This document shows positions 1 through 64,000 of a DNA stretch of 64,000 nt, piece by piece; position 1 is the first letter of the stretch; every line of letters starts with the position of its first letter. The stretch lies in the sequence record LT603033.1. One strand, written 5' to 3'. Both the position numbers and the translations under genes were made by a program. The notes below the pieces were generated by a model, which was not told the DNA's origin, ran no database searches, and worked only from the letters and a program-made list of their open reading frames with translations.

Positions 1-966
1 ATAACTACTGGCATTTAAACCAGTTGCATATACACCAGTACTCGTAACTAGTATACTAGATTGTGTTGGGTATCCTGTATGAATTGAATACAAAGTTCCA
101 GTTGGTAATGTCGTACTATTGCTCCCTAATACAGCAAGTGCCGAACTGGTTGTGGTATTGTTACCCCATGCACCATTACTCGCTAAACCACCAACTAGAA
201 ACTGACGTGCACCAGAACTTGGATTCTCAACCAAAGCACTGACTGCACCACTTGAGCATCCAGTGTATTGTAACGTTTTTGTGTATGTTGTACTTGGTTT
301 ATATAAAGTATATTCATTAAATGGTGTCCATGTGGTACTGGTACTTATACCTGACGTACCACCACCAATATATAAATTATTTTGTGTATCAAAAAACATT
401 ACACAGTTATTTGTTGACTGTATTTGTGCAATATCAACATTAGGCGTGACAGCTTTTACAAATGATCCATCTGTTATTTGTTGAGTACTACCAGTACCAT
501 CAGCGAATTGTCTAGCCCCACTCCAACCAGTACTCCATATTGTATTATTATCCATTAATACCGTAAACCACGTAGTACCTCCATACATCTGTTTAATTGA
601 AGTACTTGAACTTTGCGTGTACAAATTTTCAATATATTGGTTATAACTTAAAAACGTAGTAGTACTAGTTGGTAAACCAACATGATCACCATATCCACAA
701 TAAAAATAATTTGAGTCATTGTCTTTTACTAATAAAGTTCCTTGTGTAAGCCAGCAATCGTTAACGTTTTCTCTAATTAATGTCCATGATTTTAATGCAG
801 TGTTGTTTCCTCTACCGAATTTCCCAAAACTATTATTCCCACGTGCATATAGTTGACCATCCGTATACAGAACCACAACATCTAAATCAGTTGGGATTAT
901 TTTCTTAATTTGAAGTGGTACTGGGGCAATATTCCCATAATTCATCATTCTTGCAAAAGGTAACAT
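1..966 (-). CDS. RCC1/BLIP-II-like repeat protein (3' end outside window)
   Basis: ATG at 966 after GGAGG RBS; reads MLPFARMMNYGNIAPVPLQIKKIIPTDLDVVVLYTDGQLYARGNNSFGKFGRG; same N-terminus as the 7 neighbours; missed by the ORF track because the stop is off-window. Confidence 0.85.
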   Translation of the reverse strand, partial: MLPFARMMNYGNIAPVPLQIKKIIPTDLDVVVLYTDGQLYARGNNSFGKFGRGNNTALKSWTLIRENVNDCWLTQGTLLVKDNDSNYFYCGYGDHVGLPTSTTTFLSYNQYIENLYTQSSSTSIKQMYGGTTWFTVLMDNNTIWSTGWSGARQFADGTGSTQQITDGSFVKAVTPNVDIAQIQSTNNCVMFFDTQNNLYIGGGTSGISTSTTWTPFNEYTLYKPSTTYTKTLQYTGCSSGAVSALVENPSSGARQFLVGGLASNGAWGNNTTTSSALAVLGSNSTTLPTGTLYSIHTGYPTQSSILVTSTGVYATGLNASSY

Positions 967-1035
967 AAATTCCTCCTTTATTCATTATACTATATTTAAT
1001 ACAAATAAGAAAGCCAGTACAGTGTACTGGCATTA
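922..1035 (-). repeat. RCC1-array cassette repeat (terminator + promoter + RBS + first ~15 codons)
   Basis: Hairpin GCCAGTAC-AGT-GTACTGGC at 1013-1031 followed by a T-rich tract on minus, then TAAATATAGTATAAT and AAAGGAGG-ATG. Confidence 0.85.
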
Positions 1036-1037
1036 AA

Positions 1038-2186
1038 TCATTGTATAAATGACATATCAACTTCTGTATAACTAAGAATGTTTTGTCCAGCAATTCCCCC
1101 CATTACTACCATAGCATACCCACAATAATATAATTGCTCAGTGTCCGTAAGTATAAGTGAACCAGATGGAGTGCGTACCAAATTACACGAACTATTAAAC
1201 GAAGTATACGAAGGAGTATATGAGTACTGATTAATATTATTACCAACACCTAATTGACCAAATCCATTCGACCCAGATGCGTATAGAACTTCATCACCTT
1301 TAGCTATATGTGATGCCATGTTACTAACACACGTATATAGAGTATAAACTCCTGAACTCAATAATGTCGGAGTTTTGTATTGTATATCGGTAGATGAAGA
1401 AGTACCACCTGTGCCAAATTCGTTCCCGTATTGTGCACCGAACTGTTTACCACAAGCGTACAAATTATTATCCGATTTAATAAAAAATGTACTCTGATAA
1501 CTTACATCAAAATCTATAACATCTGAAGCAATCATCGTCACCCCAGTAATAGAAGTTTGATTACCTGTACCTAACTGATAGTAATAGTTAAAACCACAAC
1601 CCCATAAAGTATTATCTTCTTTTAGGTATATGTTACCAACTGCCTTTTTAACCGAAGTTATAGTATCTACCCTTTTGAATGTGTTAAAAGAATTAATGTT
1701 TGTACCATCACCAAATGATGATAGGTTCGAGTTATTGTTAACTCCACAACAATACAACGTACCATCGTTTGTTATCAAATTCACCTTCATATCATTAAAA
1801 CTACTCATGTATTTTATATCAGAAACATTAATACCACCTGATGTTATCCACGTAGTACAGTCCGTCCACAAAGTTTTTGTATCAGTTACACCAGTGAATG
1901 CCTTCGTGTTACCAGTGATAAAAACTTTTCCAGTACCTTTCTCTTCATACAATTGACAACTACTACTGTTATCTTCCAATAGAACTCGTTTAACATTCTC
2001 TGCACAAAGAATAAATTTACTCGATGCTACACCTGTTCCAGTACCCCAATTCGTCGCAGAAGATGCATACAACTTATTAGTATAAGTATCATGAAGATAC
2101 ATAGAATCACTTGAATATATTTTAAAACGCCTATCCTTACCAGGGGCAATATTCCCATAATTCATCATTCTTGCAAAAGGTAACAT
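1038..2186 (-). CDS. RCC1/BLIP-II-like beta-propeller repeat protein
   Basis: 382 aa; GxNxxGQLGxG repeats (GFNYYYQLGTG, GSNGFGQLGVG); MLPFARM N-terminus. Confidence 0.85.
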   Translation of the reverse strand: MLPFARMMNYGNIAPGKDRRFKIYSSDSMYLHDTYTNKLYASSATNWGTGTGVASSKFILCAENVKRVLLEDNSSSCQLYEEKGTGKVFITGNTKAFTGVTDTKTLWTDCTTWITSGGINVSDIKYMSSFNDMKVNLITNDGTLYCCGVNNNSNLSSFGDGTNINSFNTFKRVDTITSVKKAVGNIYLKEDNTLWGCGFNYYYQLGTGNQTSITGVTMIASDVIDFDVSYQSTFFIKSDNNLYACGKQFGAQYGNEFGTGGTSSSTDIQYKTPTLLSSGVYTLYTCVSNMASHIAKGDEVLYASGSNGFGQLGVGNNINQYSYTPSYTSFNSSCNLVRTPSGSLILTDTEQLYYCGYAMVVMGGIAGQNILSYTEVDMSFIQ

Positions 2187-2255
2187 ATTTCCCTCCTTTA
2201 TTCATTATACTATATTTAATACAAATAAGAAAGCCAGTACAGTGTACTGGCATTA
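2142..2255 (-). repeat. RCC1-array cassette repeat
   Basis: Near-identical to 922-1035; hairpin at 2233-2251. Confidence 0.85.
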
Positions 2256-2257
2256 TA

Positions 2258-3397
2258 TTATTTCCACGGTAGAAGTGAATCAGGAACCCTTGTTGGTACA
2301 GTAGTTGAAGACATTCCAGTAAGATTGGGTACACCACATGTGTATAAATTATTATATTCGTCAACTAACATCGTATAAGAATAGCTCTTACAAAAACTAC
2401 TAAGATTACTATCTTCTAATGCAGTAAGATCCATTTCAGCGAATGATGTTATATACATATCAGTTGTACCAATACCACATTGACCATTTGAATTAAGGCC
2501 ACATGAAAATAACTTATTATTATTATTAATTATACAGGATGGTCCGGTAAGGTTTGTCCCAAGCTCACCCACCAACTCCACTTCTCCTTGGAATGATAAA
2601 TTTGGAATTAATGTACTCATTGGGGCTACTGACCTATTTCCTGTACCTGCTTGTCCATAGTCGTTAATAGATGCAACTTTAACATTACCATCATTAAGAA
2701 ATATATAAGAAGTTTCATTTGTATTGACTGCTTTAATTGCATTACTAATCGAAGTATCTTGTGTAAATGTGAGCAAGTTTTGTGTCGTCGTTCCTGATAC
2801 AAACGTTCTACCTGCATACCAATATGAACCATCATTTAGTACTAATCCAGTACTATATATTGCACAACCAGCACTGATAACATTTTCTATTGTACTATAG
2901 GTGAATCGTGAAACGCTTGAAGTTGATCCATTCCCAAAAACACCACCAGTACCAGCACCACAGTAGAACCACTTTCCATTTTTTAAAAATACACGCATAC
3001 ACGAAGATATCACAACACTATCAATATCATCTGCACTGACACCGAAATCAGTAAAGTTCTGTGTTATATCAACCCAAACGCCGTTAGTGTTTGAAGATAG
3101 TATTGGAATAACAGTACGTCTACCAGTGTACCAAATAGTACCATCTTTCTTTATAGCAATTGTTCCTTGTACCCCACCCCAATATCGTGTAACATTTGAG
3201 TTGACAAGAGTCCATTCAGTTGAAGAGTCCAATGAACCATTACCACTTTGTCCATATGCTGAAGAACCAAACCAATATAGATTGCCATTTGTGTGTAAAT
3301 AAAATTTGGCATCAGCAGAACATTGTAACCTGTTTTTAGGTAGAATCAGTTCAGGTGCGATATTCCCGTACTTAACCATTCTTGCAAAAGGTAACAT
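2258..3397 (-). CDS. RCC1/BLIP-II-like beta-propeller repeat protein
   Basis: Start trimmed to the conserved MLPFARM ATG behind the RBS; repeats GSSAYGQSGNG, GLNSNGQCGIG. Confidence 0.85.
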   Translation of the reverse strand: MLPFARMVKYGNIAPELILPKNRLQCSADAKFYLHTNGNLYWFGSSAYGQSGNGSLDSSTEWTLVNSNVTRYWGGVQGTIAIKKDGTIWYTGRRTVIPILSSNTNGVWVDITQNFTDFGVSADDIDSVVISSCMRVFLKNGKWFYCGAGTGGVFGNGSTSSVSRFTYSTIENVISAGCAIYSTGLVLNDGSYWYAGRTFVSGTTTQNLLTFTQDTSISNAIKAVNTNETSYIFLNDGNVKVASINDYGQAGTGNRSVAPMSTLIPNLSFQGEVELVGELGTNLTGPSCIINNNNKLFSCGLNSNGQCGIGTTDMYITSFAEMDLTALEDSNLSSFCKSYSYTMLVDEYNNLYTCGVPNLTGMSSTTVPTRVPDSLLPWK

Positions 3398-3465
3398 ATT
3401 CCCTCCTTTATTTGTTATACTATATTTAATACAAATAAGAAAGCCAGTACAGTGTACTGGCATTA
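3352..3465 (-). repeat. RCC1-array cassette repeat
   Basis: Same cassette; hairpin at 3443-3461. Confidence 0.85.
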
Positions 3466-3467
3466 TG

Positions 3468-4577
3468 TTATTTTGGTAAATCAATTTTAGTAAAGACTGC
3501 AACATCCTCGATTGCACCTGGAATGGCGTAATACGATCCAGTACTATACACATCTCCATTTTTGGTTAATATCGATGTCAAACCATCACTAAAAAGAACA
3601 TCCCTAATCTCACTAACTTCAACGGGTAATTGTAAATTGGTAGCACTATATATAGCACCAGTTTGAGAATTGTTTAATCCCAAACCACGGTTCGCCCCAA
3701 CACCCTTCTGATATGTACTAGTAATTACCATTTGTGTAGCAGTATTTAAGGCAGGTGAATTCGTCATAAACAATGGAGAACTATTAGGCAAAGTACTTAA
3801 AGGAACTGCACGGAATGTAGTCGTACCTGAACTAAGAAAGTTTGGAGTTTGACCACATACGAAATATGATGTACCATTATAGTAATTTAATGCATTACCA
3901 CCAATGGCTGCATCGATTACACCAGAACTACGCAATCCCCAAGTGTTAATTTGTGTTTGGTTCCCCGTACCATGCTGCCCACTACTATTCCATCCAGAAC
4001 TATATAGCTTATTATCTAATGTAAGATACATACTATCATTCGCATTGGTCATTACTTTACGAACGTTCGTAGCACATTGAGTTAATGTGTAAATTGATGA
4101 GGAACCAATACCCAAAGAACCACGATATCCATTATCTCCTGCACCATAGAGTACTGAATTAGTGCTAAGTACAAATATTAAACCATTTGTACATACAATA
4201 TTAGCAATTTCACTTACTGGTATAGCATTGGTAAACCAATTAGTTCTTTCAACTAATACAGTACTGTAAGAAGTAGTTGTAGAAGATGAGAACCAGTACG
4301 TTTGACCTGATGTCCATATCGTATTATCATTTTTAATAATAACAAGTGTACGATCACCCACGAAAAAATTAGAAACATCTGCACTTACTAATGTCCACGA
4401 AGACACCGTGTTGGTATTACCATTTCCAGATTCACCACCTTGATTTCTACCTATGTAATATAAATCATGTGAATCAGTCAATAAGAATTGGCCTTGGGTA
4501 GAAGCACCAACTTTAATTATTTTTTTAGGACCAGGGACAATATTTCCATACCTAATCATTCTTCCAAAAGGTAACAT
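3468..4577 (-). CDS. RCC1/BLIP-II-like beta-propeller repeat protein
   Basis: Start trimmed to MLPFGRM; repeats GRNQGGESGNG, GWNSSGQHGTG. Confidence 0.85.
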   Translation of the reverse strand: MLPFGRMIRYGNIVPGPKKIIKVGASTQGQFLLTDSHDLYYIGRNQGGESGNGNTNTVSSWTLVSADVSNFFVGDRTLVIIKNDNTIWTSGQTYWFSSSTTTSYSTVLVERTNWFTNAIPVSEIANIVCTNGLIFVLSTNSVLYGAGDNGYRGSLGIGSSSIYTLTQCATNVRKVMTNANDSMYLTLDNKLYSSGWNSSGQHGTGNQTQINTWGLRSSGVIDAAIGGNALNYYNGTSYFVCGQTPNFLSSGTTTFRAVPLSTLPNSSPLFMTNSPALNTATQMVITSTYQKGVGANRGLGLNNSQTGAIYSATNLQLPVEVSEIRDVLFSDGLTSILTKNGDVYSTGSYYAIPGAIEDVAVFTKIDLPK

Positions 4578-4585
4578 ATTCCCTC

Positions 4586-5788
4586 CTATTGTTGCCATAA
4601 CTGCGTTGGCATTAATGTTAGTGTAGTAATACTATAAGTACCATTAGGTAATCTACCACCATTTCCATTCCAGCCACCACATGCATATAATTTATAATCT
4701 TTAGTAATTATTATGGTTCTGCTCCAATCTTTAGATGCCATAAGAACATTGTCATAACCACCACTTATTGCACTAAGATTAAAAATATTCCAAGTTCTAA
4801 CTAATGTATTAGTTCCATTACCTTCTTGACCATATGAGTTAGCACCACTACTTCTAACATATGGTGCGTATTGTGCCATAGGTGCACCAATTGATGCATT
4901 TCCCATATTACTTGGACAAATAAAAGTACTGTACTTACTTACATCAACCGTGACCGATGTGTTCCTAATTGGTGTTAGCTGATTTACCGATGTAGTCGTA
5001 CCATTACCAGCTTGTCCAGTACTGTTAGCCCCGCTATAATATACAGACCCACCAGTAGTAAACCACCAAGTAACATCGTATGTAGTACTAATATGTTCTA
5101 CATTACTAATCACGAATTTGTTCAAATATACAACAGAACTACCACCACATCCACTTTCACCAAAGTTATCCTTACCACAAAACCATGCATCTTTATTTGA
5201 TTTGATATAGTGCGTTCCTTGTAATGAACATGCCATATGTGTAACTTCACCCATATTAGTCATAACTGTGAGTGTAGGGATGGAATTTTTATTACCAGAG
5301 CCACATTCACCATTGGTATTTCTTCCACACGCAATTACTCTACCATCGGTTAATAATATTCTAGTACTTTCACCTATATATACACTCTTGATCATATTAG
5401 CCATAACACCTATTTTATTAAATGCAACAGTAACATCAGTCCATGTTGTCAAATAACCATTAACAGGTGTTGCATCTCCATAATCAGAAAATGCACCCAC
5501 AGACCCAGTGTAGTATATTTTATTATCCAAATCAATCATCAATGAACCTTGAACACCAAGCCAAAAGGCTGCACAGTTCCTTGCAAGTACTGTAAATGAC
5601 GAAACTGCTGCTGAATTCCCAAGACCAAATTGATAAAAGTTATTACTACCATAACCATATAAAGTATTAGTTGGGTTATGGAGATACATACAGTTTGTAT
5701 AATGTTGTTGTAAAACATCTGAGAACTCTACAGGTTCTGGACCTGGTGCAATATTTGCGTACTTAACCATTCTTCCAAAAGGTAACAT
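4586..5788 (-). CDS. RCC1/BLIP-II-like beta-propeller repeat protein
   Basis: 400 aa; repeats GSNNFYQFGLG, GRNTNGECGSG, GANSYGQEGNG. Confidence 0.85.
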   Translation of the reverse strand: MLPFGRMVKYANIAPGPEPVEFSDVLQQHYTNCMYLHNPTNTLYGYGSNNFYQFGLGNSAAVSSFTVLARNCAAFWLGVQGSLMIDLDNKIYYTGSVGAFSDYGDATPVNGYLTTWTDVTVAFNKIGVMANMIKSVYIGESTRILLTDGRVIACGRNTNGECGSGNKNSIPTLTVMTNMGEVTHMACSLQGTHYIKSNKDAWFCGKDNFGESGCGGSSVVYLNKFVISNVEHISTTYDVTWWFTTGGSVYYSGANSTGQAGNGTTTSVNQLTPIRNTSVTVDVSKYSTFICPSNMGNASIGAPMAQYAPYVRSSGANSYGQEGNGTNTLVRTWNIFNLSAISGGYDNVLMASKDWSRTIIITKDYKLYACGGWNGNGGRLPNGTYSITTLTLMPTQLWQQ

Positions 5789-5855
5789 ATTTCCCTCCTT
5801 TATTCATTATACTATATTTAATACAAAAAGAAATGCCAGTATCAAGTACTGGCAT
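5741..5855 (-). repeat. RCC1-array cassette repeat
   Basis: Same cassette; hairpin ATGCCAGTA-TCAAG-TACTGGCAT at 5833-5855. Confidence 0.85.
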
Positions 5856-5859
5856 AATA

Positions 5860-7038
5860 TTATCGGTTAAATTTAAAATCTGTTATGTGTGTCCATGTAT
5901 GATTTAATGGGGTACTCATTGGTGTAAAGCCAGCAGGGTCTGACCACGTTGAACCACATGCGTACATAAATTGATTGCCAGTACAATCCATTATAGCATA
6001 AGAACGTGTTGCTGTACCACATTTGAATCCAACTGCACTACTTGGGGTCGGTAATACTTCAAATGTAGGTGCATTTGAAGTATTACCCCCATTTTTTGTT
6101 CCAGCTATGTACAGAACTCCATTAGTATCAATGATTAAGTTAGTCCAATATGCTTGTTCTCGACCAGCATAAAAATATGTTAAATCACCGGGTACAAATG
6201 GTAACGTACCTTTATATAGTGTAGTATTAACATCCACTGGTGCTCCAGATACACCCCATGAACTCATATAGTTTCTCCCACTTGCGTAGAATGTAGTTCC
6301 TTTACCGTAAAGTATTAATGTTGCATGACTTGTTCGCATTGCATTATATTCAAACTCAGGATCATCAGTAGCGTCCTTAAAAATCTGTGTCCATGTTGTT
6401 ATATAGCCAGTAGTTGTAACACCCATTTGATAATAATAATTATCACCAGTAGCATAGAATTGTTTAGGGCCAGTTTGTACAATTGCATTCCTATTAGTTA
6501 ACCAAAAATCTAATGTATTAGTCATGATCTTGGTGGGTGTGAAATTCGCCACGGTATTTCCTTTTCCGAAATAACCCTTAGCGTTATCTCCATGACCCCA
6601 TAAATCACCATTAGTTGTGCGTAGGAATAATGTACCAGAATTGAATACAACTTTTTCTATAGTACTTATATCAATACCAACAGAAGTGTAATTCGTTGTA
6701 AAATCTTGAAAAGTACCCCAAAAATTAGATGAACCCTTAAACATGACTTGACTACCAGCGTACTTCACTTTATTATCTTTAGTGATAAGTAATGTCCCCC
6801 ACGATGCCGCGAACATTAACTTAACATTTTCCATAACAAAGTATGGCTTACCGTATGCTGACGCGGTAGAGTTCAAACCTAATAGTTGTCTATTATTACT
6901 ACAACCCCATACTTCGCCGTTATCCAAAAGCATCAACATAGTAGGTTTACCAGATAATACAGACAAAAAGAAATCTTTTGGTGTTGGTACACCAGGTGCA
7001 ATATTCCCATAATCAAACATTCTAACAAAAGGTAACAT
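5860..7038 (-). CDS. RCC1/BLIP-II-like beta-propeller repeat protein
   Basis: Start trimmed to MLPFVRM; repeats GDNAKGYFGKG, GDNYYYQMGV. Confidence 0.8.
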   Translation of the reverse strand: MLPFVRMFDYGNIAPGVPTPKDFFLSVLSGKPTMLMLLDNGEVWGCSNNRQLLGLNSTASAYGKPYFVMENVKLMFAASWGTLLITKDNKVKYAGSQVMFKGSSNFWGTFQDFTTNYTSVGIDISTIEKVVFNSGTLFLRTTNGDLWGHGDNAKGYFGKGNTVANFTPTKIMTNTLDFWLTNRNAIVQTGPKQFYATGDNYYYQMGVTTTGYITTWTQIFKDATDDPEFEYNAMRTSHATLILYGKGTTFYASGRNYMSSWGVSGAPVDVNTTLYKGTLPFVPGDLTYFYAGREQAYWTNLIIDTNGVLYIAGTKNGGNTSNAPTFEVLPTPSSAVGFKCGTATRSYAIMDCTGNQFMYACGSTWSDPAGFTPMSTPLNHTWTHITDFKFNR

Positions 7039-7103
7039 AATTCCTCCTTTATTCATTATACTATATTTAATCAAAAAGAAAAGCCAGTATCAAGTACTGG
7101 CAT
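6991..7103 (-). repeat. RCC1-array cassette repeat
   Basis: Same cassette; hairpin at 7083-7101. Confidence 0.85.
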
Positions 7104-7107
7104 CGTA

Positions 7108-8217
7108 TTACTTGGGTAATGGAATTGTGGTCCATCTATTTGCGGCAACGTCACCTGGTACATATGTAGGACTACCACTTACAGCAATAGTTTCATTACC
7201 ATCATATACAACACTGAAGTTTGTGCACGTATACAACGCTGCGGCATCTGGATTGTAATTTTCAAGTGTTAGTGTATTGGTGAACAAATTCAATGCAGTA
7301 GTTGAGCCGTTTTTACCATATGCACCTGTAGTATATATCTTTCCTTCTGTTGTTGAGTACATATTAACATATGACCCAGATGATGATTTAGCAATTTTAT
7401 CTATCTTGCTATCTATTGTTTTAGAGTTAAATTGAAATGGATATACCTGTACGTTAGTATCTAAACCATTTCCCAGTTCCCCATTTAACTGCCACCCTGT
7501 GTGGTACATTCCCGCATTTGTATATGCAAGCGTACTATACGCATTACCACCCATTATTTTAGTGCCAGATAATTTTAAACCAAACGATGTCCACTTACCA
7601 GTTTCATTTCCTATGGAACCATAAGCACTTGTACCACACGCACGAAGCTCGCCATTTGACGTTAGAAGCACTGTATTATTAACGTTACCAAATATATCAA
7701 TAACCTGATTAGTGCCATTATTCAGTACTGAAGTAAAAGTACTCTGTGAGTAAGTACTACCTGAACCAACAGAACCATTTGTGTTCATACCTCTTCCATA
7801 TACAATTTTACCATCAGCACTAACATAGTGCATTGAATCAAAACCAATGGATATCATTTTAATATCAGATATATCTGGAAATGAAGAAGTTACATCTACT
7901 CCACCTAGTGGAATTGTATTATTTCCTAAACCTAATGAGACATTAGTTCCGTGCATTATAAATTTATCTTCTTTAAAATATAAAATATTATATCCACCAG
8001 CCCATGCATTATTAACGCCATTTGTAATCAGTACCCATTTATTTTGTGTAGTAGTTCCAGTAATATTTAACTGTTGATAGTTATTGATTCCACAACCATA
8101 TAGCGATCCATCACCATATAGTACATATAAATTATCATATCCTGCAATAACTTTCTTTATTTTTTTGGGTACAGGTGCTACATTCCCATACTTTAACATT
8201 CTTCCAAAAGGTAACAT
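7108..8217 (-). CDS. RCC1/BLIP-II-like beta-propeller repeat protein
   Basis: 369 aa; repeats GINNYQQLNI, GMNTNGSVGSG, GWQLNGELGNG. Confidence 0.85.
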   Translation of the reverse strand: MLPFGRMLKYGNVAPVPKKIKKVIAGYDNLYVLYGDGSLYGCGINNYQQLNITGTTTQNKWVLITNGVNNAWAGGYNILYFKEDKFIMHGTNVSLGLGNNTIPLGGVDVTSSFPDISDIKMISIGFDSMHYVSADGKIVYGRGMNTNGSVGSGSTYSQSTFTSVLNNGTNQVIDIFGNVNNTVLLTSNGELRACGTSAYGSIGNETGKWTSFGLKLSGTKIMGGNAYSTLAYTNAGMYHTGWQLNGELGNGLDTNVQVYPFQFNSKTIDSKIDKIAKSSSGSYVNMYSTTEGKIYTTGAYGKNGSTTALNLFTNTLTLENYNPDAAALYTCTNFSVVYDGNETIAVSGSPTYVPGDVAANRWTTIPLPK

Positions 8218-8282
8218 TATTTTCTCCTTTATTCATTATACTATATTTAATACAAAAAGAAATGCCAGTATCAAGTACTGGC
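8171..8282 (-). repeat. RCC1-array cassette repeat
   Basis: Same cassette; hairpin at 8264-8282. Confidence 0.85.
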
Positions 8283-8288
8283 CTGTAT

Positions 8289-9425
8289 TTAAATTATTGT
8301 TGGTAATGGTAATGGTATAAATTCATCACTCGATGGCAAACCATATAACGTAGTTGCATTTCCAGAATAATACCATCCCGTTGAATCTTGCACTATAGAT
8401 AGATAGGCTAACGATGCCGCCTTTGTTATATCATTAAACCCGTGTGGTACTTCTTTAAATGTAGATGAATATTCAACACCAGGGTCACCAGAAGATAGTG
8501 TAGTGTTAGTACCAGCATAATATAAAGTATTGCCATCTGTGCTTATAGCAAAAGAAAGAACAGAGTTATTCATATCACTCCACAAATCCCTAAACCTGCC
8601 TCTATATCCGGTTAATTCTGTATACGAATATACGTTTGTGGTATTTGAAGAAGAATTACCTAGTTGATAATTTCTATTTTGACCTGCTATAACATATCTA
8701 GTGCTACCATTAGTATCATAATATAATATACCAGAGTTTAATGTTGACATACCAACTGCACATTCGGATGCAAATTCGGGAGCAGAGTACAAATTATAAG
8801 AAGTTAAATTTGTGCTAGTACCCAATGCTCCAGTATTGCTTATACCACAGCGGTAGTAACCACCAGTAGTACTAGAATATATAGTACCAGGTAGAGAAGT
8901 GTAGAATTTTGAAACATTTGACGCAACTAATACAGCATTAACTTTGCTTGTTGAACCACCAAATGTTTGGTTATTATCATATCCTTTAGCATATAATCTA
9001 TTATCATTTGTAAGTAATCCTACACAATAATAAGTCATTTTCATTTCACGTACTGTGCTTAGATTCACTGCACTAAATTGTGTCGTAACATCTTTCCATG
9101 TAACAACTTTAGAACTTGTCGAACCACCAGATTCAAACCATTCATCACCACAGTAGAAAATTTTATTATCTACAGTTAATACAACGCATACTAAATTACT
9201 AGCACAAGCAAACTTAACATCATCTCTAACTTTAGTCCACTCGGTTACATTCACTATAGTATCAGTTCCTATACCTAATTTGCCATACGCATTATTACCA
9301 CGCACCCATAATTCATTATCCTCGGTTATTAGTAATAATGAATTAGTACCTGCAACAATATCACGAACTTTTAGTTTTTCTGGTGCTACGTTCCCATAAT
9401 TTAACATTCTAACAAAAGGTAACAT
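8289..9425 (-). CDS. RCC1/BLIP-II-like beta-propeller repeat protein
   Basis: Start trimmed to MLPFVRM; repeats GNNAYGKLGIG, GQNRNYQLGN. Confidence 0.85.
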   Translation of the reverse strand: MLPFVRMLNYGNVAPEKLKVRDIVAGTNSLLLITEDNELWVRGNNAYGKLGIGTDTIVNVTEWTKVRDDVKFACASNLVCVVLTVDNKIFYCGDEWFESGGSTSSKVVTWKDVTTQFSAVNLSTVREMKMTYYCVGLLTNDNRLYAKGYDNNQTFGGSTSKVNAVLVASNVSKFYTSLPGTIYSSTTGGYYRCGISNTGALGTSTNLTSYNLYSAPEFASECAVGMSTLNSGILYYDTNGSTRYVIAGQNRNYQLGNSSSNTTNVYSYTELTGYRGRFRDLWSDMNNSVLSFAISTDGNTLYYAGTNTTLSSGDPGVEYSSTFKEVPHGFNDITKAASLAYLSIVQDSTGWYYSGNATTLYGLPSSDEFIPLPLPTII

Positions 9426-9473
9426 AAATCCCTCCTTATTCATTATATCATATTTACCCCATAAAGAAAACCC

Positions 9474-9502
9474 TTGACATCCTTTCAGTACTGGTGTACT
9501 AT
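9474..9502 (+). promoter_or_regulatory. sigma70-type promoter for the family A cluster
   Basis: TTGACA-17 nt-TACTAT, divergent from the RCC1 array. Confidence 0.7.
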
Positions 9503-9527
9503 AGAAGGAATATAAGGAGAACTACAC

Positions 9528-9755
9528 ATGACAAATACTCTTAAGTACTACCTCAATACTCTAAATGAACTAGAGTACGGGGAATTTCTCGCGGATAGTT
9601 CGTGGCTAATTGAGCTAAAAAATTATAATAGTCCAGGATGCACCCTTATGATGAACAATGCAATTGATACCCTCATTGTGAGTATTTTACACAGCAACAT
9701 CTGCGGGGATAGCAATAAACAATTATCAAAAATCTTAGTACTGCTATCTATATGA
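9528..9755 (+). CDS. small hypothetical protein, family A (divergent)
   Basis: AGGAG RBS; KYYLNTL N-terminus, hydrophobic C-terminus. Confidence 0.75.
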   Translation: MTNTLKYYLNTLNELEYGEFLADSSWLIELKNYNSPGCTLMMNNAIDTLIVSILHSNICGDSNKQLSKILVLLSI

Positions 9756-9955
9756 ATATCGAACAGTACTACATCGATGCACTACCAACAAAAGGTCTAC
9801 GTGAAAGCCTACTGCATACACAAACTAATTTCAAACACCTCAAACGTAGCCCTAAACTCCTGAACTCGTACAGGAATAATAACATAAGAAATGCTTTACA
9901 AGGGGTAGAATGTATGCAATACTATTACATCCTTACCCTATTAATCGAGTACTAA
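9752..9955 (+). CDS. small hypothetical protein, family A
   Basis: EQYYIDALP ... YYYILTLLIEY; ATGA overlap. Confidence 0.8.
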   Translation: MNIEQYYIDALPTKGLRESLLHTQTNFKHLKRSPKLLNSYRNNNIRNALQGVECMQYYYILTLLIEY

Positions 9956-9956
9956 T

Positions 9957-10166
9957 ATGAATACTGAACATAAAGAATTCTACACCAAATACCTTAGCAA
10001 CGAAGAACAATTGTTTCTAAGGAGTGTATCACCTGTAAGTACCAATACTCAATTCGGTAGAGATTGCTTTAATAATTGTATACGTAGTACTCTAGAAGCA
10101 ATCGAATGCAATAACAAAAATATTATGTACTCAGGTTTAATAGGACTAATATATTTCTATGAATAA
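9957..10166 (+). CDS. small hypothetical protein, family A
   Basis: HKEFY; close paralog of 13333-13542. Confidence 0.8.
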   Translation: MNTEHKEFYTKYLSNEEQLFLRSVSPVSTNTQFGRDCFNNCIRSTLEAIECNNKNIMYSGLIGLIYFYE

Positions 10167-10353
10167 TCATAAAGATTTCTATTGTAGTAAACTACCCAAA
10201 CAAGAACAGCTATCATTCTCTTTAGCACCACCTATGAGAAAGGATAATCTGTATTATAATTACGATTTCAGGATAGAGACACGTGATGCAATAGAACATA
10301 CGTTCCCTGCAACTAAGTACCGCTCTATCCTGAACCTCATCTTTAAGTTCTAA
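10159..10353 (+). CDS. small hypothetical protein, family A
   Basis: MNNHKDFY ... ILNLIFKF. Confidence 0.8.
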   Translation: MNNHKDFYCSKLPKQEQLSFSLAPPMRKDNLYYNYDFRIETRDAIEHTFPATKYRSILNLIFKF

Positions 10354-10363
10354 AAGGTGCTAT

Positions 10364-10573
10364 ATGAAAACTACAAACATTCATCAGTACTACATAGATA
10401 TTCTCCCTAAAGATGTACAGTTCATACTTAAACAAGAATTCAGTACTTTAAAAAAACTAAAAAGAACCGCACCTTCAGCAATCATCCAGCACCAAAAAAA
10501 TGTCGTGCGTAATATACTACAAGGTACACCAGGGACCGAGTACTTTAATATAGTAAGGCTAATTACATTATAA
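10364..10573 (+). CDS. small hypothetical protein, family A
   Basis: HQYYIDILP; paralog of 9752-9955. Confidence 0.8.
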   Translation: MKTTNIHQYYIDILPKDVQFILKQEFSTLKKLKRTAPSAIIQHQKNVVRNILQGTPGTEYFNIVRLITL

Positions 10574-10758
10574 TGAATCATATAAGCTACTACTACCAAC
10601 AACTATCCGACAGAGACAAGTACAGTCACAACTCTCATGTGTGGTACTACAAACGCGGCAGTATAAGAGACAAACAACATTACTTCTGTGTTTCTATTAA
10701 AGAAGCACTTACAACTAAGTACACGTACCGAGCAGTACTTAAACTTATTGAAATGTAA
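10573..10758 (+). CDS. small hypothetical protein, family A
   Basis: SYYYQQL ... YTYRAVLKLI. Confidence 0.8.
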   Translation: MNHISYYYQQLSDRDKYSHNSHVWYYKRGSIRDKQHYFCVSIKEALTTKYTYRAVLKLIEM

Positions 10759-10765
10759 GGAAGAC

Positions 10766-10954
10766 ATGAACACTTTTGAGTACTACTTCAATAAACTAAG
10801 CTCCATAGAACAACAGATGCATAACTCATATATTAAGCACTATCAATCATCTGTACCTGAAATTAAAAACATATCGATTGAGGTTATCACTGACAGGGTA
10901 CTGTCATCGGAACGTTATATGTATATTGATGTACTGAAACTAATCTCTATATAA
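10766..10954 (+). CDS. small hypothetical protein, family A
   Basis: Start trimmed to MNTFEYYF behind AAGGA; ends VLKLISI. Confidence 0.8.
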   Translation: MNTFEYYFNKLSSIEQQMHNSYIKHYQSSVPEIKNISIEVITDRVLSSERYMYIDVLKLISI

Positions 10955-10962
10955 GGAATAAA

Positions 10963-11145
10963 ATGAACATAGAATTCTATTTAACTAAACTACAACACGC
11001 CGAAAGATTCAACTTCAATAAGTTCAATATTTTCTACAATTGCGGGAACAAAAAAGATAAACACACCTTCCTATATGTCGTCACAAGAGATGCACAAAAC
11101 GAAAAGTACACATACAGAGAAGTAATGAAACTAATCTCTATATAA
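10963..11145 (+). CDS. small hypothetical protein, family A
   Basis: MNIEFYL ... YREVMKLISI. Confidence 0.8.
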   Translation: MNIEFYLTKLQHAERFNFNKFNIFYNCGNKKDKHTFLYVVTRDAQNEKYTYREVMKLISI

Positions 11146-11153
11146 GGAATACT

Positions 11154-11333
11154 ATGCAACAATTCTATATAGAACGTATAACCATAAAAGACCGTTTCAT
11201 GTACGACACATTCGTTGATTACTACAAACTAGGAACAAAAAGTACTAAAAATATTAATCTCAATAGCTGCATTTATGCTGTACTAACACAAGATAATCCC
11301 TACAGGGAAATCCTCGCCCTGGCATCTATATAA
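11154..11333 (+). CDS. small hypothetical protein, family A
   Basis: 59 aa, below the ORF-track cutoff; MQQFYIE ... YREILALASI; AAGGA RBS. Confidence 0.75.
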   Translation: MQQFYIERITIKDRFMYDTFVDYYKLGTKSTKNINLNSCIYAVLTQDNPYREILALASI

Positions 11334-11343
11334 AGGAAACCAA

Positions 11344-12015
11344 ATGAAACTTAATGCACACAGCAAACAATACCTTAAGCACTTTAAGTACCTCAATAGT
11401 ATTCAGGCAGAATCAGTTACATCTGCATATACGTATCACCCGAATGTACTAAAGAAACGAAATAAAAAGGAAAAATCCAGTACAAATGGAGTTAACGTAT
11501 CAAAGAACCTTGAATTGTACATGAAGAAAAATAATATAGCTGTTCATTATATGAATATCTATAATACTGATTTAAAAGTATTGAGTACTAATACGAGCAC
11601 AAAGGTACTAAAGAACGCATCCTTCATCATCAATATGCAGTTGGATAATACCCCGTGCACTTTAATGCTATACTTCGGGAATACATACTTCTTCGGGAAT
11701 TGTAACACCTCCCACGATGTCAATACAGCACAATTCCAAATGGGTGGCATATACTCTACTGATGCAGAAAAAGTACACGAGAATATGCACTTCTGGCAAG
11801 CACAACGTACAGAAGAAACTGATACAGTACTGCAATTCCTCAAAGAACTAGAACACAAAGAACTACAGGAAGAAGAACTATTCATGTACAGTACTGTAAT
11901 CGATAATCCAGTACTCTATAAAAACGCGTACAATCTGACAAAACATGTACAGGAAATTATCAGTACTAATAAGAAAATGCATCACCTCATTACGTATATT
12001 ACAAACTATGTATAA
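11344..12015 (+). CDS. hypothetical protein carrying the family C motif (EEELFMYSTV)
   Basis: 223 aa; motif near the C-terminus as in the 40.9-64 kb proteins. Confidence 0.8.
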   Translation: MKLNAHSKQYLKHFKYLNSIQAESVTSAYTYHPNVLKKRNKKEKSSTNGVNVSKNLELYMKKNNIAVHYMNIYNTDLKVLSTNTSTKVLKNASFIINMQLDNTPCTLMLYFGNTYFFGNCNTSHDVNTAQFQMGGIYSTDAEKVHENMHFWQAQRTEETDTVLQFLKELEHKELQEEELFMYSTVIDNPVLYKNAYNLTKHVQEIISTNKKMHHLITYITNYV

Positions 12016-12190
12016 AGAATACTACCAAGAACATCTCCCAATGCATCTCCAACACCTTGTACCCAAAGAACCAATAGGAATAAAAGATCACGCAAAAATA
12101 ATGTTCCAACAATGTACTAAGTACACGCTCATATACGATGATAATCCATATATGCTGTACTACGTAGTAATGCTAACATTCAGGTACTAA
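12008..12190 (+). CDS. small hypothetical protein, family A
   Basis: Start trimmed to MYKEYY; ends LTFRY. Confidence 0.8.
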   Translation: MYKEYYQEHLPMHLQHLVPKEPIGIKDHAKIMFQQCTKYTLIYDDNPYMLYYVVMLTFRY

Positions 12191-12191
12191 T

Positions 12192-12371
12192 ATGCACAAA
12201 CATAAAGAATTCTACCTCTCGTACCTTAATTCCGATATAGTAACATCCAATACCTTCAGTACTAAAATTATCTATAATGAATTAATAAAAGAATGTATTA
12301 AAGGTGCTATTAACCCTAAAGATACGTATGACTTGTACTATGCAGTACTAACCCTTGTTTTCACGAAATAA
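12192..12371 (+). CDS. small hypothetical protein, family A
   Basis: 59 aa, not in track; MHKHKEFYL ... YYAVLTLVFTK. Confidence 0.75.
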   Translation: MHKHKEFYLSYLNSDIVTSNTFSTKIIYNELIKECIKGAINPKDTYDLYYAVLTLVFTK

Positions 12372-12379
12372 CACATAAT

Positions 12380-12571
12380 ATGAATAACCACAAAGAATAC
12401 TACATAGAGAAACTCCCAATGTATCTCCAACACCTTGTACCAAACGTTGCATTGGGTATAGAAAAAAACTACGAAAAAGACTACTTCATTCAGTGCACTA
12501 AATCCTCGATATATATTGACGACTATAATCGAGTACTGTATCACATCCTTTTACTAATATATAGGTACTAA
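12380..12571 (+). CDS. small hypothetical protein, family A
   Basis: MNNHKEYY ... LLLIYRY. Confidence 0.8.
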   Translation: MNNHKEYYIEKLPMYLQHLVPNVALGIEKNYEKDYFIQCTKSSIYIDDYNRVLYHILLLIYRY

Positions 12572-12572
12572 T

Positions 12573-12755
12573 ATGCACAAAGAATACTACACACAATTTC
12601 TCCCCAGCATTTTTGAACACTACGCCAGATACAAAGTCCCTATGGATAACGATTTGGCAGTACTGGGATTCAATAACTGCATAGAACGAAGTATAGAAAA
12701 TAGTAGTAGTTATGACCAGCTATATAACACTATCCTACTTATATTCAGGTACTAA
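12573..12755 (+). CDS. small hypothetical protein, family A
   Basis: MHKEYY ... LLIFRY. Confidence 0.8.
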   Translation: MHKEYYTQFLPSIFEHYARYKVPMDNDLAVLGFNNCIERSIENSSSYDQLYNTILLIFRY

Positions 12756-12756
12756 C

Positions 12757-12945
12757 ATGCATAAAGAATACTACACAAAATATTTCCCAATGTACCTCAG
12801 AACTAATCTATTAGATAAACCTCGCGGTATCAATGCACAAAATGATAAAGTGTACTTTACTATGTGCACTAAAGCATGTATACTAGATTTTGACAGCTAT
12901 CATCGAGTACTGTATCATACCCTGTACCTAGCTTTCGTATTCTAA
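12757..12945 (+). CDS. small hypothetical protein, family A
   Basis: Start trimmed to MHKEYY. Confidence 0.8.
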   Translation: MHKEYYTKYFPMYLRTNLLDKPRGINAQNDKVYFTMCTKACILDFDSYHRVLYHTLYLAFVF

Positions 12946-12954
12946 GAGAACAAT

Positions 12955-13140
12955 ATGCATAAAGAATTCTACTTAAGCCATCTCGATCTAAACTCCCAAA
13001 TGCTTATACCACTAATCCCAATAGATATCAAGGATAAGAAAAATACCGAACAATTCATTTACCATACACAGTGTGCGATCACCCCAAATTACATTCCATA
13101 TGAATTGTACTACATTATCGCCCTAATATATAGGTACTAA
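12955..13140 (+). CDS. small hypothetical protein, family A
   Basis: MHKEFY ... ALIYRY. Confidence 0.8.
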   Translation: MHKEFYLSHLDLNSQMLIPLIPIDIKDKKNTEQFIYHTQCAITPNYIPYELYYIIALIYRY

Positions 13141-13141
13141 T

Positions 13142-13327
13142 ATGCATAGAGAATACTACACACAATTTGTTAAAGGGAACTACAAACATGCCGTACCCAG
13201 AACCCCTTTAAATTCTCATGACCCAAGTACTATATTCTTGTTCCATGACGCAATACGTACAGTACTCAATACTAAAGATGAAGATGTGCAGTACGTATTC
13301 TTACTATTACTTATATACAGACACTAA
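13142..13327 (+). CDS. small hypothetical protein, family A
   Basis: MHREYY ... LLIYRH. Confidence 0.8.
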   Translation: MHREYYTQFVKGNYKHAVPRTPLNSHDPSTIFLFHDAIRTVLNTKDEDVQYVFLLLLIYRH

Positions 13328-13332
13328 CTAAT

Positions 13333-13542
13333 ATGAATAAAGAACATAAAGAATTCTACTCCAAATACATAAGCCCCTCAGAACAAATGTTTCTAAGGAC
13401 TACTCCACCTTTAAGTACTAATACATTTTTCGGCAGAGTATGCTACAATAATTGTATTCAAATGACTTTAAACGCAAACGAAGATGGTAACAGTACTAAC
13501 CTGTACTCAGGTATCATAGGTATACTATTCCTGTATGAATAA
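13333..13542 (+). CDS. small hypothetical protein, family A
   Basis: MNKEHKEFY; close paralog of 9957-10166. Confidence 0.8.
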   Translation: MNKEHKEFYSKYISPSEQMFLRTTPPLSTNTFFGRVCYNNCIQMTLNANEDGNSTNLYSGIIGILFLYE

Positions 13543-13723
13543 TTACAAAGACTTCTATTTGAATACACTACCTACTGTACTTTCTCTAAGTGCTCAATGT
13601 AAAATCCCCCTGGATAATGCTTACGCCAGATATAGCTATTCCATAACTGTTAATCGATGTATAGAGAATCATTGCAGTACTAACCAGTACTATAACATAA
13701 TCCTACTTATATTCAGGTACTAA
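13535..13723 (+). CDS. small hypothetical protein, family A
   Basis: MNNYKDFY ... LLIFRY. Confidence 0.8.
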   Translation: MNNYKDFYLNTLPTVLSLSAQCKIPLDNAYARYSYSITVNRCIENHCSTNQYYNIILLIFRY

Positions 13724-13724
13724 T

Positions 13725-13907
13725 ATGAATAAAGAACATAAAGAATTCTATATACGAAAACTAACATTCGTCCCCGTAAGAATATATAAAGAATGCGACC
13801 CAAGATTATACCTATGGCACTTCAATGAGTGCATAAAAGATTCTATATACCCTAAGAACTATAAAGAACAATTGTGCTCAGTACTAACACTAGTACTATC
13901 ATATTAA
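13725..13907 (+). CDS. small hypothetical protein, family A
   Basis: MNKEHKEFY. Confidence 0.8.
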   Translation: MNKEHKEFYIRKLTFVPVRIYKECDPRLYLWHFNECIKDSIYPKNYKEQLCSVLTLVLSY

Positions 13908-13922
13908 TTAATAGAGAATACT

Positions 13923-14123
13923 ATGTATAAAAACTTCTATATAAGTAAACTAAAAGAAAATGAACAAGTATGGATTAGATCTATAATTCCACTGGCATTT
14001 AATAGATATGCATTTAACAGATGTACCGAGATTGCTATAGACCCTTATAATATTAAAGAGAATGTACAGTATAATCAGTATAATCAGTACTACTATATCT
14101 TAATGATTATATATAGGAAGTAA
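13923..14123 (+). CDS. small hypothetical protein, family A
   Basis: MYKNFY ... MIIYRK. Confidence 0.8.
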   Translation: MYKNFYISKLKENEQVWIRSIIPLAFNRYAFNRCTEIAIDPYNIKENVQYNQYNQYYYILMIIYRK

Positions 14124-14314
14124 TATAGCTAGGGGAAGCTCCGTAGTGGAAGCATTATACAGGCTTTAACATATGTTGCATATGTTAAAATTCAGCCTGG
14201 ACAAATGCGATCACTAGGATTCTCCCCAGGCTAAACCCCGTAATCATAGGTAGTCATAAGTAATCATATATAAACATTTATATGAGCACCGTAGAATCAC
14301 AGAATGATTATATA

Positions 14315-14509
14315 TGATTCAGTACTGATTAGTATAGACAAGATTGCTCAAGAATGCACGGAAATGTGTGTGAATGATTCAGTACTGATTAGTATAGACA
14401 AGATTGCTCAAGAATGCACGGAAATGTGTGTGAATGATTCAGTACTGATTAGTATAGACAAGATTGCTCAAGAATGCACGGAAATGTGTGTGAATGATTC
14501 AGTACTGAT
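14315..14509. repeat. 60-bp exact tandem repeat, 3.25 copies
   Basis: Unit TGATTCAGTACTGATTAGTATAGACAAGATTGCTCAAGAATGCACGGAAATGTGTGTGAA at 14315, 14375, 14435 and partial at 14495. Confidence 0.95.
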
Positions 14510-14655
14510 ATGCCACTAAGTAGGCAGAGGAAGTCTGCCGTACTTTGTAGTTTCCAAGCTCCTTTTCCATTTTGCAAATTACATCAAATGTAATCAAAAG
14601 TAATCACGCAATGATTAGTACTGAATTATTACTTTCACCTTAATTACAATTACCC

Positions 14656-14675
14656 TTTTACCCTTCGGGGTAAAA
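14656..14675. terminator. bidirectional hairpin with cUUCGg tetraloop
   Basis: TTTTACCC-TTCG-GGGTAAAA. Confidence 0.6.
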
Positions 14676-14883
14676 TTCAATTACCCCTTGAGGCTCCAGC
14701 AAAAAGTTGGTTAGTACTCCATCCTAAATCTCGATCCTAAAAATTTTGGAGTACCTATGAAATAAAAGTTGGATCTTCGAAAGTTGAAATTTACGTTGGG
14801 ACGTTTATGATTTGTGGGATATAATGATGTTTGTAGTCGGGTAGTTCTCAAGAATATCAGTACTGAATAATGAAAGAAAGCTA

Positions 14884-14911
14884 TTGACATTATGATTCAG
14901 TACTGTATAAT
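14884..14911 (+). promoter_or_regulatory. sigma70 promoter with no downstream ORF
   Basis: TTGACA-16 nt-TATAAT. Confidence 0.75.
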
Positions 14912-14917
14912 GTTCTA

Positions 14918-15215
14918 CATAGCTTCAAGGGGTGATGAGTTGCTGCGAACAATTCATTTACTCTACCTCCTGTCGTGAGACAGTACAGAAAAGATAGTTC
15001 CTCCTGTGGTGGTACATCTTTTTGAACCTCATATGAAAATCGTAATAACAGTACTGATATTAACAGAATGGTGTCAGTACTGATTTTAATCTAAAGCATT
15101 ATACCACCAGCTTGTGCTGGTGGATTCCCTCTAACAGTATTCAGTACTACATGATGGTCTTCATCCTCCTAGGGTAACATAGTGAGGGCTATGATGGCAG
15201 TACTGAATACTCCCT
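14918..15215 (+). ncRNA. candidate structured non-coding RNA
   Basis: Follows the 14884 promoter; successive hairpins CTGTC-GTGA-GACAG, CCACCAGC-TTGT-GCTGGTGG and AGTATTCAGTACT...AGTACTGAATACT; no ORF longer than about 20 codons seen. Confidence 0.4.
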
Positions 15216-15308
15216 TTCAAAAGATAGATCTATGGTATAGTACTGACGGATTTTGGGTGTAGTTACCCTGGATGGATTTTGGGCGTAGATATGTCTAGCC
15301 CTCCAGAA

Positions 15309-15434
15309 GTCTGGAAGTAAAGATGGCTATCCATCTAGACGGCTAAACGGCTAGATTTCTGGATGGCTGGATGGCTAGACGTTTGGACGGCTAAACGGCT
15401 AGATGGTTACACGTCTGGAAGTATAGACGGCTAA
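15309..15434. repeat. short direct-repeat cluster (YGGCTA units)
   Basis: About 8 YGGCT(A) units; GACGGCTAAACGGCTAGAT at 15338 and 15386; GTCTGGAAGTA at 15309 and 15413. Confidence 0.85.
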
Positions 15435-15589
15435 ATCAAAATTTTATTTTGTTTTTCCAATAGTTCCCCTACCGCGTGGGGATAGTTTCCCCGCAGTATC
15501 TGGAGTTAGATTTTTCTGAATCTGGAATCATTATCTTATAAACTGGGGGCAATGTCAACGACCTGGACGGATATTTTTAAAAATTTTTT

Positions 15590-15649
15590 CAGTACTGAAT
15601 TTTGGGCGTAACTATGCACCCGGTGGGCTTGAGTCTTTCTCGACTTGAT
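15590..15649 (-). ncRNA. candidate two-hairpin RNA/leader element, family R1
   Basis: Minus-strand TTGCTT-16-TATAAT promoter, AGTC-GAGAAA-GACT hairpin, AGCCCACCGGGTGC at 15616-15629. Confidence 0.5.
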
Positions 15650-15749
15650 GGAACTATTATACAGTACTGGAAAAATAAAGCAATACCCTGGATGAAAAAA
15701 GTTTTAATTAATTTGCTTGCCATCCTGGGCCGGACTATGGTACTATAAT

Positions 15750-15797
15750 TCAGTACTGAGAAAGTGCGTTAACCTGCTAGGGTGCGGGAGTGTATCC
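15750..15797 (+). ncRNA. candidate R1 element (degenerate)
   Basis: AACCTGCTAGGGTGCGGGAGTGTATC at 15771; tail matches the 17766 copy. Confidence 0.4.
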
Positions 15798-16060
15798 TTT
15801 TTTTATATCTTGAATTTTGGACGGATCTTCCCACCCCCTGGGGTATCCGCTTTCTCGCGTCTATGTAGTAATTATACGCTTTTTCAGGATCAAGTCAATA
15901 CCTAAAAACAAAATAATTGAAAATAATTTAACGCGTTTAAACGGCCCGTAAAGCCCTGGAATGATTGGAATGGTGCAAATGTATAGCTTGGGTGTATTAA
16001 TGCGTTAGAATGCGTCTGAGGCCGTTTTACGGGGTGTAGTAGTGATTTGGTGGATTGATT

Positions 16061-16200
16061 CAGTACTGAATAATAGTACTCCTATATAGAAAGATAGTTC
16101 CCCTGGATGGTTGCAGTACTGAATAATAGTACTCCTATATAGAAAGATAGTTCCCCTGGATGGTTGCAGTACTGAATAATAGTTCCCCTATATAGAAAGA
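16061..16200. repeat. 53-bp tandem repeat, about 2.6 copies
   Basis: Unit CAGTACTGAATAATAGTACTCCTATATAGAAAGATAGTTCCCCTGGATGGTTG at 16061 and 16114, partial at 16167. Confidence 0.95.
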
Positions 16201-16231
16201 AAACTATTTTAAAAGTATTTGTAGAAAGTAC

Positions 16232-16259
16232 TTGCAAACTATGTTTAACGGCGTATAAT
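16232..16259 (+). promoter_or_regulatory. first early-type sigma70 promoter
   Basis: AAAGTAC-TTGCAA-16-TATAAT-GTTTTACAT; near-copies recur before 16771, 17453 and at about 17930. Confidence 0.8.
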
Positions 16260-16314
16260 GTTTTACATCGAGAGCGGGAACACTTCCCGCTACATATTAC
16301 GAGAGATTAAAACG

Positions 16315-16677
16315 ATGGCGACTCAAATCACTAAAATTATTGCTAACCTGGTTAACTTTCGCGACGAGATGAAAGATCTTCCGGCAGAAACGGTAAAAAT
16401 TCACATTGCAGCTTATCGGGAACTTATTGCAATGTTACCTCTTAAGCGTGAACAATACGCCGCTACCGTGATGCTTGATGCGATGATCCATAAGATGATC
16501 GCCAGTGATTTAACGATGGTTTATCAGTATATGGGCGAAAATTTCGCGGTGTATAGTAAACCAGTACCAGGAATGGAAAGTACAGAAGTATTACACGGTT
16601 TAAATTTAAAACAAGATGCATGGGATAATATGCCTCGTTTCCTGGTATGGGCTGACAGTGGCAAAATTTACGAATAA
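16315..16677 (+). CDS. hypothetical early protein
   Basis: Start trimmed to MATQITK after promoter, hairpin and GAGAG RBS. Confidence 0.75.
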   Translation: MATQITKIIANLVNFRDEMKDLPAETVKIHIAAYRELIAMLPLKREQYAATVMLDAMIHKMIASDLTMVYQYMGENFAVYSKPVPGMESTEVLHGLNLKQDAWDNMPRFLVWADSGKIYE

Positions 16678-16770
16678 GTTTAATAAAGTACTTGCAAACT
16701 ATGTTTAATGGCGTATAATGTTTTACATCAGGTGGGGAATAGTTCCCCACTATATAAGAGGATTAAAAAA

Positions 16771-17010
16771 ATGGCTAAATCAAAAATGTTCTTAGGTCAC
16801 AAAAACAAAACTCATTGGAATGTAAGCCTTTGGATTAATAACGATGAATCATTATACCGGTTGGCCCTGGACTTTATTGCCGCCAATACTAATCGCAATG
16901 ATGCGGCCCGTCATATGATGTTATTTTTAGAACAGACTGGACAAGATAAAACACCGGACGGATTCAAATATAGCACTACTGCGATCCGTGCGGCAATGGT
17001 TGGAATGTAA
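16771..17010 (+). CDS. conserved phage hypothetical protein (HWNVSLWINNDE motif)
   Basis: GAGGA RBS; motif recognisable from many phage early proteins; function unknown. Confidence 0.75.
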   Translation: MAKSKMFLGHKNKTHWNVSLWINNDESLYRLALDFIAANTNRNDAARHMMLFLEQTGQDKTPDGFKYSTTAIRAAMVGM

Positions 17011-17098
17011 TAGAATAGAATTTATTTAAAGTACTATTGCACGGGGATAGTACTTTATAATAGTGTTTTATTCATACACCAACGATAAGGGCAACAGC

Positions 17099-17365
17099 AT
17101 GAATATTAAGTATTTTGCGACGCGTGAACAAGCTCGGATCGCCGCACGCCAGGACGGGGCAACGTTTAAAGATATGGGCGTACAATCGGAACGTGGTAAA
17201 CGTTGGGCCATTGTAAAGCGTAGTACCGCCAGATCATTACAGTACTGGTTAGCGGCCTTAAAAAGACCCGATAGTGTATCGCGACGAGTGGTAGAAATAA
17301 AGCTCGACCGAAAGGGCAACCGCGTGACCGTGTACCGTACTAAAAAGATTGCAGTACTTGAATAA
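17099..17365 (+). CDS. hypothetical early protein, paralog of 28556-28951
   Basis: Shared ATRE-AR-AR-G-FKDMG, RWA and DRKGNRVTVY. Confidence 0.75.
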   Translation: MNIKYFATREQARIAARQDGATFKDMGVQSERGKRWAIVKRSTARSLQYWLAALKRPDSVSRRVVEIKLDRKGNRVTVYRTKKIAVLE

Positions 17366-17452
17366 AAAGTACTTGCAAACTATGTTTAAAGGCGTATAAT
17401 GTTTTACATCGAGAGCGGGAACTCTTCCCGCCTATAACCTGGAGTAATAAAA

Positions 17453-17683
17453 ATGACTAATATGTATATGACTGAAGTTAAAACCGTAAAAGATACTACC
17501 ACGAATAAAACTACTTACTTACAGCGGATCTGTGGTGTATGGCAACGTATCAGCAAATCAAAGTACTTTAAATTAACATCATATGCAAACCGTTCGGATT
17601 CATTCAGTACTGAAATAAAAGGTAATAAAGTACACCAATACGGCACTTATTATTATTATAGCCTGGACGCGATTGCAGTATAA
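17453..17683 (+). CDS. hypothetical early protein
   Basis: GGAG RBS, own promoter and leader hairpin. Confidence 0.75.
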   Translation: MTNMYMTEVKTVKDTTTNKTTYLQRICGVWQRISKSKYFKLTSYANRSDSFSTEIKGNKVHQYGTYYYYSLDAIAV

Positions 17684-17748
17684 GCAGTTTACAAATCTTT
17701 ACAATTGCCGGTATTGACTTATTTTGTCAGTACTGGCATAATGTATTC

Positions 17749-17795
17749 ATTGGCAGATAAGCCGTAGCCCATAGGGTGCGGGAGTGTATCTATAG
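17749..17795 (+). ncRNA. candidate R1 element
   Basis: TTGACT-17-CATAAT promoter; GGC-AGATAA-GCC hairpin; AGCCCATAGGGTGC at 17766-17779. Confidence 0.5.
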
Positions 17796-17804
17796 AAAAA
17801 GTAG

Positions 17805-17851
17805 TTTATTACAGTTACAATTGTGCACCCGGTGGGTTAGCTGTTGTCATG
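17805..17851 (-). ncRNA. candidate R1 element, convergent with the 17749 copy
   Basis: Minus-strand TTGACA-17-CATAAT; AACCCACCGGGTGC at 17825-17838. Confidence 0.5.
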
Positions 17852-17965
17852 GGGTATATTATGCCAGTACTGGATAGTGCTGTCAATACCTTTTTACTAT
17901 TCAGTACTGAAAACTATTTTTAAAAAGTACTTGCAAACTATGTTTAAAGGCGTATAATGTTTTAC

Positions 17966-18040
17966 ATCAGGACGGGGAACGAAATAAGTAACTCCCCATT
18001 AAGTAGCCCAGGAGTAAGGCACACGAAAAACTCCCCTGAT
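17966..18040 (+). ncRNA. candidate structured RNA, family R2
   Basis: ATCAGG/CCTGAT closing stem, GGGGA/TCCCC and GGAGT/ACTCC hairpins; promoter upstream, next promoter directly downstream. Confidence 0.55.
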
Positions 18041-18108
18041 AAAATAGTTTGAAAATTGTTTTTAAAAGCGTATAATACTTACATCAACTACTGAATGAGG
18101 GTTACAAA

Positions 18109-18720
18109 ATGAAAACTATCACTACTACTACTTTCGTTATGGATTTTTCTGAATTGAACGCAGAACAAAAAACGTCAGCTATCGAACTGGTTCGGGAACG
18201 TGAAAAAAACTCAAACGACAATTATTTTTCTGAAAGTGAAATTGAATACTATAAAGAAACAGTACTACCGGAATATGGCATTAATGACGCTGAAATACAA
18301 TTCAGTGGTTTTTGGTCCCAGGGTGACGGTGCATCAATCAGTACTGACCACGTTGACGCAGTGAAGTTTTTACGCAAGGTAAGAGCATTAACTAAGTATC
18401 GCTCAATCCGTCACCTGCTGAATGAAGATGATTTGGCGATGAGTGTAAAGCGTTCTCACTCTCACTACTCGCATGAGAACACTGTAAGCGGGTACATTGA
18501 ATCGGCTTACACTGATTTAACCGCAAAACAAGAAACGTTAGTTAATGAGCTTGAGGAACTACTCACTGAAACTATTCGTGAATTGTCACGCAAGTTGTAC
18601 CGTGATTTAGAGAATGCATATGAGGATCAATTCACTACTGAAAACATCGTAGCACTGATTGAGGGTAACGAGTATCAATTCAATGTTATTGATGGCGTAG
18701 TAGAATCAATCGAATATTAA
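18109..18720 (+). CDS. acidic phage protein with FSGFWSQGDGAS motif
   Basis: 203 aa; motif recalled from a phage family often auto-annotated as antitoxin; function unverified. Confidence 0.7.
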   Translation: MKTITTTTFVMDFSELNAEQKTSAIELVREREKNSNDNYFSESEIEYYKETVLPEYGINDAEIQFSGFWSQGDGASISTDHVDAVKFLRKVRALTKYRSIRHLLNEDDLAMSVKRSHSHYSHENTVSGYIESAYTDLTAKQETLVNELEELLTETIRELSRKLYRDLENAYEDQFTTENIVALIEGNEYQFNVIDGVVESIEY

Positions 18721-18812
18721 TTCAAAAAGTACTGGACACTAAGCAATAAAGGCGTATAATACTTTATATCGAGAGCGGGAATAGTTCCCGCTACTAATGA
18801 GGAATACTACAA

Positions 18813-18977
18813 ATGAATACTTTTACCTTCGCTCAATTGAACGCCCTGGATGTATTGTCTGATGCTTTGCGGGATGCAACTGAAAGCGGTTTATTTGACA
18901 ATGTTGACATTCACCCTGATGTAATTAATAATTTTTGTGATGCTATCGCAGAAGTACTGGAAGATCTAAAAAAATAA
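18813..18977 (+). CDS. small acidic hypothetical protein (54 aa)
   Basis: GAGGA RBS, own promoter and hairpin; not in track. Confidence 0.65.
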   Translation: MNTFTFAQLNALDVLSDALRDATESGLFDNVDIHPDVINNFCDAIAEVLEDLKK

Positions 18978-18987
18978 TAGAAAGTAC

Positions 18988-19015
18988 TTGCAATTAGTTT
19001 TTAGTACTGTATAAT
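18988..19015 (+). promoter_or_regulatory. early sigma70 promoter
   Basis: TTGCAA-16-TATAAT with AGTACT in the spacer. Confidence 0.8.
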
Positions 19016-19065
19016 AGTTTACATAGAGGGGAGAAATGGTTCTCCCTGGTAATGAGGAAAATAAA

Positions 19066-19287
19066 ATGGCTAATATCACTACTCTTTCTCAACTGGAAGC
19101 ACTGGTTAAATCTATGCGGGAACATGCAGACAATATCGGCGTAAAAGATCCAGCCGTTTGCTTCTGCGACGAAATGAATGATGATACACTGGTAATAGCA
19201 GAAGTACAAGATATTTCTAACTATTCATCGCGTTACACTGGCGGCGTAGCAAATAAAGGTGACTTCTGTTTATACCTTACCAAATAA
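19066..19287 (+). CDS. hypothetical early protein
   Basis: Start trimmed to MANITTL; GAGGA RBS. Confidence 0.75.
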   Translation: MANITTLSQLEALVKSMREHADNIGVKDPAVCFCDEMNDDTLVIAEVQDISNYSSRYTGGVANKGDFCLYLTK

Positions 19288-19334
19288 CAACGCGGGGAGA
19301 TAATAACTCCCCGTTACTTTTTCAGTACTGAATC

Positions 19335-19387
19335 ATTTAATAGACGGATCTCGGCACCCTGTGGGTTAGTGACTGTATCGTCTTTAT
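19335..19387 (-). ncRNA. candidate R1 element (antisense)
   Basis: Minus-strand TTGACA-17-CATAAT; GAC-GATACA-GTC hairpin; AACCCACAGGGTGC at 19354-19367. Confidence 0.5.
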
Positions 19388-19529
19388 GTAGTAATTATGC
19401 CAGTACTGGATGCACTTGTCAACAACTATTTTTCAAATACTTTTTATTAAAATACTTGCTAATAGTTTTTAAACGCGTATAATGTTTTGCATAGGGGAGC
19501 GGTTCCCCTGGTAACTAAGGAATAAGAAA

Positions 19530-19766
19530 ATGCTTGAACAAATCAAATCAACGTCTGCTAATGTAACGGGAACGGTATCACACTTTATTGGTGATGAATC
19601 GCGGGGCGTTCCCTATTGTGCTGTACATGTAAACACTGAGGGTAACTACTGGTTTACGGTTTACGGATCATATTCATTTGGACGGCCAGGGCATCAAAAA
19701 ATTCTGGATAAAGTACAACCAACGGGTAAAAATATCACTGCCGAAATGTTTTATAAAAAATCATAA
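19530..19766 (+). CDS. hypothetical early protein
   Basis: AAGGA RBS, promoter, hairpin. Confidence 0.75.
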   Translation: MLEQIKSTSANVTGTVSHFIGDESRGVPYCAVHVNTEGNYWFTVYGSYSFGRPGHQKILDKVQPTGKNITAEMFYKKS

Positions 19767-19850
19767 AGTACTTGATAATAGTTTTTAGTACTGTACAATA
19801 TTTTACATCGCACGGGGGAGCGGTTCCCCCTGGTAACTAAGGATAATCAA

Positions 19851-20150
19851 ATGAAAATTGCAATCATCGCCCTGGCTTTATCTGTTTCCTCTTTCGCTGT
19901 TAACGCGTCGTTAGATGTACCTAGTGAAAAATTCATTCAGTGTACTGTTGCGATGACAGATGAAAGTACTGGCGAGATTGTTTTAAAGGATTTAGAGATC
20001 CAGTCAGAAGCATTTAAAAGCGGCCCGTTCCATGAAGAAGACGAAAAAGGTAGCACGACAATTTATTACGATGTAAGTACTAAGCGTGGATCGGTCACGG
20101 TTATGGATACTGAGAAAGTAACGCACACCGGAGTAATTAACTGTTTATAA
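19851..20150 (+). CDS. putative exported protein
   Basis: Sec-type signal MKIAIIALALSVSSFAVNA; acidic mature part with 2 Cys. Confidence 0.7.
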   Translation: MKIAIIALALSVSSFAVNASLDVPSEKFIQCTVAMTDESTGEIVLKDLEIQSEAFKSGPFHEEDEKGSTTIYYDVSTKRGSVTVMDTEKVTHTGVINCL

Positions 20151-20167
20151 TATAGTACTGAATCACT

Positions 20168-20195
20168 AGCCCACCTTAAACAGTGGGCTTTTTTG
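20168..20195 (+). terminator. Rho-independent terminator
   Basis: AGCCCAC-CTTAAACA-GTGGGCT-TTTTT; identical copy at about 20894. Confidence 0.8.
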
Positions 20196-20273
20196 TTTTG
20201 TAGTACTGCATACTTTAAAAATAGTTTTAAAAAAGTAGTTGACATTACCACAAAAAGGCGTAGAATGTATTAC

Positions 20274-20335
20274 ATCAAGACGGGGAGCACTAAGTAGACC
20301 GCCAGTAAGTCGAACGAAAAACTGGACACGTCGAT
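20274..20335 (+). ncRNA. candidate R2 structured RNA (short variant)
   Basis: Same TAAGTAG linker and 14-nt AAGNCRNANGAAAA loop, closed by CCAGT/ACTGG; promoter TTGACA-16-TAGAAT at 20239-20266. Confidence 0.45.
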
Positions 20336-20389
20336 AAAACTTTGATACACTAATAAACGTAAACTAAACTTTAATTGAGGATTTATAAA

Positions 20390-20872
20390 ATGGCTAATGT
20401 AAAATCATTCCTGAAAGCACTGATTTCAAACGATACTGTTATTGCTGCTGAATTGCTGGCTGAACTGGATAACGATACAATGAAAGCGGTACGCAACAAT
20501 TTTAACATTGCGTACAGTGAAGCTAAAGAACTGCAAGCCAAAAAGGTAGCAGAACTGGAAGAACAGAAAAAAGCCCGTGAAGCAGAACTACAAGCAACAA
20601 TTGAAAGTATTCAGGCGGCAGTGTCTGGATTGGATCTGGAAGTGGTTGTAGAAATGGCACATAAAGCCCTGGCGGTTAAGTACGGTGAAGATAAGCCGGA
20701 ATCTAAACCTAAAAAATGGATTCAAGAACGTGTTACTGTAGTACTTGATAACGGTGAAGAACATTTGATTCCTGTACGCGGTAACTGCATTGCGGTAGTA
20801 CTGGACGCTATCAAAGAAAGCGGTATGACTCGCGAGGAATGGATCGAAGCTCATCGCAAAGTTGAAGCATAA
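20390..20872 (+). CDS. H-NS-like nucleoid protein
   Basis: Coiled-coil N-half; C-terminus VVLDNGEEHLIPVRGNCIAVVLDAIKESGMTREEWI aligns by eye with E. coli H-NS [36 protein letters not shown]. Confidence 0.6.
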   Translation: MANVKSFLKALISNDTVIAAELLAELDNDTMKAVRNNFNIAYSEAKELQAKKVAELEEQKKAREAELQATIESIQAAVSGLDLEVVVEMAHKALAVKYGEDKPESKPKKWIQERVTVVLDNGEEHLIPVRGNCIAVVLDAIKESGMTREEWIEAHRKVEA

Positions 20873-20893
20873 CAATTAAAGTACTGAATCAAT

Positions 20894-20920
20894 AGCCCAC
20901 CTTAAACAGTGGGCTTTTTT
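20894..20920 (+). terminator. Rho-independent terminator
   Basis: AGCCCAC-CTTAAACA-GTGGGCT-TTTTT. Confidence 0.8.
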
Positions 20921-21156
20921 GTGTCTATAGTATTCCAGTCCACTAGCACCGCCTAGAATCGATTCTAACGCATTAAACTGATTATCTGATACATCGCCCT
21001 AGCTGGTGGCGTTAAGGTCGTTAGAAAGCGATTGAGAGTGTTTAAAGTATTTTGCAAAAAGTAATAAAAAGTACTTGCATGATTAAGAGATTAGCGTATA
21101 ATGTTTTACATCGAAAGGGGAAACGGTTCTCCTTCCAAATCAAAGGAATCAAAACA

Positions 21157-21384
21157 ATGGCTATTATCATTACTCGCGTATCTGGTACTACTGGCAATTC
21201 TTCTACTGTTGCAGTCATTACTAACAAGGCAGGTGCGGAATTGCAAAATGCAATGAATACCTGGGCCGTTAATGAGTTCGGTCAGTGGGCAAGTGTAGCA
21301 TACATTGAAACCTATCAAGTGCCGACCATTAGTTTAACGGATCTTGGTGTGGAACGTATCCTTTGCTTGGATGAATTAAATTAA
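21157..21384 (+). CDS. hypothetical early protein
   Basis: Start trimmed to MAIIITR; AAGGA RBS. Confidence 0.75.
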   Translation: MAIIITRVSGTTGNSSTVAVITNKAGAELQNAMNTWAVNEFGQWASVAYIETYQVPTISLTDLGVERILCLDELN

Positions 21385-21469
21385 AAAAGTACTTGCAAAG
21401 TAAATCGAATAAAGTATAATACATTACATCAAGGGGAGAAATGATTCTCCCCACTACAAGGAAACTAAT

Positions 21470-21613
21470 ATGAAAACTTGTCAATGTGGTAAAAAATCTA
21501 TTACTGGTTTAAAGCGGGGCGTTGCTCTTTGCCAGTACCATTATAATTTACAAGTATGGGGTAAAGAATGGGCCGACCAGGTGGAAGCAATTAAGAAAGC
21601 AAAAAGTAAGTAA
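21470..21613 (+). CDS. small Cys/His (putative Zn-binding) protein, 47 aa
   Basis: CQC...CQYH; own promoter TTGCAA-16-TATAAT at 21393-21420. Confidence 0.6.
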   Translation: MKTCQCGKKSITGLKRGVALCQYHYNLQVWGKEWADQVEAIKKAKSK

Positions 21614-21702
21614 AAATATTATCACAGTACTATTGACATAGTTTGATAGTACTGGCATAATAGATTTTATCAAGACAACATATTAATTTAAGGAATACTA
21701 AA

Positions 21703-22026
21703 ATGGCTAAAACTATCATTAACACCGTTTCCCTGGCTGCAATCCGTGCAATCAATGTTGACGGTAAACGTTGGACTGATTCATATGGCAATACTTATCA
21801 TTCTTGTCATGTAAGCGTCGAACTGGATAACGGTTTGAATGTTCTGGCGGTTGAATCATTTACTTATGGCTATGAAGATGCATATCAACAAACGGCGTTA
21901 GATCTATTAAAGGAATCAGTAGACGGGCTTAATACTGATGAAACCTCCCTTACTCGTTTGTGCAATGATCTTAATATCCCGTTGCATTGTACTGTACAGA
22001 ATGTTAAACGCAAAAAAGATCTTTAA
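21703..22026 (+). CDS. hypothetical early protein, paralog of 28137-28460
   Basis: Shared RWTDSxGNTYHSC and FTYGY motifs, ends VKRKKD. Confidence 0.8.
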   Translation: MAKTIINTVSLAAIRAINVDGKRWTDSYGNTYHSCHVSVELDNGLNVLAVESFTYGYEDAYQQTALDLLKESVDGLNTDETSLTRLCNDLNIPLHCTVQNVKRKKDL

Positions 22027-22106
22027 TTAGCTTTACTTTATGCAGATACTTTGATATAGTGTCTGCATAGGGGAAAGAAATTAAATTAACTTAAGAGGAT
22101 CGTATA

Positions 22107-22376
22107 ATGAAAAATATCAGTACTTTAATCGATGCAGGTACACATGTTCGGCGGTCTATGGTTGCAACCAGTACTACAAAACAAGTAGCAAGCGGTTATC
22201 TTGTATTTGTGCACGATGGTAAACTCCTGGAACGTTCAATCAATTTTGATGTTAAAAACAATTGCCGTTTTATTATCTTTAAGCGTGAACAATATAAAAT
22301 TGATTTGCCAGCGAAGCCCATTAGCGGGGCGTACAACGTGCAATCATTGTTTGAGCGTCAACCATACACCTATTGA
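22107..22376 (+). CDS. hypothetical early protein
   Basis: GAGGA RBS. Confidence 0.7.
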   Translation: MKNISTLIDAGTHVRRSMVATSTTKQVASGYLVFVHDGKLLERSINFDVKNNCRFIIFKREQYKIDLPAKPISGAYNVQSLFERQPYTY

Positions 22377-22427
22377 TCAAATCATCGTTAGTGGTCGATT
22401 TAGGCCGCTTATATTGGGGATTATACC

Positions 22428-22700
22428 ATGAACGTTAATCAAGTACTAAATGAAGTTGAAAGCATCATTAAACCAATGAAACGTATTGATGCAATGCTAA
22501 CACCGGAAGAATGCCGCCTTTATGAGCGTTACAGCGTCGAACAAGTCCAGGCGATGGCTATGGCTACCCCTGCCGTTAAACAGCCTGAGAATGCGTTACA
22601 GGACGTTACAGGGGATTATATCATTAATCCAGTACTAGGGAAGATTACACCAATCACCGAAGAAGAAAAAGACTACTTAAGCCAGTACTTAAAAGGTTAA
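22428..22700 (+). CDS. hypothetical protein
   Basis: GGGGA RBS. Confidence 0.65.
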   Translation: MNVNQVLNEVESIIKPMKRIDAMLTPEECRLYERYSVEQVQAMAMATPAVKQPENALQDVTGDYIINPVLGKITPITEEEKDYLSQYLKG

Positions 22701-22705
22701 TTAAT

Positions 22706-22915
22706 ATGCTTACTGTACAGGATAAGATCGACATCTTAAAGGTTAATATGTATGTGATTGATGCAGATCCTGAAAAAGTATTTGCATACGATGATTCTAA
22801 TCGTAGTCCTTTTTATTGTAGTCATGTAGTTGGATACGTGCCGTTAGCGTATGTTATCGAAAGAGTGGTTGATTCAGCATACAAACATTTTTTAGAAAAT
22901 AATACTTGCAATTAG
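22706..22915 (+). CDS. hypothetical protein
   Basis: Follows the previous gene closely. Confidence 0.65.
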   Translation: MLTVQDKIDILKVNMYVIDADPEKVFAYDDSNRSPFYCSHVVGYVPLAYVIERVVDSAYKHFLENNTCN

Positions 22916-22984
22916 TTTTTAGTACTGTATAATAGTTTACATGAAGTGGAGAAATAGTTCTCCCCACTAATTAAGGAATATGAA

Positions 22985-23131
22985 ATGAAAGCATCAAAAA
23001 AGAGTACTAATAAGAAAGCACGTTCAACTTTAGATGGGGTATTCCCTTTGCGTTTTGTGGATGAAGTGGTTTCCTACCCGCTGGGGCTTACTCCTGAGAT
23101 GGTAGAAAGTTTACGTAAATCTAAAAAATAA
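22985..23131 (+). CDS. small basic hypothetical protein (48 aa)
   Basis: Own promoter, hairpin and AAGGA RBS. Confidence 0.55.
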   Translation: MKASKKSTNKKARSTLDGVFPLRFVDEVVSYPLGLTPEMVESLRKSKK

Positions 23132-23212
23132 TACTTGCAATTAGTTTTTAGTACTGTATAATAGTTTACATGAAGGGGAGAAATGATTCTCCCCAAGAAC
23201 AGGAGAAATAAA

Positions 23213-23365
23213 ATGAAACAATATAATGCTCGGTTTGATGTTACTATCGGTAACGGTAAAGGTCAATTTTCTTTCAGTACTCGACGCAGTTATACAGAAA
23301 ACTTCCTGCGTAATTGTGCACTGACCGCCGCTCAAATTAAACATTATTTTCAGGCTAAAAAATGA
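23213..23365 (+). CDS. small hypothetical protein
   Basis: Start trimmed to MKQYNARF; AGGAG RBS. Confidence 0.65.
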   Translation: MKQYNARFDVTIGNGKGQFSFSTRRSYTENFLRNCALTAAQIKHYFQAKK

Positions 23366-23451
23366 AATCATTAGCTTATTACAGTTCGGCCCTGGTCGTT
23401 GCATTGATCGCGGCGTTGTTAGTAACCTATCTATTCTTTATGGTGATTTAA
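23362..23451 (+). CDS. small membrane peptide (29 aa)
   Basis: ATGA overlap; SSALVVALIAALLVTYLFFMVI. Confidence 0.45.
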   Translation: MKSLAYYSSALVVALIAALLVTYLFFMVI

Positions 23452-23589
23452 ATGAATCCTAACGGTATAATTTACAGTACTCCTAAAACGAAAGCAGACA
23501 AGGTAAACGCTAAAAAAGCGAAAGTAAAGGAGTACATCAAGCAAGGCATGACGCGAAAGGCGGCGATTCTAAAAGCTAAAAATAAATGA
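23452..23589 (+). CDS. small Lys-rich protein (45 aa)
   Basis: Adjacent to the upstream stop; KTKADKVNAKKAKVKEYIKQG. Confidence 0.5.
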   Translation: MNPNGIIYSTPKTKADKVNAKKAKVKEYIKQGMTRKAAILKAKNK

Positions 23590-23591
23590 AA

Positions 23592-23627
23592 AAAGTGGTT
23601 GACTTCGGTCAGCCATTTTGCTATTAT
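23592..23627 (+). promoter_or_regulatory. composite terminator hairpin / promoter
   Basis: AAAAGTGGTTGAC-TTCG-GTCAGCCATTTT hairpin contains -35 TTGACT, then 17 nt to TATTAT. Confidence 0.7.
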
Positions 23628-23633
23628 ATATTC

Positions 23634-23682
23634 ATTGAGAGATAGCTCACTAGCCCACAGGGTGCAGGAGTGTATCTATTGT
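23634..23682 (+). ncRNA. candidate R1 element
   Basis: TGAG-AGATAG-CTCA hairpin; AGCCCACAGGGTGC at 23652-23665. Confidence 0.5.
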
Positions 23683-23800
23683 ATAATGTTTGAGTACTGA
23701 AAACTATTTTTAAAAAAGTACTTGAAAACTATCTCAATTGGCGTATAATGTTTTACATCGCAAGGGGAAACGGTTTCCCCTGGTAATAAGGAAACGAATC

Positions 23801-24142
23801 ATGACTATCTCAATTGCTCAATCTAACTTTGAAAATGAAATCATCGCCCAGGTACTGCGTTTAAATGATGGTCGGGCCGAAATTAATTACGGTTTCAATT
23901 CAGGCGGTTGTGAAAACTATCAGTACTTTGTAACGGCTGATGGCGGTGTCCTGGGCATCAATACAGTTATTGTAAACATCCAAAAAATTAATTTCAATGA
24001 TCCAGACGATAGCCAGTTTTACATCACTGGCGTAGACGTGAACTATGAGGATGACTCACTAACTGATGATTACACTGGTGAGCGGTTAGAAAGTGCTTAT
24101 GGTGAAGATGATTATCAGTCAGTACCGGAAGATTTCGAATAA
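23801..24142 (+). CDS. acidic hypothetical early protein
   Basis: Start trimmed to MTISIAQ; D/E-rich C-terminus. Confidence 0.75.
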   Translation: MTISIAQSNFENEIIAQVLRLNDGRAEINYGFNSGGCENYQYFVTADGGVLGINTVIVNIQKINFNDPDDSQFYITGVDVNYEDDSLTDDYTGERLESAYGEDDYQSVPEDFE

Positions 24143-24234
24143 TATAAAAAATAGTTTGACAATAGATTATAGTACTGTATAATAGTTTACATCAAGGGGA
24201 GAATAGTTCTCCCCACTAACAGAGAAAAAACAAA

Positions 24235-24447
24235 ATGGCTAATATCCGCACTGTACTGAAAAATGCAAAACAAGTTTTATTTTCTGATCATGATACTTTC
24301 AACAAGGATATTACTGGCGTTCGGAATATCAAAGATGTAAAAAGTGTTATGGGTATCTATTGCAATATGAAACGTGTTGGAACGTTCGGCGACAAAGTAC
24401 TATACCAGGCAGGGGATTACAATTTTACACTGACTATCATTAACTAA
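24235..24447 (+). CDS. hypothetical early protein
   Basis: Promoter TTGACA-16-TATAAT at 24156-24183, hairpin. Confidence 0.75.
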   Translation: MANIRTVLKNAKQVLFSDHDTFNKDITGVRNIKDVKSVMGIYCNMKRVGTFGDKVLYQAGDYNFTLTIIN

Positions 24448-24530
24448 AAATATTATCACAGTACTATTGACATAGTTTGATAGTACTGACATAATAAGTT
24501 TTATCAACTACACTACTAAGGAATTAAAAA

Positions 24531-24710
24531 ATGGCTATCATCGCAAAAACTGAAATCATCGGCCTGGATTCTATCATCATGACGTTTGAAGATCAAAAAG
24601 GTATGTATGTGGTTTCCTATGGTGATTATGTTCGGGAGTATGAAACGGTAGACGAAGCCTTTGAAAGTTACATTCGCCAGGTGAATAAAGCATACGACGA
24701 CTACCGCTAA
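24531..24710 (+). CDS. small acidic hypothetical protein (59 aa)
   Basis: AAGGA RBS, own promoter; not in track. Confidence 0.65.
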   Translation: MAIIAKTEIIGLDSIIMTFEDQKGMYVVSYGDYVREYETVDEAFESYIRQVNKAYDDYR

Positions 24711-24809
24711 AATATATTACCAGTACTATTAAAGATATTGACAACGTTTGATAGTACTGTATAATAAGTTTTATCAACAGTAGTTAACTTAACCTAAGAG
24801 AGAAACAAA

Positions 24810-24953
24810 ATGATCGCACTGGATTCATTCATCGACGCAGTACTGGCAAAAACTGGCGAGGATCTGACCGCAGAACAATACGCAATGATCGAGCAATGCC
24901 AGCAAGACGGTAAATCGGTGAAAGATACTGTTAAGATTATCCGCAAGATGTAA
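24810..24953 (+). CDS. small hypothetical protein (47 aa)
   Basis: GAGAG RBS, own promoter, terminator at about 24960-24988. Confidence 0.6.
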   Translation: MIALDSFIDAVLAKTGEDLTAEQYAMIEQCQQDGKSVKDTVKIIRKM

Positions 24954-25058
24954 GATTATAGCCCACTGGTTAACGCTGGTGGGCTTTAATTCATTACCCT
25001 ATACAATGCCAGTACTAAACCGTTTATCTCCTTAGAATGCGTTACAGGACGTTTGACA

Positions 25059-25256
25059 ATGATTAGCATGAAATCAGTACAAAAACAAATAGAAACATTA
25101 TCAAAAATTAAACGTAAACAGTACTCGTTAGAATATACAATCAATGGTAACTATCATCTAATGAAAGAGAATAATTTCATTGTCATTGATGAATCATTGC
25201 AAATCATTAGTATAGTACTGAAAGCATTAATCAATGACAGAAAAAAATTAAAATAA
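25059..25256 (+). CDS. hypothetical protein
   Basis: ORF with AGGA upstream. Confidence 0.55.
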   Translation: MISMKSVQKQIETLSKIKRKQYSLEYTINGNYHLMKENNFIVIDESLQIISIVLKALINDRKKLK

Positions 25257-25295
25257 TATATTGACAATATCCTCCAGTACTGGCATAATACTTAC

Positions 25296-25345
25296 ATCAA
25301 GACGAGAACGTCACTAACCCATAGGGTGCACAAATGTAACTGTAT
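25296..25345 (+). ncRNA. candidate R1 element
   Basis: TTGACA-17-CATAAT at 25261-25289; GACG-AGAA-CGTC hairpin; AACCCATAGGGTGC at 25316-25329. Confidence 0.5.
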
Positions 25346-25587
25346 AATATTGATCAAAAAATGATCTGATCAATACTTGATCAATTTGCGTAAAGTAGTA
25401 TAATTCTATGCAGTTGGTTAGACGAAAGGTTATGATTAGTAGTGCAAGTGTATAAAAATTTTCATGGTGTATCGTTTCGCACATATGGGGATGAATATGT
25501 GGTATCATGTGGATTGGAAAAAGTAAGAACAAGTAATATTATTGTCGCATTACAGTACTATAGTATTTTTATAATGAGGTTAAAATA

Positions 25588-25845
25588 ATGGCTGTAGGAT
25601 TCGCGAAAGATGGGGCCGAACAAGACGAGATTAACGCAGTGATTCAGGCCGCCGTTAACCACGCTAGAAAGCAAATTAACGCACAAATAGAATCACTGAT
25701 ACATTGCCTCGACTGCGGCGATATAATCCCTGAGAAACGACGCCAGGCCGTTAAGGGGTGTAAGTACTGCATAACTTGCCAGGAGGATCATGATAGTACT
25801 TTTAAACGTCCCCCGCGTAATTGTTGGCATAGATCTATGAGATAA
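25588..25845 (+). CDS. DksA/TraR-family C4 zinc-finger protein (YbiI-like)
   Basis: MAVGFAKDGAEQDEI...CLDCGDIIPEKRRQAVKGCKYCITCQ: canonical TraR/YbiI pattern. Confidence 0.9.
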   Translation: MAVGFAKDGAEQDEINAVIQAAVNHARKQINAQIESLIHCLDCGDIIPEKRRQAVKGCKYCITCQEDHDSTFKRPPRNCWHRSMR

Positions 25846-25920
25846 AAAGTATTGACAGTACTATCCAGTAGTGTTATAGTACTTACATCAAGGGGAAACA
25901 TCTTCCCCTACTAAGAGGAA

Positions 25921-26115
25921 ATGAAAATGGAAAACTTATCAAGTATTTTAGTACAAGATGATTTCGGTAATCCTGGAAGTGCTATCATTGTTCGGGGTAA
26001 TAAAGCAACATTTGTTATTGCTGGTGGACCTGTACAGCGTAGCATTAAAAATAATGCTGTTACCATTAATAATGTACGCTATCGCTTAGATAAAGAATTG
26101 ATTCATAAACTGTAA
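25921..26115 (+). CDS. hypothetical early protein
   Basis: Promoter at 25852-25880, hairpin, GAGGA RBS. Confidence 0.7.
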   Translation: MKMENLSSILVQDDFGNPGSAIIVRGNKATFVIAGGPVQRSIKNNAVTINNVRYRLDKELIHKL

Positions 26116-26142
26116 TATTAATTTAATAGAGGATAACAATAA

Positions 26143-26466
26143 ATGTACATTCATACTACTATCACAAAGGAAGTCCGTTGCCAGTTCGAAAGTATTCCGG
26201 GCGTATGTTTCATCACTGGTACGTTTTCCCCTGGTGATCGTGATAATCCAGTACTGTTACAATTACGCCATCCATCATGGGATAAAGCATTTGATCTACC
26301 GTTGAATGAATTCGCAACTACTGCTGAAAAGTACATTAAAAATATTCGCGAGAATGATCGACTATTCATTAATGCTTTTAGTGATTCCGCGTTAAGCGAG
26401 ATCCACGGCGTATTGGTTGCAATCATGGAATCAATGGAGAAAACTAAATTCAAACAAGGTGAATAA
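26143..26466 (+). CDS. hypothetical protein
   Basis: GAGGA RBS. Confidence 0.75.
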   Translation: MYIHTTITKEVRCQFESIPGVCFITGTFSPGDRDNPVLLQLRHPSWDKAFDLPLNEFATTAEKYIKNIRENDRLFINAFSDSALSEIHGVLVAIMESMEKTKFKQGE

Positions 26467-26549
26467 AAACTATTGACAAGATAATCTAGTACTGTATAAT
26501 AAGTTACATGAAGGGGAGAAATGATTCTCCCCACTAAGAGGAAAGAAAA

Positions 26550-26762
26550 ATGCAAGGTCAACTAATCGTTCGTAAATGGTCTGATACTAACGAAAAACCG
26601 TGGGATGTACAATACATCGGACCGGATGGGGTATCACGTTATCAGCCAGGCGTAACGCATAGTACTGAGCAATATGCCGCCGCTCACCGCGAACGCCTGT
26701 TAGAATCCATGAAACAGGGATTCTGTGAAAAATTCATTCAAGATCATTGGCTGAAAGATTAA
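26550..26762 (+). CDS. hypothetical early protein
   Basis: Promoter TTGACA-16-TATAAT at 26473-26500. Confidence 0.75.
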   Translation: MQGQLIVRKWSDTNEKPWDVQYIGPDGVSRYQPGVTHSTEQYAAAHRERLLESMKQGFCEKFIQDHWLKD

Positions 26763-26779
26763 TAGAAGGAGTACAGCTT

Positions 26780-26872
26780 ATGCAAATGAATCCGATGATT
26801 ATTGTTTTAGCTGTACTTATGATCATTCATGCAATAGTAGAAGTATTAACGCAATCAGGAGTAATAAAATGA
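26780..26872 (+). CDS. small membrane peptide (30 aa)
   Basis: AAGGAG RBS; hydrophobic core. Confidence 0.45.
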   Translation: MQMNPMIIVLAVLMIIHAIVEVLTQSGVIK

Positions 26873-27042
26873 TTCAAGTAGAATTATCAGTACTAAAAGA
26901 TCTGTTTTATCGGATTGGTACTACTGGCGAATATCCGAAGGGTGATAATGCAAAACTTTACGTATCACTCGACTTATGGCAACGCGAACAATTAGCAACG
27001 GCCTGGCGTAAAGGCAAAGCAGATAGCGAGGTGAAAGCATGA
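26869..27042 (+). CDS. small hypothetical protein (57 aa)
   Basis: AGGAG RBS, ATGA overlap. Confidence 0.6.
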   Translation: MIQVELSVLKDLFYRIGTTGEYPKGDNAKLYVSLDLWQREQLATAWRKGKADSEVKA

Positions 27043-27188
27043 AAGAATTCTTATTTGAAGTAGTGTTTCAAGGTGTCGGTAATAACCAACTGATTCGCTC
27101 AAGTGGTTACAATGTTAACCAGGCATGGAATAACATTAAACAAATGTACCCGAACGCTATCACATATCGCAACCCGAAAGAAGTTTAA
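27039..27188 (+). CDS. small hypothetical protein (49 aa)
   Basis: GAGG RBS, ATGA overlap. Confidence 0.55.
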   Translation: MKEFLFEVVFQGVGNNQLIRSSGYNVNQAWNNIKQMYPNAITYRNPKEV

Positions 27189-27240
27189 AAATAATTGAAA
27201 AAGGGATTGACTCCGGTCAGTCCCTTTGCTATTATATACG

Positions 27241-27285
27241 CATAGAAACAAATCAGCCCACCGGGTGCATAAATGTATCTATTAT
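27241..27285 (+). ncRNA. candidate R1 element
   Basis: Composite hairpin/promoter AAAGGGATTGAC-TCCG-GTCAGTCCCTTT; AGCCCACCGGGTGC at 27255-27268. Confidence 0.5.
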
Positions 27286-27360
27286 ATGCTGGTGGCTAGT
27301 ACTGAAAACTATTTTTAAAAAGTACTTGCATTGTACTTAGAATCAAGTATAATGTTTTAC

Positions 27361-27433
27361 ATCAGGACGGGGAACGAAACAAGTAACCCCGTTAAGTAGT
27401 CCAGGAGTAAGACATAAGAAAACCTCCCCTGAT
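27361..27433 (+). ncRNA. candidate R2 structured RNA
   Basis: ATCAGG/CCTGAT, ACGGGG/CCCCGT and GGAG/CTCC stems; paralog of 17966-18040. Confidence 0.55.
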
Positions 27434-27502
27434 AAAATAGTTTGACAATAGAAAGTAAACGAGTATAATACTTACATCAACCACTGATAAGGAAACATAA
27501 AA

Positions 27503-27778
27503 ATGCGGATTCTACTGACAGCTAACGAAATCGAACAAGTACTGACTACTAACCTGGAAGACTGGAAACGTGAAGCAGATATCCAGGCGGTTCAACGGCT
27601 TAACGATGAGTTAACGCCGGATGACTTAAGCAAGATTGTAGATCCTCAATTCTACGAAGATATCCACGACACCGCGTTAAGCGTCGAGGATGTACTAGAT
27701 AAGCACTACATTGATATTGATTTGCAGGTTTACGGTCGTAAAAACTTTATCACTATTCACGACATTTACAATAATTAA
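27503..27778 (+). CDS. acidic hypothetical early protein
   Basis: AAGGA RBS; D/E-rich. Confidence 0.75.
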   Translation: MRILLTANEIEQVLTTNLEDWKREADIQAVQRLNDELTPDDLSKIVDPQFYEDIHDTALSVEDVLDKHYIDIDLQVYGRKNFITIHDIYNN

Positions 27779-27865
27779 GTATTGACAAAGTATCTTAGTA
27801 CTGTATAATAGTTTACATCAAGCGAGGGGAATGGTTCCCCTCCTAACTAAAAGAGAGAAATAAAA

Positions 27866-28048
27866 ATGGCTAAGTGCACTATCTGCAAGAAAGAAATAGT
27901 ATTAGTTCCAAGTGCCCGTGAACGTGCCGCTCGGTTCGGTGGCAAAGCGTCAGACTATACAAAAATGTTTACTACCCATACAGCTTGCCAGGTAGCAAAA
28001 CGTTCACAAGAAAGCGTAGAATTAATGCGTAAACTTTCCAAAAAATAA
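27866..28048 (+). CDS. small Cys/His (putative Zn-binding) protein
   Basis: CTIC...HTAC; promoter at 27782-27809. Confidence 0.7.
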   Translation: MAKCTICKKEIVLVPSARERAARFGGKASDYTKMFTTHTACQVAKRSQESVELMRKLSKK

Positions 28049-28136
28049 GTATTGACAAAGTATCTTAGTACTGTATAATAGTTTACATCAAGTGAGGGGA
28101 AACGGTTCCCCTCCTAACAAAGAGAGAGAAATAAAA

Positions 28137-28460
28137 ATGGCTATGATCCTTGCCCAGAAAGTGGAACTGAAAATTGTAACCTCCTTTGACATTAATGTTA
28201 ATCGGTGGACTGATTCACACGGCAATACTTACCACTCTTGCTACGTGTCTGCGTTAATTGGCGACCGCTGGGAAGACCTGGGACACGAAACCTTTACATA
28301 CGGTTACGGTACACAAGGCGAATACACGGGCTTGGAGATCATTAAAGAAACCGTTATAGGTTTCAACCCGAAAGAAAAAGTTATTCACCGCATCGAGGAA
28401 GAGATCAACAAAGAAATAACAGTTCGCTACCACGATGTAAAACGTAAGAAAGACATGTAA
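28137..28460 (+). CDS. hypothetical early protein, paralog of 21703-22026
   Basis: RWTDSHGNTYHSC, FTYGYG. Confidence 0.8.
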   Translation: MAMILAQKVELKIVTSFDINVNRWTDSHGNTYHSCYVSALIGDRWEDLGHETFTYGYGTQGEYTGLEIIKETVIGFNPKEKVIHRIEEEINKEITVRYHDVKRKKDM

Positions 28461-28555
28461 TAGAATCCATTTAAAGTACTATTTGACATTGCCCAGATAG
28501 TACTTTATAATAGACTCTAACTTGTAGTACTAACTCAACTAATAGGATGTATACC

Positions 28556-28951
28556 ATGATTACTAAATTCTACGCTACCCGTGAAGCTGCCCGTATTGTT
28601 GCACGCGAGGAAGGAGCAGCATTTAAAGACATGGGCAAAGATGCACCGAAAGGTCAACGCTGGGCCGTACAGTTCAAAGAAATCTCTGATATCGTGAATT
28701 CACCGGAGCCAGTACTAACAGCAGCAGAACTAAAACGAGCGGATTTACTGGCGGCAGTACTTAACGCACAAGATGAATTTATCGCTGATTCTGATATCAA
28801 AGTACAGACAAACCATACCGCTTGGACTCACGCGGATCACCTGGCAAACCTTAAGCGTCCAAGTGAACTGGTTCGCAACCAGAAAGAGATCCGACACGAC
28901 CGTAAGGGTAATCGTGTAACAGTATACAGTAAACGCCGCCAGGTTATCTAA
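28556..28951 (+). CDS. hypothetical early protein, paralog of 17099-17365
   Basis: KFYATREAAR...FKDMG...DRKGNRVTVY; terminator GGCGGGA-TCAGT-TCCCGCC-T6 follows. Confidence 0.8.
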   Translation: MITKFYATREAARIVAREEGAAFKDMGKDAPKGQRWAVQFKEISDIVNSPEPVLTAAELKRADLLAAVLNAQDEFIADSDIKVQTNHTAWTHADHLANLKRPSELVRNQKEIRHDRKGNRVTVYSKRRQVI

Positions 28952-29013
28952 TAACTTGCAGTACTAACAACACGGCGGGATCAGTTCCCGCCTTTTTTAT
29001 AGGATAAACTAAA

Positions 29014-29268
29014 ATGATTAAGGTACAACTATCTAAAGATAATATCTTGCGGGTACACTATAAAGCACCACAGAGAATCATCACAAAGGCCGTACAGCTT
29101 GCTAATGAGTTTATTAATGGTAACCTATTACCAAGGAAGTTAAGCAACGGAAAACTGCGTGTAATCGATGTAGATACTAACAACAGAATAGTAATTGAGA
29201 ACACAGGAAAGATAAACCTATATGAACACCAACAATATAATAAGAAAATAAAACTAATATCACGTTGA
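29014..29268 (+). CDS. basic protein resembling RelE/ParE-fold phage proteins
   Basis: PRKL...VIDV...RIV...LYEHQQYNK pattern; recalled resemblance only. Confidence 0.5.
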   Translation: MIKVQLSKDNILRVHYKAPQRIITKAVQLANEFINGNLLPRKLSNGKLRVIDVDTNNRIVIENTGKINLYEHQQYNKKIKLISR

Positions 29269-29321
29269 CAGTACTCAATTGTTTTAGTATTATGTACACA
29301 TACCAACACGGGAGAAACAAA

Positions 29322-29540
29322 ATGAAATTATCTAAAATCGAAAAGAAAACTATTGATGAAGCAGTTAAGCACGGTTATACCTTTCGTAATGATTCACATT
29401 TTACCAATTTTCAACAAGGCCAAAGGACTATTAAAAAACTAATTGACAAAGGTTTATTAGTTAAAGTAGATAACGGTAACGGCATTGAGTATCAGCCAAC
29501 CCAAGACACATTATCTTTAAAGAAATATGCAATTATCTAA
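29322..29540 (+). CDS. hypothetical protein (possible winged helix)
   Basis: GGAG RBS; TIKKLIDKGLL. Confidence 0.7.
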   Translation: MKLSKIEKKTIDEAVKHGYTFRNDSHFTNFQQGQRTIKKLIDKGLLVKVDNGNGIEYQPTQDTLSLKKYAII

Positions 29541-29597
29541 TTGACAGTACTCAAATGTTTTAGTACTATATGTACATACCAACACGGGGAAAACAAA

Positions 29598-29840
29598 ATG
29601 ATTACTTTAGAAAAACGTATCAAAGAAACTACATCGCTGGTGGAACTGTTAACAGTACTGAAATGCCGTACTACTCGGTTTAGTACACCGGACTTTATTA
29701 ATATGGTTGATGTTAACGGTCGTTATCGCATTGCAGTAGAACAAGGAACAGCGAAAGTATTCAGTACTAAAAACACTAAGGAAGTGATTCACGCTGTAAG
29801 TGTTAAAAAAGTAGTTGCCATTGATAGTAAAGTACTGTAA
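29598..29840 (+). CDS. hypothetical early protein
   Basis: Upstream region duplicates that of 29322. Confidence 0.7.
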   Translation: MITLEKRIKETTSLVELLTVLKCRTTRFSTPDFINMVDVNGRYRIAVEQGTAKVFSTKNTKEVIHAVSVKKVVAIDSKVL

Positions 29841-29871
29841 GATAGTTTCATTAACTCAAGGAGAACATGCA

Positions 29872-30456
29872 ATGCGTAATTATACTAAATTCATCCGTAC
29901 ACTGTCAGAAATGGAAACCAACAAAGAGATCCTTTCAGCTTGTCGGTTAGCTGGTCTGGAGATCATCGGTGCGGGTTCTTCCCGTATTGTATTCGCTTTA
30001 AATGATCGGTTAGTGATCAAGGTCGCGAATTGTGATGCGGGTGTAGAACAAAATGAAACTGAATGTAAGGTATGGAATTTTTTAGATTATGACCGCCCTC
30101 AATTGAAACAGTACTTTGCAAAGGTGCATATGCATTTATGCGATCCTGATAATATGTTTATCGTTATGGATCGGTTGAGTACTGCAAGTAAAGGCAGTGT
30201 GAAGCACGTTAACGCGTGCAACGAATTAAAGTACAATATTAAACGTAATGCCATTGAACGCCAGCACCGCTTTGCTGATGCACTACAACACGTCGATGAT
30301 ACATTATCAACACTAACGATAAGAGATATCAGAAAACAGAATATCGGCCAGGATCGTAATGGCCTTATTAAAGTACTTGATTACGGTTTAACCCGCAATA
30401 TCTGGAATCAGTACTATAAAAAGCGTGATGTAAAAGCCGTAACTATAACACGATAA
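29872..30456 (+). CDS. protein kinase-like protein (Ser/Thr type)
   Basis: Ordered motifs: IGAGSSRIVF (Gly loop), VIK, QNETE (alphaC Glu), RDIRKQN (catalytic D...N), DYG; AAGGAG RBS. Confidence 0.8.
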   Translation: MRNYTKFIRTLSEMETNKEILSACRLAGLEIIGAGSSRIVFALNDRLVIKVANCDAGVEQNETECKVWNFLDYDRPQLKQYFAKVHMHLCDPDNMFIVMDRLSTASKGSVKHVNACNELKYNIKRNAIERQHRFADALQHVDDTLSTLTIRDIRKQNIGQDRNGLIKVLDYGLTRNIWNQYYKKRDVKAVTITR

Positions 30457-30508
30457 AAAAGATTAAAAAAGGGATTGACTCCGGTCAGTCCCTTTGCTAA
30501 TATATATT

Positions 30509-30557
30509 CATTGAGAGATAACTCACTGACCCACAGGGTGCATAAGTGTATCTATTA
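30509..30557 (+). ncRNA. candidate R1 element
   Basis: Composite hairpin/promoter at about 30468; TGAG-AGATAA-CTCA; GACCCACAGGGTGC at 30528-30541. Confidence 0.5.
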
Positions 30558-30687
30558 TATAAGTATTCAGTACTGAAAACTATTTTAAAGTATTTGATAA
30601 AAAGTACTTGCATTGTACTTAGAATCAAGTATAATGTTTTATATCGAGAGGGGGAAATGGTTCTCCCTGGCAATAAGGAATAAAATC

Positions 30688-30909
30688 ATGACTACAATGA
30701 CTTGCATTTACGCTTCCAATCTTCTGAATGATGCGGCCTTTAATGTTGATTCAGAATATCAATGTTATCGGGATGAAAATAAAAAAGTTTTTGTAGTTGA
30801 TAATAATGGTTTCCATATTGAATTACAATCCGGTTTCACTGGTGTTGATGGTAAATCAGTATGGGGCGTACAGGATGATAAAGGCACATATCATTTTAAA
30901 CGTAATTAA
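30688..30909 (+). CDS. hypothetical early protein
   Basis: Promoter TTGCAT-16-TATAAT at 30608-30635; start trimmed. Confidence 0.75.
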   Translation: MTTMTCIYASNLLNDAAFNVDSEYQCYRDENKKVFVVDNNGFHIELQSGFTGVDGKSVWGVQDDKGTYHFKRN

Positions 30910-30993
30910 GTATTGACAAAGTATCTTAGTACTGTATAATAGTTTACATCAAGGGGAGAATAGTTCTCCCCGATACTAAAAGGAAACAAAATT

Positions 30994-31266
30994 ATGTCCA
31001 GCTACTCCGCTACTATGATCATTAAAGATATGAACGGTAATCCTACTTCTGCTGGTGGATCATTTGGAAACATTAACTTAGATGGTCGGTTATCAATTGA
31101 ATCAGCCATCAATGCAGCGAAAGAAGTTTTTAAGAATGAATGTACTGTTAGTAAGCTGGATTATATGGGATTCGCTATCGAGAAAACTACTCGTTTTGTG
31201 AACTACAAAAATCCACTGATGATTGATACTAACCTGAAAGCTAACGAAGTGGGGTACTTATTATGA
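30994..31266 (+). CDS. hypothetical early protein
   Basis: Own promoter, hairpin, AGGA RBS. Confidence 0.75.
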   Translation: MSSYSATMIIKDMNGNPTSAGGSFGNINLDGRLSIESAINAAKEVFKNECTVSKLDYMGFAIEKTTRFVNYKNPLMIDTNLKANEVGYLL

Positions 31267-31454
31267 CAGTTGAAGAAGTTAAAAAAGTACTGGCAGTACT
31301 ACGCTATCATAACCATTGCAAGGTTAAGAATGATCCTGATTATGTTGATTCATCCCTGGAGGAAGACACATTAAACGCAATAAGCCATATGCAAACATTA
31401 GCAAAGCGTATGACCGAAAAGAATAGACCGGACTATATCGGAAATAAAATTTAA
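31263..31454 (+). CDS. hypothetical protein
   Basis: ATGA overlap. Confidence 0.7.
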   Translation: MTVEEVKKVLAVLRYHNHCKVKNDPDYVDSSLEEDTLNAISHMQTLAKRMTEKNRPDYIGNKI

Positions 31455-31540
31455 AAAGTACTTGCATTGTAGTTAGATTAACGTATAATGTTTTACATAG
31501 AGCGGGGGAATAGTTCTCCCGCCAGTCCGGGAGATACACC

Positions 31541-31807
31541 ATGAACACTATCGAAATCACTATCAATGCACACGTATACGACAACGTAGTACTGCAAACT
31601 ACTATGACCGCTAATGATACCAGTACTTTGCGGAATACCGTTGTAAGTGCTGTATGTGCTGCAATCGGTGATGTAGCCCTGGAAAATGCAGAACACATCA
31701 ACAACGGTTTCACTATGTGCAAACGTGATAACGCAAAACATATCATCTTAGAAGGTTACGGCGGTGTAGAATATAATCTTTATATGAAAAAAGTACTTGC
31801 AAAGTAA
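31541..31807 (+). CDS. hypothetical early protein
   Basis: Promoter at 31462-31489, GGAG RBS. Confidence 0.75.
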   Translation: MNTIEITINAHVYDNVVLQTTMTANDTSTLRNTVVSAVCAAIGDVALENAEHINNGFTMCKRDNAKHIILEGYGGVEYNLYMKKVLAK

Positions 31808-31872
31808 CTAAAACAAAGTATAATGTTTTGCATAGGGGGAGATATCCTCCCCCACTAATAAGGAGTACTAAA

Positions 31873-32097
31873 ATGGCTAACTTTGATGAACTGATGCGGG
31901 AAGTAGCTAACCTGGCAGAAGAGAAGAAATCATTCGATTCTATCTATAACACCGCTTACAGTGATTCAGTACTGGCATGTACTCAGGATCAAAAAGATGA
32001 ACTAATCGCCACATATCATGAAGCATGGAAGTACTACCGCCAATGGGAGAAAGAAGAAAGCGAGTCTACCATCAACGGCATCAATAATCTAATCTAA
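31873..32097 (+). CDS. hypothetical early protein
   Basis: Promoter at 31797-31824, AAGGAG RBS. Confidence 0.75.
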   Translation: MANFDELMREVANLAEEKKSFDSIYNTAYSDSVLACTQDQKDELIATYHEAWKYYRQWEKEESESTINGINNLI

Positions 32098-32172
32098 AGT
32101 TTTATTTCAGTACTATTGACATAGCTTGATAGTACTGATATGATAACTTTACTAACTACAAGGGGAAACATC

Positions 32173-32430
32173 ATGGAACAATTCACACAATATCGGGTAA
32201 ATCCTCAAGCTATGGCCTACGTAGAAGACCATAAAACGTTACCAGTACTGCAACCAGTTAAAGGCCATATCTATCGTGCGATGGCGTGGAGTACTGCCCA
32301 GGATGGCTATAAAACCGTTGCCGTTGGTATGTACTGCGGTAATGGTGAATGGTTTGATCCAAATAATCCGGTAGCAATTGACAGTACTGAAAAAATGAAA
32401 TGGGCCGACTACATCGAAGATATTTCATAA
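32173..32430 (+). CDS. hypothetical early protein
   Basis: Start trimmed to MEQFTQY. Confidence 0.75.
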   Translation: MEQFTQYRVNPQAMAYVEDHKTLPVLQPVKGHIYRAMAWSTAQDGYKTVAVGMYCGNGEWFDPNNPVAIDSTEKMKWADYIEDIS

Positions 32431-32520
32431 AAACTATTTGACAGTACTAACCAGTAATGTATAATGTTTTACATAGAGCGGGGGAATAGTTCTCCCGCCA
32501 ATAGTTTGGAGTAAAACATT

Positions 32521-32721
32521 ATGTCTATCGCTCTCGCCCTGGTTGAAGTACTGAAAGAAGCTAAAGCCAACCTTATCGATGTACAGATTAAGGAATTGCA
32601 AAATGGTTTAATCGGCTGTACTTGTACCGCTGGTGGAGCGGCAGACTATCGAGAACACGAATCACTAGAATCGTTGGTCCGGTATCTTACAATCATCGTA
32701 GAAGATTGGAGAATCATCTAA
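32521..32721 (+). CDS. hypothetical early protein
   Basis: Promoter at 32438-32465, GGAG RBS. Confidence 0.75.
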   Translation: MSIALALVEVLKEAKANLIDVQIKELQNGLIGCTCTAGGAADYREHESLESLVRYLTIIVEDWRII

Positions 32722-32776
32722 CAAAAAAGAATAAAAAAGGGATTGACTCCGGTCAGTCCCTTTGCTATTATATACG

Positions 32777-32820
32777 CATAGACAAAAACTAGCCCACAGG
32801 GTGCATAGGTGTATCTAAAA
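32777..32820 (+). ncRNA. candidate R1 element
   Basis: Composite hairpin/promoter at about 32738; AGCCCACAGGGTGC at 32791-32804. Confidence 0.5.
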
Positions 32821-32964
32821 TATATAGTTAATAACGGTGAGTAACTATCTGCTGGTGGAGTGAAAACTATTAATAAAAAGTATTGACAAAGTATATCAGT
32901 ACTGCAATAATGTATCTCGTAGGGCGGCAATGGTGCGACGGTCCACAAAGTTAGGAGATTCAAA

Positions 32965-33297
32965 ATGAGTACTTCAATCGCTATCGTTAAAGCTTTCATC
33001 CGTACCAATGTTTCATCTGTATTCATCGACGGTCTGGATCGGGAAGTAGAATACTCAATCATTATCGCACAGACTGCAAACGGTGCTCGGTATATCCTTA
33101 ATGATAGTGAAGCAAATCACTACTACTTCACTAAAGCTACTGGCTTTAAACGCATCGATGCTGACGTAGTATACGCTAAGATGAATAAGCTGGTAGACAA
33201 GATTAACGCGAAAGGTACTATCGATTTACAGTACTGGACCGAAACCGATCCAGAATATGGATCTCACCGCTACCTGAATCCAGGTATTAAAATGTAA
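32965..33297 (+). CDS. hypothetical early protein
   Basis: AGGAG RBS; YWTETDPEYGS motif. Confidence 0.75.
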   Translation: MSTSIAIVKAFIRTNVSSVFIDGLDREVEYSIIIAQTANGARYILNDSEANHYYFTKATGFKRIDADVVYAKMNKLVDKINAKGTIDLQYWTETDPEYGSHRYLNPGIKM

Positions 33298-33386
33298 AAA
33301 GTACTTGCATAGTACTTAGAATCAAGTATAATGTTTTACATAGAGAGGGGGAAATGGTTCTCCCTCCTAAATTAAGGAGTTTTATC

Positions 33387-33788
33387 ATGACCTTCTCAAT
33401 CAATTCCTTCGCTGACGTTTTAGTACTGGCTCGGACTTTTGGTAAAGATGCACTGGAGTACGCTGTAAGTAATGGTACTATCCAACCGGAACAGTGCCGC
33501 ATCATTGGAAACTGCAAACGTTGGGCGGTATCCAATACTATTGCACTGGAAAACTTCCACGATGGCAACAATGAATATTCTGTTGATGTAGTATTCGAAG
33601 CCGTTGATCTCGGCGGTATCTATAATACTAACCTGAATGATGTGCGTATCGTTCGCACGGGGTTCGGTGCTTATGATGTATCTATTCGTGAAGCTATGAA
33701 CACCGGATACATTAGCAAGGACTTACTTGCTCACATCATGCAGCTGTGTACGGAACGTAACGAAGCACGCACTATCTTAGGACTGTAA
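33387..33788 (+). CDS. hypothetical early protein
   Basis: Promoter at 33305-33332, AAGGAG RBS. Confidence 0.75.
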   Translation: MTFSINSFADVLVLARTFGKDALEYAVSNGTIQPEQCRIIGNCKRWAVSNTIALENFHDGNNEYSVDVVFEAVDLGGIYNTNLNDVRIVRTGFGAYDVSIREAMNTGYISKDLLAHIMQLCTERNEARTILGL

Positions 33789-33856
33789 GCGTTACACATC
33801 ACCAAACATCATAGGCCGCCTTGTAGCGGCCTTAACTATATCAGGAGGGCATACAT

Positions 33857-34066
33857 ATGTTCTATACAGTATACAGCGTTCTAGGTACTATTGCAGGCGT
33901 ACATGATAACGTCAATGATGCTATGCGTACAGTACTGCAACAGGTTCCACTAAAGCCTAAGACCATTAAGCAGATGACAGCACGACTAACCAGGGCGACC
34001 GATGGCGTGGAAGTATGGCAGGACTACGGGGATACACAGATAATCGTTAGCGTAACGAAGGATTAA
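33857..34066 (+). CDS. hypothetical protein
   Basis: AGGAGG RBS. Confidence 0.7.
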   Translation: MFYTVYSVLGTIAGVHDNVNDAMRTVLQQVPLKPKTIKQMTARLTRATDGVEVWQDYGDTQIIVSVTKD

Positions 34067-34257
34067 TGCGTAAAGGGATCTAGTACTGATTCAGAAAAAA
34101 GTCAAGGCGTTTTTAAAATTATGCGTTAAAAAAATGCATAGGTAATCCCTTGACTTTTTTGAAATAAAAGGGATTGGACTATGGCAAAATGCGTAGGGGG
34201 CTAAAGGGCGGGTAACCTTAGCGACTTCGATAAAGGGGTATTACGAATAAAATGTTA

Positions 34258-34285
34258 TTGACTTTTTATATGAATCGTATAAAAT
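34258..34285 (+). promoter_or_regulatory. sigma70 promoter for the family B operon
   Basis: TTGACT-16-TAAAAT. Confidence 0.6.
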
Positions 34286-34315
34286 ATGATTGATATTAAT
34301 TTTAAGGGAGTCCCT

Positions 34316-34513
34316 ATGCGTATTTTAACTAAAGAACAGCACCACGAAAGACTTATCAATAACATGGCTATGATAATGTATAAGTCCCATGACCGTGGTA
34401 TTGCCTATAAGCGTGAATTAATTATGGCACTATTCATTGGAACTAACTTTCAGGAAAGGTATGTCAACGATTGGATTTGGTATTTAATTGAAGATATAAC
34501 GAGTAAACTATGA
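34316..34513 (+). CDS. family B protein
   Basis: GTNFQE. Confidence 0.8.
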   Translation: MRILTKEQHHERLINNMAMIMYKSHDRGIAYKRELIMALFIGTNFQERYVNDWIWYLIEDITSKL

Positions 34514-34710
34514 AAATGCGTATTTTAAATAAAGAAGAATATCAATCACTGTTACGTAAAAACTACGTAAAGATTTACAACACAGACACACATGTAGAAC
34601 GAATGGAGTTATACCTTTTGATTACATTGGGAACAAACTATCAGGGTAGATGGGTGTGGCAATATATGGATACATTGAAAAATAAAATATTGTCCACGAG
34701 GAAACAATGA
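34510..34710 (+). CDS. family B protein
   Basis: GTNYQG. Confidence 0.8.
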   Translation: MKMRILNKEEYQSLLRKNYVKIYNTDTHVERMELYLLITLGTNYQGRWVWQYMDTLKNKILSTRKQ

Positions 34711-34916
34711 AAACTATAACACGAACCCAATCATACGGTCTTATCTTGAAATACATGGACTTAATGGTGGATATCAGCAAAGACCTGCCTAAAACTGAAA
34801 TTGAAGTTGCAAGAGCAGAGATCCGCATGTTGGCTGTACTGAACACAAACCATCAGGAAGATTATGTTGAAGAATGGATTCGATTTTTAATAGAAGATAT
34901 TAAGAGTAAAATATGA
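34707..34916 (+). CDS. family B protein
   Basis: NTNHQE. Confidence 0.8.
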   Translation: MKTITRTQSYGLILKYMDLMVDISKDLPKTEIEVARAEIRMLAVLNTNHQEDYVEEWIRFLIEDIKSKI

Positions 34917-35128
34917 TTATTATAGAAAACTCATATCAATATACTGAACGCATCGCTGCCAGACAACTTGAAATCCTCATAATATACGAAGAGACGTCTG
35001 ATTTAAACTTAGCCGAGGTATTGGAAAATGAAATACTTTTGGGTGCATTCTTGGGAACAGACTATCAGGAGTATTATGAGGAAAAGTATTTGTCATCTCT
35101 TGAGAAATACATCAGGAGCAAATTATGA
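34913..35128 (+). CDS. family B protein
   Basis: GTDYQE. Confidence 0.8.
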   Translation: MIIIENSYQYTERIAARQLEILIIYEETSDLNLAEVLENEILLGAFLGTDYQEYYEEKYLSSLEKYIRSKL

Positions 35129-35337
35129 TTATATTAACACCTGAAGAATATAAGAAACGTTTTAATTCTGTCCAGACTGAAATATTACTTATATACCTTT
35201 CAAATGCAGACCTTAACTTATCAAGGGCAATGGAGAAGGATTTACTTATGGGTGCATTTTTGGATACAGACTTTCAGGAGTATTATGTAGGGAAATACTT
35301 AATTGAACTTCAGAACTACATTAAGAGTAAACTATGA
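35125..35337 (+). CDS. family B protein
   Basis: DTDFQE. Confidence 0.8.
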   Translation: MIILTPEEYKKRFNSVQTEILLIYLSNADLNLSRAMEKDLLMGAFLDTDFQEYYVGKYLIELQNYIKSKL

Positions 35338-35561
35338 AACATTTAAGTAATATTGAGAAGATGAGAATTATCATTGATGCATTAAACAAATACGATACCC
35401 TTTTACAAATAAAAGGTTTAACTCGATTGGAACACAAGATAAACACCACCGATGTACGCATGTTGGCTGTACTGGGGACGAACTTCCAGGAAGAGTATGT
35501 TATTGCACACATAGTTGCACTCAAGAATTACATTATGGACAAATGTAATGAACATCATTAA
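35334..35561 (+). CDS. family B protein
   Basis: GTNFQE. Confidence 0.8.
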   Translation: MKHLSNIEKMRIIIDALNKYDTLLQIKGLTRLEHKINTTDVRMLAVLGTNFQEEYVIAHIVALKNYIMDKCNEHH

Positions 35562-35772
35562 TAACTTTGAATACGAGGCCCGTGCTAAGAGTGCCAGAAA
35601 AAAAGAGAACACCATTTACTTCACTATGATGTACTTACAATGGACTGAAATTGAAGAAAAGGTTGCTGAAGTATGGATGTTGGAATTCATGGGGACGCAG
35701 TATCAGAATAGGTTTGCGGGTGAGTATATCGATGTTCTTATGAAACAAATAGAAAGAAAGGAAAAGAACTAA
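35548..35772 (+). CDS. family B protein
   Basis: GTQYQN. Confidence 0.8.
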   Translation: MNIINNFEYEARAKSARKKENTIYFTMMYLQWTEIEEKVAEVWMLEFMGTQYQNRFAGEYIDVLMKQIERKEKN

Positions 35773-35930
35773 TGGTTTTCATTAACATATCTGACCAACT
35801 CGATACTAAACTAGAAGTCGAGCAGAGTGAGGGATGGATGCTGTACTTTCTTGGAACTTCTCATCAAAATTTTTATATCCATGAACACATAGTTGCACTC
35901 ACAAATCTAATAAGGGATAAATGTAAATGA
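35772..35930 (+). CDS. family B protein (short, 52 aa)
   Basis: GTSHQN; TAATG overlap; not in track. Confidence 0.7.
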   Translation: MVFINISDQLDTKLEVEQSEGWMLYFLGTSHQNFYIHEHIVALTNLIRDKCK

Positions 35931-36184
35931 AACACTTGACGGACGATGAATATTCACTTAGAATTCGAAAGCTCACCCCAGAAGCAAGAGTAATCTACGA
36001 TGACGATGCACTTTCATGGAACGAGATGAAAGTTAAAGTTCATGAGCTATGGTTGCTGTACTTTGTGGGAACCCAATATCAAGAGAAATATTGTACCGAT
36101 TATCTTGAACAACTAATGGATTTTATACAGATAAAACTAAATGAACGAATTGTGGAAAAATATGAAAACTTTATCAAGCACTGA
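35927..36184 (+). CDS. family B protein
   Basis: GTQYQE. Confidence 0.8.
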   Translation: MKHLTDDEYSLRIRKLTPEARVIYDDDALSWNEMKVKVHELWLLYFVGTQYQEKYCTDYLEQLMDFIQIKLNERIVEKYENFIKH

Positions 36185-36413
36185 GTATCAGACTGCCCTC
36201 TTCTCTCTTCTAAACACCCTTCGCACTAACAATAAACTTTATAATTCCCGTGAAGCTGATATCGTCAACGCTGATGTATATCTTAATAAATTCATAGGGA
36301 CTAACTATCAAGAACTGTTCACTCTACGATATATCTCTGCATTGAGAAACGAAATATCAGATAAAACCCGCCAAGCCAGAAGAGAATGGAATAAACAATG
36401 CGACAAAGACTAA
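36162..36413 (+). CDS. family B protein
   Basis: GTNYQE. Confidence 0.8.
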   Translation: MKTLSSTEYQTALFSLLNTLRTNNKLYNSREADIVNADVYLNKFIGTNYQELFTLRYISALRNEISDKTRQARREWNKQCDKD

Positions 36414-36646
36414 ATCACAAAATGTATTGTAAACTATTGCAGACACTGGCACAGAAACACTATGACACGGTATCTGAAATATTACCCTATGATATCATGC
36501 GTTTACTTCACTGTGAAGCCGAGATGCTTGTACTGATGACAGGCACTGATAAAACAGCAATCGCCAGATCGATAGAGCAATATATTGATGCACACTACCA
36601 ACACATGAGAACCGAAATCTGGAGGAAAGAGAATGATAATTCTTAA
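36398..36646 (+). CDS. family B protein (divergent)
   Basis: GTDKTA. Confidence 0.75.
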   Translation: MRQRLNHKMYCKLLQTLAQKHYDTVSEILPYDIMRLLHCEAEMLVLMTGTDKTAIARSIEQYIDAHYQHMRTEIWRKENDNS

Positions 36647-36848
36647 TGAGTATCAGTATCATTGGAGGTTACAAACTATCAAATCAAAAGTGTATAGTAT
36701 TGTGTTAAACAAATCTATTGCACAAGAGGACAAATGTGTTATAATAGCTGAAATGAAGTTGGGTGTATTCGTAGGGACAAACTATCAAAACATCTACACT
36801 GACGTATTATTAAGTTCCTTACGTAACAAGGTGGTATCCAAAATATGA
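36633..36848 (+). CDS. family B protein
   Basis: GTNYQN. Confidence 0.8.
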   Translation: MIILNEYQYHWRLQTIKSKVYSIVLNKSIAQEDKCVIIAEMKLGVFVGTNYQNIYTDVLLSSLRNKVVSKI

Positions 36849-37063
36849 GAAATTTACAAGGCTTTGAATACATCAGACTCCTGAAAACATGTGGAAGCAG
36901 AAGGAGAATGATATCAAGCGATAAGAGCATCCAAGCTAACCTTAAGCACGCACTAGTAACTGAACTCTATGTAGGTGCACTCTTAGGCACAAACTATCAA
37001 CAAATGTATGTAGATCTATGGATTGACGCTCTACAGAAAGAGGTTAAAAGTAAATGCAAATGA
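36845..37063 (+). CDS. family B protein
   Basis: GTNYQQ. Confidence 0.8.
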   Translation: MRNLQGFEYIRLLKTCGSRRRMISSDKSIQANLKHALVTELYVGALLGTNYQQMYVDLWIDALQKEVKSKCK

Positions 37064-37272
37064 TTAATTTAAGTAAAGACGAATTTTATGTTATACTGGC
37101 GAAAACTTATCCAGCACGTAAGGCCGTTTATGATAGTCACATTATTGAACCCTCAAAGAAGTTGATTTTAGTAAATGAGATAAAGATGCTTTCAGTCTTA
37201 GGAACAAACTATCAAGAGAATGCTGTACTGATGTTAATTGATGCCCTCCAGCGAGAGGTTAAACGTAAATGA
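37054..37272 (+). CDS. family B protein
   Basis: GTNYQE. Confidence 0.8.
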   Translation: MQMINLSKDEFYVILAKTYPARKAVYDSHIIEPSKKLILVNEIKMLSVLGTNYQENAVLMLIDALQREVKRK

Positions 37273-37499
37273 AAATGATTCATTTAACTTACCATGAATA
37301 TCAAAAACGTTTAAATGCATCCAGAGATATAAGGATTCAAATATTCAATAACAAAAGATTGAAGCCTGATATCAGAAAAATCAAAATTATAGAAGCAGAG
37401 TTATGCAACTTTCTAGGGACCAACTATCAGGCAGGTAAGGTAAAAAACTATCTTAGAGAACTAATGAATAGTATTGAAAATAAATGTAAGGGTAATTAA
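37269..37499 (+). CDS. family B protein
   Basis: GTNYQA. Confidence 0.8.
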   Translation: MKMIHLTYHEYQKRLNASRDIRIQIFNNKRLKPDIRKIKIIEAELCNFLGTNYQAGKVKNYLRELMNSIENKCKGN

Positions 37500-37500
37500 C

Positions 37501-37740
37501 ATGAAAATGATTAAATTATCTCAAGCAAAATATAAAGAACGCCTGGTAAAAATTGCACCTGGACTTAATGAAATCCATCACGGAGAAGTCATTAAACACG
37601 GAAATAAGATGATTATGAAACTTGAGTTAAAGGTGGGTGCATTCATAGGAACAAACTATCAGGAGTATTATGTAGATGAATACATAATCGCACTTAAGAG
37701 ATATATTGGAAGAAAACTATATCTACAAACTAAAGAATAG
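37501..37740 (+). CDS. family B protein
   Basis: GTNYQE. Confidence 0.8.
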   Translation: MKMIKLSQAKYKERLVKIAPGLNEIHHGEVIKHGNKMIMKLELKVGAFIGTNYQEYYVDEYIIALKRYIGRKLYLQTKE

Positions 37741-37769
37741 TATTGAAAATAAATGTGAGGTTGATGAAC

Positions 37770-38033
37770 ATGCAAATGATCAATTTAAGTAAAGATGAAT
37801 ATACCGAGCGTATGACAAAAATTACGCACAAACGTAATACAATCTATCACAACCCAGAAATTCAACACAGTAAGAAAATGATTATGATGCGTGAGTTAAA
37901 GATGGGTGTATTCTTAGGAACAAACTATCAAGATACAGAAGTAAATCGCTTAATCGCGGAGTTACTACTGGAAATCAGAGGTAAGCTGTACTTTCATCAA
38001 ATGACCCAACCACTGAGGTGTACTAAGAAATGA
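37770..38033 (+). CDS. family B protein
   Basis: GTNYQD. Confidence 0.8.
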   Translation: MQMINLSKDEYTERMTKITHKRNTIYHNPEIQHSKKMIMMRELKMGVFLGTNYQDTEVNRLIAELLLEIRGKLYFHQMTQPLRCTKK

Positions 38034-38245
38034 TCAACATCACATTGCAAGAAAGATTCATCCGAATCAACTATGCAATTACCAAATTAGATGCTACTAT
38101 AGGATTCCAAAGTCTACCATACAAAACCAGATTGTTATTAGAGTGTGAAGCTAAGTTGGGTGTACTGTTAGGGACGCAACACCAACAACGATATGTGGAA
38201 ATCTGGATTGACCTTTTAACCCAAAATATATATGAGAGAATGTAA
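38030..38245 (+). CDS. family B protein
   Basis: GTQHQQ. Confidence 0.8.
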   Translation: MINITLQERFIRINYAITKLDATIGFQSLPYKTRLLLECEAKLGVLLGTQHQQRYVEIWIDLLTQNIYERM

Positions 38246-38476
38246 ATGCAAAATGAAATGATATACTTAACGAATGAAGAATTTCAAGAGAAGATGTTAA
38301 AAACCAAAAACATTACTCTTAAGTTCGGTCCAAATCAATCAATATCTGAAGTATCTGCAAATGTATTGTTTCAGAAGCTACCATACGTTCTTGGAACTGA
38401 TAAACAAGAATTTATGGTTCAAAATATGATTGAACATCTTATGATGAGTATTAAGGAAAAAGTAAATGCAAAATGA
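38246..38476 (+). CDS. family B protein
   Basis: GTDKQE. Confidence 0.8.
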   Translation: MQNEMIYLTNEEFQEKMLKTKNITLKFGPNQSISEVSANVLFQKLPYVLGTDKQEFMVQNMIEHLMMSIKEKVNAK

Positions 38477-38720
38477 AATGATATACTTAACCTATAATGA
38501 ATACGTCGAGAGATTAGTTCGTGCCAAGAGATATACCAATAAACGTCCAATTGACCTAAACCAAACCCCAGCAGAAAGGAGTGCAGAAGTATTATTCCAA
38601 TCACTACCATACCTTCTTGGAACTGATAGACAAGAGGAATATGTTGCACGTATGATTAGATATCTTAAAATCACTATTAAGGAAAAAGTAAATGCAAATG
38701 AAATACTTAACAGACGATGA
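38466..38720 (+). CDS. family B protein
   Basis: GTDRQE. Confidence 0.8.
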   Translation: MQNEMIYLTYNEYVERLVRAKRYTNKRPIDLNQTPAERSAEVLFQSLPYLLGTDRQEEYVARMIRYLKITIKEKVNANEILNRR

Positions 38721-38943
38721 GTTAAAAGAACGACTAATTAAATCAAGAAAACATACAAATCAACTTCCAAACGACACAAACAAGTCTCCAGCGGAAAGGA
38801 GTGCAGAAGTTTTATACATTCAACTCATGTACTTTCTTGGCACTGACAGACAAGAGTATTACATTGAAAGTATGCTTCGATATCTTAAATTCTCTATAAA
38901 GGAAAAGATACATGATCAAGTATTTAAAAATCCTAACAGTTAA
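38692..38943 (+). CDS. family B protein
   Basis: GTDRQE. Confidence 0.8.
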   Translation: MQMKYLTDDELKERLIKSRKHTNQLPNDTNKSPAERSAEVLYIQLMYFLGTDRQEYYIESMLRYLKFSIKEKIHDQVFKNPNS

Positions 38944-39154
38944 TGAATATCATAAGATTGTAATGAAAACTAATAGTGATTACGCTAAAAAATCAAACCC
39001 AAAGTACATACTGGAACACACATTTGAAGAACGTCAATTAGCTTTAGTTGAAGCAAAACTTCTTGCACTCCTAGGAACAAACTATCAGGAAGAATACATC
39101 AGAAAACTAATATACCTTTTAACTAAACATATAAGAAAAAGAAAAAATGCATGA
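38912..39154 (+). CDS. family B protein
   Basis: GTNYQE. Confidence 0.8.
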   Translation: MIKYLKILTVNEYHKIVMKTNSDYAKKSNPKYILEHTFEERQLALVEAKLLALLGTNYQEEYIRKLIYLLTKHIRKRKNA

Positions 39155-39381
39155 AACACTTGACAGATGATGAACATGGACTTATAGTAATGGATGTAAT
39201 CAACATCGAATACAAAAAGTTGATACGCTACCGTTGTTATGAAGATAAGCAACTCGTTCTAGCAGAACAGAAGTTGTTTCGACTCTTAAACACAAACTTC
39301 CAAGCACAATACGAAGAATCGTATATGTACCTTTTGGCGAGGAAAGCAAAAAGAGATTATGAAAATTTTAAGCAAAGGTGA
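39151..39381 (+). CDS. family B protein
   Basis: NTNFQA. Confidence 0.8.
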   Translation: MKHLTDDEHGLIVMDVINIEYKKLIRYRCYEDKQLVLAEQKLFRLLNTNFQAQYEESYMYLLARKAKRDYENFKQR

Positions 39382-39580
39382 TTCAGTAATATTACTTATA
39401 GAGAGTTCAAGTAAATTCTTAAACATAACACTGTCTGATATAGATGAAGATGACAAAGAAGTACTGAGAGCAGATTTAAGAGTACTGTTACATATCGGAA
39501 CAAACCTACAAGAAGAATATGTAGAGTGCTACATTAATGAACTTAAAGAATCAGTACTGAGAAAATGCAAATGCAAATGA
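39359..39580 (+). CDS. family B protein
   Basis: GTNLQE. Confidence 0.8.
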   Translation: MKILSKGDSVILLIESSSKFLNITLSDIDEDDKEVLRADLRVLLHIGTNLQEEYVECYINELKESVLRKCKCK

Positions 39581-39804
39581 AAATCATTTCACCCACAGAA
39601 TACAACCAACTATTAAGTAGTTTAATTCTAAAGCTGTTTATAACAAAAAGCATGAAATTACCAGATGATGAAATAAGTATTCTAGTAAGTGAAATCTATG
39701 TTCAAGCTACACTAGGGACTAACTATCAAGAATGCAATATTAATGATTACATCAATGAACTAAAAAGGTTTATCCAATGCAAATGCGAATCATTACCGAA
39801 GTAG
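39565..39804 (+). CDS. family B protein
   Basis: GTNYQE. Confidence 0.8.
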   Translation: MQMQMKIISPTEYNQLLSSLILKLFITKSMKLPDDEISILVSEIYVQATLGTNYQECNINDYINELKRFIQCKCESLPK

Positions 39805-40019
39805 AATACCTAACAATCATAAATGGACTGTTTTCGAAGTTATTTGCCATTAACACATCAAAACTTCCAGATTCTGATAAAATTATTAAGTTAAATGAAA
39901 TCTACGTTCAAGCTACTCTAGGAACAAACTATCAAGAAGCCAATGTGTATAATTACATTAATACACTCAAAAGGGTAATACAATTAAAATGCACAGACAG
40001 CACACACACAAACCCCTAG
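39777..40019 (+). CDS. family B protein
   Basis: GTNYQE. Confidence 0.8.
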   Translation: MQMRIITEVEYLTIINGLFSKLFAINTSKLPDSDKIIKLNEIYVQATLGTNYQEANVYNYINTLKRVIQLKCTDSTHTNP

Positions 40020-40219
40020 GAACAGCAGAATACATTGAACTAATGGCTGCAAACTTCTCATCCTTTAAGAAACTGATGCAAGAATCAAAGAATGATTTAG
40101 AATATCACATCAAAAGTTCAGATTTAAGATTGCTACTCACTCTAGGAACAGATTCCCAAGAGCGATTTGTCAATGAGCATATTAGAGCACTTTTAAATGG
40201 CATCAGGAATAAACTATGA
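39989..40219 (+). CDS. family B protein
   Basis: GTDSQE. Confidence 0.8.
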   Translation: MHRQHTHKPLGTAEYIELMAANFSSFKKLMQESKNDLEYHIKSSDLRLLLTLGTDSQERFVNEHIRALLNGIRNKL

Positions 40220-40431
40220 AGGAAATATCAAATCAAGAGTACTTGGCACTATTCAGGAAGAATAATCACAAATATATGGCACTTGATTCAAGAACTGATA
40301 TAAGTGAACTTGAAAAAAATCTTTTGCGTTCAGAGATGATAGTACTGACACTCTTAGGAACACAGCATCAAGAGAGAACTGTTAATTCACACATAGGGAT
40401 TCTTATGCAGATAGTTCAGGAAAAGATATGA
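40216..40431 (+). CDS. family B protein
   Basis: GTQHQE. Confidence 0.8.
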   Translation: MKEISNQEYLALFRKNNHKYMALDSRTDISELEKNLLRSEMIVLTLLGTQHQERTVNSHIGILMQIVQEKI

Positions 40432-40649
40432 GAATCATAACACAACAAGATATTCTTAAGTTCACAAGGGTTCATGCATCTGAATTTGATGCTATATTAT
40501 CAAAAAGTTACAACAACCCTTATACACAAGATGTACATTACAGTGAATTATGGATGTATATACTTTTAGGTACAAATAAGCAAGAGCAAGCCGTACAGAA
40601 GTATTTGACAGCTTTACGTGATGCTACTGCTAATGGAGTATGTGTTTAA
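40428..40649 (+). CDS. family B protein
   Basis: GTNKQE. Confidence 0.8.
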   Translation: MRIITQQDILKFTRVHASEFDAILSKSYNNPYTQDVHYSELWMYILLGTNKQEQAVQKYLTALRDATANGVCV

Positions 40650-40650
40650 T

Positions 40651-40893
40651 ATGAAAGTACTGACAGAACTAGAAATGTATCATAGATTTAATAAGTACTA
40701 TCATTTACTTAAGCCTATACAGAGGATTAAATGTCCATTTGAAGAGAAACAGGTTTTAATCTATGAGCACAAGTTCTTTGTATCATTAGGTACAGATCAA
40801 CAAGAGTACTATTTGACGTTGTACTTGATTACATTAATAGATTTAATTCACTATAAAACCAAACAAGCTAATAAAGAGAAATATGAAAACTAA
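40651..40893 (+). CDS. family B protein
   Basis: GTDQQE. Confidence 0.8.
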   Translation: MKVLTELEMYHRFNKYYHLLKPIQRIKCPFEEKQVLIYEHKFFVSLGTDQQEYYLTLYLITLIDLIHYKTKQANKEKYEN

Positions 40894-41227
40894 TATACAA
40901 CTCAAGGTATATAAATCATTTGAACATACATATATCAAAAGTAGTCTATGTAGAGATGTAATGGATTACAAGGGTAAGCCATTCACAATTACCTATGATT
41001 CTTATGTTAGTGATTTATATATATCATTTGTTAATTACGAAAATAAAATATACAAGCACGTTGATATTAAAGATTTAAGTACTTTATCACCAGAGGAATA
41101 CTTTCAGGAATCATTAGTATGGGATTTAGAGTTTCCTATGCCATTAGTACATAAGATGATAGTACTAATGAAAGAATCTAAACAGGAGCCTAATGGTGAT
41201 TATGAAGAACACACAGTTGAGTACTGA
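40883..41227 (+). CDS. family C protein
   Basis: LSPEEYFQESLVWD. Confidence 0.8.
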   Translation: MKTNIQLKVYKSFEHTYIKSSLCRDVMDYKGKPFTITYDSYVSDLYISFVNYENKIYKHVDIKDLSTLSPEEYFQESLVWDLEFPMPLVHKMIVLMKESKQEPNGDYEEHTVEY

Positions 41228-41588
41228 TAATATTAAGAGTTATACAAGCTCAAGTACTGTGACAATCGAAGTGAATTCTATTAATGCTGGTAATGCAGTA
41301 GATAAGTTCTTTATTGCTCAAGGGTACAGGAAAGATATTCATCAATATTGTTCAGTATATGGGGAGTACAATAGTACTGAAGATATAATTTATTGGTCAA
41401 CACATCAAGATTATCTAACTAAAATTGGCGTTCCAGATGTTAGTACTTTATCTGAAGAAGAATACTTTCAGTACAGCTTAGTACATGATGTACCTATACC
41501 TTTAGGGTTAATCAAGGGTATACAGGAAGAGGTTCATAAGCTTAAATCCATGAGTAAAGGTACTTTCATTAGAACAGTGCAATACTAG
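41193..41588 (+). CDS. family C protein
   Basis: LSEEEYFQYSLVHD. Confidence 0.8.
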   Translation: MVIMKNTQLSTDNIKSYTSSSTVTIEVNSINAGNAVDKFFIAQGYRKDIHQYCSVYGEYNSTEDIIYWSTHQDYLTKIGVPDVSTLSEEEYFQYSLVHDVPIPLGLIKGIQEEVHKLKSMSKGTFIRTVQY

Positions 41589-41589
41589 C

Positions 41590-41618
41590 TTGACAGTACT
41601 TTTCATTACTGATATAGT
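41590..41618 (+). promoter_or_regulatory. sigma70 promoter, extended -10
   Basis: TTGACA-17-TGaTATAGT. Confidence 0.7.
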
Positions 41619-41649
41619 ACCTGTACGTTAATCATTAGGGTAGAAAATT

Positions 41650-41895
41650 ATGTTAAATTTTTTAAATTTCCTTATCGTCTTGTGTATTGTTCTTGGGATT
41701 GCACCATTTGTATTATATTTCATGGATTCAGATGAAATGCAGAAGATGAATTGCACAAGGACAGGACAGAGTAGAGTAGAGACGATTCTTATGCCTGTTA
41801 CGGTTATTGTTAACAACATGCCCATTACGAACATGGTCCCTACCCTAACGACAACGTACCAGTACTCTTGTGCTGACGGAGAGAGGTGGAGATGA
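41650..41895 (+). CDS. membrane-anchored hypothetical protein
   Basis: N-terminal hydrophobic helix; Cys pair in the soluble part. Confidence 0.7.
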   Translation: MLNFLNFLIVLCIVLGIAPFVLYFMDSDEMQKMNCTRTGQSRVETILMPVTVIVNNMPITNMVPTLTTTYQYSCADGERWR

Positions 41896-42203
41896 AATTT
41901 AATATAGCAAAAACATCTAATATATGTATATTTGGTTATGCCGAAGAGTTGGGTGATATTGACATTCTTTTGTACAAAAAGGATGGTGTTATGCATTTCA
42001 AGTACCAGGATGAAGAGGCAGACAATTATCTTTTACCTAATTTAGTACAAATGCAGGAAGATGAATTATTCCAGTACAGCTTAGTATACGACATTGATAT
42101 TTGCACGATGCCAGTACTAATTAGTATTCAAAAAGTGATGCTCGATATGTATGATAAGCTAATACAAGGTATGTCAGGGAGGATCATTGAAATTGACATA
42201 TAA
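41886..42203 (+). CDS. family C protein
   Basis: MQEDELFQYSLVYD. Confidence 0.8.
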   Translation: MEMKFNIAKTSNICIFGYAEELGDIDILLYKKDGVMHFKYQDEEADNYLLPNLVQMQEDELFQYSLVYDIDICTMPVLISIQKVMLDMYDKLIQGMSGRIIEIDI

Positions 42204-42399
42204 GAATATACCTAATGCATATGAAATGAAGTACAGGGAGTTTATTAAAAATGTACACACCGATCCTTTTAATATCAAAATATCAGATTTTGATGTATTA
42301 TTTTATCTAGGGACAATAGCACAGGATCAATGCGTTGATAAGCTCATATGGTCCTTGAAAATGGAGATACAATGCAGACCCAAATATATAAAAAGGTAG
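42187..42399 (+). CDS. family B protein (dispersed)
   Basis: FYLGTIAQD. Confidence 0.75.
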   Translation: MKLTYKNIPNAYEMKYREFIKNVHTDPFNIKISDFDVLFYLGTIAQDQCVDKLIWSLKMEIQCRPKYIKR

Positions 42400-42635
42400 A
42401 TTCTTTATTGTACGCTTCAAAGTACAGGGATTTTTGTTTACGAGGGGGAGAGGAAGATTTCTCTCTGAGATTATCTGAATTTAATATGTTATTTTATCTT
42501 GGTACAAAAGATCAAGAAGATACAGTACAGAAATTTATCAAGCACCTTGAACAAAAAATTCATATGCAAATTTTTATGCTTAAGGTACATAATGAGATAA
42601 ACAAATATGAACCCAACAATAGTACAGGATCTTAA
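42348..42635 (+). CDS. family B protein (dispersed; start uncertain)
   Basis: FYLGTKDQE. Confidence 0.7.
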   Translation: MVLENGDTMQTQIYKKVDSLLYASKYRDFCLRGGEEDFSLRLSEFNMLFYLGTKDQEDTVQKFIKHLEQKIHMQIFMLKVHNEINKYEPNNSTGS

Positions 42636-42993
42636 AAAAGTAATATTTCTTTTGAATACCAGAAGTGAATTGTATACAGAGTTAAAAGAGATTAATGCAT
42701 TTTATCAGAATTTTGTAATCCAAGAGATCAGTGATTTAATTACAGATGCATTATTTGAATTATCGGAGAAATACAAAGGTTCAGAGTTCAGTGTTAAGAA
42801 TGTTATTCGTCCAAGTGCAAGGAAAATTATATTATCACATTTTACATTTGACAATAAAGATTTATTCAGTCATAATCCAAGTACAGCTTTATATTTTATT
42901 CCTGATTCAGACAAAAATCATCCTATTCATTACGGATGGATTTTGTCATATATAGTACAAGGAAAGGAGTATCCTATTAAATGGAAAGATTAG
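42607..42993 (+). CDS. hypothetical protein
   Basis: 128-aa ORF in the operon. Confidence 0.7.
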   Translation: MNPTIVQDLKKVIFLLNTRSELYTELKEINAFYQNFVIQEISDLITDALFELSEKYKGSEFSVKNVIRPSARKIILSHFTFDNKDLFSHNPSTALYFIPDSDKNHPIHYGWILSYIVQGKEYPIKWKD

Positions 42994-43142
42994 GGCGATT
43001 AGATTATTACACAATTAATACAAATTATTTGTTGCGTAATATAAAATCCGATTACAAAATATGGATAAAGAACAGAGATAGCATGTGTTATGAATTTTAT
43101 TTAGATTATGCTATCAAACGATTTTTAAGAGAAGAACATTAA
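42981..43142 (+). CDS. small hypothetical protein (53 aa)
   Basis: AAGGAG RBS; fills the operon gap. Confidence 0.55.
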   Translation: MERLGRLDYYTINTNYLLRNIKSDYKIWIKNRDSMCYEFYLDYAIKRFLREEH

Positions 43143-43345
43143 TGCAAAAGATTAATACGATAACATTAAATGCATTACAGGATTCATTATTAGATAGTAT
43201 TAAGATGTATTACAATATACATTTGAAGGGTGGTATTGATAATTACGATTATTATTTGAGTTTAATTACATTTGAGCACCTTTCAGTACAGGACAGGATT
43301 TTACATCCTACAAATCCTAGGTATCCATCGATAGGTAAATTATGA
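43142..43345 (+). CDS. hypothetical protein
   Basis: TAATG coupling. Confidence 0.65.
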   Translation: MQKINTITLNALQDSLLDSIKMYYNIHLKGGIDNYDYYLSLITFEHLSVQDRILHPTNPRYPSIGKL

Positions 43346-43890
43346 ATGAGATAGAGTTATTAGCACACAAGATAAGTACAATAATGCTTATCCTCAATAA
43401 CAACCATCCTATATCGCATATAGATGGAATCCTGAGTCAGAGGACAGGTGGTAGTTTATATTTGTCCATAAACGCAGATATCGCAAGGAAATACATTGAT
43501 ATTGATGTTGAAATCGAATATGATACAACGGGGATTGTTGATGTAGGTGCATTAATCAGTTCAAATCCAGTATCAGCATCCCCATTGACCAAAGATGTTA
43601 GTACAGGATTCGAAGGATATTTGTGGTACAATACCAATGATGATTATTTTATATATCAGCATTCCAATACAAATTATGATGAAGACAAATTTCAGTTCAT
43701 AGACCCTTATGATGAAGCTGAAGTATTTCAAAAATCATTAATCACAAAACCGCATGAGATGATGTATCTAATGTTATTCAGTACAATGCATTTGAATCCA
43801 TTAATTAAAGGTTTAAAATTTTATATTCAATTAAATTTAGTCCATGTAGTTTATGATTTATTAATGCAAGGATATAGTTATGAAGTATAA
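43342..43890 (+). CDS. family C protein
   Basis: DEAEVFQKSL; duplicate of 43962-44468. Confidence 0.8.
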   Translation: MNEIELLAHKISTIMLILNNNHPISHIDGILSQRTGGSLYLSINADIARKYIDIDVEIEYDTTGIVDVGALISSNPVSASPLTKDVSTGFEGYLWYNTNDDYFIYQHSNTNYDEDKFQFIDPYDEAEVFQKSLITKPHEMMYLMLFSTMHLNPLIKGLKFYIQLNLVHVVYDLLMQGYSYEV

Positions 43891-43938
43891 AATGATGTAT
43901 ACCCCAAGATATGATTTATGTTGAATTAGAAGATGATG
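43880..43938 (+). pseudogene. frameshifted 5' fragment of the 44458 gene (duplication scar)
   Basis: ATGAAGTATAAAATGATGTATACCCC(A)AGATATGATTTATGTTGAATTAGAAGATGATG matches 44458 onward with one extra A. Confidence 0.75.
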
Positions 43939-43961
43939 CATCCATCAATAGGTAATAATAT

Positions 43962-44468
43962 ATGAATGAGATAGAATTATTAGCACACAAGATTAGTACA
44001 GTAATGCTTATGCTCAAGAATAATCATTCTATGCATAAGTACATTTATATAGGTGATTTACGCATAGAAGATAGATATGATAAATTATCGTTTTTGTTTA
44101 AAGATGAAAGTAATGCAAAAGTTTGTTTTGCAGCATTTGCCCAAGGCAATCCAGAACAAGCATCTCCTGTTATATACGAAAATAGTGAAGGGTATTTGTG
44201 GGTCAACACAAACGATTATTTCTTTTATGATTTGAAACAAAATGATGAAGTAGAAGCACGAATTGATTTAATTGATATTAGTTCAGATTGTAGTTCTGAA
44301 TTATTTCAGAAATCGTTATTATACAGTCCTCGTCAAATACATTATCTAAAGTTATTCAGTTCATTGTACGCGAATCCTTTAATTAAGGGTTTTAAATTTT
44401 ATATCAAAATTCCGTACCTTTCAAACGTTTATGATATTTTGATGCAAGGATATAGTTATGAAGTATAA
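43962..44468 (+). CDS. family C protein
   Basis: SSELFQKSLLYS. Confidence 0.8.
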   Translation: MNEIELLAHKISTVMLMLKNNHSMHKYIYIGDLRIEDRYDKLSFLFKDESNAKVCFAAFAQGNPEQASPVIYENSEGYLWVNTNDYFFYDLKQNDEVEARIDLIDISSDCSSELFQKSLLYSPRQIHYLKLFSSLYANPLIKGFKFYIKIPYLSNVYDILMQGYSYEV

Positions 44469-44769
44469 AATGATGTATACCCCAGATATGATTTATGTTG
44501 AATTAGAAGATGATGACGATGGGTGGAATTTGATTTATTCAAGAAGTTCAGGTTGGTACATGGCACATTTAAATGATTCGATAGTTACAGATTATTTTGT
44601 AGATTTCAATACATTATCCGATGAAGAATTGTTCCAACAGCAATTAGTGATTGACACGGGTGGTTATGATGTCTTATTATTAAAAAAGATACAGAAAGCT
44701 GTTATTGATTTTAAGCCCATGATATGGCAAAGGAAATATTATGACCTCGAAGTACCGTACCAGCAATGA
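44458..44769 (+). CDS. family C protein
   Basis: LSDEELFQQQLVID. Confidence 0.8.
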   Translation: MKYKMMYTPDMIYVELEDDDDGWNLIYSRSSGWYMAHLNDSIVTDYFVDFNTLSDEELFQQQLVIDTGGYDVLLLKKIQKAVIDFKPMIWQRKYYDLEVPYQQ

Positions 44770-45307
44770 AATTCAGTACACCTACGCTAATGCAATCCTT
44801 ATGGGACAAAAGTTAGCTTGTATTGTTGCAGCCTTATATAATGCACAGAAATATCACAAGCGTCATTTCCACAAATGTATTGGTATTATTCCATCGAAGT
44901 ACAATACATATATTGCGTGCACGAGTCATTTTGATAAACGATTCAATACACCTGATACCCCAAATTCCCGTAGTGTTATTGGTCTTTTGGATTTCGCACC
45001 TGGTGCTGTTATTGGAAAGAATGATTTAGAGTACGCATGGTATAATAAAAATGCCCCGTTAGTAATGGTAAAATATGATACAGAAACGAACAAAACAATA
45101 GAGTACAATACATATAAATCAGAGGAAGAATTTTTCCAAGGTTCATTGCTTGTGCCAGTGCGTTTGTTGTTTTATAATGTCCTTATTAGTACAGTACACA
45201 ATAGTCCATTACACAAGAATCACAAAATTAATTTCAATTTTTGTGCTTATGCAATTGATGGTGTGTATGAGTGTTTAATGGAGGTATTGAGTTATGAAGC
45301 TGAATAA
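44741..45307 (+). CDS. family C protein
   Basis: SEEEFFQGSLL. Confidence 0.8.
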   Translation: MTSKYRTSNEIQYTYANAILMGQKLACIVAALYNAQKYHKRHFHKCIGIIPSKYNTYIACTSHFDKRFNTPDTPNSRSVIGLLDFAPGAVIGKNDLEYAWYNKNAPLVMVKYDTETNKTIEYNTYKSEEEFFQGSLLVPVRLLFYNVLISTVHNSPLHKNHKINFNFCAYAIDGVYECLMEVLSYEAE

Positions 45308-45635
45308 TACATTTGATATTAATAAGTTAAGAGAATGGTTTTATAGTATTGAAATTGAAGCCATCCCGTATCATAGATATGAACAATATAATTTAACCAG
45401 TATTGATATCAGTGAGTTGTACGCGTATTATCAAAGTGCATTAGAGATGCATAAGTTATTTTTGAGTACAGATTTTGTTCTAAATTACAATTTTGAGGAA
45501 TTTAATAATTATAATTTAGTACAGAAATATGTAGTAGCAAAGTATATGTACCTTCAAGGAATTACAAGTAATTTGGAATTCAATACAGTCCTTGCTTTAG
45601 TTGAGGTAATTTTATGCAGTACATGTATGATTTAG
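45294..45635 (+). CDS. hypothetical protein
   Basis: GGAGG RBS; no family C motif seen. Confidence 0.7.
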   Translation: MKLNNTFDINKLREWFYSIEIEAIPYHRYEQYNLTSIDISELYAYYQSALEMHKLFLSTDFVLNYNFEEFNNYNLVQKYVVAKYMYLQGITSNLEFNTVLALVEVILCSTCMI

Positions 45636-46120
45636 AGTTTAGTTTAGATGCTGCATTTAAATATGTTCACAAGATAGAAACAATATACAGTACATTATGT
45701 GCAATACAATCAGTATCATCTGAGTTTGATGTTGGTGAAAAATATCAGGTATGGAATAATACATTTCTAAACAAAGAACGTTGCTCTACGGGGTTTAATA
45801 TTTTAACATTTAATCCCAGCAATTGTTACCCAGAGAAGCATGAACGTTATCCGAATGACGACATGTGGTTTGATTACACAAAAGATGGTGATATGTCATC
45901 CCTTGTAGTTCCTGATGATTTTAATGCCGAAGATTTAACGGAAGAGTGGTGGTTTCAACAGAATTTAGTACACGATGATATTGATTTATTTTTTTATGTA
46001 GTATTTAAAATGCTTTACCACAACAATATATTAAAAGATAGTGTGTTTTTTTCATGTCTATATATTGATGATTTGTACAATGAAATCCAAATCAACATTC
46101 CCAGCACGCCTGTATCGTAA
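45614..46120 (+). CDS. family C protein
   Basis: LTEEWWFQQNLVHD. Confidence 0.8.
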   Translation: MQYMYDLEFSLDAAFKYVHKIETIYSTLCAIQSVSSEFDVGEKYQVWNNTFLNKERCSTGFNILTFNPSNCYPEKHERYPNDDMWFDYTKDGDMSSLVVPDDFNAEDLTEEWWFQQNLVHDDIDLFFYVVFKMLYHNNILKDSVFFSCLYIDDLYNEIQINIPSTPVS

Positions 46121-46135
46121 GATATGGGCTTTTTT
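46108..46135 (+). terminator. Rho-independent terminator
   Basis: GCCTGTATC-GTAA-GATATGGGC-TTTTTT; followed by promoter TTGACA-17-TATCAT at 46146-46174. Confidence 0.75.
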
Positions 46136-46202
46136 CGTTTTGGTATTGACAAAGAAGTGCAAAGCTGTTATCATGTGTAATCATTTTAAAGGAGAACATA
46201 TA

Positions 46203-46715
46203 GTGAGTTTCATAATCCCAAGTACATACGAAGATGCATCAAGTGCAGTTCATAAGATTCATTATATTTTTAATTTAATTATTAGATCTGCAAAAAATAA
46301 AATGTATGCACCTCTTGTGGAATACGATAAAAATGAGGAAATTTTTGTTAGCACAGACCAAATTATTTTTCCATATTTCAATGAAGATAGATTGTGGTTC
46401 ATGCATTTAGCTGCATTACAAAAATATAAAATGTCAATTCGTAATAATTTGGATATACCGTTATATCATCCTGATATTGGAGAGGATGAATATTTTCAGT
46501 ACAGTACAGTACACCGCCATGAAGATATCTTTGTTGCTATGCTTATTGCTAAATTGAATACCGTTGATTTGGAGCAGTACAAATACAATAATAAATCATG
46601 TAAGATCATAATCCCTGCATTCATAGCTCTTTATGATTATGTGGTGCATAACAAAAAAGATGATACATATGCTTTCAATGAAGAGTATTTGAATTTTTTT
46701 AAGGAGAACATATGA
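46203..46715 (+). CDS. family C protein
   Basis: GTG start behind GGAG; GEDEYFQYSTVH. Confidence 0.75.
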   Translation: MSFIIPSTYEDASSAVHKIHYIFNLIIRSAKNKMYAPLVEYDKNEEIFVSTDQIIFPYFNEDRLWFMHLAALQKYKMSIRNNLDIPLYHPDIGEDEYFQYSTVHRHEDIFVAMLIAKLNTVDLEQYKYNNKSCKIIIPAFIALYDYVVHNKKDDTYAFNEEYLNFFKENI

Positions 46716-47239
46716 GCAGTGACGTGCAGAAATCAATGACATTCAATGAAATTGGTGCATTTAAAGATAAGATCATTGATTGTCTTGAATACATGATTTG
46801 TAGTAATATCGAAAGTATCGAGATATTTAACAAGACAAATCGCTCTTACCATATGATGTACATTGCAAACAATAATGGTATCATTCCATTTATTTCGGAT
46901 AGTACAATATGGTACGCATGTGATACGAAAAAAACCACAATAGGTTTACATTTATTTGAGACACATTATGATCTAATTATTCCTGAACATTGTATGCAAG
47001 AAGAAGAATATTTTCAAATGCAATGTATACATTCACCATTAGTGTTGTTTAGTTTATATATTATACCTTATATCACCAAATGTGTTCATGAGAATAAAGC
47101 TCCGTGGAATCATGAATTTGTATCGTTGAAGTTATTGTATAATGTATTAGTAGAATATTATGATTACAGGCACAATGGTACAATCAGTGATGTATGGGAT
47201 TTTGAATCGCTAAGGGTGAAAACATACACAGGTGAATGA
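46712..47239 (+). CDS. family C protein
   Basis: MQEEEYFQMQCIH. Confidence 0.8.
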   Translation: MSSDVQKSMTFNEIGAFKDKIIDCLEYMICSNIESIEIFNKTNRSYHMMYIANNNGIIPFISDSTIWYACDTKKTTIGLHLFETHYDLIIPEHCMQEEEYFQMQCIHSPLVLFSLYIIPYITKCVHENKAPWNHEFVSLKLLYNVLVEYYDYRHNGTISDVWDFESLRVKTYTGE

Positions 47240-47855
47240 TATGACCAGAATTAAAATGTATGATTTGATGCAGTACAGTAAAATTGCCATTCCGGTGCTT
47301 AATAAAGTGCTGGATGCATTCATTGCCAAATACCCTGAGAATTCAGTGTTATGTATTCCATTTAGTGTTCCAGATAAAGATGATATATTTCAAGTGAATG
47401 TCAGTACACGTGGTATTACATTGCAGCAGAAATACATGGATACGGAATATTATGGAATAAAGTTGGATTCAGTACAGGGTTCTAAATCAGCCTATGATTT
47501 TTTTGTTCCTAATAACATCGAGTCATGGGAAACAAACATTTCAAAGAAAGATGAAAATGATGTTCCTATTAGTGGTGTGTTCAACAATAAAGTTTTTTAT
47601 TATTACGAAACCGACAAATTCCCTGAAGAGTTATATTACAATTCAGAAATGAATGAAGATGTAGATGCATTCATGTTTCAATTATCTTTAGTACATGATA
47701 TCATTGATGTTCAAGAGTTAAGAGCAGAAATCAATTTAGCTAAAGAGTTATCGGACATGCTGCCACCGTTTAGTATGCTTTTTTGTGAAGGTGGTTATTT
47801 TTCAAAAGAAGTGTTTGAACATTTCGTAGATGTTGTAAAAGGGTTGGATATATAG
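47232..47855 (+). CDS. family C protein
   Basis: DAFMFQLSLVHD. Confidence 0.8.
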   Translation: MNDMTRIKMYDLMQYSKIAIPVLNKVLDAFIAKYPENSVLCIPFSVPDKDDIFQVNVSTRGITLQQKYMDTEYYGIKLDSVQGSKSAYDFFVPNNIESWETNISKKDENDVPISGVFNNKVFYYYETDKFPEELYYNSEMNEDVDAFMFQLSLVHDIIDVQELRAEINLAKELSDMLPPFSMLFCEGGYFSKEVFEHFVDVVKGLDI

Positions 47856-47856
47856 T

Positions 47857-48051
47857 ATGCTTACAGTTGATGTTAAACAAAAATACCGTAAGTTTGATTG
47901 GTTCACCGATAGTTTCCAGCTTGAATTATTACATATGAATATCAGTGAAACATTATGTGCAGAAACACAAGATGAATTTGATGATAGAGTGATGAACATA
48001 GTAATGCTTTCTTGCTTTAAACATTTTGGTTATTTTTTCGGACAGAATTGA
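47857..48051 (+). CDS. small hypothetical protein
   Basis: ORF in the operon. Confidence 0.65.
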   Translation: MLTVDVKQKYRKFDWFTDSFQLELLHMNISETLCAETQDEFDDRVMNIVMLSCFKHFGYFFGQN

Positions 48052-48059
48052 GGTAAAAA

Positions 48060-48575
48060 ATGCATCAACACAAGCATCATTCATATGATTTTGCAATTAA
48101 CATTATGAAGTTCATTCGAGCGTTGGAGGATGGGAAGCTTAGTCATAAGTACAGGAAAGAGGGTAACAATTGGTTCAGAAATGATTCCGAGTTCAGTTGT
48201 CATAAAATCGTGTATAGTAATCAGTACAGTGCCAATTACCTACAAGATGTAGTGATGTGTTTTGAATACGTGTTGCAGTTCAGGGGTTCAATCCAAGATG
48301 AGTTGATGGAGAACATGTACATCAGATACCTTCCAATGCTCAAAGATGAAAATGTATTATTAAATTCAATATACCAACGAGTTCGTGAAATTGAGTGCAG
48401 GGATATATTAGATACAGAAGAATCGTATTTCCAGCAATCCCTGATTTATTCACCTGATTTATTACAGGTACATAATTTGTTTAATACATTACGTCAGAAC
48501 ATCAGTACAGACATATTTTTGTCATTATCGGATTATGATACATTTGTCAAAGATTTAGAGGAAATAGGATTATGA
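48060..48575 (+). CDS. family C protein
   Basis: TEESYFQQSLIY. Confidence 0.8.
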   Translation: MHQHKHHSYDFAINIMKFIRALEDGKLSHKYRKEGNNWFRNDSEFSCHKIVYSNQYSANYLQDVVMCFEYVLQFRGSIQDELMENMYIRYLPMLKDENVLLNSIYQRVREIECRDILDTEESYFQQSLIYSPDLLQVHNLFNTLRQNISTDIFLSLSDYDTFVKDLEEIGL

Positions 48576-48916
48576 GTAGATTTTCAGTTTATATAGTAAA
48601 CGTCAGTAAAGATGGTAGTTTAATTGAATTTGATGTAGTTGATAACAATGATAATTCATATGGTATTAAGGTACAGGACAATGTAGTGCAGTTCAGTACA
48701 AGGACAAATTTTGAGAATCCAGTCCAAGTTCCGAATTTCATAGAAGATGAAGCTGCACGATTCCAATACGAAACGGCCTTTGATAATATGCATATGCATA
48801 TTATTATGCAACAAAGTTTAGTTCAATTGCTTCAGGTATTCAGACAAAATATATATGTACATGAAGTGTCGATTAATGGCATTCAAAGTTCCGTATTGTT
48901 CGGTACAAATATGTAA
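48572..48916 (+). CDS. family C protein
   Basis: EDEAARFQYETAFD. Confidence 0.75.
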   Translation: MSRFSVYIVNVSKDGSLIEFDVVDNNDNSYGIKVQDNVVQFSTRTNFENPVQVPNFIEDEAARFQYETAFDNMHMHIIMQQSLVQLLQVFRQNIYVHEVSINGIQSSVLFGTNM

Positions 48917-48926
48917 GGAAAGTACA

Positions 48927-49478
48927 ATGAGTTCAATGAGTTTATTAGATACATTAGAAAAAGACAGAAGTGCAATTAAGCGTTTAAAAGAGCAAGTACA
49001 AAAGATTGTATACAACGTTGATAAGTTTGAAGTCCCAGGAAGATTTGGTGATATTTCCCATACGGAGATCAAATCCCTTAAGTCAGATTTGTTGATTAAA
49101 AATAAAAATGGGTTGATTTTAGTTTTGAGTTCAGATATGATGGGGGCAACACATAGTTATAATGCAGTATCGGTGCGTTCAGAGTGTGAAGGTATATATC
49201 TATCACAGGGTTTCAATAGCGAGACACAGGTTTGTTTTTGTGATGCAGTACATGACCCTATGAAGTTCACGAGAAGTGAAGCCCAAGCGTTATTAGAGCT
49301 ATCAGACGAGAGTTTGTTTCAGTACAGTACAATGTATGACAATGATAAGCTTCGTTGTATGTACGCTGTAAAGCATTATACACAGGAGTTCTCTGGATTT
49401 GCATACCTTTTAGTTAGAACCAATACCAGATATATTGATATGTTAGAAGATTACATCGATAAAGTTGTTAATGTATGA
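48927..49478 (+). CDS. family C protein
   Basis: Start trimmed; LSDESLFQYSTMYD. Confidence 0.8.
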   Translation: MSSMSLLDTLEKDRSAIKRLKEQVQKIVYNVDKFEVPGRFGDISHTEIKSLKSDLLIKNKNGLILVLSSDMMGATHSYNAVSVRSECEGIYLSQGFNSETQVCFCDAVHDPMKFTRSEAQALLELSDESLFQYSTMYDNDKLRCMYAVKHYTQEFSGFAYLLVRTNTRYIDMLEDYIDKVVNV

Positions 49479-49493
49479 TTATGTGATGGGATA

Positions 49494-49670
49494 ATGCTGA
49501 TGAAAGAGTTATTTGAAGATCAGTTCAATACATATGTGGATAATATTCTTTATTCCAGCCGTGCTAGTCAACGAGGAAATCGTGCTTACAATATAGATTA
49601 CCTATTAGTGGTGCTGAGTTCACAGTACACCAATGCGGTACAAAGGGTTTATTATGAAAAGTGCAAGTAA
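49494..49670 (+). CDS. small hypothetical protein (58 aa)
   Basis: Fills the operon gap; not in track. Confidence 0.55.
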   Translation: MLMKELFEDQFNTYVDNILYSSRASQRGNRAYNIDYLLVVLSSQYTNAVQRVYYEKCK

Positions 49671-49863
49671 TAGTGATATTGCAAAGGAGAAGTTGGAGTG
49701 CAGTTTAGATTACGGTTTAAATGATTTTCTTACATGCACAATGTACAGGAATGATGATTATGAGCAATCCGTAATTTCGTTGCACAGATATTTCGAAATA
49801 ATTTACGCAAGATATCTTAGAAGGTTAGAGGGAATAGGGGATTGGAATTATGATTACGTTTGA
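49654..49863 (+). CDS. small hypothetical protein
   Basis: Start trimmed to MKSASNS. Confidence 0.6.
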   Translation: MKSASNSDIAKEKLECSLDYGLNDFLTCTMYRNDDYEQSVISLHRYFEIIYARYLRRLEGIGDWNYDYV

Positions 49864-50074
49864 AGAGCCGGAAGTGGTATATTGCTATAGTGTGAAAGGT
49901 TTTGAATACATGATGGATTCTATTTTGAAGGATACATATTTGGTTCAGATTGCAGTTGCAGATAATACAGATAATGCATTACAGCGAGTATTGAATATAT
50001 ACGAGAAGACGAGTCGAAGGCTTTGTGCAATGAAAAGGATTGAAGAAATCAAGCTTTCTAGGCTGAATAAATAG
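49850..50074 (+). CDS. small hypothetical protein
   Basis: Overlaps the previous stop. Confidence 0.65.
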   Translation: MITFEEPEVVYCYSVKGFEYMMDSILKDTYLVQIAVADNTDNALQRVLNIYEKTSRRLCAMKRIEEIKLSRLNK

Positions 50075-50105
50075 AGACGTTTCATTTTGACAGGCCGCAG
50101 GGGGT

Positions 50106-50160
50106 NNNNNNNNNNNNNNNNNNNNNNNNNNNNNNNNNNNNNNNNNNNNNNNNNNNNNNN
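50106..50160. other. assembly gap (55 N)
   Basis: Run of N flanked by GC-rich tracts. Confidence 0.99.
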
Positions 50161-50276
50161 TATTGTGTTTTTCAGAGTACAGTTCATGTTTCCTGAAACA
50201 AAAAATACCCCGCCCCCGCAACGTGCTCCTTATATTGGAGTTTACCTTATTAATTACAGTAGAGATTACAATTGAA

Positions 50277-50660
50277 ATGAAGATGCAAATAAAATATAAT
50301 GAATTTTGTGCAAGGACATGGATGTACACTGGTGAGTTAGTTACGCACTGTAACTTATACAAGGGTGATTTAAACTACGCCAGGGACAAGATTTTAAAGT
50401 ACTGGAATGCTGACTTTTATTTGATGGATTTTAGTACTGGGTTTCATGGGATATCTATCGAGATGCCGGACTATACAGTACTTGATGATGCTGCACTGTT
50501 TCAGGAGGCATTAGTATTTGATAAGAAGTACATCTGTACATTAGAAGAGATGATTGAATTACAGCGTAGAATTAAATGTATTCACAGGGAATGTATAGAT
50601 ATCTGGTGCAGTACTGGTGAGGCCGATTTATGGAAATTTTTTAATCTAGGAGAAGAGTGA
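50277..50660 (+). CDS. family C protein
   Basis: Start trimmed; LDDAALFQEALVFD. Confidence 0.75.
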   Translation: MKMQIKYNEFCARTWMYTGELVTHCNLYKGDLNYARDKILKYWNADFYLMDFSTGFHGISIEMPDYTVLDDAALFQEALVFDKKYICTLEEMIELQRRIKCIHRECIDIWCSTGEADLWKFFNLGEE

Positions 50661-50821
50661 TGGAATTTGATTTTTTAATATCAGTACATTCTTTTAAGCA
50701 CAGTTATCAGTACTTTTGTAATTTAAACAAAGGTGATTTGATTATGGATACAGATACAGAGGCTGTATACAGTTCTAATATTCTGTACAAATTCAGTACT
50801 AATCTGAAGGAGATTTTATGA
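50660..50821 (+). pseudogene. truncated copy of the 51186 gene 5' end (53-aa ORF)
   Basis: First 27 codons nearly identical to 51186 onward, then unrelated sequence; lacks the family C motif. Confidence 0.65.
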
Positions 50822-51186
50822 AAAAAGAAATTAGAATTCAATTCGGTATGAGGAAAAAAGAGGTCATCTGTACACTGAATCATGCGGACGTGGAAATGGG
50901 TGGTGCATTACAAAAATTCTCACATTTTGTTCTTGTACTATATGAAAATGGGTCTTTTAAAATCTTCACATATGATGATTCAAAAAATTACCGTAATGAT
51001 TTTGTAAATCTTACAGTACTGTCAGAAGAGGAATTCTTTCAGGAAAGTACTGTCTGGAATTTACCAGGAGCACCAATTGAATACGTCCGTGCTACACAGG
51101 TAGAGATGATCAAAACAATGCAGAACTATCCAGAAGATTATATGACTAAGTTTCCTGAATCTTTTAATGTAGAGGTTGAGTACTGA
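50818..51186 (+). CDS. family C protein
   Basis: LSEEEFFQESTVWN. Confidence 0.8.
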   Translation: MKKEIRIQFGMRKKEVICTLNHADVEMGGALQKFSHFVLVLYENGSFKIFTYDDSKNYRNDFVNLTVLSEEEFFQESTVWNLPGAPIEYVRATQVEMIKTMQNYPEDYMTKFPESFNVEVEY

Positions 51187-51542
51187 TGGAATTTGATTTT
51201 TTAATATCAGTACATACTTTCAAGCACAGTTATCAGTACTTTTGTAATTTAAACAAAGGTGATTTAATGCACAGTGCGAATGAGTATATTCATTACACTC
51301 AGGGTAAATTTACATTCATTGATTACAGTTCATTACAGTATCCACACCAAGATATGCCGGACTATACATTAATGGATACCGCAGAACTATTCCAAGAATC
51401 ATTAGTATTTGATAAGAAGTACTTGTGTACATTTGAAGAAGTTATTGCAATACAAAATGAAATGAAAGAGTATGCTGCTTTGCATAAACCCAATGCAAGT
51501 ATTAATCAAGAATACAAATTCAATTTAGGAATTCAAGAATGA
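51186..51542 (+). CDS. family C protein
   Basis: MDTAELFQESLVFD. Confidence 0.8.
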   Translation: MEFDFLISVHTFKHSYQYFCNLNKGDLMHSANEYIHYTQGKFTFIDYSSLQYPHQDMPDYTLMDTAELFQESLVFDKKYLCTFEEVIAIQNEMKEYAALHKPNASINQEYKFNLGIQE

Positions 51543-51898
51543 CATATGATTATTCTATGTACTATTATAAGTTACCTAAAGGATGGGACTTGTGCTGTAA
51601 TCTTATTAAGGGCGACTCGGAACATGAGTTGAGTTTATATATGCATTACAAAGATTCTTGTTTTAAATTTATTCATGTATTACATGATGGCTATGACTAT
51701 GAATCTGAGAGTCTTATAGATTATACAGTACTGGACGATGGTGAACTATTTCAGGAAGCATTAGTGTTTGATAAGAATAAGTACTCCTGTACATTTGAAG
51801 AAATGGTTTCTTTGCAAAATGAAATGAAGAGATTTGAAAAAGAAAACGTATTTAATCCATCCCCATCAAGAACGAATAATTATTATTTCAATATATGA
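51539..51898 (+). CDS. family C protein
   Basis: LDDGELFQEALVFD. Confidence 0.8.
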   Translation: MTYDYSMYYYKLPKGWDLCCNLIKGDSEHELSLYMHYKDSCFKFIHVLHDGYDYESESLIDYTVLDDGELFQEALVFDKNKYSCTFEEMVSLQNEMKRFEKENVFNPSPSRTNNYYFNI

Positions 51899-51907
51899 GA
51901 TTATAAA

Positions 51908-52402
51908 ATGACATTACAGAGTTCATTGGAAAAAGCAAAGAAGATTCATGAGTACATGAATATGGCAAAAGAAGGTTCAGTTTACGGTGTTTTCAAAGAC
52001 ACAAGTACTCAATATTATGTGCCGGATAACCTCCTTTATAATGACTGCTCAGATACAGAAACGTGCGTACTGGATACAGAAACATGCATACTAGATACCG
52101 ACCCTAATGATTATGAATGTTTCATTGATATGCATAATGAGTACATGGTCTATATTAATGATGCAGATATTACCATATACAGTACTGACAGCGATTCCGA
52201 TGACATTATAATTCCGAGTGAAGTACTAGAAGGTCAGTGGGATAGTGAAGAGTATTACTTCCAACAAAGTACTGTTTACGATGATGAAGTACTTGATGTT
52301 ATTATAATTATGTGGTACTTTAAAAGTATTGGTTCTGGGAACTTCTATTTCGATTACAAATACGTAAAGAAAACAGTAGATAACGGTATTAACAGGGGTT
52401 GA
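51908..52402 (+). CDS. family C protein (acidic subfamily)
   Basis: GQWDSEEYYFQQSTVYD. Confidence 0.8.
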   Translation: MTLQSSLEKAKKIHEYMNMAKEGSVYGVFKDTSTQYYVPDNLLYNDCSDTETCVLDTETCILDTDPNDYECFIDMHNEYMVYINDADITIYSTDSDSDDIIIPSEVLEGQWDSEEYYFQQSTVYDDEVLDVIIIMWYFKSIGSGNFYFDYKYVKKTVDNGINRG

Positions 52403-52403
52403 A

Positions 52404-52874
52404 ATGAGTTTAGAAAGAGCATTAGAGATTGCGAAGTTAATTGATTTATGCAGCAAAGAAATTGTAGCAAATTGTCTCAATGGATATCTATTCAAGGAAG
52501 GTAAATCTTATTGTCGAATGAGATACGATGACAGTAGTGAGTACATTCACATGTACGATGAAAACTTAGATTCTTCTGAAACAACACTCAATGGGTGTGA
52601 TGTTAATTTGGAAGATAATTACATGTACTTCTGTCGTGATGCTGATATTTTAATACAAGATTCTGACATTCTAACTGGTGGTGAAGAGAAACATCTTCCG
52701 TATTCAGTACTGGATAATAACTGGGGTAGTGAAGATTACTATTTCCAGCAGAGTACTATATATAATGAAGATATACTTGACAAACTTGTTATTTCTTGGT
52801 ACTTTCATAACACGGATTATAGTAGCTTCTACATAGACTTGGATCTACTAAGAGTACTTAAAGAGGATATATGA
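52404..52874 (+). CDS. family C protein (acidic subfamily)
   Basis: WGSEDYYFQQSTIYN. Confidence 0.8.
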   Translation: MSLERALEIAKLIDLCSKEIVANCLNGYLFKEGKSYCRMRYDDSSEYIHMYDENLDSSETTLNGCDVNLEDNYMYFCRDADILIQDSDILTGGEEKHLPYSVLDNNWGSEDYYFQQSTIYNEDILDKLVISWYFHNTDYSSFYIDLDLLRVLKEDI

Positions 52875-53311
52875 GTTTAGAAAAAGCACTAGAACTAGCC
52901 AACAAAATACATCAGTACCATGATAAAATAAAAAGTGGGTTCTATGCTGATAAAGTACATGCATATGGGAATGAATATTACCTCACTGGAGTAAAGAGAT
53001 ACTCTAATGATATTTTACTTATGGGTCATGATAAAGACAATAATATACAGTACTCTTCATGTAGTCAATATACTAGTTTTATGGTATATATTCCTGGTAC
53101 TAAGATTACTTTTGACACATCAAATACACCTGTTGACTTCGGAGTACTTGATGGCCCGTGGGGTACTGAAGAGTATTACTTCCAACAGAGTCTCATTTTT
53201 AACCAAGAAATGCTTGATTCCTTGGTTGTGTTGTGGTACTTTAAGGAATTGAATTTTGAACCATTCTTTCTTGACTGGGGATCATGTGAGTATTTAATTT
53301 CAGGGGAATAA
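52871..53311 (+). CDS. family C protein (acidic subfamily)
   Basis: WGTEEYYFQQSLIFN. Confidence 0.8.
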   Translation: MSLEKALELANKIHQYHDKIKSGFYADKVHAYGNEYYLTGVKRYSNDILLMGHDKDNNIQYSSCSQYTSFMVYIPGTKITFDTSNTPVDFGVLDGPWGTEEYYFQQSLIFNQEMLDSLVVLWYFKELNFEPFFLDWGSCEYLISGE

Positions 53312-53313
53312 TA

Positions 53314-53802
53314 ATGTCATTACAAAGTGCGTTGAAAGAAGCAAAGAAGATTCATGAGTACATGATTATGGTACAGGAAGGTTCAGTACCAGGTGTATAC
53401 AAAACATCAGATACGGAATTCTTCGTTAAGGATAGAGATGATTATGACGATTCAGAGGTATGTGCAGAAACATTAGTACTGCACACTGATACTGGTGACA
53501 GTGATAACTGTGAATATCATATGTACAACCAGTACATTAGTTATTGCCGTAATGAAGATATTACCATCTACAACACAGATAGTGATGCTGATGACACTAT
53601 CATTCCTTATTCAGTACTGGAAGGTCAGTGGGATAGTGAAGAATATTACTTCCAGAATAGTACTATCTACAATGAAGAAGAACTGGATGTTATTGTGATT
53701 ATGTGGTATTTCAAAAGTATTGACTCCAGTAGTTTCTATTTTGATTATGAATATGTAGAGAATACAGTAGGAGAAGGTAATGTCATTACAAAGTGCTCTT
53801 GA
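53314..53802 (+). CDS. family C protein (acidic subfamily)
   Basis: GQWDSEEYYFQNSTIYN. Confidence 0.8.
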   Translation: MSLQSALKEAKKIHEYMIMVQEGSVPGVYKTSDTEFFVKDRDDYDDSEVCAETLVLHTDTGDSDNCEYHMYNQYISYCRNEDITIYNTDSDADDTIIPYSVLEGQWDSEEYYFQNSTIYNEEELDVIVIMWYFKSIDSSSFYFDYEYVENTVGEGNVITKCS

Positions 53803-54232
53803 AAAAGCAAAAGAACTACATGGATACTTTGAAGATATAAAGGCCGGAAAGTTCAAAGAAGTGTACAAAGCCGAGAACGGTAACTACTACAAAGATGAAA
53901 TGTATAATAACTCCGTTGGTGTAAGGGTTATTCTTGGGTTGAATTCCAATAGTCCTATATCGTTTTCTGAATACAATAGAGATGCAGAATTTATTAGTTA
54001 TGTTGAAAATGGTAGCATTCGTTTTATTAATAGACAAAAACCATTAATTTTGAATTATGAAGTACTGGATGGTCAGTGGGATAGTGAAGAGTATTACTTC
54101 CAAAACAGTACTGTATATGATGATGAAGTACTTGAAGCATTAGTTATTATGTGGTACTTCAAGAGTATTAGCTTCCCTCGATTTTATTTGGATTTCGAAG
54201 ATCTTCGTAAAGATCCAGAAGGTATAGAATGA
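53780..54232 (+). CDS. family C protein (acidic subfamily)
   Basis: GQWDSEEYYFQNSTVYD. Confidence 0.8.
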   Translation: MSLQSALEKAKELHGYFEDIKAGKFKEVYKAENGNYYKDEMYNNSVGVRVILGLNSNSPISFSEYNRDAEFISYVENGSIRFINRQKPLILNYEVLDGQWDSEEYYFQNSTVYDDEVLEALVIMWYFKSISFPRFYLDFEDLRKDPEGIE

Positions 54233-54543
54233 AAAACTTATTCAGTGTTCAGTACGTTCCTGGTGAAATTGGTTTATTGTATCTATTTGACCATGATAAT
54301 TCATTATTACTAGTAGTGAAGAAATGCCAAGCTAGTTCGTTTGTTGAATACATTCACGATAGTGAATACATTCCTGATTTCCTAGAGTGTGATTATCACG
54401 ATGAACATGAATCATTTATTTTTCAGGAATCACTAGTATGGGATAAATCGATCAACTTCTTTACGTTAATTGAATTACAAAAGCAGGTGAAGTATTATTG
54501 GGATTACTTAATTACACAGGATTACATTGAGATTGAAACATAA
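54229..54543 (+). CDS. family C protein
   Basis: HESFIFQESLVWD. Confidence 0.8.
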   Translation: MKNLFSVQYVPGEIGLLYLFDHDNSLLLVVKKCQASSFVEYIHDSEYIPDFLECDYHDEHESFIFQESLVWDKSINFFTLIELQKQVKYYWDYLITQDYIEIET

Positions 54544-54851
54544 TGACAAAAAATGAATTTGATTCACTTTGTACGGTTTATAATTCATTGACAGAAATAC
54601 CTGACTTTATTAATTACGTTTCAGCTTTAAATCAAATTATGAATAGTTTTGAACAATCGTTTGAAGAGAAATATGCAGGTAGAAAAGTTCTATGTCATAT
54701 GTCAATGTACTTGGGAGATGGTGAGCCTTACACTACCAGTACTACATGTGAAATAAAAAAATATAATATATTATTGGGCACGATAGAATTCACAGTATCC
54801 AATGGTGGTAGTTATATGTACTTTAGAGATGGAGTGGTTGAATTATTATGA
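54543..54851 (+). CDS. hypothetical protein
   Basis: TAATG coupling; no family motif. Confidence 0.7.
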   Translation: MTKNEFDSLCTVYNSLTEIPDFINYVSALNQIMNSFEQSFEEKYAGRKVLCHMSMYLGDGEPYTTSTTCEIKKYNILLGTIEFTVSNGGSYMYFRDGVVELL

Positions 54852-55297
54852 GTTACGAAAGTGCAATCAAGAAAGCAAATGATATTCTAAAAGTTGTTCA
54901 GTTCTTCAAAGAAAATCCTGAATACTTAGCTGATGAAAACCATGATCACGATGAGAGATTGAGACGAAAAATTGTCGCTTTATTTGACACTAATGCGGAT
55001 AATTATAGTCTAATTGAGTTAGCATACGATTATATTTCATTGAACCGAAACGGACATTTAGTTAATATAGAAAGACATGCGAGTGAAGAATCTTTTAAAA
55101 TTTCAGACATTTTATCCCTGAGTACTGAAGAAGGGTACTTCCAGGGTAGTACTGTTTATGAACAAGGAACACTTGACAATCTATGCACATTCAGTGTAAT
55201 ATATCAGAAATCAGTACTGGATGTATTTTATCTTGACACTGCTGAACTGGATACACTAATCAATTTTGTTACTACTGAAGAGGCCACATTTGAGTGA
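54848..55297 (+). CDS. family C protein
   Basis: STEEGYFQGSTVYE. Confidence 0.8.
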   Translation: MSYESAIKKANDILKVVQFFKENPEYLADENHDHDERLRRKIVALFDTNADNYSLIELAYDYISLNRNGHLVNIERHASEESFKISDILSLSTEEGYFQGSTVYEQGTLDNLCTFSVIYQKSVLDVFYLDTAELDTLINFVTTEEATFE

Positions 55298-55830
55298 TGA
55301 AAGTTAACATCAATGACTTTGATGCATTACAAGATTTATCAAAAAAGATTCGTATCATCGTACCAGTACTCAAAAAATGTAGTACTGGTTTAATTGATCC
55401 TAGTACTGTTGTTAATGAGAAGTACAATTTTCATCGTGTATTACAGGGTACAGGTGCATTTCAGAAGTGTGATGTACGTGAGAAACACGTAATTGATACA
55501 TCATTGTTTTCTATTGGTGCACCTGTGTCGAATAATTCTATTTTCCTGGATAACGCAGGAAATATTCAACAATTAACATTTAAGAAAAGGAAAAAGAACA
55601 ATAACATTGGTGTATACGCGATGAAGTGGGGTCAACCTGATTTGAAGCGTGAAATTCACATCCCTAAGTACAATTACAATGCATTTGACGAACAGTGTTT
55701 TCAACTATCGTGTACTGACCCTGACTATGCAATCATTCAGTTCTATATGGAATTGCAGATAGCATTTAACAGTAATTTATATATTAACTTGTTGGCGATG
55801 AACATCGATGAAGTATTCAAAAACATTTAA
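55294..55830 (+). CDS. family C protein
   Basis: FDEQCFQLSC. Confidence 0.75.
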   Translation: MMKVNINDFDALQDLSKKIRIIVPVLKKCSTGLIDPSTVVNEKYNFHRVLQGTGAFQKCDVREKHVIDTSLFSIGAPVSNNSIFLDNAGNIQQLTFKKRKKNNNIGVYAMKWGQPDLKREIHIPKYNYNAFDEQCFQLSCTDPDYAIIQFYMELQIAFNSNLYINLLAMNIDEVFKNI

Positions 55831-56026
55831 TCGAATTGAATACATGAGAACTGTGAGTGCAGTGTGGGACATATGGTTCACTACTAAACCAAAAATGGAT
55901 TACCATGACTTTAAGCTCTTGTTCTTCGTTGGCTCTAACAAACAGGATGTTGCAATGAAGGGTTATATTCAGCACTTACAGGAACTAATCCAGAAGAGAA
56001 TATATGAAAATAATAGACCAAAATGA
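55808..56026 (+). CDS. family B protein (dispersed)
   Basis: FFVGSNKQD. Confidence 0.75.
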   Translation: MKYSKTFNRIEYMRTVSAVWDIWFTTKPKMDYHDFKLLFFVGSNKQDVAMKGYIQHLQELIQKRIYENNRPK

Positions 56027-56195
56027 CATTGCTAAACTATTCAATATATATTCTACTAGAATGATGCAAACAGACTCATATAGTACTGAATTCAAAGAGT
56101 TGAAAGTCCTGATGTACTTGGGAACCCAATATCAGGAACAAGTTATTTTGGAATATATTAATTCGCTGAAGAAGGATATCCGTTATGTACGATGA
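56004..56195 (+). CDS. family B protein (dispersed)
   Basis: YLGTQYQE. Confidence 0.8.
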   Translation: MKIIDQNDIAKLFNIYSTRMMQTDSYSTEFKELKVLMYLGTQYQEQVILEYINSLKKDIRYVR

Positions 56196-56745
56196 TTTAG
56201 ATATTGCGTTTGAACGTATGGTAATTTTAATGCAATGTGCAGAAATGCATGAAACAATCCGTCGCACCAAAGGGATTGAATATACAAGTAAACTATTCTC
56301 ATACGAAAGTCGTCGAGGGATGGATCATTTTTACTGCACTGATTGTTCAAAGTTTTCAGTACTGAAATATTATCATCCTACTGTTTCCAATAATAGTTTA
56401 ATATCCACATATGACGGTGATCTGTTTAGTGTAATGTATGACACATTACATCCATCAATTTCAATCTATAAAGATTGCGATAGTAGTTTATCGTATATAA
56501 TTGAAGATTACTTATCTCCTAATACTGAAGAGAATATTTTTCAGAACAGTGTGTTGCATGATGAATTAAGTATAAAATGCATCTATATGTTCAATAAGTT
56601 AAAAGAGTACGCCGATAATAATTACTTAATTGATAAGTTAGCAGTATTGTCTGTTTCCGTTTTTAATACAAATGACATTGATATGAAATACTATAATGAG
56701 ATTTGTAAAGTACATCATATGTATAAGGAATTACTATGTTATTAA
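56185..56745 (+). CDS. family C protein
   Basis: NTEENIFQNSVLHD. Confidence 0.8.
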   Translation: MYDDLDIAFERMVILMQCAEMHETIRRTKGIEYTSKLFSYESRRGMDHFYCTDCSKFSVLKYYHPTVSNNSLISTYDGDLFSVMYDTLHPSISIYKDCDSSLSYIIEDYLSPNTEENIFQNSVLHDELSIKCIYMFNKLKEYADNNYLIDKLAVLSVSVFNTNDIDMKYYNEICKVHHMYKELLCY

Positions 56746-57338
56746 ATGCAAATAAATGTTGTAGTGCAGATGTGCATTTGTTTTTTAAGAAATTAGCAAA
56801 TGATATTATATATATGCAGGAAATGATTTATCACAAACGAGCGGATTTAGAAAAAGCATTAGTACAGTTCTCATTTATGCTTGATGGTGATATATTTCTA
56901 GAGAGTGATGCATTGCGAATAGTATTAGACAAAAATGCTAAAAGATTTTTATTTCATATAGATAATAAATTATGTTCCTCCGTATGTCGTACTTTTTATA
57001 ATCGTGATTCGGACTTATATCAATTCCTTTATTCTAAAGGTGCAGTAGAAGCATCATATGGTGATGGTTATGCCCTAGGAAAGAGTATTCCATTTATGAA
57101 ATCATTTAAAATAGAACACATCAGTACTGATGAAGATGCAATGTTCACAAATGATATAACTATGGGACGTGAAGATGCAATGCGATATATTACAAATTCT
57201 ATGCATACATTCTTTCAACGAACAGAATTTGATAATGTATATATATCAAATGTAAATATTTTCAATGACCTGTGTCAGTACTTGAGAAGTGTTTGTGATT
57301 TTGATGAAAGCTATTGTAAGCTTTATACTGAGGTATAA
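56736..57338 (+). CDS. family C protein (degenerate motif)
   Basis: STDEDAMFTNDI. Confidence 0.7.
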   Translation: MLLNANKCCSADVHLFFKKLANDIIYMQEMIYHKRADLEKALVQFSFMLDGDIFLESDALRIVLDKNAKRFLFHIDNKLCSSVCRTFYNRDSDLYQFLYSKGAVEASYGDGYALGKSIPFMKSFKIEHISTDEDAMFTNDITMGREDAMRYITNSMHTFFQRTEFDNVYISNVNIFNDLCQYLRSVCDFDESYCKLYTEV

Positions 57339-57343
57339 AACAA

Positions 57344-57706
57344 ATGAACACATTAAGTATTACATACTATACAACTAAAAAATTAGTTACTTGTTTAATA
57401 TCATTGAAGACAAACCATGATGATATGTTTGATATGGCTGCATATGAATTAGAATTATCAGAAGATGGCTTCAAGAGCTATGAAGTATATAGCTATGTTC
57501 GTGAAGATGTAATTGACACTACACTAATGCAAGAGGATGAGTTATTCCAAGAAAGTTTAGTATGGGATAATAAGTACGATTGTAACTTTGATTTCTTATG
57601 TTTAATCCAGAAAGAAATGAAAAGAATCTTTGATAATTATCCAGTGAAGAGATTGAGTACTGGACCGGAGCAGTACAGGAGAATTTTATTCCGTTATGAA
57701 GACTGA
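57344..57706 (+). CDS. family C protein
   Basis: MQEDELFQESLVWD. Confidence 0.8.
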   Translation: MNTLSITYYTTKKLVTCLISLKTNHDDMFDMAAYELELSEDGFKSYEVYSYVREDVIDTTLMQEDELFQESLVWDNKYDCNFDFLCLIQKEMKRIFDNYPVKRLSTGPEQYRRILFRYED

Positions 57707-58031
57707 ATTAGTGAAAGTAATGTACGCTACTCATATTAAACTACTACTTGTGAAATTTGATTATAATAAAAAACATAATGATTTCTATACTTTAATTCGT
57801 GATGAAAATACATTCTCCTTGCGATGCAACAATATACCGTTGAAGATAAATGATTTTACTTCACTTGACGAGGGTGAATTATTTCAAGAATCATTAGTTT
57901 TTAATAGTAATATAAAAATTGATATAGAAGTTATTAAAAAATACCAGATTTTATTGAACAAAATTATGAATTGTTATCCATGTGAAATAGGAGGTCATAT
58001 GCAGTTCAAATCAAAAATGTATGAATTATGA
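57696..58031 (+). CDS. family C protein
   Basis: LDEGELFQESLVFN. Confidence 0.8.
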   Translation: MKTELVKVMYATHIKLLLVKFDYNKKHNDFYTLIRDENTFSLRCNNIPLKINDFTSLDEGELFQESLVFNSNIKIDIEVIKKYQILLNKIMNCYPCEIGGHMQFKSKMYEL

Positions 58032-58575
58032 GGTTTATATGTTAGATGAAAAAATGAACAATGGAACACAATATAATCATCTTAAGTTGGATACATTCGA
58101 ATCAGCTATCAGTACAGCACAAGATATAATTGATATTATCAAGTTCATTAAAGAAGATAAGTTCAAATGTTTGAAAATACTAAATCGTTCAATGTACCGT
58201 GATAACAATATTCATGTATCAGTACGTAGACCGAAAGATAAAGAAAGTGGGAGAGATTTCTATAACAACAGTGAGCAGTTCGAATGTGAATATGATCCAG
58301 AATTCAGAGGCGGTTTCATGTGTTACAGTATAAAGGATACCTCACACATTGAGATACGTTCATCGAAAGGTGGCATACGTACATTAGAGTTCATTGATAT
58401 AGTTTTAAATCAGGAATACTACTTTCAACTATCATTATTGTTTCCTGCATACGATTTAGGAGTTCTATTCATGTATAAGTACTTTCATGAGCACTGGAAT
58501 GAAGACTTCTATCTGGACTTAGAAGATTACCAATTAGTTTGGAAAGAAATGGTAGAACTTCGCAATCCCTCTTGA
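58021..58575 (+). CDS. family C protein
   Basis: NQEYYFQLSLLFP. Confidence 0.8.
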   Translation: MNYEVYMLDEKMNNGTQYNHLKLDTFESAISTAQDIIDIIKFIKEDKFKCLKILNRSMYRDNNIHVSVRRPKDKESGRDFYNNSEQFECEYDPEFRGGFMCYSIKDTSHIEIRSSKGGIRTLEFIDIVLNQEYYFQLSLLFPAYDLGVLFMYKYFHEHWNEDFYLDLEDYQLVWKEMVELRNPS

Positions 58576-58601
58576 CACCCACCGATTCTTTGTGATATAA
58601 T
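58572..58601 (+). promoter_or_regulatory. sigma70 promoter, extended -10
   Basis: TTGACA-18-TGaTATAAT. Confidence 0.7.
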
Positions 58602-58634
58602 CCCTTTATATTAATTGTAAAGGGTTATAACACA

Positions 58635-59111
58635 ATGTCCAACGAACTCACATTCACCAATGCACAAAAAATAGCAAAAGACATTATCAGGGTTTATAAA
58701 TTCCTTGCGAATGTTACTGAAGATTTTTCCGTGGGGGAACATAAAGTTATTAAACGAAATGGATACCTTTCATTTATGGATGGGTTACTCTATAGTTCAG
58801 ATGAATCAACTTGTAGCATTAGAGTTCTTGATGAAGTACCAAGTGGTGATTTTATTTCATACCATTTTCCAAGTTCAGATAATTTCAAATACTACAATCA
58901 TCTTCTTATAAATGAAGCATTTAATACGATTGTAATTAACACTGAAGAAGAGTTCTTCCAGTACAGTACTGTGTATCCAGAGAGGATTGTTTTCAGTTCA
59001 GTGATTTACACTGCCCTTAAAAATGAACTAAATTCCGATAGTGATCATTTCTACTTGGACCTGAACAATGTCGATTGTATTATTGAGTACATGGAGAAAA
59101 ATGGTTTATGA
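58635..59111 (+). CDS. family C protein
   Basis: NTEEEFFQYSTVYP. Confidence 0.8.
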   Translation: MSNELTFTNAQKIAKDIIRVYKFLANVTEDFSVGEHKVIKRNGYLSFMDGLLYSSDESTCSIRVLDEVPSGDFISYHFPSSDNFKYYNHLLINEAFNTIVINTEEEFFQYSTVYPERIVFSSVIYTALKNELNSDSDHFYLDLNNVDCIIEYMEKNGL

Positions 59112-59602
59112 TTACTACAGAATATGATTACTATGGTGTTTTAGAATTTACAGAAAATATCTATCGCATTGCAAAGGAGTTCAGAAGTCCTAAGCCTTTT
59201 GGTGGTATGTTTCAATACGATGAGTTCAGTTCATCTAAAGGAAGACTTGCATTTACTAATGTTAGAGGTAATCAAATCTACGCGGAGTACTTTGATGATA
59301 ATGACTTTCATTACAAAACCGAATACATTTCATATTGCCCTGGGTCTGATTTGAAGATTAATATTGATACCTTTAGAGATTCAGTGCTTGTCCCTTATAG
59401 TGAGTTAGTTTTCATGACAGAAGAAATGTACTTTCAAGAGTCTTGTATTCATGATGTAAAAGTACTTAATGCTATGTTATTTTATGGTGCACTACTTCAT
59501 CATTACAAATACAATCAACGATTCTTTTTAGATTTAGTAGTATACTATAAATGTGTGGATTATTTGAATGCAAAATACGACAACAATTCAGTACATGACT
59601 GA
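59108..59602 (+). CDS. family C protein
   Basis: MTEEMYFQESCIHD. Confidence 0.8.
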   Translation: MITTEYDYYGVLEFTENIYRIAKEFRSPKPFGGMFQYDEFSSSKGRLAFTNVRGNQIYAEYFDDNDFHYKTEYISYCPGSDLKINIDTFRDSVLVPYSELVFMTEEMYFQESCIHDVKVLNAMLFYGALLHHYKYNQRFFLDLVVYYKCVDYLNAKYDNNSVHD

Positions 59603-59930
59603 TGGTTCTGAATACTTTGTTTCAAGATATGTAATCACACACAACCATTATGTAACCTATATTCCAGAGTACAATCAATTTTATATTCAGATTTATCAAA
59701 ATAATGGAAAGATAAATGATATATATTCAGAAATAAAAATCCCTGATTATAGTACTTTATCAGAAGAGGAATTGTTTCAGGAGAACACTATAAGTACTGA
59801 AGATGTGTACGAAATAATGGAATACCAGAAGGTACTTAAACATTTTCATGAAACAAATGATATACAAATAGATATTGTTAAACCGTGGTGTTACAATACA
59901 TATGAGGTAAATTATGTTAGAAATGATTAA
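59595..59930 (+). CDS. family C protein
   Basis: LSEEELFQENTI. Confidence 0.8.
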   Translation: MTDGSEYFVSRYVITHNHYVTYIPEYNQFYIQIYQNNGKINDIYSEIKIPDYSTLSEEELFQENTISTEDVYEIMEYQKVLKHFHETNDIQIDIVKPWCYNTYEVNYVRND

Positions 59931-60327
59931 AATTATGCAACGCTGTCTTGTTGATCAACACGGGGTATATGGATATCGTTTAAGTGCTCCTATTGACAAA
60001 AATAAAACAACCTATGTAAGCTATAATGCTGTACAAGGATTTGATATATTCATTAGTACTAATTATCAAATCAAACAAGCTAAAGATGTGTCTATAATGA
60101 CCCCTGATGAGTTATTTCAGTACAGCTTAGTCTTTCCTACATGTATCGATTTACAACGTCTAGGAGCGATACAGAAGGTTTTACGCGAACATAAAGTACA
60201 ACCCAATAAAGTCACACACATTCCAGAAACAATCTTCAAAACCATAGAAGTAGAAACTCCTGATTATATGTTAAGTGATGATGAGTACTACGAGAAACAC
60301 TTCCCTGGTAAAGTTTGGAGAGACTAA
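59914..60327 (+). CDS. family C protein
   Basis: MTPDELFQYSLVFP. Confidence 0.8.
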   Translation: MLEMIKIMQRCLVDQHGVYGYRLSAPIDKNKTTYVSYNAVQGFDIFISTNYQIKQAKDVSIMTPDELFQYSLVFPTCIDLQRLGAIQKVLREHKVQPNKVTHIPETIFKTIEVETPDYMLSDDEYYEKHFPGKVWRD

Positions 60328-60818
60328 TGAACCGAAAGTACAGAGAAACTATGAAGTTCGCTAGGGAGTGTTTAGAAGTGTTTGAGTTCATCAATGCTCA
60401 TAAAGATTTACTCCATAGATACATTGCAATCAGTGAGACAGATGACCATAGGTACATATGTTCTCGAATTCAAGATAAGATATATAAGATTGTGTTCTCG
60501 GAAACATACACAGATACATCTAATTCACTATATGATTTTGCACGTACTGATTACGTTTCATACAAATCTTGGTCTGATAGTATTAAAATTGTGCACAAGC
60601 AAAATACATTTTATTCTTTTCTTACGGACATTTCCGAAGAAAGTTACTTTCAAAACAGTTTAATTTATACAGAAAAAGAACTCAAAATGTTATATATTAT
60701 GTCGTACTTTAAAAAGTACTGCAAATTTAATACATTATCTTTTGAGATTTCTGCAATGAAAGTATTCATTAAAAATGTAAAAGAACTAAAGAGGGCTTTT
60801 AATGTACATAGAAAATGA
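60327..60818 (+). CDS. family C protein
   Basis: ISEESYFQNSLIY. Confidence 0.8.
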   Translation: MNRKYRETMKFARECLEVFEFINAHKDLLHRYIAISETDDHRYICSRIQDKIYKIVFSETYTDTSNSLYDFARTDYVSYKSWSDSIKIVHKQNTFYSFLTDISEESYFQNSLIYTEKELKMLYIMSYFKKYCKFNTLSFEISAMKVFIKNVKELKRAFNVHRK

Positions 60819-61344
60819 GAATGTAAAATGCATTACTGAAATTTGTATAAAATTAATGAAAATTTTCATTAACCCAAAATACAAAAAACGTTCATTACAT
60901 CATAATATTGATGAGCATTGTACCATTAATATACTAGGTAGTATTCTTGATGTAAAATATGATGGTAGAATGTTATTTGGCATAAGAGAAGAGAAAATAG
61001 ATGATGCATTCTTTTCCTGTAAAGATAAATTTGAACCTTCTGATTATAAAGTAATTATTCGTGATGATAGCATCTACATTAGTAGTGATTATTCAAATTA
61101 CTTCGATAAAATATACAATGAAAACGTTGACTACCATTATGAAATGATAGATTTACCAGTAACAGACATTGATATGGAGAGAATCAAATTTTCATTATCA
61201 GATAATGAGTACTTAGGTATACAAACATATTATTCACTACAAGGAAAGATTCCACCTGCTATGTATATAAGGATTGAGATTGGTAATGTATTCAATGATA
61301 AGGTTATATCTATTGCTGATAAAATATTGAGGGTTGAATTATGA
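60802..61344 (+). CDS. family C protein (degenerate motif)
   Basis: DMERIKFSLSD at the equivalent position. Confidence 0.7.
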   Translation: MYIENENVKCITEICIKLMKIFINPKYKKRSLHHNIDEHCTINILGSILDVKYDGRMLFGIREEKIDDAFFSCKDKFEPSDYKVIIRDDSIYISSDYSNYFDKIYNENVDYHYEMIDLPVTDIDMERIKFSLSDNEYLGIQTYYSLQGKIPPAMYIRIEIGNVFNDKVISIADKILRVEL

Positions 61345-61904
61345 ATATCAATGATTACCAATTTCATAGGCTTGAATTTCGTCATTGTGTTGCATTTGCA
61401 AAAACATTGATGTGCATCATTGACACTCTTTCATCCAAACAATTTCGTAAGGATAATGATTTATTTCTGAAAAAAGGTCGTGTAACATCAACCGATATCG
61501 GTATTGAACTATTTGTTGATATCAGTGTTGATACCGGAGACAGTACAAGGGTTGGTTGTATAGGTCATATTGGTACACATTGCTTCACATGGAATCCAAA
61601 TACAAGTCAAGTACGAGTTGATTATAGAAATTCACGTTGGGTTGATCTTAGTACTGAATCAGATTTAGAATCAGCTATGTTCCAGCTAAGTTTAATTCAC
61701 AATCCTAATGAACTTCTTTACATTATTACTTTCAGTTATCTGTTACAAAACTACGATAATCCATCAGGATTTTTCATAGAATCAGATATAGATGAAATTA
61801 TGGAAGAGATTCCCAGTTTAAAGAATATTCTCGAAGAAAAAGATTTCTATGAAGACTTCAGAGATTTATACGACATGCACTTGGAGTTATTTAAGAATGG
61901 ATAA
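61341..61904 (+). CDS. family C protein
   Basis: DLESAMFQLSLIHN. Confidence 0.8.
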   Translation: MNINDYQFHRLEFRHCVAFAKTLMCIIDTLSSKQFRKDNDLFLKKGRVTSTDIGIELFVDISVDTGDSTRVGCIGHIGTHCFTWNPNTSQVRVDYRNSRWVDLSTESDLESAMFQLSLIHNPNELLYIITFSYLLQNYDNPSGFFIESDIDEIMEEIPSLKNILEEKDFYEDFRDLYDMHLELFKNG

Positions 61905-62415
61905 AGATGATATTCTAATTAGACTAATTAATAGTTTAATAAAGTTCTCAAATAATGATGTCGATACATACAAAGTGGGGGATATTGAATTTAAATCATT
62001 TGGTATGTACGGTGAGGATAAAACATATTATGCGTCAATGAAATTTCAAGATTTTCACGAGATGTTAATATCGTTATCATATGAAGATGTTGATCCAAGA
62101 TGGAGTTCCAGTATTTCACTATCGAGAATGGTAATTCGTAGTAAGCATCGTTATATTTCGTCAAAGAATACTCCTAACTTGATTAATATTGTGTTGAATG
62201 AAAATACAAATCCCCTATCTAAACATGATATCGTACCGTTAACCGATGAAGTTCTTTTTCAATTGAGTACCATTTGTGATGAAGATGTGATATCATGTAT
62301 GAAAATTTATGAGAAGGTTGGGAGTGATATTCCCATGAACTATTACCTAACTATAGATGGAACGTACCTTCGAGATGAGGTTCTAGCGTACATTGACAGT
62401 GTTTTACCAAAATAA
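61897..62415 (+). CDS. family C protein
   Basis: LTDEVLFQLSTICD. Confidence 0.8.
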   Translation: MDKDDILIRLINSLIKFSNNDVDTYKVGDIEFKSFGMYGEDKTYYASMKFQDFHEMLISLSYEDVDPRWSSSISLSRMVIRSKHRYISSKNTPNLINIVLNENTNPLSKHDIVPLTDEVLFQLSTICDEDVISCMKIYEKVGSDIPMNYYLTIDGTYLRDEVLAYIDSVLPK

Positions 62416-62436
62416 AGACCCGTATGGGTCTTTTTG
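62415..62436 (+). terminator. Rho-independent terminator
   Basis: AAGACCC-GTAT-GGGTCTT-TTT; followed by promoter TTTACA-17-TATACT at 62447-62475. Confidence 0.8.
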
Positions 62437-62502
62437 TGTTTATGGCTTTACAAGAGCATTCAGGTGTGTTATACTTGATTTTAAATAGAGTTGGAGGAAT
62501 CT

Positions 62503-63069
62503 ATGAGTACTGAATTAATTAAAGAAGTCACATTACTTCTGAAGCATTGTTTTAAGTTCATTCCTGATACTGGCTCACGCCAGTACATTAAAGTTAATGA
62601 GAAATATAACATCAATATCCTTGTATCTGAAACTGCGAGCAGTTATGCTAACATTGAGTTGGATTCTGAAGAAAAATATACAGTATTACAAATCATAGCA
62701 GATGTACAACGTAAACAAGATTATCGTTCTTCATTTTACAACGATTATCTGTGTGTTTGCTCAAACTTCAGTGAGAATAAAATTGTGTATAAGAATTTAT
62801 ACACACATGAAGTGATTGATACATATAATTATAAAATTTCATCTGATGAATACAATGTTCTAATGTTCAACGCAAACCTTTTGTATGATGCCAGTACTGT
62901 ACGCTGTTTAGAGTTAGCATATAAAATTCCAAAGATCATGGAAAGAAAAGATTTGATTCACTTTAAAACTATTTTAAAATACAGTACAAAAGAATTAGAG
63001 GATTTAGTACAGGCTCTTAAGAATTTCATTAATGAACATGTACCTGTTAAATTCGAGGATGCACAATGA
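62503..63069 (+). CDS. family C protein (degenerate motif)
   Basis: GGAGG RBS; NVLMFNANLLYD. Confidence 0.75.
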   Translation: MSTELIKEVTLLLKHCFKFIPDTGSRQYIKVNEKYNINILVSETASSYANIELDSEEKYTVLQIIADVQRKQDYRSSFYNDYLCVCSNFSENKIVYKNLYTHEVIDTYNYKISSDEYNVLMFNANLLYDASTVRCLELAYKIPKIMERKDLIHFKTILKYSTKELEDLVQALKNFINEHVPVKFEDAQ

Positions 63070-63650
63070 ACCATATCAGAACTAAAATTTTGAGACTCAT
63101 GCATGACATTGCAGAACTTTCAGAGATTCATGACATTACGGAAATTGTTGAATTTGATAATTATCGACTGAAAATTGAAAACAAATCCAAACATCGTTTT
63201 GGTTCAGTTCAGTTGGATGTATATAAAACTTATGAATTTTCTAAAAAAATTAAAAGTTCATGGGATACGATTACTATGTACATTCGCACATCCAGAAATC
63301 GTGAACGTATTGGTTCTATTTCTTCTAATATGGTATTTGCGAATGCATTACATGAAAAAATGAATAAAATTGTAGAATCTGATTTCAGTGAAGATGATGG
63401 TTTTATTGGGTTGGATGTTCCACCAGAATTAGACCAAAGTGAAGATATTCGAGATGCATTCATTTTCCAGAAATCATTGTTGGACAATTACAAAGAATTC
63501 GAGTACTTAATGCTTTGTTACGATACTGCAAAAATTCTTGATTGTGGTGAACTAGTTATGTACAATGATTTTATCAATTGCAAGACTGATGTTCTGAATA
63601 CACTACTTCAAAATATAGAATCTGTTAAGGAAAAATATGAACGCTTATAG
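63066..63650 (+). CDS. family C protein
   Basis: RDAFIFQKSLLD. Confidence 0.8.
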   Translation: MNHIRTKILRLMHDIAELSEIHDITEIVEFDNYRLKIENKSKHRFGSVQLDVYKTYEFSKKIKSSWDTITMYIRTSRNRERIGSISSNMVFANALHEKMNKIVESDFSEDDGFIGLDVPPELDQSEDIRDAFIFQKSLLDNYKEFEYLMLCYDTAKILDCGELVMYNDFINCKTDVLNTLLQNIESVKEKYERL

Positions 63651-64000
63651 TTATATGACAGAACGCCATCAGTTATTATATGATATCAGTAAAAAAATGC
63701 TATCAATTGTTGGTAGTGCGAAAGAAATTGAAAAACAATATCTCATCCGTGATGTATCAATTTCATCTAAATGTTGGTCAAATGAATATTACGACCACGG
63801 TATTCTTACTATTTCTGGGGCCAGAAATATTTGTATTGTAAAAAATAAAAGTAAAAGTAATGAAGAGTGTGAGATTAGAACCGATATACAAATTAAGGAT
63901 GATGGAAGTTTTTCACATCACCCATTCCATATTAGTACTATTGGTGTTTTATATAATATTAAAGTACTATTCGGTGATGAAGAGTATGTGTTAAAAGCTA
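63637..64000 (+). CDS. hypothetical protein (3' end outside window)
   Basis: AAGGA RBS; open to the window end (MNAYSYMTERHQ...FGDEEYVLKA). Confidence 0.75.
   Translation, partial: MNAYSYMTERHQLLYDISKKMLSIVGSAKEIEKQYLIRDVSISSKCWSNEYYDHGILTISGARNICIVKNKSKSNEECEIRTDIQIKDDGSFSHHPFHISTIGVLYNIKVLFGDEEYVLKA

Follow-up and report, generated by a model that had tools for sequence, protein, structure and literature searches.

The stretch examined here, hereafter the window, comprises 64,000 nucleotides corresponding to bases 62001-126000 of Escherichia phage vB_Eco_slurp01 (LT603033.1), a Rak2-like jumbo phage. It contains RCC1-like genes followed by terminator hairpins, a non-coding stretch that by inference holds the left physical end of the virion DNA, the early-gene part of the direct terminal repeat with its numerous small genes, and two genus-specific gene blocks (see the table below). 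A preliminary description had reported that the palindrome AGTACT is massively enriched throughout this DNA, in coding and non-coding parts as well as in promoters and terminators, and had inferred a genome-wide self-mark, either methylated or bound by a phage protein, coupled to promoter function. We checked each of its specific claims. The observation holds, and the enrichment is in fact stronger than had been stated.

Coordinates of the features considered, in positions of the 64,000-nucleotide window
Position	Strand	Feature	Observation
1..64000		Whole window	266 AGTACT, of which 54 are CAGTACTG and 18 are TCAGTACTGA
967..1037	-	Terminator hairpin behind an RCC1-like gene	GCCAGTAC-ACT-GTACTGGC, built from two half-sites, GTAC in both arms
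2187-2257, 3398-3467, 5789-5859, 7039-7107, 8218-8288		Like hairpins	
14101..16257		Non-coding stretch	22 sites (10.2 per kb); inferred left physical end of the virion DNA at about 14517-14534
14314..14509	+	60-bp tandem repeat, 3.3 copies, 100% identical	Each copy carries TCAGTACTGA; abuts the inferred genome end
14884..14911	+	Consensus promoter (example), TTGACA-16-TATAAT	CAGTACTG directly before the -10 hexamer (site at 14899), a second site at 14859
16061..16200	+	53-bp tandem repeat, 2.6 copies	Each full copy holds CAGTACTG and a second AGTACT 13 nt further on
16258..34218	+	Early-gene part of the direct terminal repeat; small genes, each with its own sigma-70 promoter	114 sites (6.35 per kb); synonymous opportunities to write the motif used 68% of the time, against 32-57% elsewhere
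18983..19015	+	Promoter with two sites (example)	Sites 20 bp apart; AAAGTACT overlaps the first T of the -35 hexamer TTGCAA, TAGTACTG abuts TATAAT
21626..21661	+	Promoter with two sites (example)	CAGTACTA-TTGACA ... TAGTACTGG-CATAAT; the TG of the motif's flank gives an extended -10; sites 22 bp apart
34219..39459	+	Desert 1, starting right after the terminal repeat; about 25 overlapping genes of 66-96 aa with no homologue in RaK2 or GAP32	No AGTACT and only 15 GTAC in 5.2 kb
42114..50397	+	Desert 2; paralogues specific to the genus (phrog_19795 three times, among others)	No AGTACT in 8.3 kb although there are 70 GTAC; the masked letters are not counted
50106..50160		Masked stretch (N) of 55 letters	Intergenic in the public annotation, breaks no reading frame

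AGTACT is the most frequent of all hexamers in the window, with 266 copies against 21.6 expected from base composition, 50 from an order-2 Markov model and 110 from an order-3 model. The order-4 model yielded 224, but is not a valid null, as its inputs AGTAC (411) and GTACT (361) are mostly made of the motif itself. In the whole genome, 904 copies were found against 118 expected. As had been claimed, 21 copies lie between 14300 and 16200 (about 0.64 expected), nine of them in tandem repeats, namely four in the 60-bp and five in the 53-bp array. However, repeats do not explain the excess, as 211 of the 266 window sites and 835 of the 904 genome sites have unique flanks, whereas the remaining 55 window sites lie in look-alike contexts such as tandem repeats, duplicated promoters and paralogues. 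Apart from the 55 masked positions, the window is letter for letter identical to the public record, so that the flanks of the masked stretch are continuous and its length is exact. The latter lies between annotated CDS ending at 50074 and starting at 50322, and all three plus-strand frames are closed within 35 nt before it. The position of the virion DNA end was deduced from the start coordinates of related genome records, while the termini of fEgEco12 have been determined by PhageTerm and digests (PMC13070987).

The optimal form of the motif is not the bare ScaI site but the 8-bp palindrome CAGTACTG (190 copies in the genome, 55-fold over expectation), which weakly extends to the 12-bp palindrome TTCAGTACTGAA. 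The same octamer is 83-fold enriched in RaK2 and 34-fold in GAP32. Enrichments of the different flanks fit a product of per-half-site weights (C 7.4, A 2.2, T 1.9, G 1.1), as the two flanks contribute independently and multiply: CAGTACTG is enriched 55-fold and the motif with C/T flanks 14-fold, whereas GAGTACTC (1.2-fold) is not enriched. In addition, the flank profile is symmetric. The half-site CAGTAC is 9-11.5-fold enriched even if counted alone, and CAGTAC not followed by T still 2-4-fold. Sites occur on average once per 385 bp (one CAGTACTG per 1.8 kb) and are spread evenly along genes, with a Poisson-like spacing and without helical phasing.

[quoted passage not shown] With amino acid sequence and per-gene codon usage held fixed, coding regions of the whole genome hold 697 sites against 208 ± 12 after shuffling of synonymous codons (z = 40). 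All three frames are enriched 3-4-fold, and the density in non-coding DNA is even higher (4.3 per kb), so that the excess is not a translation effect. In slurp01, 52% of Ser-Thr pairs are written AGT-ACT (14% expected), and across the enriched phages compared this fraction was 52-60% (12-14% expected), while 62-72% of Val-Leu pairs after an A-ending codon are GTA-CTN (17% expected). Furthermore, the protein sequences themselves are bent towards the motif, as Ser-Thr, Val-Leu and Gln-Tyr pairs are 1.3-1.8-fold over-represented but their reversals are not, and PA5oct shows none of these effects.

The trait is shared by five genera of enterobacterial Rak2-like phages, with 937 copies in RaK2, 1011 in GAP32, 1235 in CBB and 757-1166 in five IMG/VR genomes, against 137-187 copies of the control word. 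PA5oct, T4 and more distant relatives are not enriched or are depleted, and in PA5oct and T4 AGTACT itself is under-represented. Between slurp01 and 121Q, 92.5% of sites are kept, against 84.8% of hexamers of the same composition, that is, sites are lost half as fast as controls. At greater evolutionary depth, 21-28% of sites occupy the same aligned place in other genera (104 of 367 in RaK2 and 77 of 340 in GAP32), against about one site expected. This retention runs against a very strong avoidance of palindromes in the same genome, in which 24 of 64 palindromic hexamers have zero copies. AGTACT goes the opposite way by about 8-12-fold, and must therefore be exempt from, or protected against, ScaI-type enzymes. 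It also sets phage DNA apart from host DNA, as its density of 2.6 per kb is about 30 times that of E. coli K-12 (0.086 per kb; 400 AGTACT and 78 CAGTACTG in 4.64 Mb).

Site density peaks in the 20-kb terminal-repeat early region, next to the genome end and with an array of sites at the end itself. The promoter arrangements of the preliminary description, AGTACTG-TATAAT, AGTACTGG-CATAAT and AAAGTAC-TTGCAA/TTGACA, are real, as is the GTAC core in the terminator stems behind the RCC1-like genes, and AAAGTACTTG occurs 15 times. Among 45 strong sigma-70-like promoters between 9 and 34.5 kb, 19 have the motif 7-8 nt before the -10 hexamer and 14 have it against the -35 hexamer. These offsets (-7/-8 and -27 to -30 from the -10 hexamer) and a pair spacing of 20-22 bp recur in RaK2, GAP32 and the genome G005, but are absent in PA5oct. 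Nevertheless, the motif is not simply a sigma-70 promoter element such as an extended -10 or spacer, since the fixed positions hold for 33 sites in these 45 early promoters, while 697 of the 904 sites lie inside coding regions.

The closest analogue is the highly iterated palindrome HIP1 (GCGATCGC) of cyanobacteria, likewise an octameric palindrome hugely over-represented in coding and non-coding DNA (one per 1131 bp in Synechocystis), kept by selection and of unsettled function, which co-occurs with an m5C and an m6A methyltransferase (PMC6604393). Our motif fulfils two criteria of such palindromes, namely over-representation by about an order of magnitude or more in both coding and non-coding DNA (7.6-12-fold for AGTACT and 34-83-fold for CAGTACTG), and maintenance by selection rather than by copying of a repeat. 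In contrast to HIP1, which belongs to cellular chromosomes and whose core is a proven methylation target, it belongs to a virulent phage clade, is only a possible methylation target, sits at fixed promoter positions and peaks in the terminal repeats of a genome that otherwise purges palindromes. It also resembles Dam GATC, Chi and DNA uptake sequences, short words kept at high density by selection because a protein reads them genome-wide, whose density matters more than their exact position and which shape codon choice. However, GATC is not enriched over composition and is here under-represented (611 against 1095), while Chi and uptake sequences are asymmetric and depend on orientation, in contrast to the palindromic motif and flanks found here. 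True Chi is a separate enriched word in this genome, and no reading machinery is known for AGTACT.

Taken together, the interpretation offered in the preliminary description is partly supported: the motif is a genome-wide feature acting at the DNA level and not a side effect of codons or amino acids, kept by selection, distinguishing phage from host DNA and coupled to early promoters in several genera, but on present evidence it may be either methylated or bound. Our favored reading, which remains tentative and is not proven, is that AGTACT in its form CAGTACTG is maintained as a recognition site for a two-fold symmetric, sequence-specific DNA-binding factor of the Rak2-like jumbo phages, most likely a phage-encoded protein dimer. 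The graded, multiplicative preference for the two flanks is what the additive binding energy of a symmetric dimer on duplex DNA predicts, and fits it better than a strict hexamer-specific enzyme. Given the contrast in density with the host chromosome, such a protein would load almost only on phage DNA, making the motif a sequence-based self mark. In the terminal-repeat early region, where the sites flank the -35 hexamer and fill the spacer before the -10 hexamer of host-type promoters, two helical turns apart, the factor would work as an operator that modulates early transcription, most likely shutting it off. While the excess, its symmetry and graded flanks, selection on the sites and on their number, the restriction to one clade, the contrast with the host and the fixed promoter positions are demonstrated by our analysis, we only infer that the sites are bound, that the reader is a protein dimer and encoded by the phage, and what binding achieves, be it organization or protection of phage DNA or early shut-off. 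No reader or writer was identified, the 117 core proteins specific to the clade are mostly of unknown function, and structure prediction for the three conserved early proteins gave moderate models (pLDDT 70 and 73 for the two folded) with no significant fold match. Moreover, an 8-bp palindrome is short for a classical helix-turn-helix dimer and more typical of restriction or modification enzymes, or of ribbon-helix-helix proteins. An operator role would explain about 30-40 sites but not the roughly 700 coding sites, whose benefit is inferred only, and the random spacing gives no indication of ordered cooperative arrays.

The main rival is an epigenetic mark, which we consider possible but less likely. 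In this view AGTACT would be the target of a phage methyltransferase, and the dense methylated sites would provide a Dam-like signal (for strand discrimination, or for timing of promoters on injected versus newly replicated DNA) as well as protection against ScaI-type host restriction, with selection acting on the number of methylatable sites. Indeed, both a cytosine-5 and a small phage N6-adenine methyltransferase are present in all four enriched genomes searched (slurp01, RaK2, GAP32 and CBB) and absent from PA5oct, and the enriched 8-mer of HIP1 is likewise longer than the sites of the enzymes that methylate its core (PMC6604393). Some protection also seems needed for 900 ScaI-type sites in a genome purging other palindromes, and their density is close to that of GATC in E. 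coli, about 1 per 250 bp. However, the cytosine-5 enzyme aligns over its full length with DNMT3A/B/C and looks CpG-specific, bisulfite data of RaK2 were reported as CpG methylation (PMC3622015), and AGTACT has no CpG, which makes this enzyme an unlikely writer. The N6-adenine enzyme (TIGR01712, 92.8 bits), of no known specificity, remains the more plausible candidate in the absence of modification data for this motif. DNA of fEgEco12 was cut as predicted by ten enzymes, including EcoRI, HindIII, ClaI, SmaI and NruI (PMC13070987), so that there is no broad adenine or CpG modification, although the ten, which include neither ScaI nor RsaI, do not test AGTACT. Methylated cytosine would further raise the loss of sites by deamination, yet AGTATT/AATACT is neither enriched nor depleted (1.09 of expectation), and a 7-fold effect of each flanking base is large for a hexamer-specific enzyme.

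Other explanations appear weaker. Recognition by a phage nuclease, nickase, topoisomerase or primase, by which frequent sites would help replication, recombination-dependent replication, repair or genome processing, is unlikely, even though the enriched half-site, the random spacing and uniform use along genes (fitting a "the more the better" site) and the high density next to the genome end are compatible with it. A template 5'-CAGTA would give a pppACUG primer on either strand, in the style of the T7 and T4 primases, which start primers with pppAC at GTN templates. But primases read 3-5 bases, whereas the full palindrome is favored about 5-fold over the half-site alone and AGTACT with A or T flanks is enriched without CAG. 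A double-strand cutter at 900 sites would fragment the genome, no candidate nuclease turned up in the 20 clade-specific proteins scanned, and the fixed promoter positions are not explained. Very unlikely is the hijacking of the host nucleoid-occlusion protein SlmA, by which replicating phage DNA spread through the cell would block FtsZ and cause filamentation. The SlmA-binding sequence GTGAGTACTCAC has the identical AGTACT core, is read by a symmetric dimer and gives a genome-wide positional signal from dispersed sites (PMC3020112), all enriched phages have hosts among the Enterobacterales, and a close relative, Sharanji, filaments E. coli with no division inhibitor known in it (PMC11895373). 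However, SlmA needs G and T at positions 1-2 and a purine at position 3, flanking AGYRCT (PMC3020112), whereas the phage sites have T/T at positions 1-2 and prefer C at position 3, where G is the least favored base (0.37-0.49 of expectation). Full SlmA sites number 0, 0, 1, 0 and 0 in five genomes, as chance predicts, flanks of the SlmA type, RAGTACTY, are half as frequent as expected, and no SlmA homologue is encoded by the phages. The E. coli chromosome carries only a few tens of SlmA sites, against about 900 AGTACT here. Finally, a functionless by-product of mutation or repair bias, codon-pair preference or copying of promoter and repeat cassettes is already largely refuted by the unique flanks, the excess in all frames and in non-coding DNA, the conservation at two evolutionary depths, the biased protein sequences and the removal of other palindromes, although slow amelioration of foreign DNA under a bias would also predict the two site-free gene blocks. 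A very-short-patch type conversion is not indicated either, as the one-mismatch neighbours other than AGTATT/AATACT are at 1.0-2.1 of expectation, apart from AGGACT/AGTCCT at 0.48, which is not a deamination precursor.

Although currently unlikely, a further-reaching view is compatible with our data, in which the motif is the DNA half of a sequence-based self-marking system. A symmetric phage protein, possibly carried in the virion or made at once from the terminal-repeat genes, would load only on DNA carrying CAGTACTG at high density, and would thereby organize, shield or privilege the phage genome. The same occupancy would switch off the early promoters, and might also produce the block of cell division seen in a relative. 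In a jumbo phage that makes no nucleus, this would do by sequence what T-even phages do by base modification and chimalliviruses do by a protein shell.

The analysed stretch equals bases 62001-126000 of Escherichia phage vB_Eco_slurp01 (LT603033.1) once the same 55 positions are masked in the record. The phage is an Asteriusvirus (121Q/PBECO4 group), that is, a Rak2-like jumbo myovirus of 348 kb. The 55 masked letters were left unread, but their run lies between annotated genes that end at 50074 and start at 50322, no + frame is open into it, and its length is exact.

The observation made in the preliminary description, a massive enrichment of AGTACT, is real. The motif occurs 266 times in the window and is the commonest hexamer of all, whereas 21.6 copies are expected from base composition, 50 from an order-2 and 110 from an order-3 Markov model. 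An order-4 model gives 224, but it is built from sub-words that the motif itself dominates. The 21 copies counted in 14300-16200, nine of them in two tandem arrays, were also as described. The whole genome contains 904 copies against 118 expected, and that of 121Q contains 903. Copying of repeats was rejected as the main cause, since only 55 of the 266 window sites and 69 of the 904 genome sites sit in look-alike contexts. With regard to the recognised unit, the flanks are symmetric, with C before and G after the hexamer, and CAGTACTG has 190 copies against 3.5 expected, which is 55-fold in slurp01, 83-fold in RaK2, and 34-fold in GAP32. Mixed flanks follow a product of half-site weights (C 7.4, A 2.2, T 1.9, G 1.1), whereas GAGTACTC is not enriched at all, and there is a weak extension to TTCAGTACTGAA. 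Furthermore, one-mismatch neighbours are not depleted, by which a repair-driven conversion was rejected.

[quoted passage not shown] In 300 kb of called genes we counted 697 sites, split 365/111/221 over the three frames, whereas shuffling synonymous codons within each gene gave 208 ± 12 (z = 40) and shuffling codon order gave 126. Density outside called genes is higher still, at 4.3 against 2.3 per kb, although our gene calls are crude (512 genes, 86% coding) and miss some small genes, so that non-coding counts are upper bounds. Of all Ser-Thr pairs, 52-60% are written AGT-ACT (12-14% expected), and 62-72% of Val-Leu pairs following an A-ending codon are GTA-CTN (17% expected), while in PA5oct both figures are 2%. 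The pairs Ser-Thr, Val-Leu, and Gln-Tyr are themselves 1.3-1.8 times over-represented, their reversals are at 1.0, and PA5oct shows no such effect for Ser-Thr or Val-Leu. The DNA word has bent the proteome. In addition, the phages carry tRNAs for the codons that the motif inflates, namely tRNA-Ser for AGY codons, read by ARAGORN with anticodon ACT (an exact match to AGT) in slurp01 and GCT in RaK2 and GAP32, and tRNA-Thr (TGT) in all three. GAP32 also has a tRNA with anticodon CTA, which reads the amber codon and is called tRNA-Pyl by ARAGORN.

Between slurp01 and 121Q (96.4% identity), 92.5% of sites are intact, against 84.8% of hexamers of the same composition. In orthologues at about 57% amino-acid identity, 104 of 367 sites (RaK2) and 77 of 340 (GAP32) lie at the same aligned position, where 1 is expected, and each genome still has about 400 sites in those genes. 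Individual sites are therefore protected, many turn over, and the total is held. Spacing is Poisson-like (CV 0.93-1.25), with neither regular spacing nor helical phasing, and sites are distributed evenly along genes except for a dip over ribosome-binding sites. Outside the terminal repeat, no gradient from the genome ends is seen once protein constraint is controlled.

The trait belongs to the enterobacterial Rak2-like clade. RaK2, GAP32, and CBB contain 937, 1011, and 1235 copies, respectively, against 142-187 of the control word TCATGA, whereas PA5oct has 15 against 40 and T4 has 29 against 51. Five IMG/VR genomes with a capsid protein at least 89% identical have 757-1166 copies. After correction for composition, a putative Eneladusvirus record is 8.3-fold and ranks first, a 72%-identity fragment is 2.7-fold, and relatives at 64-69% are 1.0-fold or 0.2-fold. 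In contrast, E. coli K-12 has 400 AGTACT and 78 CAGTACTG in 4.64 Mb, so that the phage is about 30 times denser and one phage genome holds more sites than the host chromosome. The same phage genomes show an extreme avoidance of palindromes: in slurp01, 24 of 64 palindromic hexamers, nearly all with four or more G/C, have zero copies in 348 kb where 32 or more are expected, and RaK2 has 16 at zero, GAP32 27, and PA5oct none. GATC is also under-represented in slurp01 (611 against about 1095 expected). Chi (GCTGGTGG), however, occurs 18 times on the + strand and 8 times on the - strand, against 0.9 expected each; half of the + strand copies lie in the terminal repeat, all in one orientation, and RaK2 (15/3) and GAP32 (14/8) are likewise enriched.

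Sites are densest in the early region, which corresponds to the terminal repeat. Its limits were inferred from related records whose ends were determined, among them fEgEco12, in which 20,993-bp direct terminal repeats were shown by PhageTerm and digests (PMC13070987). Here, 68% of synonymous opportunities to write the motif are used, against 32-57% elsewhere, and a 60-bp array with one TCAGTACTGA per unit abuts the inferred end. Of 45 strong sigma-70-type promoters, 19 have the motif 7-8 nt before the -10 hexamer and 14 have it against the -35 hexamer, with pairs 20-22 bp apart; the same offsets recur in RaK2, GAP32, and a further genome, G005, and never in PA5oct. Conversely, two gene blocks are entirely devoid of the motif, and profile scans of their genes against PHROG found only families of unknown function. 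Three raw-read sequencing runs held no read of the stretch and hence provided no evidence on nicks, ends, or expression.

Features of the slurp01 window and of related genomes (window coordinates unless a handle is given; L002-L019 denote the whole slurp01 genome, L051-L052 parts of RaK2, L074 and L075 parts of GAP32)
Coordinates	Strand	Feature	Observations
1-9443	-	Eight tandem RCC1-like ("chromosome condensation regulator") paralogues	Each has its own TATAAT promoter and a terminator hairpin built from two motif half-sites; fEgEco12 has about 17 such genes
14101-16257		Stretch of 2.2 kb with no annotated gene at the inferred physical end of the genome	60-bp and 53-bp tandem repeats, 16-48-bp GGACGGCTAAACGG-type repeats, many CCCTGG(A)TGG words (CCCTGG 25 copies against 2.8 expected in the window); may hold packaging or replication signals
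about 14517-14534		Start of related records whose ends were determined	Inferred genome end
14.5-34.2 kb		Region corresponding to the terminal repeat	Early region; 6.4-10 sites per kb
about 14.5-33 kb	+	Chi sites	9 sites
16001-23000		Part of the early region	100% match to record 78001-85000; 22 Campylobacter phage records, plus some Phapecoctavirus and Justusliebigvirus records, match parts of the early region at 60-80% identity
22107-22376, 26869-27042, 28547-28951		The only three genes of the fast-evolving terminal-repeat early region conserved in all enriched genera	Two encode basic proteins (pI 9.6-9.7) of unknown fold
about 34218		End of fEgEco12
34219-39459		Block of tightly packed, genus-specific paralogous small genes of unknown function	No AGTACT; begins right after the terminal repeat; also poor in GTAC
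42114-50397		Block of tightly packed, genus-specific paralogous small genes of unknown function	No AGTACT, although 70 GTAC
50106-50160		Masked stretch (N)	55 positions
L002:2929-3789		Cytosine-5 DNA methyltransferase	286 aa; outside the window
L002:15634-15725 and 17075-17148; RaK2 L051-L052; GAP32 L074		tRNA-Ser and tRNA-Thr
L075:13273-13345		GAP32 tRNA with anticodon CTA

To identify possible writers and readers, the genomes were searched for methyltransferases and for proteins sharing the distribution of the motif. A cytosine-5 methyltransferase and a 173-aa phage N6-adenine methyltransferase, which lies at 136567-137088 in slurp01, are present in all four enriched genomes searched (slurp01, RaK2, GAP32, and CBB) and absent from PA5oct, whereas a Dam-type methyltransferase (TIGR00571) is absent. 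The best solved relatives of the former are the eukaryotic DNMT3A/B/C catalytic domains, aligned end to end (E about 3e-23). Phylogenetic profiling yielded 117 proteins present in all enriched genera and absent from PA5oct and two further genomes, G021 and G008, but PHROG scans of 20 of them gave unknowns, or RNA-repair and nucleotide enzymes. Folding of the two conserved basic early proteins (22107-22376 and 28556-28951) gave models with pLDDT 70 and 73 and no Foldseek match in the PDB. Thus, no reader was found among the proteins examined.

Taken together, our analysis shows that the excess is very large, acts at the DNA level, is under selection, and is clade-wide, whereas its recognition by a protein and any effect on early transcription are inferred, and its methylation is hypothetical. 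The preliminary interpretation, a genome-wide self-mark that is either methylated or bound by a protein and is coupled to promoter function, is partly supported. We tentatively favour a symmetric protein reader that would mark phage DNA and act as an operator at early promoters. The rivals are a methylation mark, which we consider possible but less likely, an enzymatic processing or priming site, which seems unlikely, a hijack of the host protein SlmA, which is very unlikely, and the absence of any function, the most improbable of all. The first two are not exclusive of each other. With respect to methylation, the N6-adenine enzyme remains a possible writer, but the RaK2 paper mentions CpG methylation from bisulfite data (PMC3622015), and AGTACT has no CpG. 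Moreover, fEgEco12 DNA is cut as predicted by ten enzymes, so there is no broad modification, although none of the ten tests AGTACT. The SlmA site shares the AGTACT core, but it needs G, T, and a purine where the phage has T, T, and C (PMC3020112); no SlmA-type sites were found, and the phages encode no SlmA homologue. That a relative, Sharanji, filaments its host with no known inhibitor (PMC11895373) can be regarded as a lead only.

Our literature searches found no paper describing the motif in these phages, and the nearest known system is HIP1 of cyanobacteria (PMC6604393), from which the motif described here differs in being carried by lytic phages. Phage genomes are known for shedding palindromes, and here a whole clade of 350-kb phages does so to an extreme, yet keeps one palindrome at about 900 copies, at a cost visible in codon choice, in the phage's own tRNA set, and even in protein sequences. 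This implies a strong, still unnamed function acting on the whole genome. As what HIP1 does has been an open question since the 1990s, these E. coli phages, with a defined motif, defined mutant controls (GAGTACTC and the two site-free gene blocks), and two candidate enzymes, offer a tractable model. The motif is also a simple diagnostic signature for this clade in metagenomes, and a caution for anyone recoding or synthesising these phages for therapy. Finally, the finding bears on how jumbo phages without a nucleus tell self from host, that is, on how they distinguish, organise, or protect their DNA, and on how they shut off early genes.

What the first reader, a model, noticed from the sequence alone, without database searches (positions are those of the whole stretch)
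1..9425. Cassette-like array of 8 RCC1-type propellers with one invariant N-terminal tag and self-contained expression units
Seen: all 8 genes begin MLPF(A/G/V)RMxxY(G/A)N(I/V)(A/V)P while the propeller bodies are highly divergent. At 6 of the 7 junctions a roughly 115-bp block recurs: terminator hairpin, TAAATATAGTATAAT, AAAGGAGG-like RBS and the first ~15 codons. Known: RCC1/BLIP-II repeats form 7-bladed protein-binding propellers. Inference: the tag may be a shared docking or assembly signal (for example for the virion baseplate or tail) that makes the propellers interchangeable binding modules. The repeats would allow unequal crossover to add, delete or swap whole expression units, much like an integron without an integrase.
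Basis: partly seen in the sequence, partly recalled or inferred. Interest (0 to 1): 0.75.

Follow-up and report, generated by a model that had tools for sequence, protein, structure and literature searches.

The report
Tagged virion-protein cassette array, jumbo phage
A giant E. coli phage carries a row of very different propeller-shaped binding proteins that all start with the same 12-residue label; published particle proteomics of related phages find proteins with this label in the particle, and whole genes are swapped between phages by recombination at a repeated block that includes the label.

Summary
Eight minus-strand genes (ATG at 966, 2186, 3397, 4577, 5788, 7038, 8217, 9425) all begin MLPFxRMxxY(G/A)N. 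Six of the seven junctions carry a roughly 120-nt block: hairpin with T-run, TATTAAATATAGTATAAT, GGAGG, then the tag codons.

The window is identical to Asteriusvirus phage slurp01, whose array has 13 tagged ORFs; the window cuts it.

The tag is not specific to RCC1 proteins. In related jumbo phages of other genera it also heads Kelch propellers, LamG lectin domains and other proteins, and the upstream DNA there is not conserved.

Published virion proteomics detect 8 of 11 tagged proteins in phAPEC6 and 9 of 11 in CBB. CBB virion peptides cover tag residues 7-20, so that part is retained. AlphaFold2 models the tag as a free tail on a confident 7-bladed RCC1-like propeller.

Arrays of nine related phages differ in cassette content and order. 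Every homology breakpoint lies between -72 and +51 of a start codon.

Best reading: a portable virion-incorporation tag, plus shuffling by homologous recombination at PeSL-like blocks. The docking partner, the location on or in the virion, and the promoter class remain unknown. It is not an integron, and nothing supports a DNA-condensation role.

The parts
1..966 (-). Cassette C: RCC1-like propeller gene, 3' end cut off by the window start (396 aa in slurp01)
967..1031 (-). Full junction block A|C: hairpin 1013-1031 with T-run, promoter-like motif 984-998, GGAGG at -10..-6
1038..2186 (-). Cassette A: RCC1-like propeller, 382 aa. Its ortholog in phAPEC6 (gp549) was detected in virions.
2187..2251 (-). 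Full junction block D|A (hairpin 2233-2251, motif 2204-2218)
2258..3397 (-). Cassette D: RCC1-like propeller, 379 aa
3398..3461 (-). Full junction block B|D (hairpin 3443-3461, motif 3414-3428 with 1 mismatch)
3468..4577 (-). Cassette B: RCC1-like propeller, 369 aa
4578..4585 (-). Short junction F|B: stop codon, GGAGG, ATG; no hairpin and no promoter-like motif. F and B stay adjacent in six genomes.
4586..5788 (-). Cassette F: RCC1-like propeller, 400 aa
5789..5855 (-). Full junction block J|F (hairpin 5833-5855, motif 5806-5820)
5860..7038 (-). Cassette J: RCC1-like propeller, 392 aa
7039..7101 (-). Full junction block I|J (hairpin 7083-7101, motif 7055-7069)
7108..8217 (-). Cassette I: RCC1-like propeller, 369 aa. 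AlphaFold2 model has pLDDT 92; residues 1-13 are disordered.
8218..8282 (-). Full junction block P|I (hairpin 8264-8282, motif 8235-8249). It is the breakpoint of the cassette-P indel relative to SHEFM2K and E9.1.
8289..9425 (-). Cassette P: first gene of the array, RCC1-like propeller, 378 aa
9426..9472 (-). Region upstream of the first cassette: RBS and promoter-like motif TAAATATGATATAAT (9442-9456), but no terminator hairpin. It lies in the divergent intergenic region facing the + strand small-gene array.
922..966 (-). Tag codons 1-15 of cassette C. Equivalent tag stretches: 2142-2186, 3353-3397, 4533-4577, 5744-5788, 6994-7038, 8173-8217, 9381-9425.

Best explanation
The region is the 5' two-thirds of a hyperplastic locus in an Asteriusvirus jumbo myophage (identical to slurp01). 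The locus encodes a changeable set of virion-associated binding modules. Each gene encodes a 7-bladed RCC1-like propeller preceded by a flexible N-terminal address tag (core MLPFxRMxxYGN, then a Pro/Gly linker). I infer that the tag is a retained docking peptide that loads any protein carrying it onto or into the virion at a common, probably multi-copy, site. I favour an exposed site such as the capsid or tail hairs or a decoration layer, but this is unproven. Each cassette is a separate expression unit: an intrinsic-terminator-like hairpin, an AT-rich promoter-like motif, a strong RBS and the tag codons. Because this roughly 120-nt block is 82-95% identical between cassettes, homologous recombination within it deletes, inserts, replaces and reorders whole cassettes and homogenises the tags within a genome. 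Shown: the anatomy, the fold, the breakpoints, virion presence of tagged proteins in related phages, and tag residues 7-20 in virion peptides. Inferred: the docking function, the location, promoter activity and timing, and what the modules bind.
For: Anatomy. Fold: Pfam RCC1 hits; AlphaFold2 pLDDT 92 and pTM 0.90 with residues 1-13 below pLDDT 50; Foldseek matches to UVR8, HERC2 RLD, RPGR and RCC1 at TM about 0.8. Generic RCC1 homologs align only from about profile position 19, so the tag is not part of the domain. The tag is portable and selected at the protein level. It heads Kelch, LamG, phrog_6011 and phrog_4474 proteins and 670-aa RCC1+Kelch fusions in Mimasvirus, Eneladusvirus and uncultivated 350-380 kb contigs, with unrelated upstream DNA. 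Pro3 is CCT in Asteriusvirus but CCA elsewhere, and Tyr10, Gly11 and Pro15 vary synonymously. Virion link: phAPEC6 gp549, 551, 003, 005, 006, 007, 009 and 010 are array members and were found by virion MS (PMC7247149 Table 1), giving 8 of 11, p=2e-6. In CBB, 9 of 11 tagged genes are virion MS hits, including the two scattered genes CBB_144 and CBB_247, p=2e-8 (PMC5259590 Table 4). GAP32 gp1 is also a virion protein. Retention: CBB virion peptides LFEYANVIIPPNYK, LLQYGNK and YANVIVEYATK lie within tags. Shuffling: nine arrays hold 40 body types in different orders. All homology boundaries fall between -72 and +51 of a start codon. Contigs from four other runs break and re-join at the same blocks. 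The variable tag residues follow the genome rather than the body, for example VRMFD in Turkey3 and ARMVK in 121Q. The F-B pair, which lacks a full block between its genes, stays adjacent in six genomes.
Against: No partner for the tag is known, and the one complex prediction tried gave no answer. No virion proteomics exists for this phage itself; the evidence comes from phAPEC6 (same genus) and CBB/GAP32 (other genera). No peptide covering tag residues 1-6 was found, so the first residues could be removed or modified. Virion association could be a property of the bodies rather than of the tag. The promoter is unverified: there is no -35, the motif differs by one inserted base from the phage's late-type ATAAATA motif, and it differs from the consensus early promoters. 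Within Asteriusvirus, codons 1-7 are almost invariant even at synonymous sites, which by itself fits DNA-level homogenisation.
Confidence: 0.6

Rival explanations
1. The tag is a capsid-targeting sequence. On this view the tagged proteins are internal head (inner-body) or ejected proteins, loaded through the scaffold as T4 internal proteins are through their CTS. The variable array would then be an arsenal injected with the DNA, for example inhibitors of host defence enzymes.
For: T4 internal proteins are a diverse set that share only a conserved CTS (PMC3012670). phAPEC6 and 121Q show an inner body whose components are unknown, and the phAPEC6 authors proposed the RCC1 proteins for it. The proteins are in virions at modest peptide counts. 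BLIP-II, a structural relative, is a tight protein inhibitor. Turnover between near-identical phages fits an arms race.
Against: The tag is not removed as a T4 CTS is: peptides spanning residues 7-20 are in virions, including across an L-F-E site. The proteins are neutral, pI 5.0-8.2, and not basic. LamG and Kelch partners of the tag are typical surface binding modules. A Pro/Gly linker after a free tail suits a tethered external module. None of this excludes an internal site.
Confidence: 0.25
2. The tag has no protein-level function. It is conserved only because the first 45 nt belong to the repeated DNA block (recombination substrate, translation-initiation region) and are homogenised by gene conversion.
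For: Codons 1-4 and 6-7 are almost invariant at synonymous sites within Asteriusvirus. Crossovers map inside the tag codons. Tag variants are homogenised within genomes.
Against: The same peptide is kept in other genera where the upstream DNA and codons differ (Pro3 CCA versus CCT). It is also kept on unrelated folds and on scattered single genes such as CBB_144 and CBB_247, which are not in arrays. Y10, G11 and P15 vary synonymously while the residue is kept.
Confidence: 0.07
3. The tag is a recognition signal for something other than the virion: a phage chaperone, a modifying enzyme, or a protease that removes only the first few residues. Virion incorporation would then depend on the bodies.
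For: No peptide with residues 1-6 was seen, not even the expected 13-residue N-terminal tryptic peptide of CBB_144.
Against: Bodies of at least five unrelated folds would each need their own virion contact. The enrichment in virions follows the tag, not the fold.
Confidence: 0.08

Closest known systems
PeSL (promoter-early stem-loop) regulatory cassettes of T4-type phages (Arbiol et al. 2010, PMC2839356; PMC4122927)
   Same: A repeated intergenic module runs from the upstream stop codon through a stem-loop terminator and a promoter to the SD and start codon. It is concentrated in hyperplastic regions. Recombination between copies causes the insertions, deletions and replacements that distinguish close relatives (searches compared).
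   Different: Here the repeat extends 45 nt into the coding sequence and carries a protein tag. The promoter-like part lacks a -35 and is not the phage's consensus early promoter. The genes encode virion proteins of about 40 kDa rather than early ORFans. Mini-circles were not examined. The same phage also has true sigma70-promoter-plus-hairpin elements in its early region.
T4 internal proteins with the capsid targeting sequence (CTS) (PMC3012670)
   Same: A short conserved N-terminal leader is the only feature shared by otherwise unrelated, fast-evolving proteins that end up in the virion. The leader is portable in T4.
   Different: There is no sequence similarity to the T4 CTS (from my knowledge of that sequence). 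The tag is not cleaved off at residues 7-20. The proteins are large, neutral propellers or lectins. An internal location is unproven.
Modular receptor-binding and decoration proteins with a conserved N-terminal anchor and a variable distal domain (tailspikes and fibres of many phages; the adenovirus fibre tail motif that docks on the penton base); from general knowledge, not tested here
   Same: A conserved N-terminus for attachment is combined with a highly variable binding domain, and modules are exchanged between relatives.
   Different: The anchor here is only 12-15 residues. The bodies are predicted monomeric propellers, not trimeric fibres. There are 10-17 different modules per genome. 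The attachment site is unknown.
Integron
   Same: A linear array of exchangeable single-gene cassettes separated by repeats.
   Different: There is no integrase gene among the array ORFs, no attI or attC, no single Pc promoter, and the cassettes carry their own promoter-like and terminator elements. Exchange is by general homologous recombination.
RCC1 / RLD / BLIP-II beta-propellers
   Same: Pfam repeat hits and a 7-bladed fold, with TM about 0.8 to UVR8, HERC2 RLD, RPGR and RCC1.
   Different: There is no evidence of chromatin or Ran function. The database label 'DNA condensation protein' comes only from the family name, and the proteins are not basic. The N-terminal tag is absent from generic RCC1 homologs.

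Membership tests
RCC1-like domain (RLD) beta-propeller | RCC1 repeat sequence signature | tested here: met
   All 8 proteins hit PF25390, PF13540 or PF00415 at E 1e-9 to 3e-30, although below the whole-domain gathering score of PF25390.
RCC1-like domain (RLD) beta-propeller | Seven-bladed propeller fold | tested here: met
   The AlphaFold2 model of gene I has pLDDT 92 and pTM 0.90. Foldseek E is about 1e-21, TM 0.8 to UVR8 and 0.7 to HERC2 RLD, RPGR and RCC1.
RCC1-like domain (RLD) beta-propeller | Chromatin/Ran-type function ('chromosome condensation') | not testable with these tools
   No supporting feature was found; pI is 5.0-8.2.
PeSL-type mobile regulatory cassette | Repeated intergenic module: stop codon, stem-loop, promoter, SD, start codon | tested here: met
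   Six full blocks, compared with the description in PMC2839356.
PeSL-type mobile regulatory cassette | Strong sigma70-consensus early promoter (-35 and -10) | tested here: not met
   TATAAT is present but there is no -35. The sigma70 scan found no more sites than shuffles. The phage's own early promoters, TTGACA-N14-TGTATAAT, lie elsewhere.
PeSL-type mobile regulatory cassette | Copies mark the borders of indels and replacements between close relatives | tested here: met
   All boundaries lie between -72 and +51 of a start codon. Contig joints are at the same blocks.
PeSL-type mobile regulatory cassette | Excised mini-circles | not tested
   Only contigs were available, not raw reads.
Integron | Tyrosine-recombinase integrase (intI) next to the array | tested here: not met
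   ORFs in and beside the array are propellers or small proteins with no Pfam hit. The flanks in slurp01 are annotated as hypothetical small proteins. No dedicated integrase search was run.
Integron | attC recombination sites and promoterless cassettes read from one Pc | tested here: not met
   The junctions are terminator-like hairpins plus a promoter-like motif and an RBS for each gene.
T4-type CTS internal proteins | Short conserved N-terminal leader on otherwise unrelated virion proteins | tested here: met
T4-type CTS internal proteins | Leader removed by the prohead protease | tested here: not met
   Virion peptides cover tag residues 7-20 in CBB_536, 7-13 in CBB_553 and 10-20 in CBB_548. 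Residues 1-6 were not observed, so their fate is open.
T4-type CTS internal proteins | Location inside the head | not testable with these tools
   The inner body seen in phAPEC6 is unassigned.

The most novel reading that the evidence does not exclude
MLPFxR(I/L/M)xxYGN is a universal plug of Rak2-like jumbo phages. On this reading any protein carrying it (RCC1 or Kelch propeller, LamG lectin and others) is mounted on one multi-copy socket on the virion surface, such as the unexplained 'hairs' or capsid fibres. Each phage would then wear a strain-specific, recombination-shuffled coat of 10-17 different binding modules. That would be a combinatorial adhesin display system, and a natural short tag for loading foreign proteins onto jumbo phage particles.
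Probability: 0.35. Interest if true: 0.8.

Novelty: new variant of a known kind. Interest (0 to 1): 0.62.

Why it matters
The 'DNA condensation / RCC1' genes of Rak2-like jumbo phages have been noted as puzzling multi-copy virion proteins. The hairs and the inner body of these phages have no assigned proteins (PMC7247149, PMC5259590).

A short, lineage-wide address tag that predicts virion association on at least five unrelated folds gives a concrete, testable handle on how these particles acquire accessory binding modules. It may also help identify the hairs or the inner body.

The locus is also a clear case outside the classical T4-like phages of modular shuffling at composite terminator-promoter repeats. 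Here the repeats extend into the coding sequence, so the recombination site and the protein's address label are the same piece of DNA. If the tag proves portable, it would be a simple tool for displaying or packaging proteins on jumbo phages.

No paper in the searched library mentions the motif.

Tried and rejected
- **Own assembly.** The window's own assembly is not held, so I used 121Q (G001) and GenBank records instead.
- **Word-based homolog search.** It returned only 8 proteins.
- **Whole-library profile search.** It was swamped by giant multi-RCC1 proteins. It served only to show that generic homologs align from about profile position 19.
- **Complex prediction.** Complex prediction of gene I with the abundant virion paralogs gp210 and gp211 (121Q copies) gave no verdict. 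This is not evidence either way.
- **Functional link to neighbouring genes.** I looked for a link to the neighbouring small-protein genes through synteny with CBB. slurp01_00136 and CBB_547 are not homologous and have no Pfam hits, so the idea was dropped.
- **Sigma70 promoter at the junctions.** Not supported: 40 sites found against 50.9 in shuffles, and no -35.
- **Late-promoter assignment.** Unresolved. ATAAATA precedes the MCP and other structural genes in 121Q, but the array has TATTAAATA.
- **RNA evidence.** Public RNA runs are held only as contigs, so no transcript starts could be read.
- **Sheath Pfam search in 121Q.** It found nothing.
- **Readings rejected.** Integron (no integrase or attC). 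A T4-type cleaved CTS (tag peptides are present in virions). A DNA-condensing basic protein (pI 5-8). The tag as the propeller's closing strand (it is modelled as disordered and also occurs on non-propeller folds).
- **R-L-R-L repeat in phAPEC6.** The two copies are identical apart from differences confined to the first ~80 aligned nt (the junction region), and they sit at the record's start and end. This could be a very recent duplication or an assembly artefact, so I did not use it as evidence.
Full report
**1. Observation**

The minus strand of window 1-9425 holds eight ORFs with ATG at 9425, 8217, 7038, 5788, 4577, 3397, 2186 and 966. The last one runs off the window start. All eight begin MLPF(A/G/V)RMxxY(G/A)N(I/V)(A/V)P, and all hit Pfam RCC1-type models.

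Upstream of six of them lies a block made of:
- the stop codon of the previous gene;
- a 7-9 bp GC-rich hairpin, GCCAGTAC...GTACTGGC, followed by a T-run;
- TATTAAATATAGTATAAT;
- GAATAAAGGAGG, then 5 nt to the ATG.

The hairpins are picked up by the terminator scan (12 sites against 3.9 in shuffles; six lie at the junctions). They fold at -10 to -12.4 kcal/mol, z -3.1 to -4.8. The 15-nt motif occurs seven times in the array with up to 2 mismatches; the whole window has 9 such matches against 1.86 expected.

Counted from -75 to +45, the six full blocks are 82-95% identical (repeat families). The junction between genes F and B (4578-4585) is only stop, GGAGG and ATG. The first gene, P, keeps the RBS and a 2-mismatch copy of the motif but has no hairpin.

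In an alignment of 17 paralogs the bodies are about 20% identical. The only invariant columns are M1 L2 P3 F4 R6 Y10 N12 and one glycine in each of six blades.

**2. Source and true extent**

The DNA is an Asteriusvirus, a Rak2-like jumbo myophage of E. coli. It is 100% identical over 10 kb to phage slurp01. In slurp01 the array continues beyond the window start and has 13 tagged ORFs, two of them truncated. In the 121Q genome the tag occurs only in the array: 12 ORFs, none elsewhere.

**3. The proteins**

AlphaFold2 on gene I with the paralog alignment gives a confident model (pLDDT 92, pTM 0.90). It is a seven-bladed propeller whose best structural matches are UVR8, HERC2 RLDs, RPGR and RCC1; BLIP-II scores lower.

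Residues 1-13 have pLDDT below 50. The tag is therefore modelled as a free tail, followed by a Pro/Gly-rich linker before the first strand.

More than 100,000 generic RCC1 homologs match the family profile, but in the listed top hits almost always only from about position 19 on, so the tag is not part of the domain. The proteins are neutral (pI 5.0-8.2). The database name 'DNA condensation protein' has no support beyond the family name.

**4. The tag is wider than RCC1 and wider than this genus**

Within Asteriusvirus arrays the tag also heads a 245-aa non-RCC1 protein (phrog_4474) and, in Turkey3, two Kelch propellers.

In Eneladusvirus (Serratia BF, Yersinia fHe-Yen9-04, Erwinia pEa_SNUABM_12) and Mimasvirus (Xanthomonas XbC2, Pectobacterium CBB), the form MLPF(P/S/A)(R/I/Q)(L/I/M)xxY(G/A)N heads:
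- RCC1 propellers;
- Kelch propellers;
- LamG/ConA-like lectin domains;
- a 'virion structural protein' family (phrog_6011);
- proteins with no family.

A degenerate DNA pattern scan of IMG/VR found real hits (ORF plus RBS) only in contigs of 348-380 kb. These include 670-aa RCC1+Kelch fusions and more LamG proteins. Hits in small contigs were chance matches without an RBS-preceded ORF (most have no ORF at all).

In these other genera the upstream DNA is unrelated and the codons differ: Pro3 is CCA there and CCT in Asteriusvirus, and Gly11 is GGG, GGA or GGT. The peptide is therefore under protein-level selection, independent of the DNA repeat.

**5. Link to the virion**

In phAPEC6 (same genus), Table 1 of PMC7247149 lists gp549, 551, 003, 005, 006, 007, 009 and 010 in the virion. 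All eight are array members by coordinates and sequence. That is 8 of 11 annotated tagged ORFs against 62 of 551 overall (p=2e-6). Three further cassettes are simply not annotated in that record.

CBB has 11 tagged genes: CBB_536, 537 and 548-554, plus two scattered ones, CBB_144 and CBB_247, which sit among nucleotide-metabolism and nuclease genes. Nine of the 11 are in the CBB virion proteome (PMC5259590 Table 4; p=2e-8). GAP32 gp1, an RCC1 homolog, is also a virion protein.

The CBB peptide table contains LFEYANVIIPPNYK (CBB_536 residues 7-20), LLQYGNK (CBB_553 residues 7-13) and YANVIVEYATK (CBB_548 residues 10-20). At least that part of the tag is present in mature particles. No peptide with residues 1-6 was found.

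**6. Junction block and promoter class**

The phage's early promoters are unmistakable: TTGACA-N14-TGTATAAT. There are eight copies on the + strand of this window at 14.9-32.5 kb (0.1 expected) and many in 121Q, often followed by a hairpin. Structural genes of 121Q, including the MCP, are preceded by ATAAATA, the late-type motif reported for CBB.

The array blocks have neither. They carry TATTAAATA, one extra base relative to the late motif, followed by TAGTATAAT without a -35. Promoter activity and timing are therefore inferred, not shown. Public RNA data are available only as contigs.

**7. Cassette shuffling**

Bodies were clustered at 85% identity or more, giving 40 types in nine phages. 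Array orders, in gene direction:

| Phage | Cassette order |
|---|---|
| window | P I J F B D A C ... |
| slurp01 | P I J F B D A C n' E Q K H' |
| SHEFM2K | I J F B D A C n' E N K H' |
| E9.1 | I J F B D A C G E M K H' |
| PBECO4 | F B D A C n' E W X H' |
| 121Q | A L B D C G S E M' N O H' |
| G17 | P F B T A L C G M Q N K H' |
| Turkey3 | 16 cassettes, mostly unique types |
| phAPEC6 | A R L R L B k l C G E M N O K H' |

The window shares 93-100% identity with the relatives' arrays over the blocks that align (Turkey3 gave no block at that threshold). Every end of a shared block lies between -72 and +51 of a start codon. Contigs of four unrelated sequencing runs also end or join at these blocks. 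One example is a well-anchored joint that places J directly after F.

The variable tag residues (positions 5, 8, 9) follow the genome, not the body. Body A carries ARMMN in the window, ARMVK in 121Q and VRMFD in Turkey3. This indicates gene conversion within arrays.

F and B, which have no full block between them, stay adjacent in six genomes. Truncated or frameshifted cassettes (n', M', H') show birth-and-death turnover.

**8. Interpretation**

The best-supported model has two coupled parts.
- **Protein side.** The tag is a retained, flexible N-terminal address that brings any module carrying it into the particle. This rests on its portability across folds and genera, the enrichment of tagged proteins in two independent virion proteomes (including scattered single genes), tag peptides in virions, and the disordered-tail prediction.
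- **DNA side.** The roughly 120-nt terminator / promoter-like / RBS / tag block is the substrate for homologous recombination that adds, removes, replaces and reorders whole expression units.

I favour an exposed location, because RCC1, Kelch and LamG are binding modules and the tag is followed by a linker. The internal (inner-body or ejected) alternative proposed by the phAPEC6 authors is not excluded. One complex prediction with abundant virion proteins gave no answer.

**9. Comparison with known systems**

On the DNA side the closest system is the PeSL of T4-type phages (PMC2839356). It has the same anatomy and the same role in modular shuffling. This block fails the defining sigma70 early-promoter feature, extends into the coding sequence, and serves virion genes.

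On the protein side the closest is the T4 capsid targeting sequence shared by otherwise unrelated internal proteins (PMC3012670). The logic is the same, but here the tag is retained and the location is unknown.

It is not an integron. The motif is not mentioned in the searched literature. The multi-copy RCC1 genes and their virion presence were already noted.

**10. Limits**

- There is no proteomics or transcript mapping for this phage itself.
- The partner and site of the tag are unknown.
- Promoter and terminator function are inferred from sequence.
- Body clustering thresholds are arbitrary.
- De Bruijn contigs can mis-join at repeats, so one search is supporting evidence only.

Noticed in passing
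window 9528-14123, + strand: A second tandem array, divergent from the propeller array. It holds about 22 small paralogous genes of 59-77 aa, often starting MxKE(F/Y)Y and ending in a hydrophobic L(I/L)(F/Y)(R/K)(Y/F)-like tail, interrupted by a 223-aa gene at 11344-12015. They have no Pfam hits. Copy number differs between relatives (about 9 before the 223-aa gene here, more in SHEFM2K and E9.1, where some are PHROG 11711).
   Followed up: partly
window 14884-32465, + strand: Eight perfect consensus early promoters, TTGACA-N14-T(G/A)TATAAT (0.1 expected by chance). In 121Q the same motif is often followed by a GC hairpin, giving true PeSL-like promoter-plus-stem-loop elements in the early small-gene region.
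   Followed up: partly
window 14304-14519: A tandem repeat of about 60 nt, roughly 3.5 copies (it reads DSVLISIDKIAQECTEMCVN repeatedly in one frame), at the boundary between the small-gene array and the early region.
   Followed up: no
window 50106-50160: A run of 55 N (masked or an assembly gap). It was left untouched.
   Followed up: no
L001 (slurp01) 10056-11208 and 14889-16068: Broken cassettes. The last array gene is split into a 74-aa tagged ORF plus a 298-aa RCC1 ORF in most of the Asteriusvirus genomes compared (shorter 44- and 52-aa tagged stubs in G17 and phAPEC6; not seen in Turkey3). A second cassette (n') is a 59-aa tagged stub overlapping a 1032-nt ORF. These are pseudogenes or frameshift-dependent genes.
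   Followed up: partly
L030 (phAPEC6) 2433-3543, 6062-7253, 7324-8059: Three full-length tagged cassettes (types B, C, G) are not annotated in the phAPEC6 record. The published virion proteomics could not have reported them if the search database was built from the annotated ORFs (not checked).
   Followed up: partly
window 6050-6087, + strand (inside gene J): A 17-bp perfect inverted repeat followed by a T-run on the + strand, antisense to the propeller gene. It was flagged by the terminator scan.
   Followed up: no
L031/L030 (phAPEC6) record ends: Cassettes R and L occur twice in tandem (R L R L), with the two copies identical except in the first ~80 aligned nt (the junction region), across the start and end of the circular record. 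This is either a very recent unequal-crossover duplication or an assembly artefact.
   Followed up: partly
L077 (CBB) 9001-14269; also BF, XbC2, fHe-Yen9-04: In Mimasvirus and Eneladusvirus the tagged genes cluster at the right end of the deposited genomes (next to the terminal repeat in CBB). They are packed with 8-15 nt spacers and lack the terminator-promoter block seen in Asteriusvirus.
   Followed up: partly

What the first reader, a model, noticed from the sequence alone, without database searches (positions are those of the whole stretch)
15590..32820. R1: ten promoter-driven, ORF-less two-hairpin elements with core RCCCAYMGGGUGC, on both strands
Seen: the core occurs at 15616(-), 15771(+, degenerate), 17766(+), 17825(-), 19354(-), 23652, 25316, 27255, 30528 and 32791. 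Each lies about 13-25 nt downstream of the predicted start of its own sigma70 promoter. In most copies it follows a first hairpin whose stem sequence changes but still pairs (TGAG/CTCA, GACG/CGTC, AGTC/GACT, GGC/GCC, GAC/GTC) around an A-rich loop. No RBS or ORF follows; 17766/17825 are convergent and 15616/15771 divergent. Known: HK022 put RNA is a promoter-proximal two-hairpin element that binds RNA polymerase and antiterminates; lambda boxB is a GCCC/GGGC hairpin bound by N. Inference: an undescribed multicopy small-RNA family, acting either as a put/nut-like antitermination signal or as a decoy or sponge for a host RNA-binding or defence protein.
Basis: partly seen in the sequence, partly recalled or inferred. 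Interest (0 to 1): 0.85.

Follow-up and report, generated by a model that had tools for sequence, protein, structure and literature searches.

The report
Multicopy early RNA motif, jumbo phage
The terminal repeat of this giant E. coli phage carries eleven copies of a short, promoter-driven, non-coding RNA module with a covarying hairpin and an invariant CCC/GGGUGC mini-hairpin; it occurs only in Rak2-like jumbo phages, matches no catalogued RNA family, and its job is still unknown.

Summary
The window is Escherichia phage vB_Eco_slurp01 (Asteriusvirus, a Rak2-like jumbo phage). The core RCCCAYMGGGTGC occurs 9 times exactly (0 expected), and there are 2 degenerate copies.

- **Location.** All copies lie in 15.6-32.8 kb, which corresponds to the ~20 kb direct terminal repeat of relatives.
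- **Breadth.** A covariance model finds 80 copies (73 distinct) in 8 related stretches and 8-13 per genome in five further genomes. Each genome holds them in one 17-20 kb stretch.
- **Promoter.** In all 80 copies checked, a sigma70 promoter sits at a fixed distance upstream in the same orientation.
- **RNA evidence.** Hairpin 1 covaries (23 different stems; G-U 9, A-C 0). The CCC/GGG hairpin tolerates loops of 3 or 4 nt. A YRYCY tract varies only in ways that still pair with GGGUG.
- **Absent elsewhere.** It is missing from Rfam, E. coli K-12, 185,579 species genomes, HK022, PA5oct and the literature strings searched. Lambda gave one chance-level hit.
- **Context.** Isolated minus-strand copies end at a strong terminator (~100-nt sRNA). 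Plus-strand copies run into a second, gene-proximal promoter. Tail-to-tail convergent pairs recur in every genome checked.

My best reading is a protein-recognised early RNA module acting mainly as a free, high-dose small RNA (about 0.4). A put-like role in cis is less likely (about 0.2). No transcript data could be found.

The parts
15594..15652 (-). R1 element, core GCCCACCGGGTGC at 15616-15628. It points leftward towards the end of the terminal repeat. Tail subtype CGCCCAAAATTC.
   Evidence: 45.4 bits
15656..15683 (-). Promoter of R1 15594-15652: TTGCTT, 16-bp spacer, TATAAT, with CAGTACTG in the spacer.
15717..15807 (+). Promoter (TTGCCA-18-TACTAT) plus the degenerate R1 copy. Here the GGGUGC...UAUCC hairpin is extended and followed by U7, which looks like an intrinsic terminator at 15779-15798.
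   Evidence: (E 0.046)
15809..15898 (-). Degenerate R1 copy (core CCCCAGGGGGTGG at 15831-15843) and its promoter TTGACT-16-TATAAT (15871-15898). It converges on 15747-15807.
   Evidence: (44.7 bits)
17714..17801 (+). Promoter (TTGACT-17-TGgCATAAT) plus the R1 element at 17744-17801.
17803..17886 (-). R1 element at 17803-17862 (no hairpin-1 stem) plus its promoter at 17858-17886. It lies tail to tail with the previous copy.
19283..19422 (-). Complete predicted sRNA unit: promoter 19394-19422, R1 element 19332-19390, an AU-rich spacer with UUCAGUACUGAA, and the bidirectional terminator 19292-19314.
23592..23687 (+). PeSL-like hairpin that contains the -35 (23592-23619), promoter 23599-23627, and R1 element 23629-23687.
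25261..25351 (+). Promoter with CCAGTACTGG in the spacer, plus R1 element 25293-25351. The whole unit 25257-25577 is absent from phage G17.
27200..27290 (+). PeSL-like hairpin and promoter, plus R1 element 27231-27290 (no hairpin-1 stem). A Chi site follows at 27288-27295.
30468..30563 (+). PeSL-like hairpin 30468-30495, promoter 30475-30503, and R1 element 30505-30563.
32736..32826 (+). PeSL-like hairpin and promoter, plus R1 element 32767-32826 (no hairpin-1 stem).
23722..23800 (+). Example of the second, gene-proximal promoter with its 5' GC leader hairpin and Shine-Dalgarno sequence, which follows plus-strand R1 copies. Others start at 25377, 27326, 30608 and 17931.

Best explanation
R1 is a family of short structured non-coding RNA modules that host sigma70 RNA polymerase transcribes from very strong early promoters. 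All copies lie inside the ~20-kb direct terminal repeat of Rak2-like jumbo phages.

**Anatomy of the RNA.** It starts 2-3 nt before an A-rich hairpin (H1; the structure is conserved, the sequence is free). A YUA linker follows, then an invariant mini-hairpin RCCC-N3/4-GGGU (H2), then GC, about 8 nt, and a YRYCY tract that can pair with GGGUG in place of the CCC strand (H3).

**How I think it works.** I propose that the module is a recognition site for a protein, either a conserved host factor or a phage early protein, and that it works mainly as a free, high-dose small RNA.

**How short RNAs would arise.** Some copies use their own terminator (isolated minus-strand copies, about 100 nt; one plus-strand copy of about 55 nt). 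In tail-to-tail convergent pairs, polymerases should collide head-on. Plus-strand copies would need processing, or would stay as the 5' end of operon leaders.

**Shown.** The motif, its promoter coupling, covariation, strand-specific wobble pairs, the terminators, and its restriction to the terminal repeat and to this phage group.

**Inferred.** That it is transcribed as predicted, that it binds a protein, that it acts in trans, and that its effect is titration or recruitment during host take-over.
For: - **Real and non-random.** 9 exact cores against 0 in shuffles. There are 80 model hits in 8 stretches and 8-13 per genome in RaK2, GAP32, 121Q and two uncultured genomes, always in one 17-20 kb block.
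- **In the terminal repeat.** That block is the direct terminal repeat in G17, CBB, vB_Ec-M-J and fEgEco12 (PMC13070987).
- **Promoter coupling.** In all 80 copies a sigma70 promoter lies at a fixed distance upstream in the same orientation.
- **H1 covaries.** All 4 pairs change on both sides. The covariation score is 0.39 against 0.15 in shuffles, and at most 0.074 when partners are slid. The effect is also seen on the MAFFT alignment that was not fitted to the structure. There are 23 different stems, with G-U 9 and A-C 0.
- **H2.** The loop is 3 or 4 nt long, and one copy has a compensated CCU/AGG stem.
- **H3.** 97% of cells pair, and variation is transitions only, against an invariant GGGUG.
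- **Free sRNA units.** Seven isolated minus-strand copies in five phages are followed 14-18 nt later by a strong terminator and face no gene.
- **Convergent pairs** occur in every genome checked.
- **Weak folds.** Predicted folding is marginal, with mean P(H2) 0.53, as expected for a motif held in shape by a partner.
- **Phage-specific.** No counterpart in Rfam, E. coli K-12 or 185,579 species genomes. In viral contigs it occurs only in Rak2-like jumbo-phage contigs, all but one ~345-378 kb.
- **Precedent.** In the related jumbo phage PA5oct, two ncRNAs in the terminal repeat are highly transcribed throughout infection (PMC7318152).
Against: - No transcript data could be found. Only wastewater metatranscriptome contigs were available, and they cannot show starts, ends or strand.
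- Most plus-strand copies have no terminator and run into a second promoter and genes, so a leader role in cis is equally natural for them.
- No partner protein was identified. The early proteins examined are of unknown function, apart from a DksA/TraR zinc-finger protein.
- The phage encodes no Hfq or NusG paralogue.
- H2 and the core are invariant, so their pairing is only weakly supported by covariation.
- The copies are paralogues that are gained and lost as modules. Fixed orientation to the promoter could therefore partly reflect common descent.
Confidence: 0.4

Rival explanations
1. R1 acts in cis on elongation, like HK022 put. The nascent R1 RNA stays bound to the polymerase that made it and makes it resistant to pausing and termination. 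Transcription starting at R1 promoters would then read through the terminator hairpins that punctuate the early region.
For: - The element is promoter-proximal with two hairpins, as put is described (PMC8632103).
- Plus-strand units sit just after terminator hairpins, at the head of ~2-3 kb gene blocks.
- At least one internal strong terminator (28974-28992) is followed 22 nt later by a gene with no promoter between them.
- The invariant GG ... U58 G59 spacing fits the elemental pause consensus G-10 Y-1 G+1. That consensus is from my own knowledge; the column counts are.
Against: - The model finds nothing in HK022.
- The stems are only 3-5 bp.
- A third of the copies lack H1.
- Isolated minus-strand copies face no gene and are followed at once by strong terminators.
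- Convergent pairs would drive modified polymerases into each other.
- Nearly every gene has its own consensus promoter.
Confidence: 0.2
2. R1 is a cis-acting 5' module that sets the fate of its own transcript. It could be a protective 5' structure against RppH and RNase E. It could also be a small switch, with CCC competing against YRYCY for GGGUG, that tunes pausing, attenuation or processing before the second promoter.
For: - H1 begins 2-3 nt from the predicted 5' end.
- H2 and H3 are mutually exclusive, and both are compatible with all copies.
- In the degenerate copy 15747-15807, H3 has become a true terminator with U7.
- The gene-proximal promoters also start with a conserved 5' GC hairpin, so 5' hairpins are a general habit of this region.
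Against: - An invariant 12-nt core across five or more phage genera is far more than a stabilising hairpin needs.
- H3 is mostly G-U pairs and is followed by alternating A/U rather than a U tract, so it would terminate poorly.
- It gives no purpose to the stand-alone minus-strand units.
Confidence: 0.15
3. The conserved core works at the DNA level, as an operator or roadblock just downstream of the strongest early promoters, or as the homology core of a PeSL-like mobile promoter cassette. On this view the RNA structure is incidental.
For: - CCCNNNGGG is an inverted repeat at about +20 to +32, a classic roadblock position.
- The class-2 promoters look like the PeSL terminator-promoter cassettes of T4-like phages (PMC4122927).
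- The BLAST tail to Vibrio and Aeromonas T4-like phages covers only the hairpin and promoter part.
- One unit is a clean indel between slurp01 and G17.
- Wastewater contigs join different variants at R1 units.
Against: - H1 covaries with G-U but no A-C pairs.
- The H2 loop length varies between 3 and 4 nt, which a dimeric DNA binder would not tolerate.
- The YRYCY tract varies by wobble rules on the sense strand only.
- The motif is never found without a promoter in the right orientation, apart from one orphan core in K64-1-like phages.
Confidence: 0.1
4. R1 transcripts form R-loops that prime DNA replication or recombination within the terminal repeat, as at T4 oriF/oriG, the T7 primary origin or ColE1 RNA II.
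For: - The copies are confined to the terminal repeat and occur in both orientations.
- Each is followed by an AT-rich stretch.
- Iteron-like tandem repeats lie nearby (14314-14509 and 16061-16200).
- Chi sites are enriched in the same block.
Against: - Ten or more origins within 17 kb is implausible.
- A covarying RNA hairpin and an invariant mini-hairpin are not needed for an R-loop.
- Nothing ties any copy to a replication gene.
Confidence: 0.05

Closest known systems
PeSL (promoter-early stem-loop) cassettes of T4-like phages (Arbiol 2010; Comeau 2014, PMC4122927)
   Same: Both are composite units of a terminator hairpin (A3-4 G3 ... C3 T3-4) and a near-consensus sigma70 early promoter. 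Both occur in many copies among small early ORFs in plastic regions and are gained and lost as modules. The hairpin and promoter part of R1 units even gives BLAST hits in KVP40-like and Aeromonas T4-like phages.
   Different: A PeSL ends with a Shine-Dalgarno sequence and the start codon of the next gene. An R1 unit instead transcribes a conserved ~55-nt structured non-coding RNA and is then followed by a second promoter. Class-1 R1 promoters have no stem-loop. In R1 units the hairpin encloses the -35 rather than lying upstream of it.
HK022 put RNA (putL, putR)
   Same: Both are promoter-proximal nascent RNA elements of about 60 nt, with two hairpins, in phage early transcripts made by host RNA polymerase.
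   Different: There is no sequence or structure similarity. R1 stems are 3-5 bp. There are 8-13 copies rather than 2. Several copies are followed at once by terminators, or converge on each other, with no genes to read into.
Lambda nut sites (boxA/boxB)
   Same: Both have a hairpin with a purine-rich loop close to an early promoter.
   Different: R1 has no boxA-like conserved block. Its loop is 6-8 nt. The hairpin is missing in a third of the copies. The invariant part (CCC/GGGUGC) has no counterpart in nut. The model's single lambda hit lies inside ninC at chance level.
ncRNA001/002 in the terminal repeat of jumbo phage PA5oct (PMC7318152)
   Same: Both are non-coding transcription units inside the long terminal repeat of a related jumbo phage. 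The PA5oct RNAs are reported as highly transcribed throughout infection.
   Different: The PA5oct RNAs are 236-451 nt and carry no R1 motif (best model hit E 0.35, elsewhere in that genome).
Bacterial terminator-ended small RNAs, such as Hfq-dependent sRNAs
   Same: The isolated minus-strand copies have the standard build: own promoter, structured 5' part with an A-rich (AAN-like) tract, an AU-rich spacer and a Rho-independent terminator, about 100 nt in all.
   Different: R1 shows no extended complementarity to a host RNA and has no host homologue. It is present in 8-13 near-identical core copies, and most copies lack a terminator of their own.

Membership tests
HK022 put RNA | Lies in the nascent transcript shortly downstream of an early promoter | tested here: met
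   The core starts about 20 nt after the predicted +1 in all 80 copies. The promoters and start sites are predicted, not mapped.
HK022 put RNA | Double-hairpin fold of about 65 nt, related to putL/putR | tested here: not met
   The R1 covariance model finds no match in the whole HK022 genome at E up to 10. R1 hairpins have 3-5 bp stems.
HK022 put RNA | Placed so that downstream terminators must be read through to reach genes | tested here: inconclusive
   This is plausible for plus-strand copies, given the terminator at 28974-28992. It is contradicted by seven isolated minus-strand copies that face only a terminator and no gene.
HK022 put RNA | Factor-independent antitermination in cis, lost in rpoC zinc-finger mutants | not testable with these tools
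   This needs reporter or in vitro transcription assays.
Lambda nut (boxA + boxB) | Conserved boxA sequence next to the hairpin | tested here: not met
   The column counts of 73 distinct copies show no conserved block other than YUA, RCCCA, GGGUGC and UCYAU.
Lambda nut (boxA + boxB) | boxB hairpin with a GNRA-like pentaloop in every site | tested here: not met
   The loops are 6-8 nt, and 25 of 73 copies have no stem.
PeSL cassette | Stem-loop (terminator) directly joined to a sigma70-type early promoter | tested here: met
   Hairpins at 23592-23619, 27200-27227, 30468-30495 and 32736-32763 enclose the -35. This holds for 4 of the 11 window copies. The others have CAGTACTG-type spacers and no hairpin.
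PeSL cassette | Shine-Dalgarno sequence and start codon of the downstream gene at the 3' end of the cassette | tested here: not met
   The promoter is followed by the non-coding R1 element, and no ORF is conserved across copies. The gene comes only after a second promoter.
PeSL cassette | Sits at indel or exchange points between close relatives | tested here: inconclusive
   There is one clean indel: 25257-25577 is absent from G17. The excess of BLAST block ends in R1 units (17 of 69, against 9.8% expected) comes mostly from paralogous hits.
Hfq-type terminator-ended sRNA | Own promoter, and a Rho-independent terminator within about 50-300 nt | tested here: met
   This is met only for the isolated minus-strand copies (window 19283-19422 and six in relatives) and for the degenerate copy 15747-15807.
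Hfq-type terminator-ended sRNA | Binds Hfq and base-pairs with target mRNAs | not testable with these tools
   In E. coli K-12 the core and its complement occur only at chance level, 23 matches against 20 for the control.
Any Rfam 15 family | Match to a curated covariance model | tested here: not met
   There are no hits at gathering scores. Permissive scans gave nothing on R1 elements, and only the terminator gave weak hits.

The most novel reading that the evidence does not exclude
R1 is a new class of phage-encoded, multicopy protein-binding RNA. It would be fired from the terminal repeat in the first minutes of infection. It would either soak up a conserved host RNA-binding, RNA-decay or defence-sensing protein, or load onto RNA polymerase as a new kind of self-acting elongation modifier. 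The CCC/GGGUG/YRYCY alternative pairing would serve as its switch.
Probability: 0.3. Interest if true: 0.85.

Novelty: new variant of a known kind. Interest (0 to 1): 0.6.

Why it matters
Rak2-like jumbo phages (Asteriusvirus, Alcyoneusvirus, Mimasvirus, Eneladusvirus and relatives) are used in phage-therapy and biocontrol work, yet the searches here turned up no study of their early programme. A conserved RNA module that is present in 8-13 copies per genome, doubled in virion DNA by the terminal repeat, and driven by the strongest class of promoters in the region is probably one of the most abundant early products.

It offers a compact, testable entry point of about 55 nt, with clear compensatory-mutation designs, into how these phages take over enterobacterial hosts. 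If it binds a host factor or RNA polymerase, it would add a new RNA-based mechanism. Practically, it is a ready candidate for a new RNA family entry. It also explains the long 'empty' intergenic gaps in annotations of these genomes.

Tried and rejected
- **Coding.** No ORF is conserved across copies. Some begin with AUG, but their reading frames differ, and both arms of H1 change.
- **tRNA or tmRNA.** None in the window.
- **Rfam.** Nothing found.
- **Pseudoknot or closing helix.** I tested pairing between the 5' part or the H1 loop and the tail. AGAUA:UAUCU and AGACG:CGUCU pair in some copies. However, cognate 5'-part and tail pairs are no better than non-cognate ones (mean -4.65 against -4.46 kcal/mol, permutation p 0.18).
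- **Mini-hairpin CGG-AGAU-CCG after GGGUG.** It does not covary, by reading the rows.
- **Host mimic or antisense target.**
  - Core matches in E. coli K-12 are at control level, and the model has no hit there.
  - There were 2 chance hits in 185,579 species genomes.
- **put or nut homology.** None found.
- **PA5oct ncRNAs.** They are not R1.
- **Phage-encoded NusG or RfaH paralogue, or Hfq.** Absent.
- **Early proteins of 85 aa or more.** They are of unknown function, apart from a DksA/TraR zinc finger and a sub-threshold kinase-like hit.
- **Expression evidence.** No infection RNA-seq was found. Contigs from four wastewater metatranscriptomes cover the region patchily, and the tool itself warns that they cannot show transcripts.
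- **Literature.** The string search found only unrelated papers. The CBB, fEgEco12 and PeSL papers do not mention the motif.
- **H3 as a general terminator.** Rejected, because it is mostly G-U pairs and has no U tract.

Full report
**Where the window comes from.** The region 15000-33000 is 100% identical to Escherichia phage vB_Eco_slurp01 (LT603033.1, Asteriusvirus PBECO4). Window coordinate equals record coordinate minus 62000. This is a 348-kb Rak2-like jumbo phage. In relatives with mapped ends, the same stretch is the long direct terminal repeat:
- It is annotated as 'Direct Terminal Repeats' in vB_Ec-M-J.
- It is a 22,456-bp 'redundant repeat' in Pectobacterium phage CBB.
- It is 20,993 bp in fEgEco12, confirmed there by restriction digests (PMC13070987).
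- In G17 the motif occurs twice, with an offset of 350,149 bp.

From the G17 alignment, the repeat corresponds to about window 13.55-34.2 kb. The annotation shows about 45 small plus-strand ORFs there, nearly all hypothetical.

**Check of the observation.** RCCCAYMGGGTGC has 9 exact matches in the window and none in 100 shuffles. Allowing two mismatches adds nothing, and the whole 348-kb genome has only these nine.

A covariance model built from 62 copies recovers all nine. Each of the 80 model hits in eight phage stretches has a sigma70-type promoter at a fixed distance upstream in the same orientation. Most score 10-12 of 12 hexamer matches, with a 17-bp spacer and an extended -10 TG (window sites).

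Two promoter flavours occur:
- In one, the -35 TTGACT sits inside a 12-bp hairpin of the form AAAGGGA...TCCCTTT (23592, 27200, 30468, 32736).
- In the other, the palindrome CCAGTACTGG fills the spacer (17714, 17886-, 19422-, 25261).

**Anatomy, from 73 distinct copies.**
- The predicted start is the A of a conserved CA(U).
- H1 is a 3-5 bp stem with a 6-8 nt purine-rich loop that ends in AA. Typical loops are AGAACAA, AGAUAA, GAGAAA and GCGAAA.
- A YUA linker follows.
- H2 is R-CCC-A-Y-M-GGG-U.
- Then come G and C, the four bases R-K-A-R, N, U (95%) and N.
- Then comes Y-R-U-C-Y followed by A-U.

**Evidence that it is an RNA.**
- *H1 covaries.* All four pairs show changes on both sides. For example, one pair reads GC 28, CG 17, UA 3 and another reads CG 21, AU 15, GC 13, UA 6. 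The covariation score is 0.39 against 0.15 ± 0.01 in 500 shuffles (0 of 500 reach it), and at most 0.074 when partners are slid. The same holds on the MAFFT alignment that was not fitted to the structure. Among the 48 copies with a stem there are 23 different stems, with 9 G-U pairs and no A-C pairs. This fits folding of the sense strand only.
- *H1 is not universal.* 25 of 73 copies keep the A-rich stretch without a stem, among them window copies 27256, 32792 and 17825(-).
- *H2 is nearly invariant,* so covariation says little. However, its loop is 3 nt in most copies and 4 nt in others (CCCUAUAGGG in six Serratia phage BF copies, CCCUCAAGGG in K64-1). One CBB copy has a compensated CCU/AGG stem. 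RNAalifold keeps H2 as the only consensus helix.
- *The YRYCY tract pairs with GGGUG.* 96.9% of cells pair. Four of the five pairs vary on one side only, and only by transitions (G-U to G-C, U-A to U-G). This is hard to explain except by pairing with a partner made of G and U.
- *H2 and H3 exclude each other.* Thermodynamic modelling gives mean pair probabilities of 0.29 for H1, 0.53 for H2 and 0.21 for H3, so the folds are marginal on their own.

**Surroundings.** The region has a consensus promoter in front of almost every small gene. There are nine perfect TTGACA-16-TATAAT sites between 24 and 33 kb.

*Plus-strand copies* sit in 230-435-nt intergenic gaps. The order is the upstream gene, the hairpin and promoter, R1, an AT-rich stretch with (T)TCAGTACTGAA, then a second promoter 35-130 nt on (23722, 25377, 27326, 30608, 17931). 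After that come a 5' GC hairpin, a Shine-Dalgarno sequence and the gene. No terminator lies between R1 and that gene.

*Isolated minus-strand copies* are different. In window 19332-19390(-), and in six copies from K64-1, PHA46, BF and CBB, the element is followed 14-18 nt later by a strong GC hairpin with a U-rich tail. That hairpin is the bidirectional terminator of the upstream plus-strand gene, and there is no gene ahead. The predicted product is a 100-106-nt RNA in which H2 and the terminator fold as expected.

*Convergent pairs.* Two copies lie tail to tail, 0-15 nt apart, in every genome examined:
- window: 17744+/17803- and 15747+/15809-
- CBB: three pairs
- GAP32: three pairs
- 121Q, BF, PHA46 and two uncultured genomes: at least one each

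In 15747-15807(+), the H3 hairpin is extended and followed by U7, which is a real terminator shape.

**Distribution.** R1 occurs 8-13 times per genome in RaK2, GAP32, 121Q and two uncultured ~360-kb genomes. The copies always lie within one 17-20 kb stretch.
- A pattern scan of 2.9 million viral contigs hit only Rak2-like jumbo-phage contigs, all but one ~345-378 kb.
- The same pattern in one genome from each of 185,579 prokaryote species gave two hits in unrelated MAGs, about what chance predicts.
- E. coli K-12 has the core at control frequency (23 against 20) and no model hit.
- The related Pseudomonas jumbo phage PA5oct has no R1. It does have two unrelated ncRNAs in its terminal repeat that are highly transcribed throughout infection (PMC7318152).
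- HK022 gives no hit, and lambda gives only a chance-level one inside ninC.
- Rfam 15 has no match at any threshold tried.
- A full-text search for the core strings found only unrelated papers.

**What it most likely is.** The shown facts make R1 an RNA-level element made by host polymerase from the terminal repeat. It appears in three settings: stand-alone terminated units, convergent pairs, and the 5' end of operon transcripts. The common denominator is therefore the RNA module itself, not what lies downstream.

An invariant 12-nt core, next to freely varying stems and loops and with marginal folding energy, is the usual signature of a protein-recognised motif. I therefore favour a protein-binding early RNA that acts mainly as a free, high-dose small RNA, either titrating or recruiting a conserved factor (confidence about 0.4).

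The rivals are these:
- A put-like cis antiterminator (0.2). It is attractive for plus-strand copies. It is contradicted by the terminated minus-strand units and the convergent pairs, and there is no homology to put.
- A cis stabiliser or H2/H3 switch (0.15).
- A DNA-level operator or recombination core of a PeSL-like cassette (0.1). The hairpin and promoter part does resemble the PeSLs of T4-like phages (PMC4122927; BLAST tail), and one unit is an indel against G17. The strand-specific pairing rules argue that the RNA is what is selected.
- R-loop priming (0.05).

No transcript evidence exists. The only RNA libraries holding the sequence are wastewater metatranscriptomes kept as contigs, which cannot show ends or strand.

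**Novelty and verdict.** The promoter-terminator cassette idea is known (PeSL), and small RNAs and leader elements in phage early regions are known kinds. This motif, its restriction to the terminal repeat of Rak2-like jumbo phages, and its three-way deployment appear undescribed. I rate it a new variant of a known kind, with interest 0.6. The ceiling is higher if a host or polymerase partner is found.

Noticed in passing
window 7994-32858 (sites listed): The E. coli Chi sequence GCTGGTGG occurs 11 times against 0.53 expected. Nine sites are on the plus strand inside the terminal-repeat block (15116-32858). Two are on the minus strand to the left (7994, 15104), and 15104(-) and 15116(+) lie back to back. 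This orientation would face RecBCD entering from either physical end of the virion DNA. Two sites lie just after R1 copies (27288, 32851).
   Followed up: partly
whole window, densest at 12-20 kb: The palindrome CAGTACTG occurs 54 times (0.65 expected) and AGTACT 266 times. It fills the spacer of one R1 promoter class, follows most R1 copies as (T)TCAGTACTGAA (a 12-bp palindrome, 8 copies), and abuts the -35 of the gene-proximal promoters (AAGTACTTGCA). It is probably the site of a DNA-binding regulator.
   Followed up: partly
window 14314-14509, 15334-15433 and 16061-16200: Tandem repeats lie near the strand switch and the left boundary of the repeat: 60 bp x 3.3 (100% identical), 16/24/48-bp units, and 53 bp x 2.6. 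The 60-bp and 53-bp units each carry CAGTACTG. The arrays look like iterons, so this may be an origin or an end-processing region.
   Followed up: no
window 16254-33364 (11 sites): A second multicopy leader follows the gene-proximal promoters: TATAAT-GTTTTACAT, then a GGGGA...TCCCC hairpin and a Shine-Dalgarno sequence. It looks like a 5' hairpin for the mRNA and forms a family of its own.
   Followed up: partly
window 25588-25845(+): An early gene encodes a DksA/TraR-type C4 zinc-finger protein (Pfam PF01258, E 1.6e-10). This is a candidate binder of the RNA polymerase secondary channel. It lies just downstream of the R1 unit at 25293-25351.
   Followed up: partly
window 25257-25577 against L002 (G17): The whole R1 unit, with its TGATCA-rich spacer and extra promoter, is present in slurp01 and TH47 but absent from G17, where the flanking genes abut. 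R1 units therefore behave as insertable modules.
   Followed up: partly
L007 18095-18113; L003 10491-10509 and 11352-11370; L004 10191-10210: In relatives, near-consensus Fur boxes sit between or just after R1 copies (GATAATGATAATCATTTAC, 2-3 mismatches). In CBB, a LexA-box-like TACTGT-N8-ACAGTA forms the terminator after a minus-strand copy. No site this close to the Fur consensus was found in the window itself (best 4-5 mismatches).
   Followed up: partly
window 21703-22026 and 28137-28460: Two early ORFs of 107 aa belong to the same PHROG (phrog_6246), so they are paralogues within the terminal repeat. The ORF at 29872-30456 has a sub-threshold protein-kinase-like hit (E 0.002).
   Followed up: no
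window 23001-29000: Contigs from wastewater metatranscriptomes carry variants of this region at 90-99% identity. Some contigs join at, or diverge from, R1 units (for example at 25290, 25293/23653 and 27279). This suggests that strains differ by exchanges at these units.
   Followed up: no
   Followed up: no
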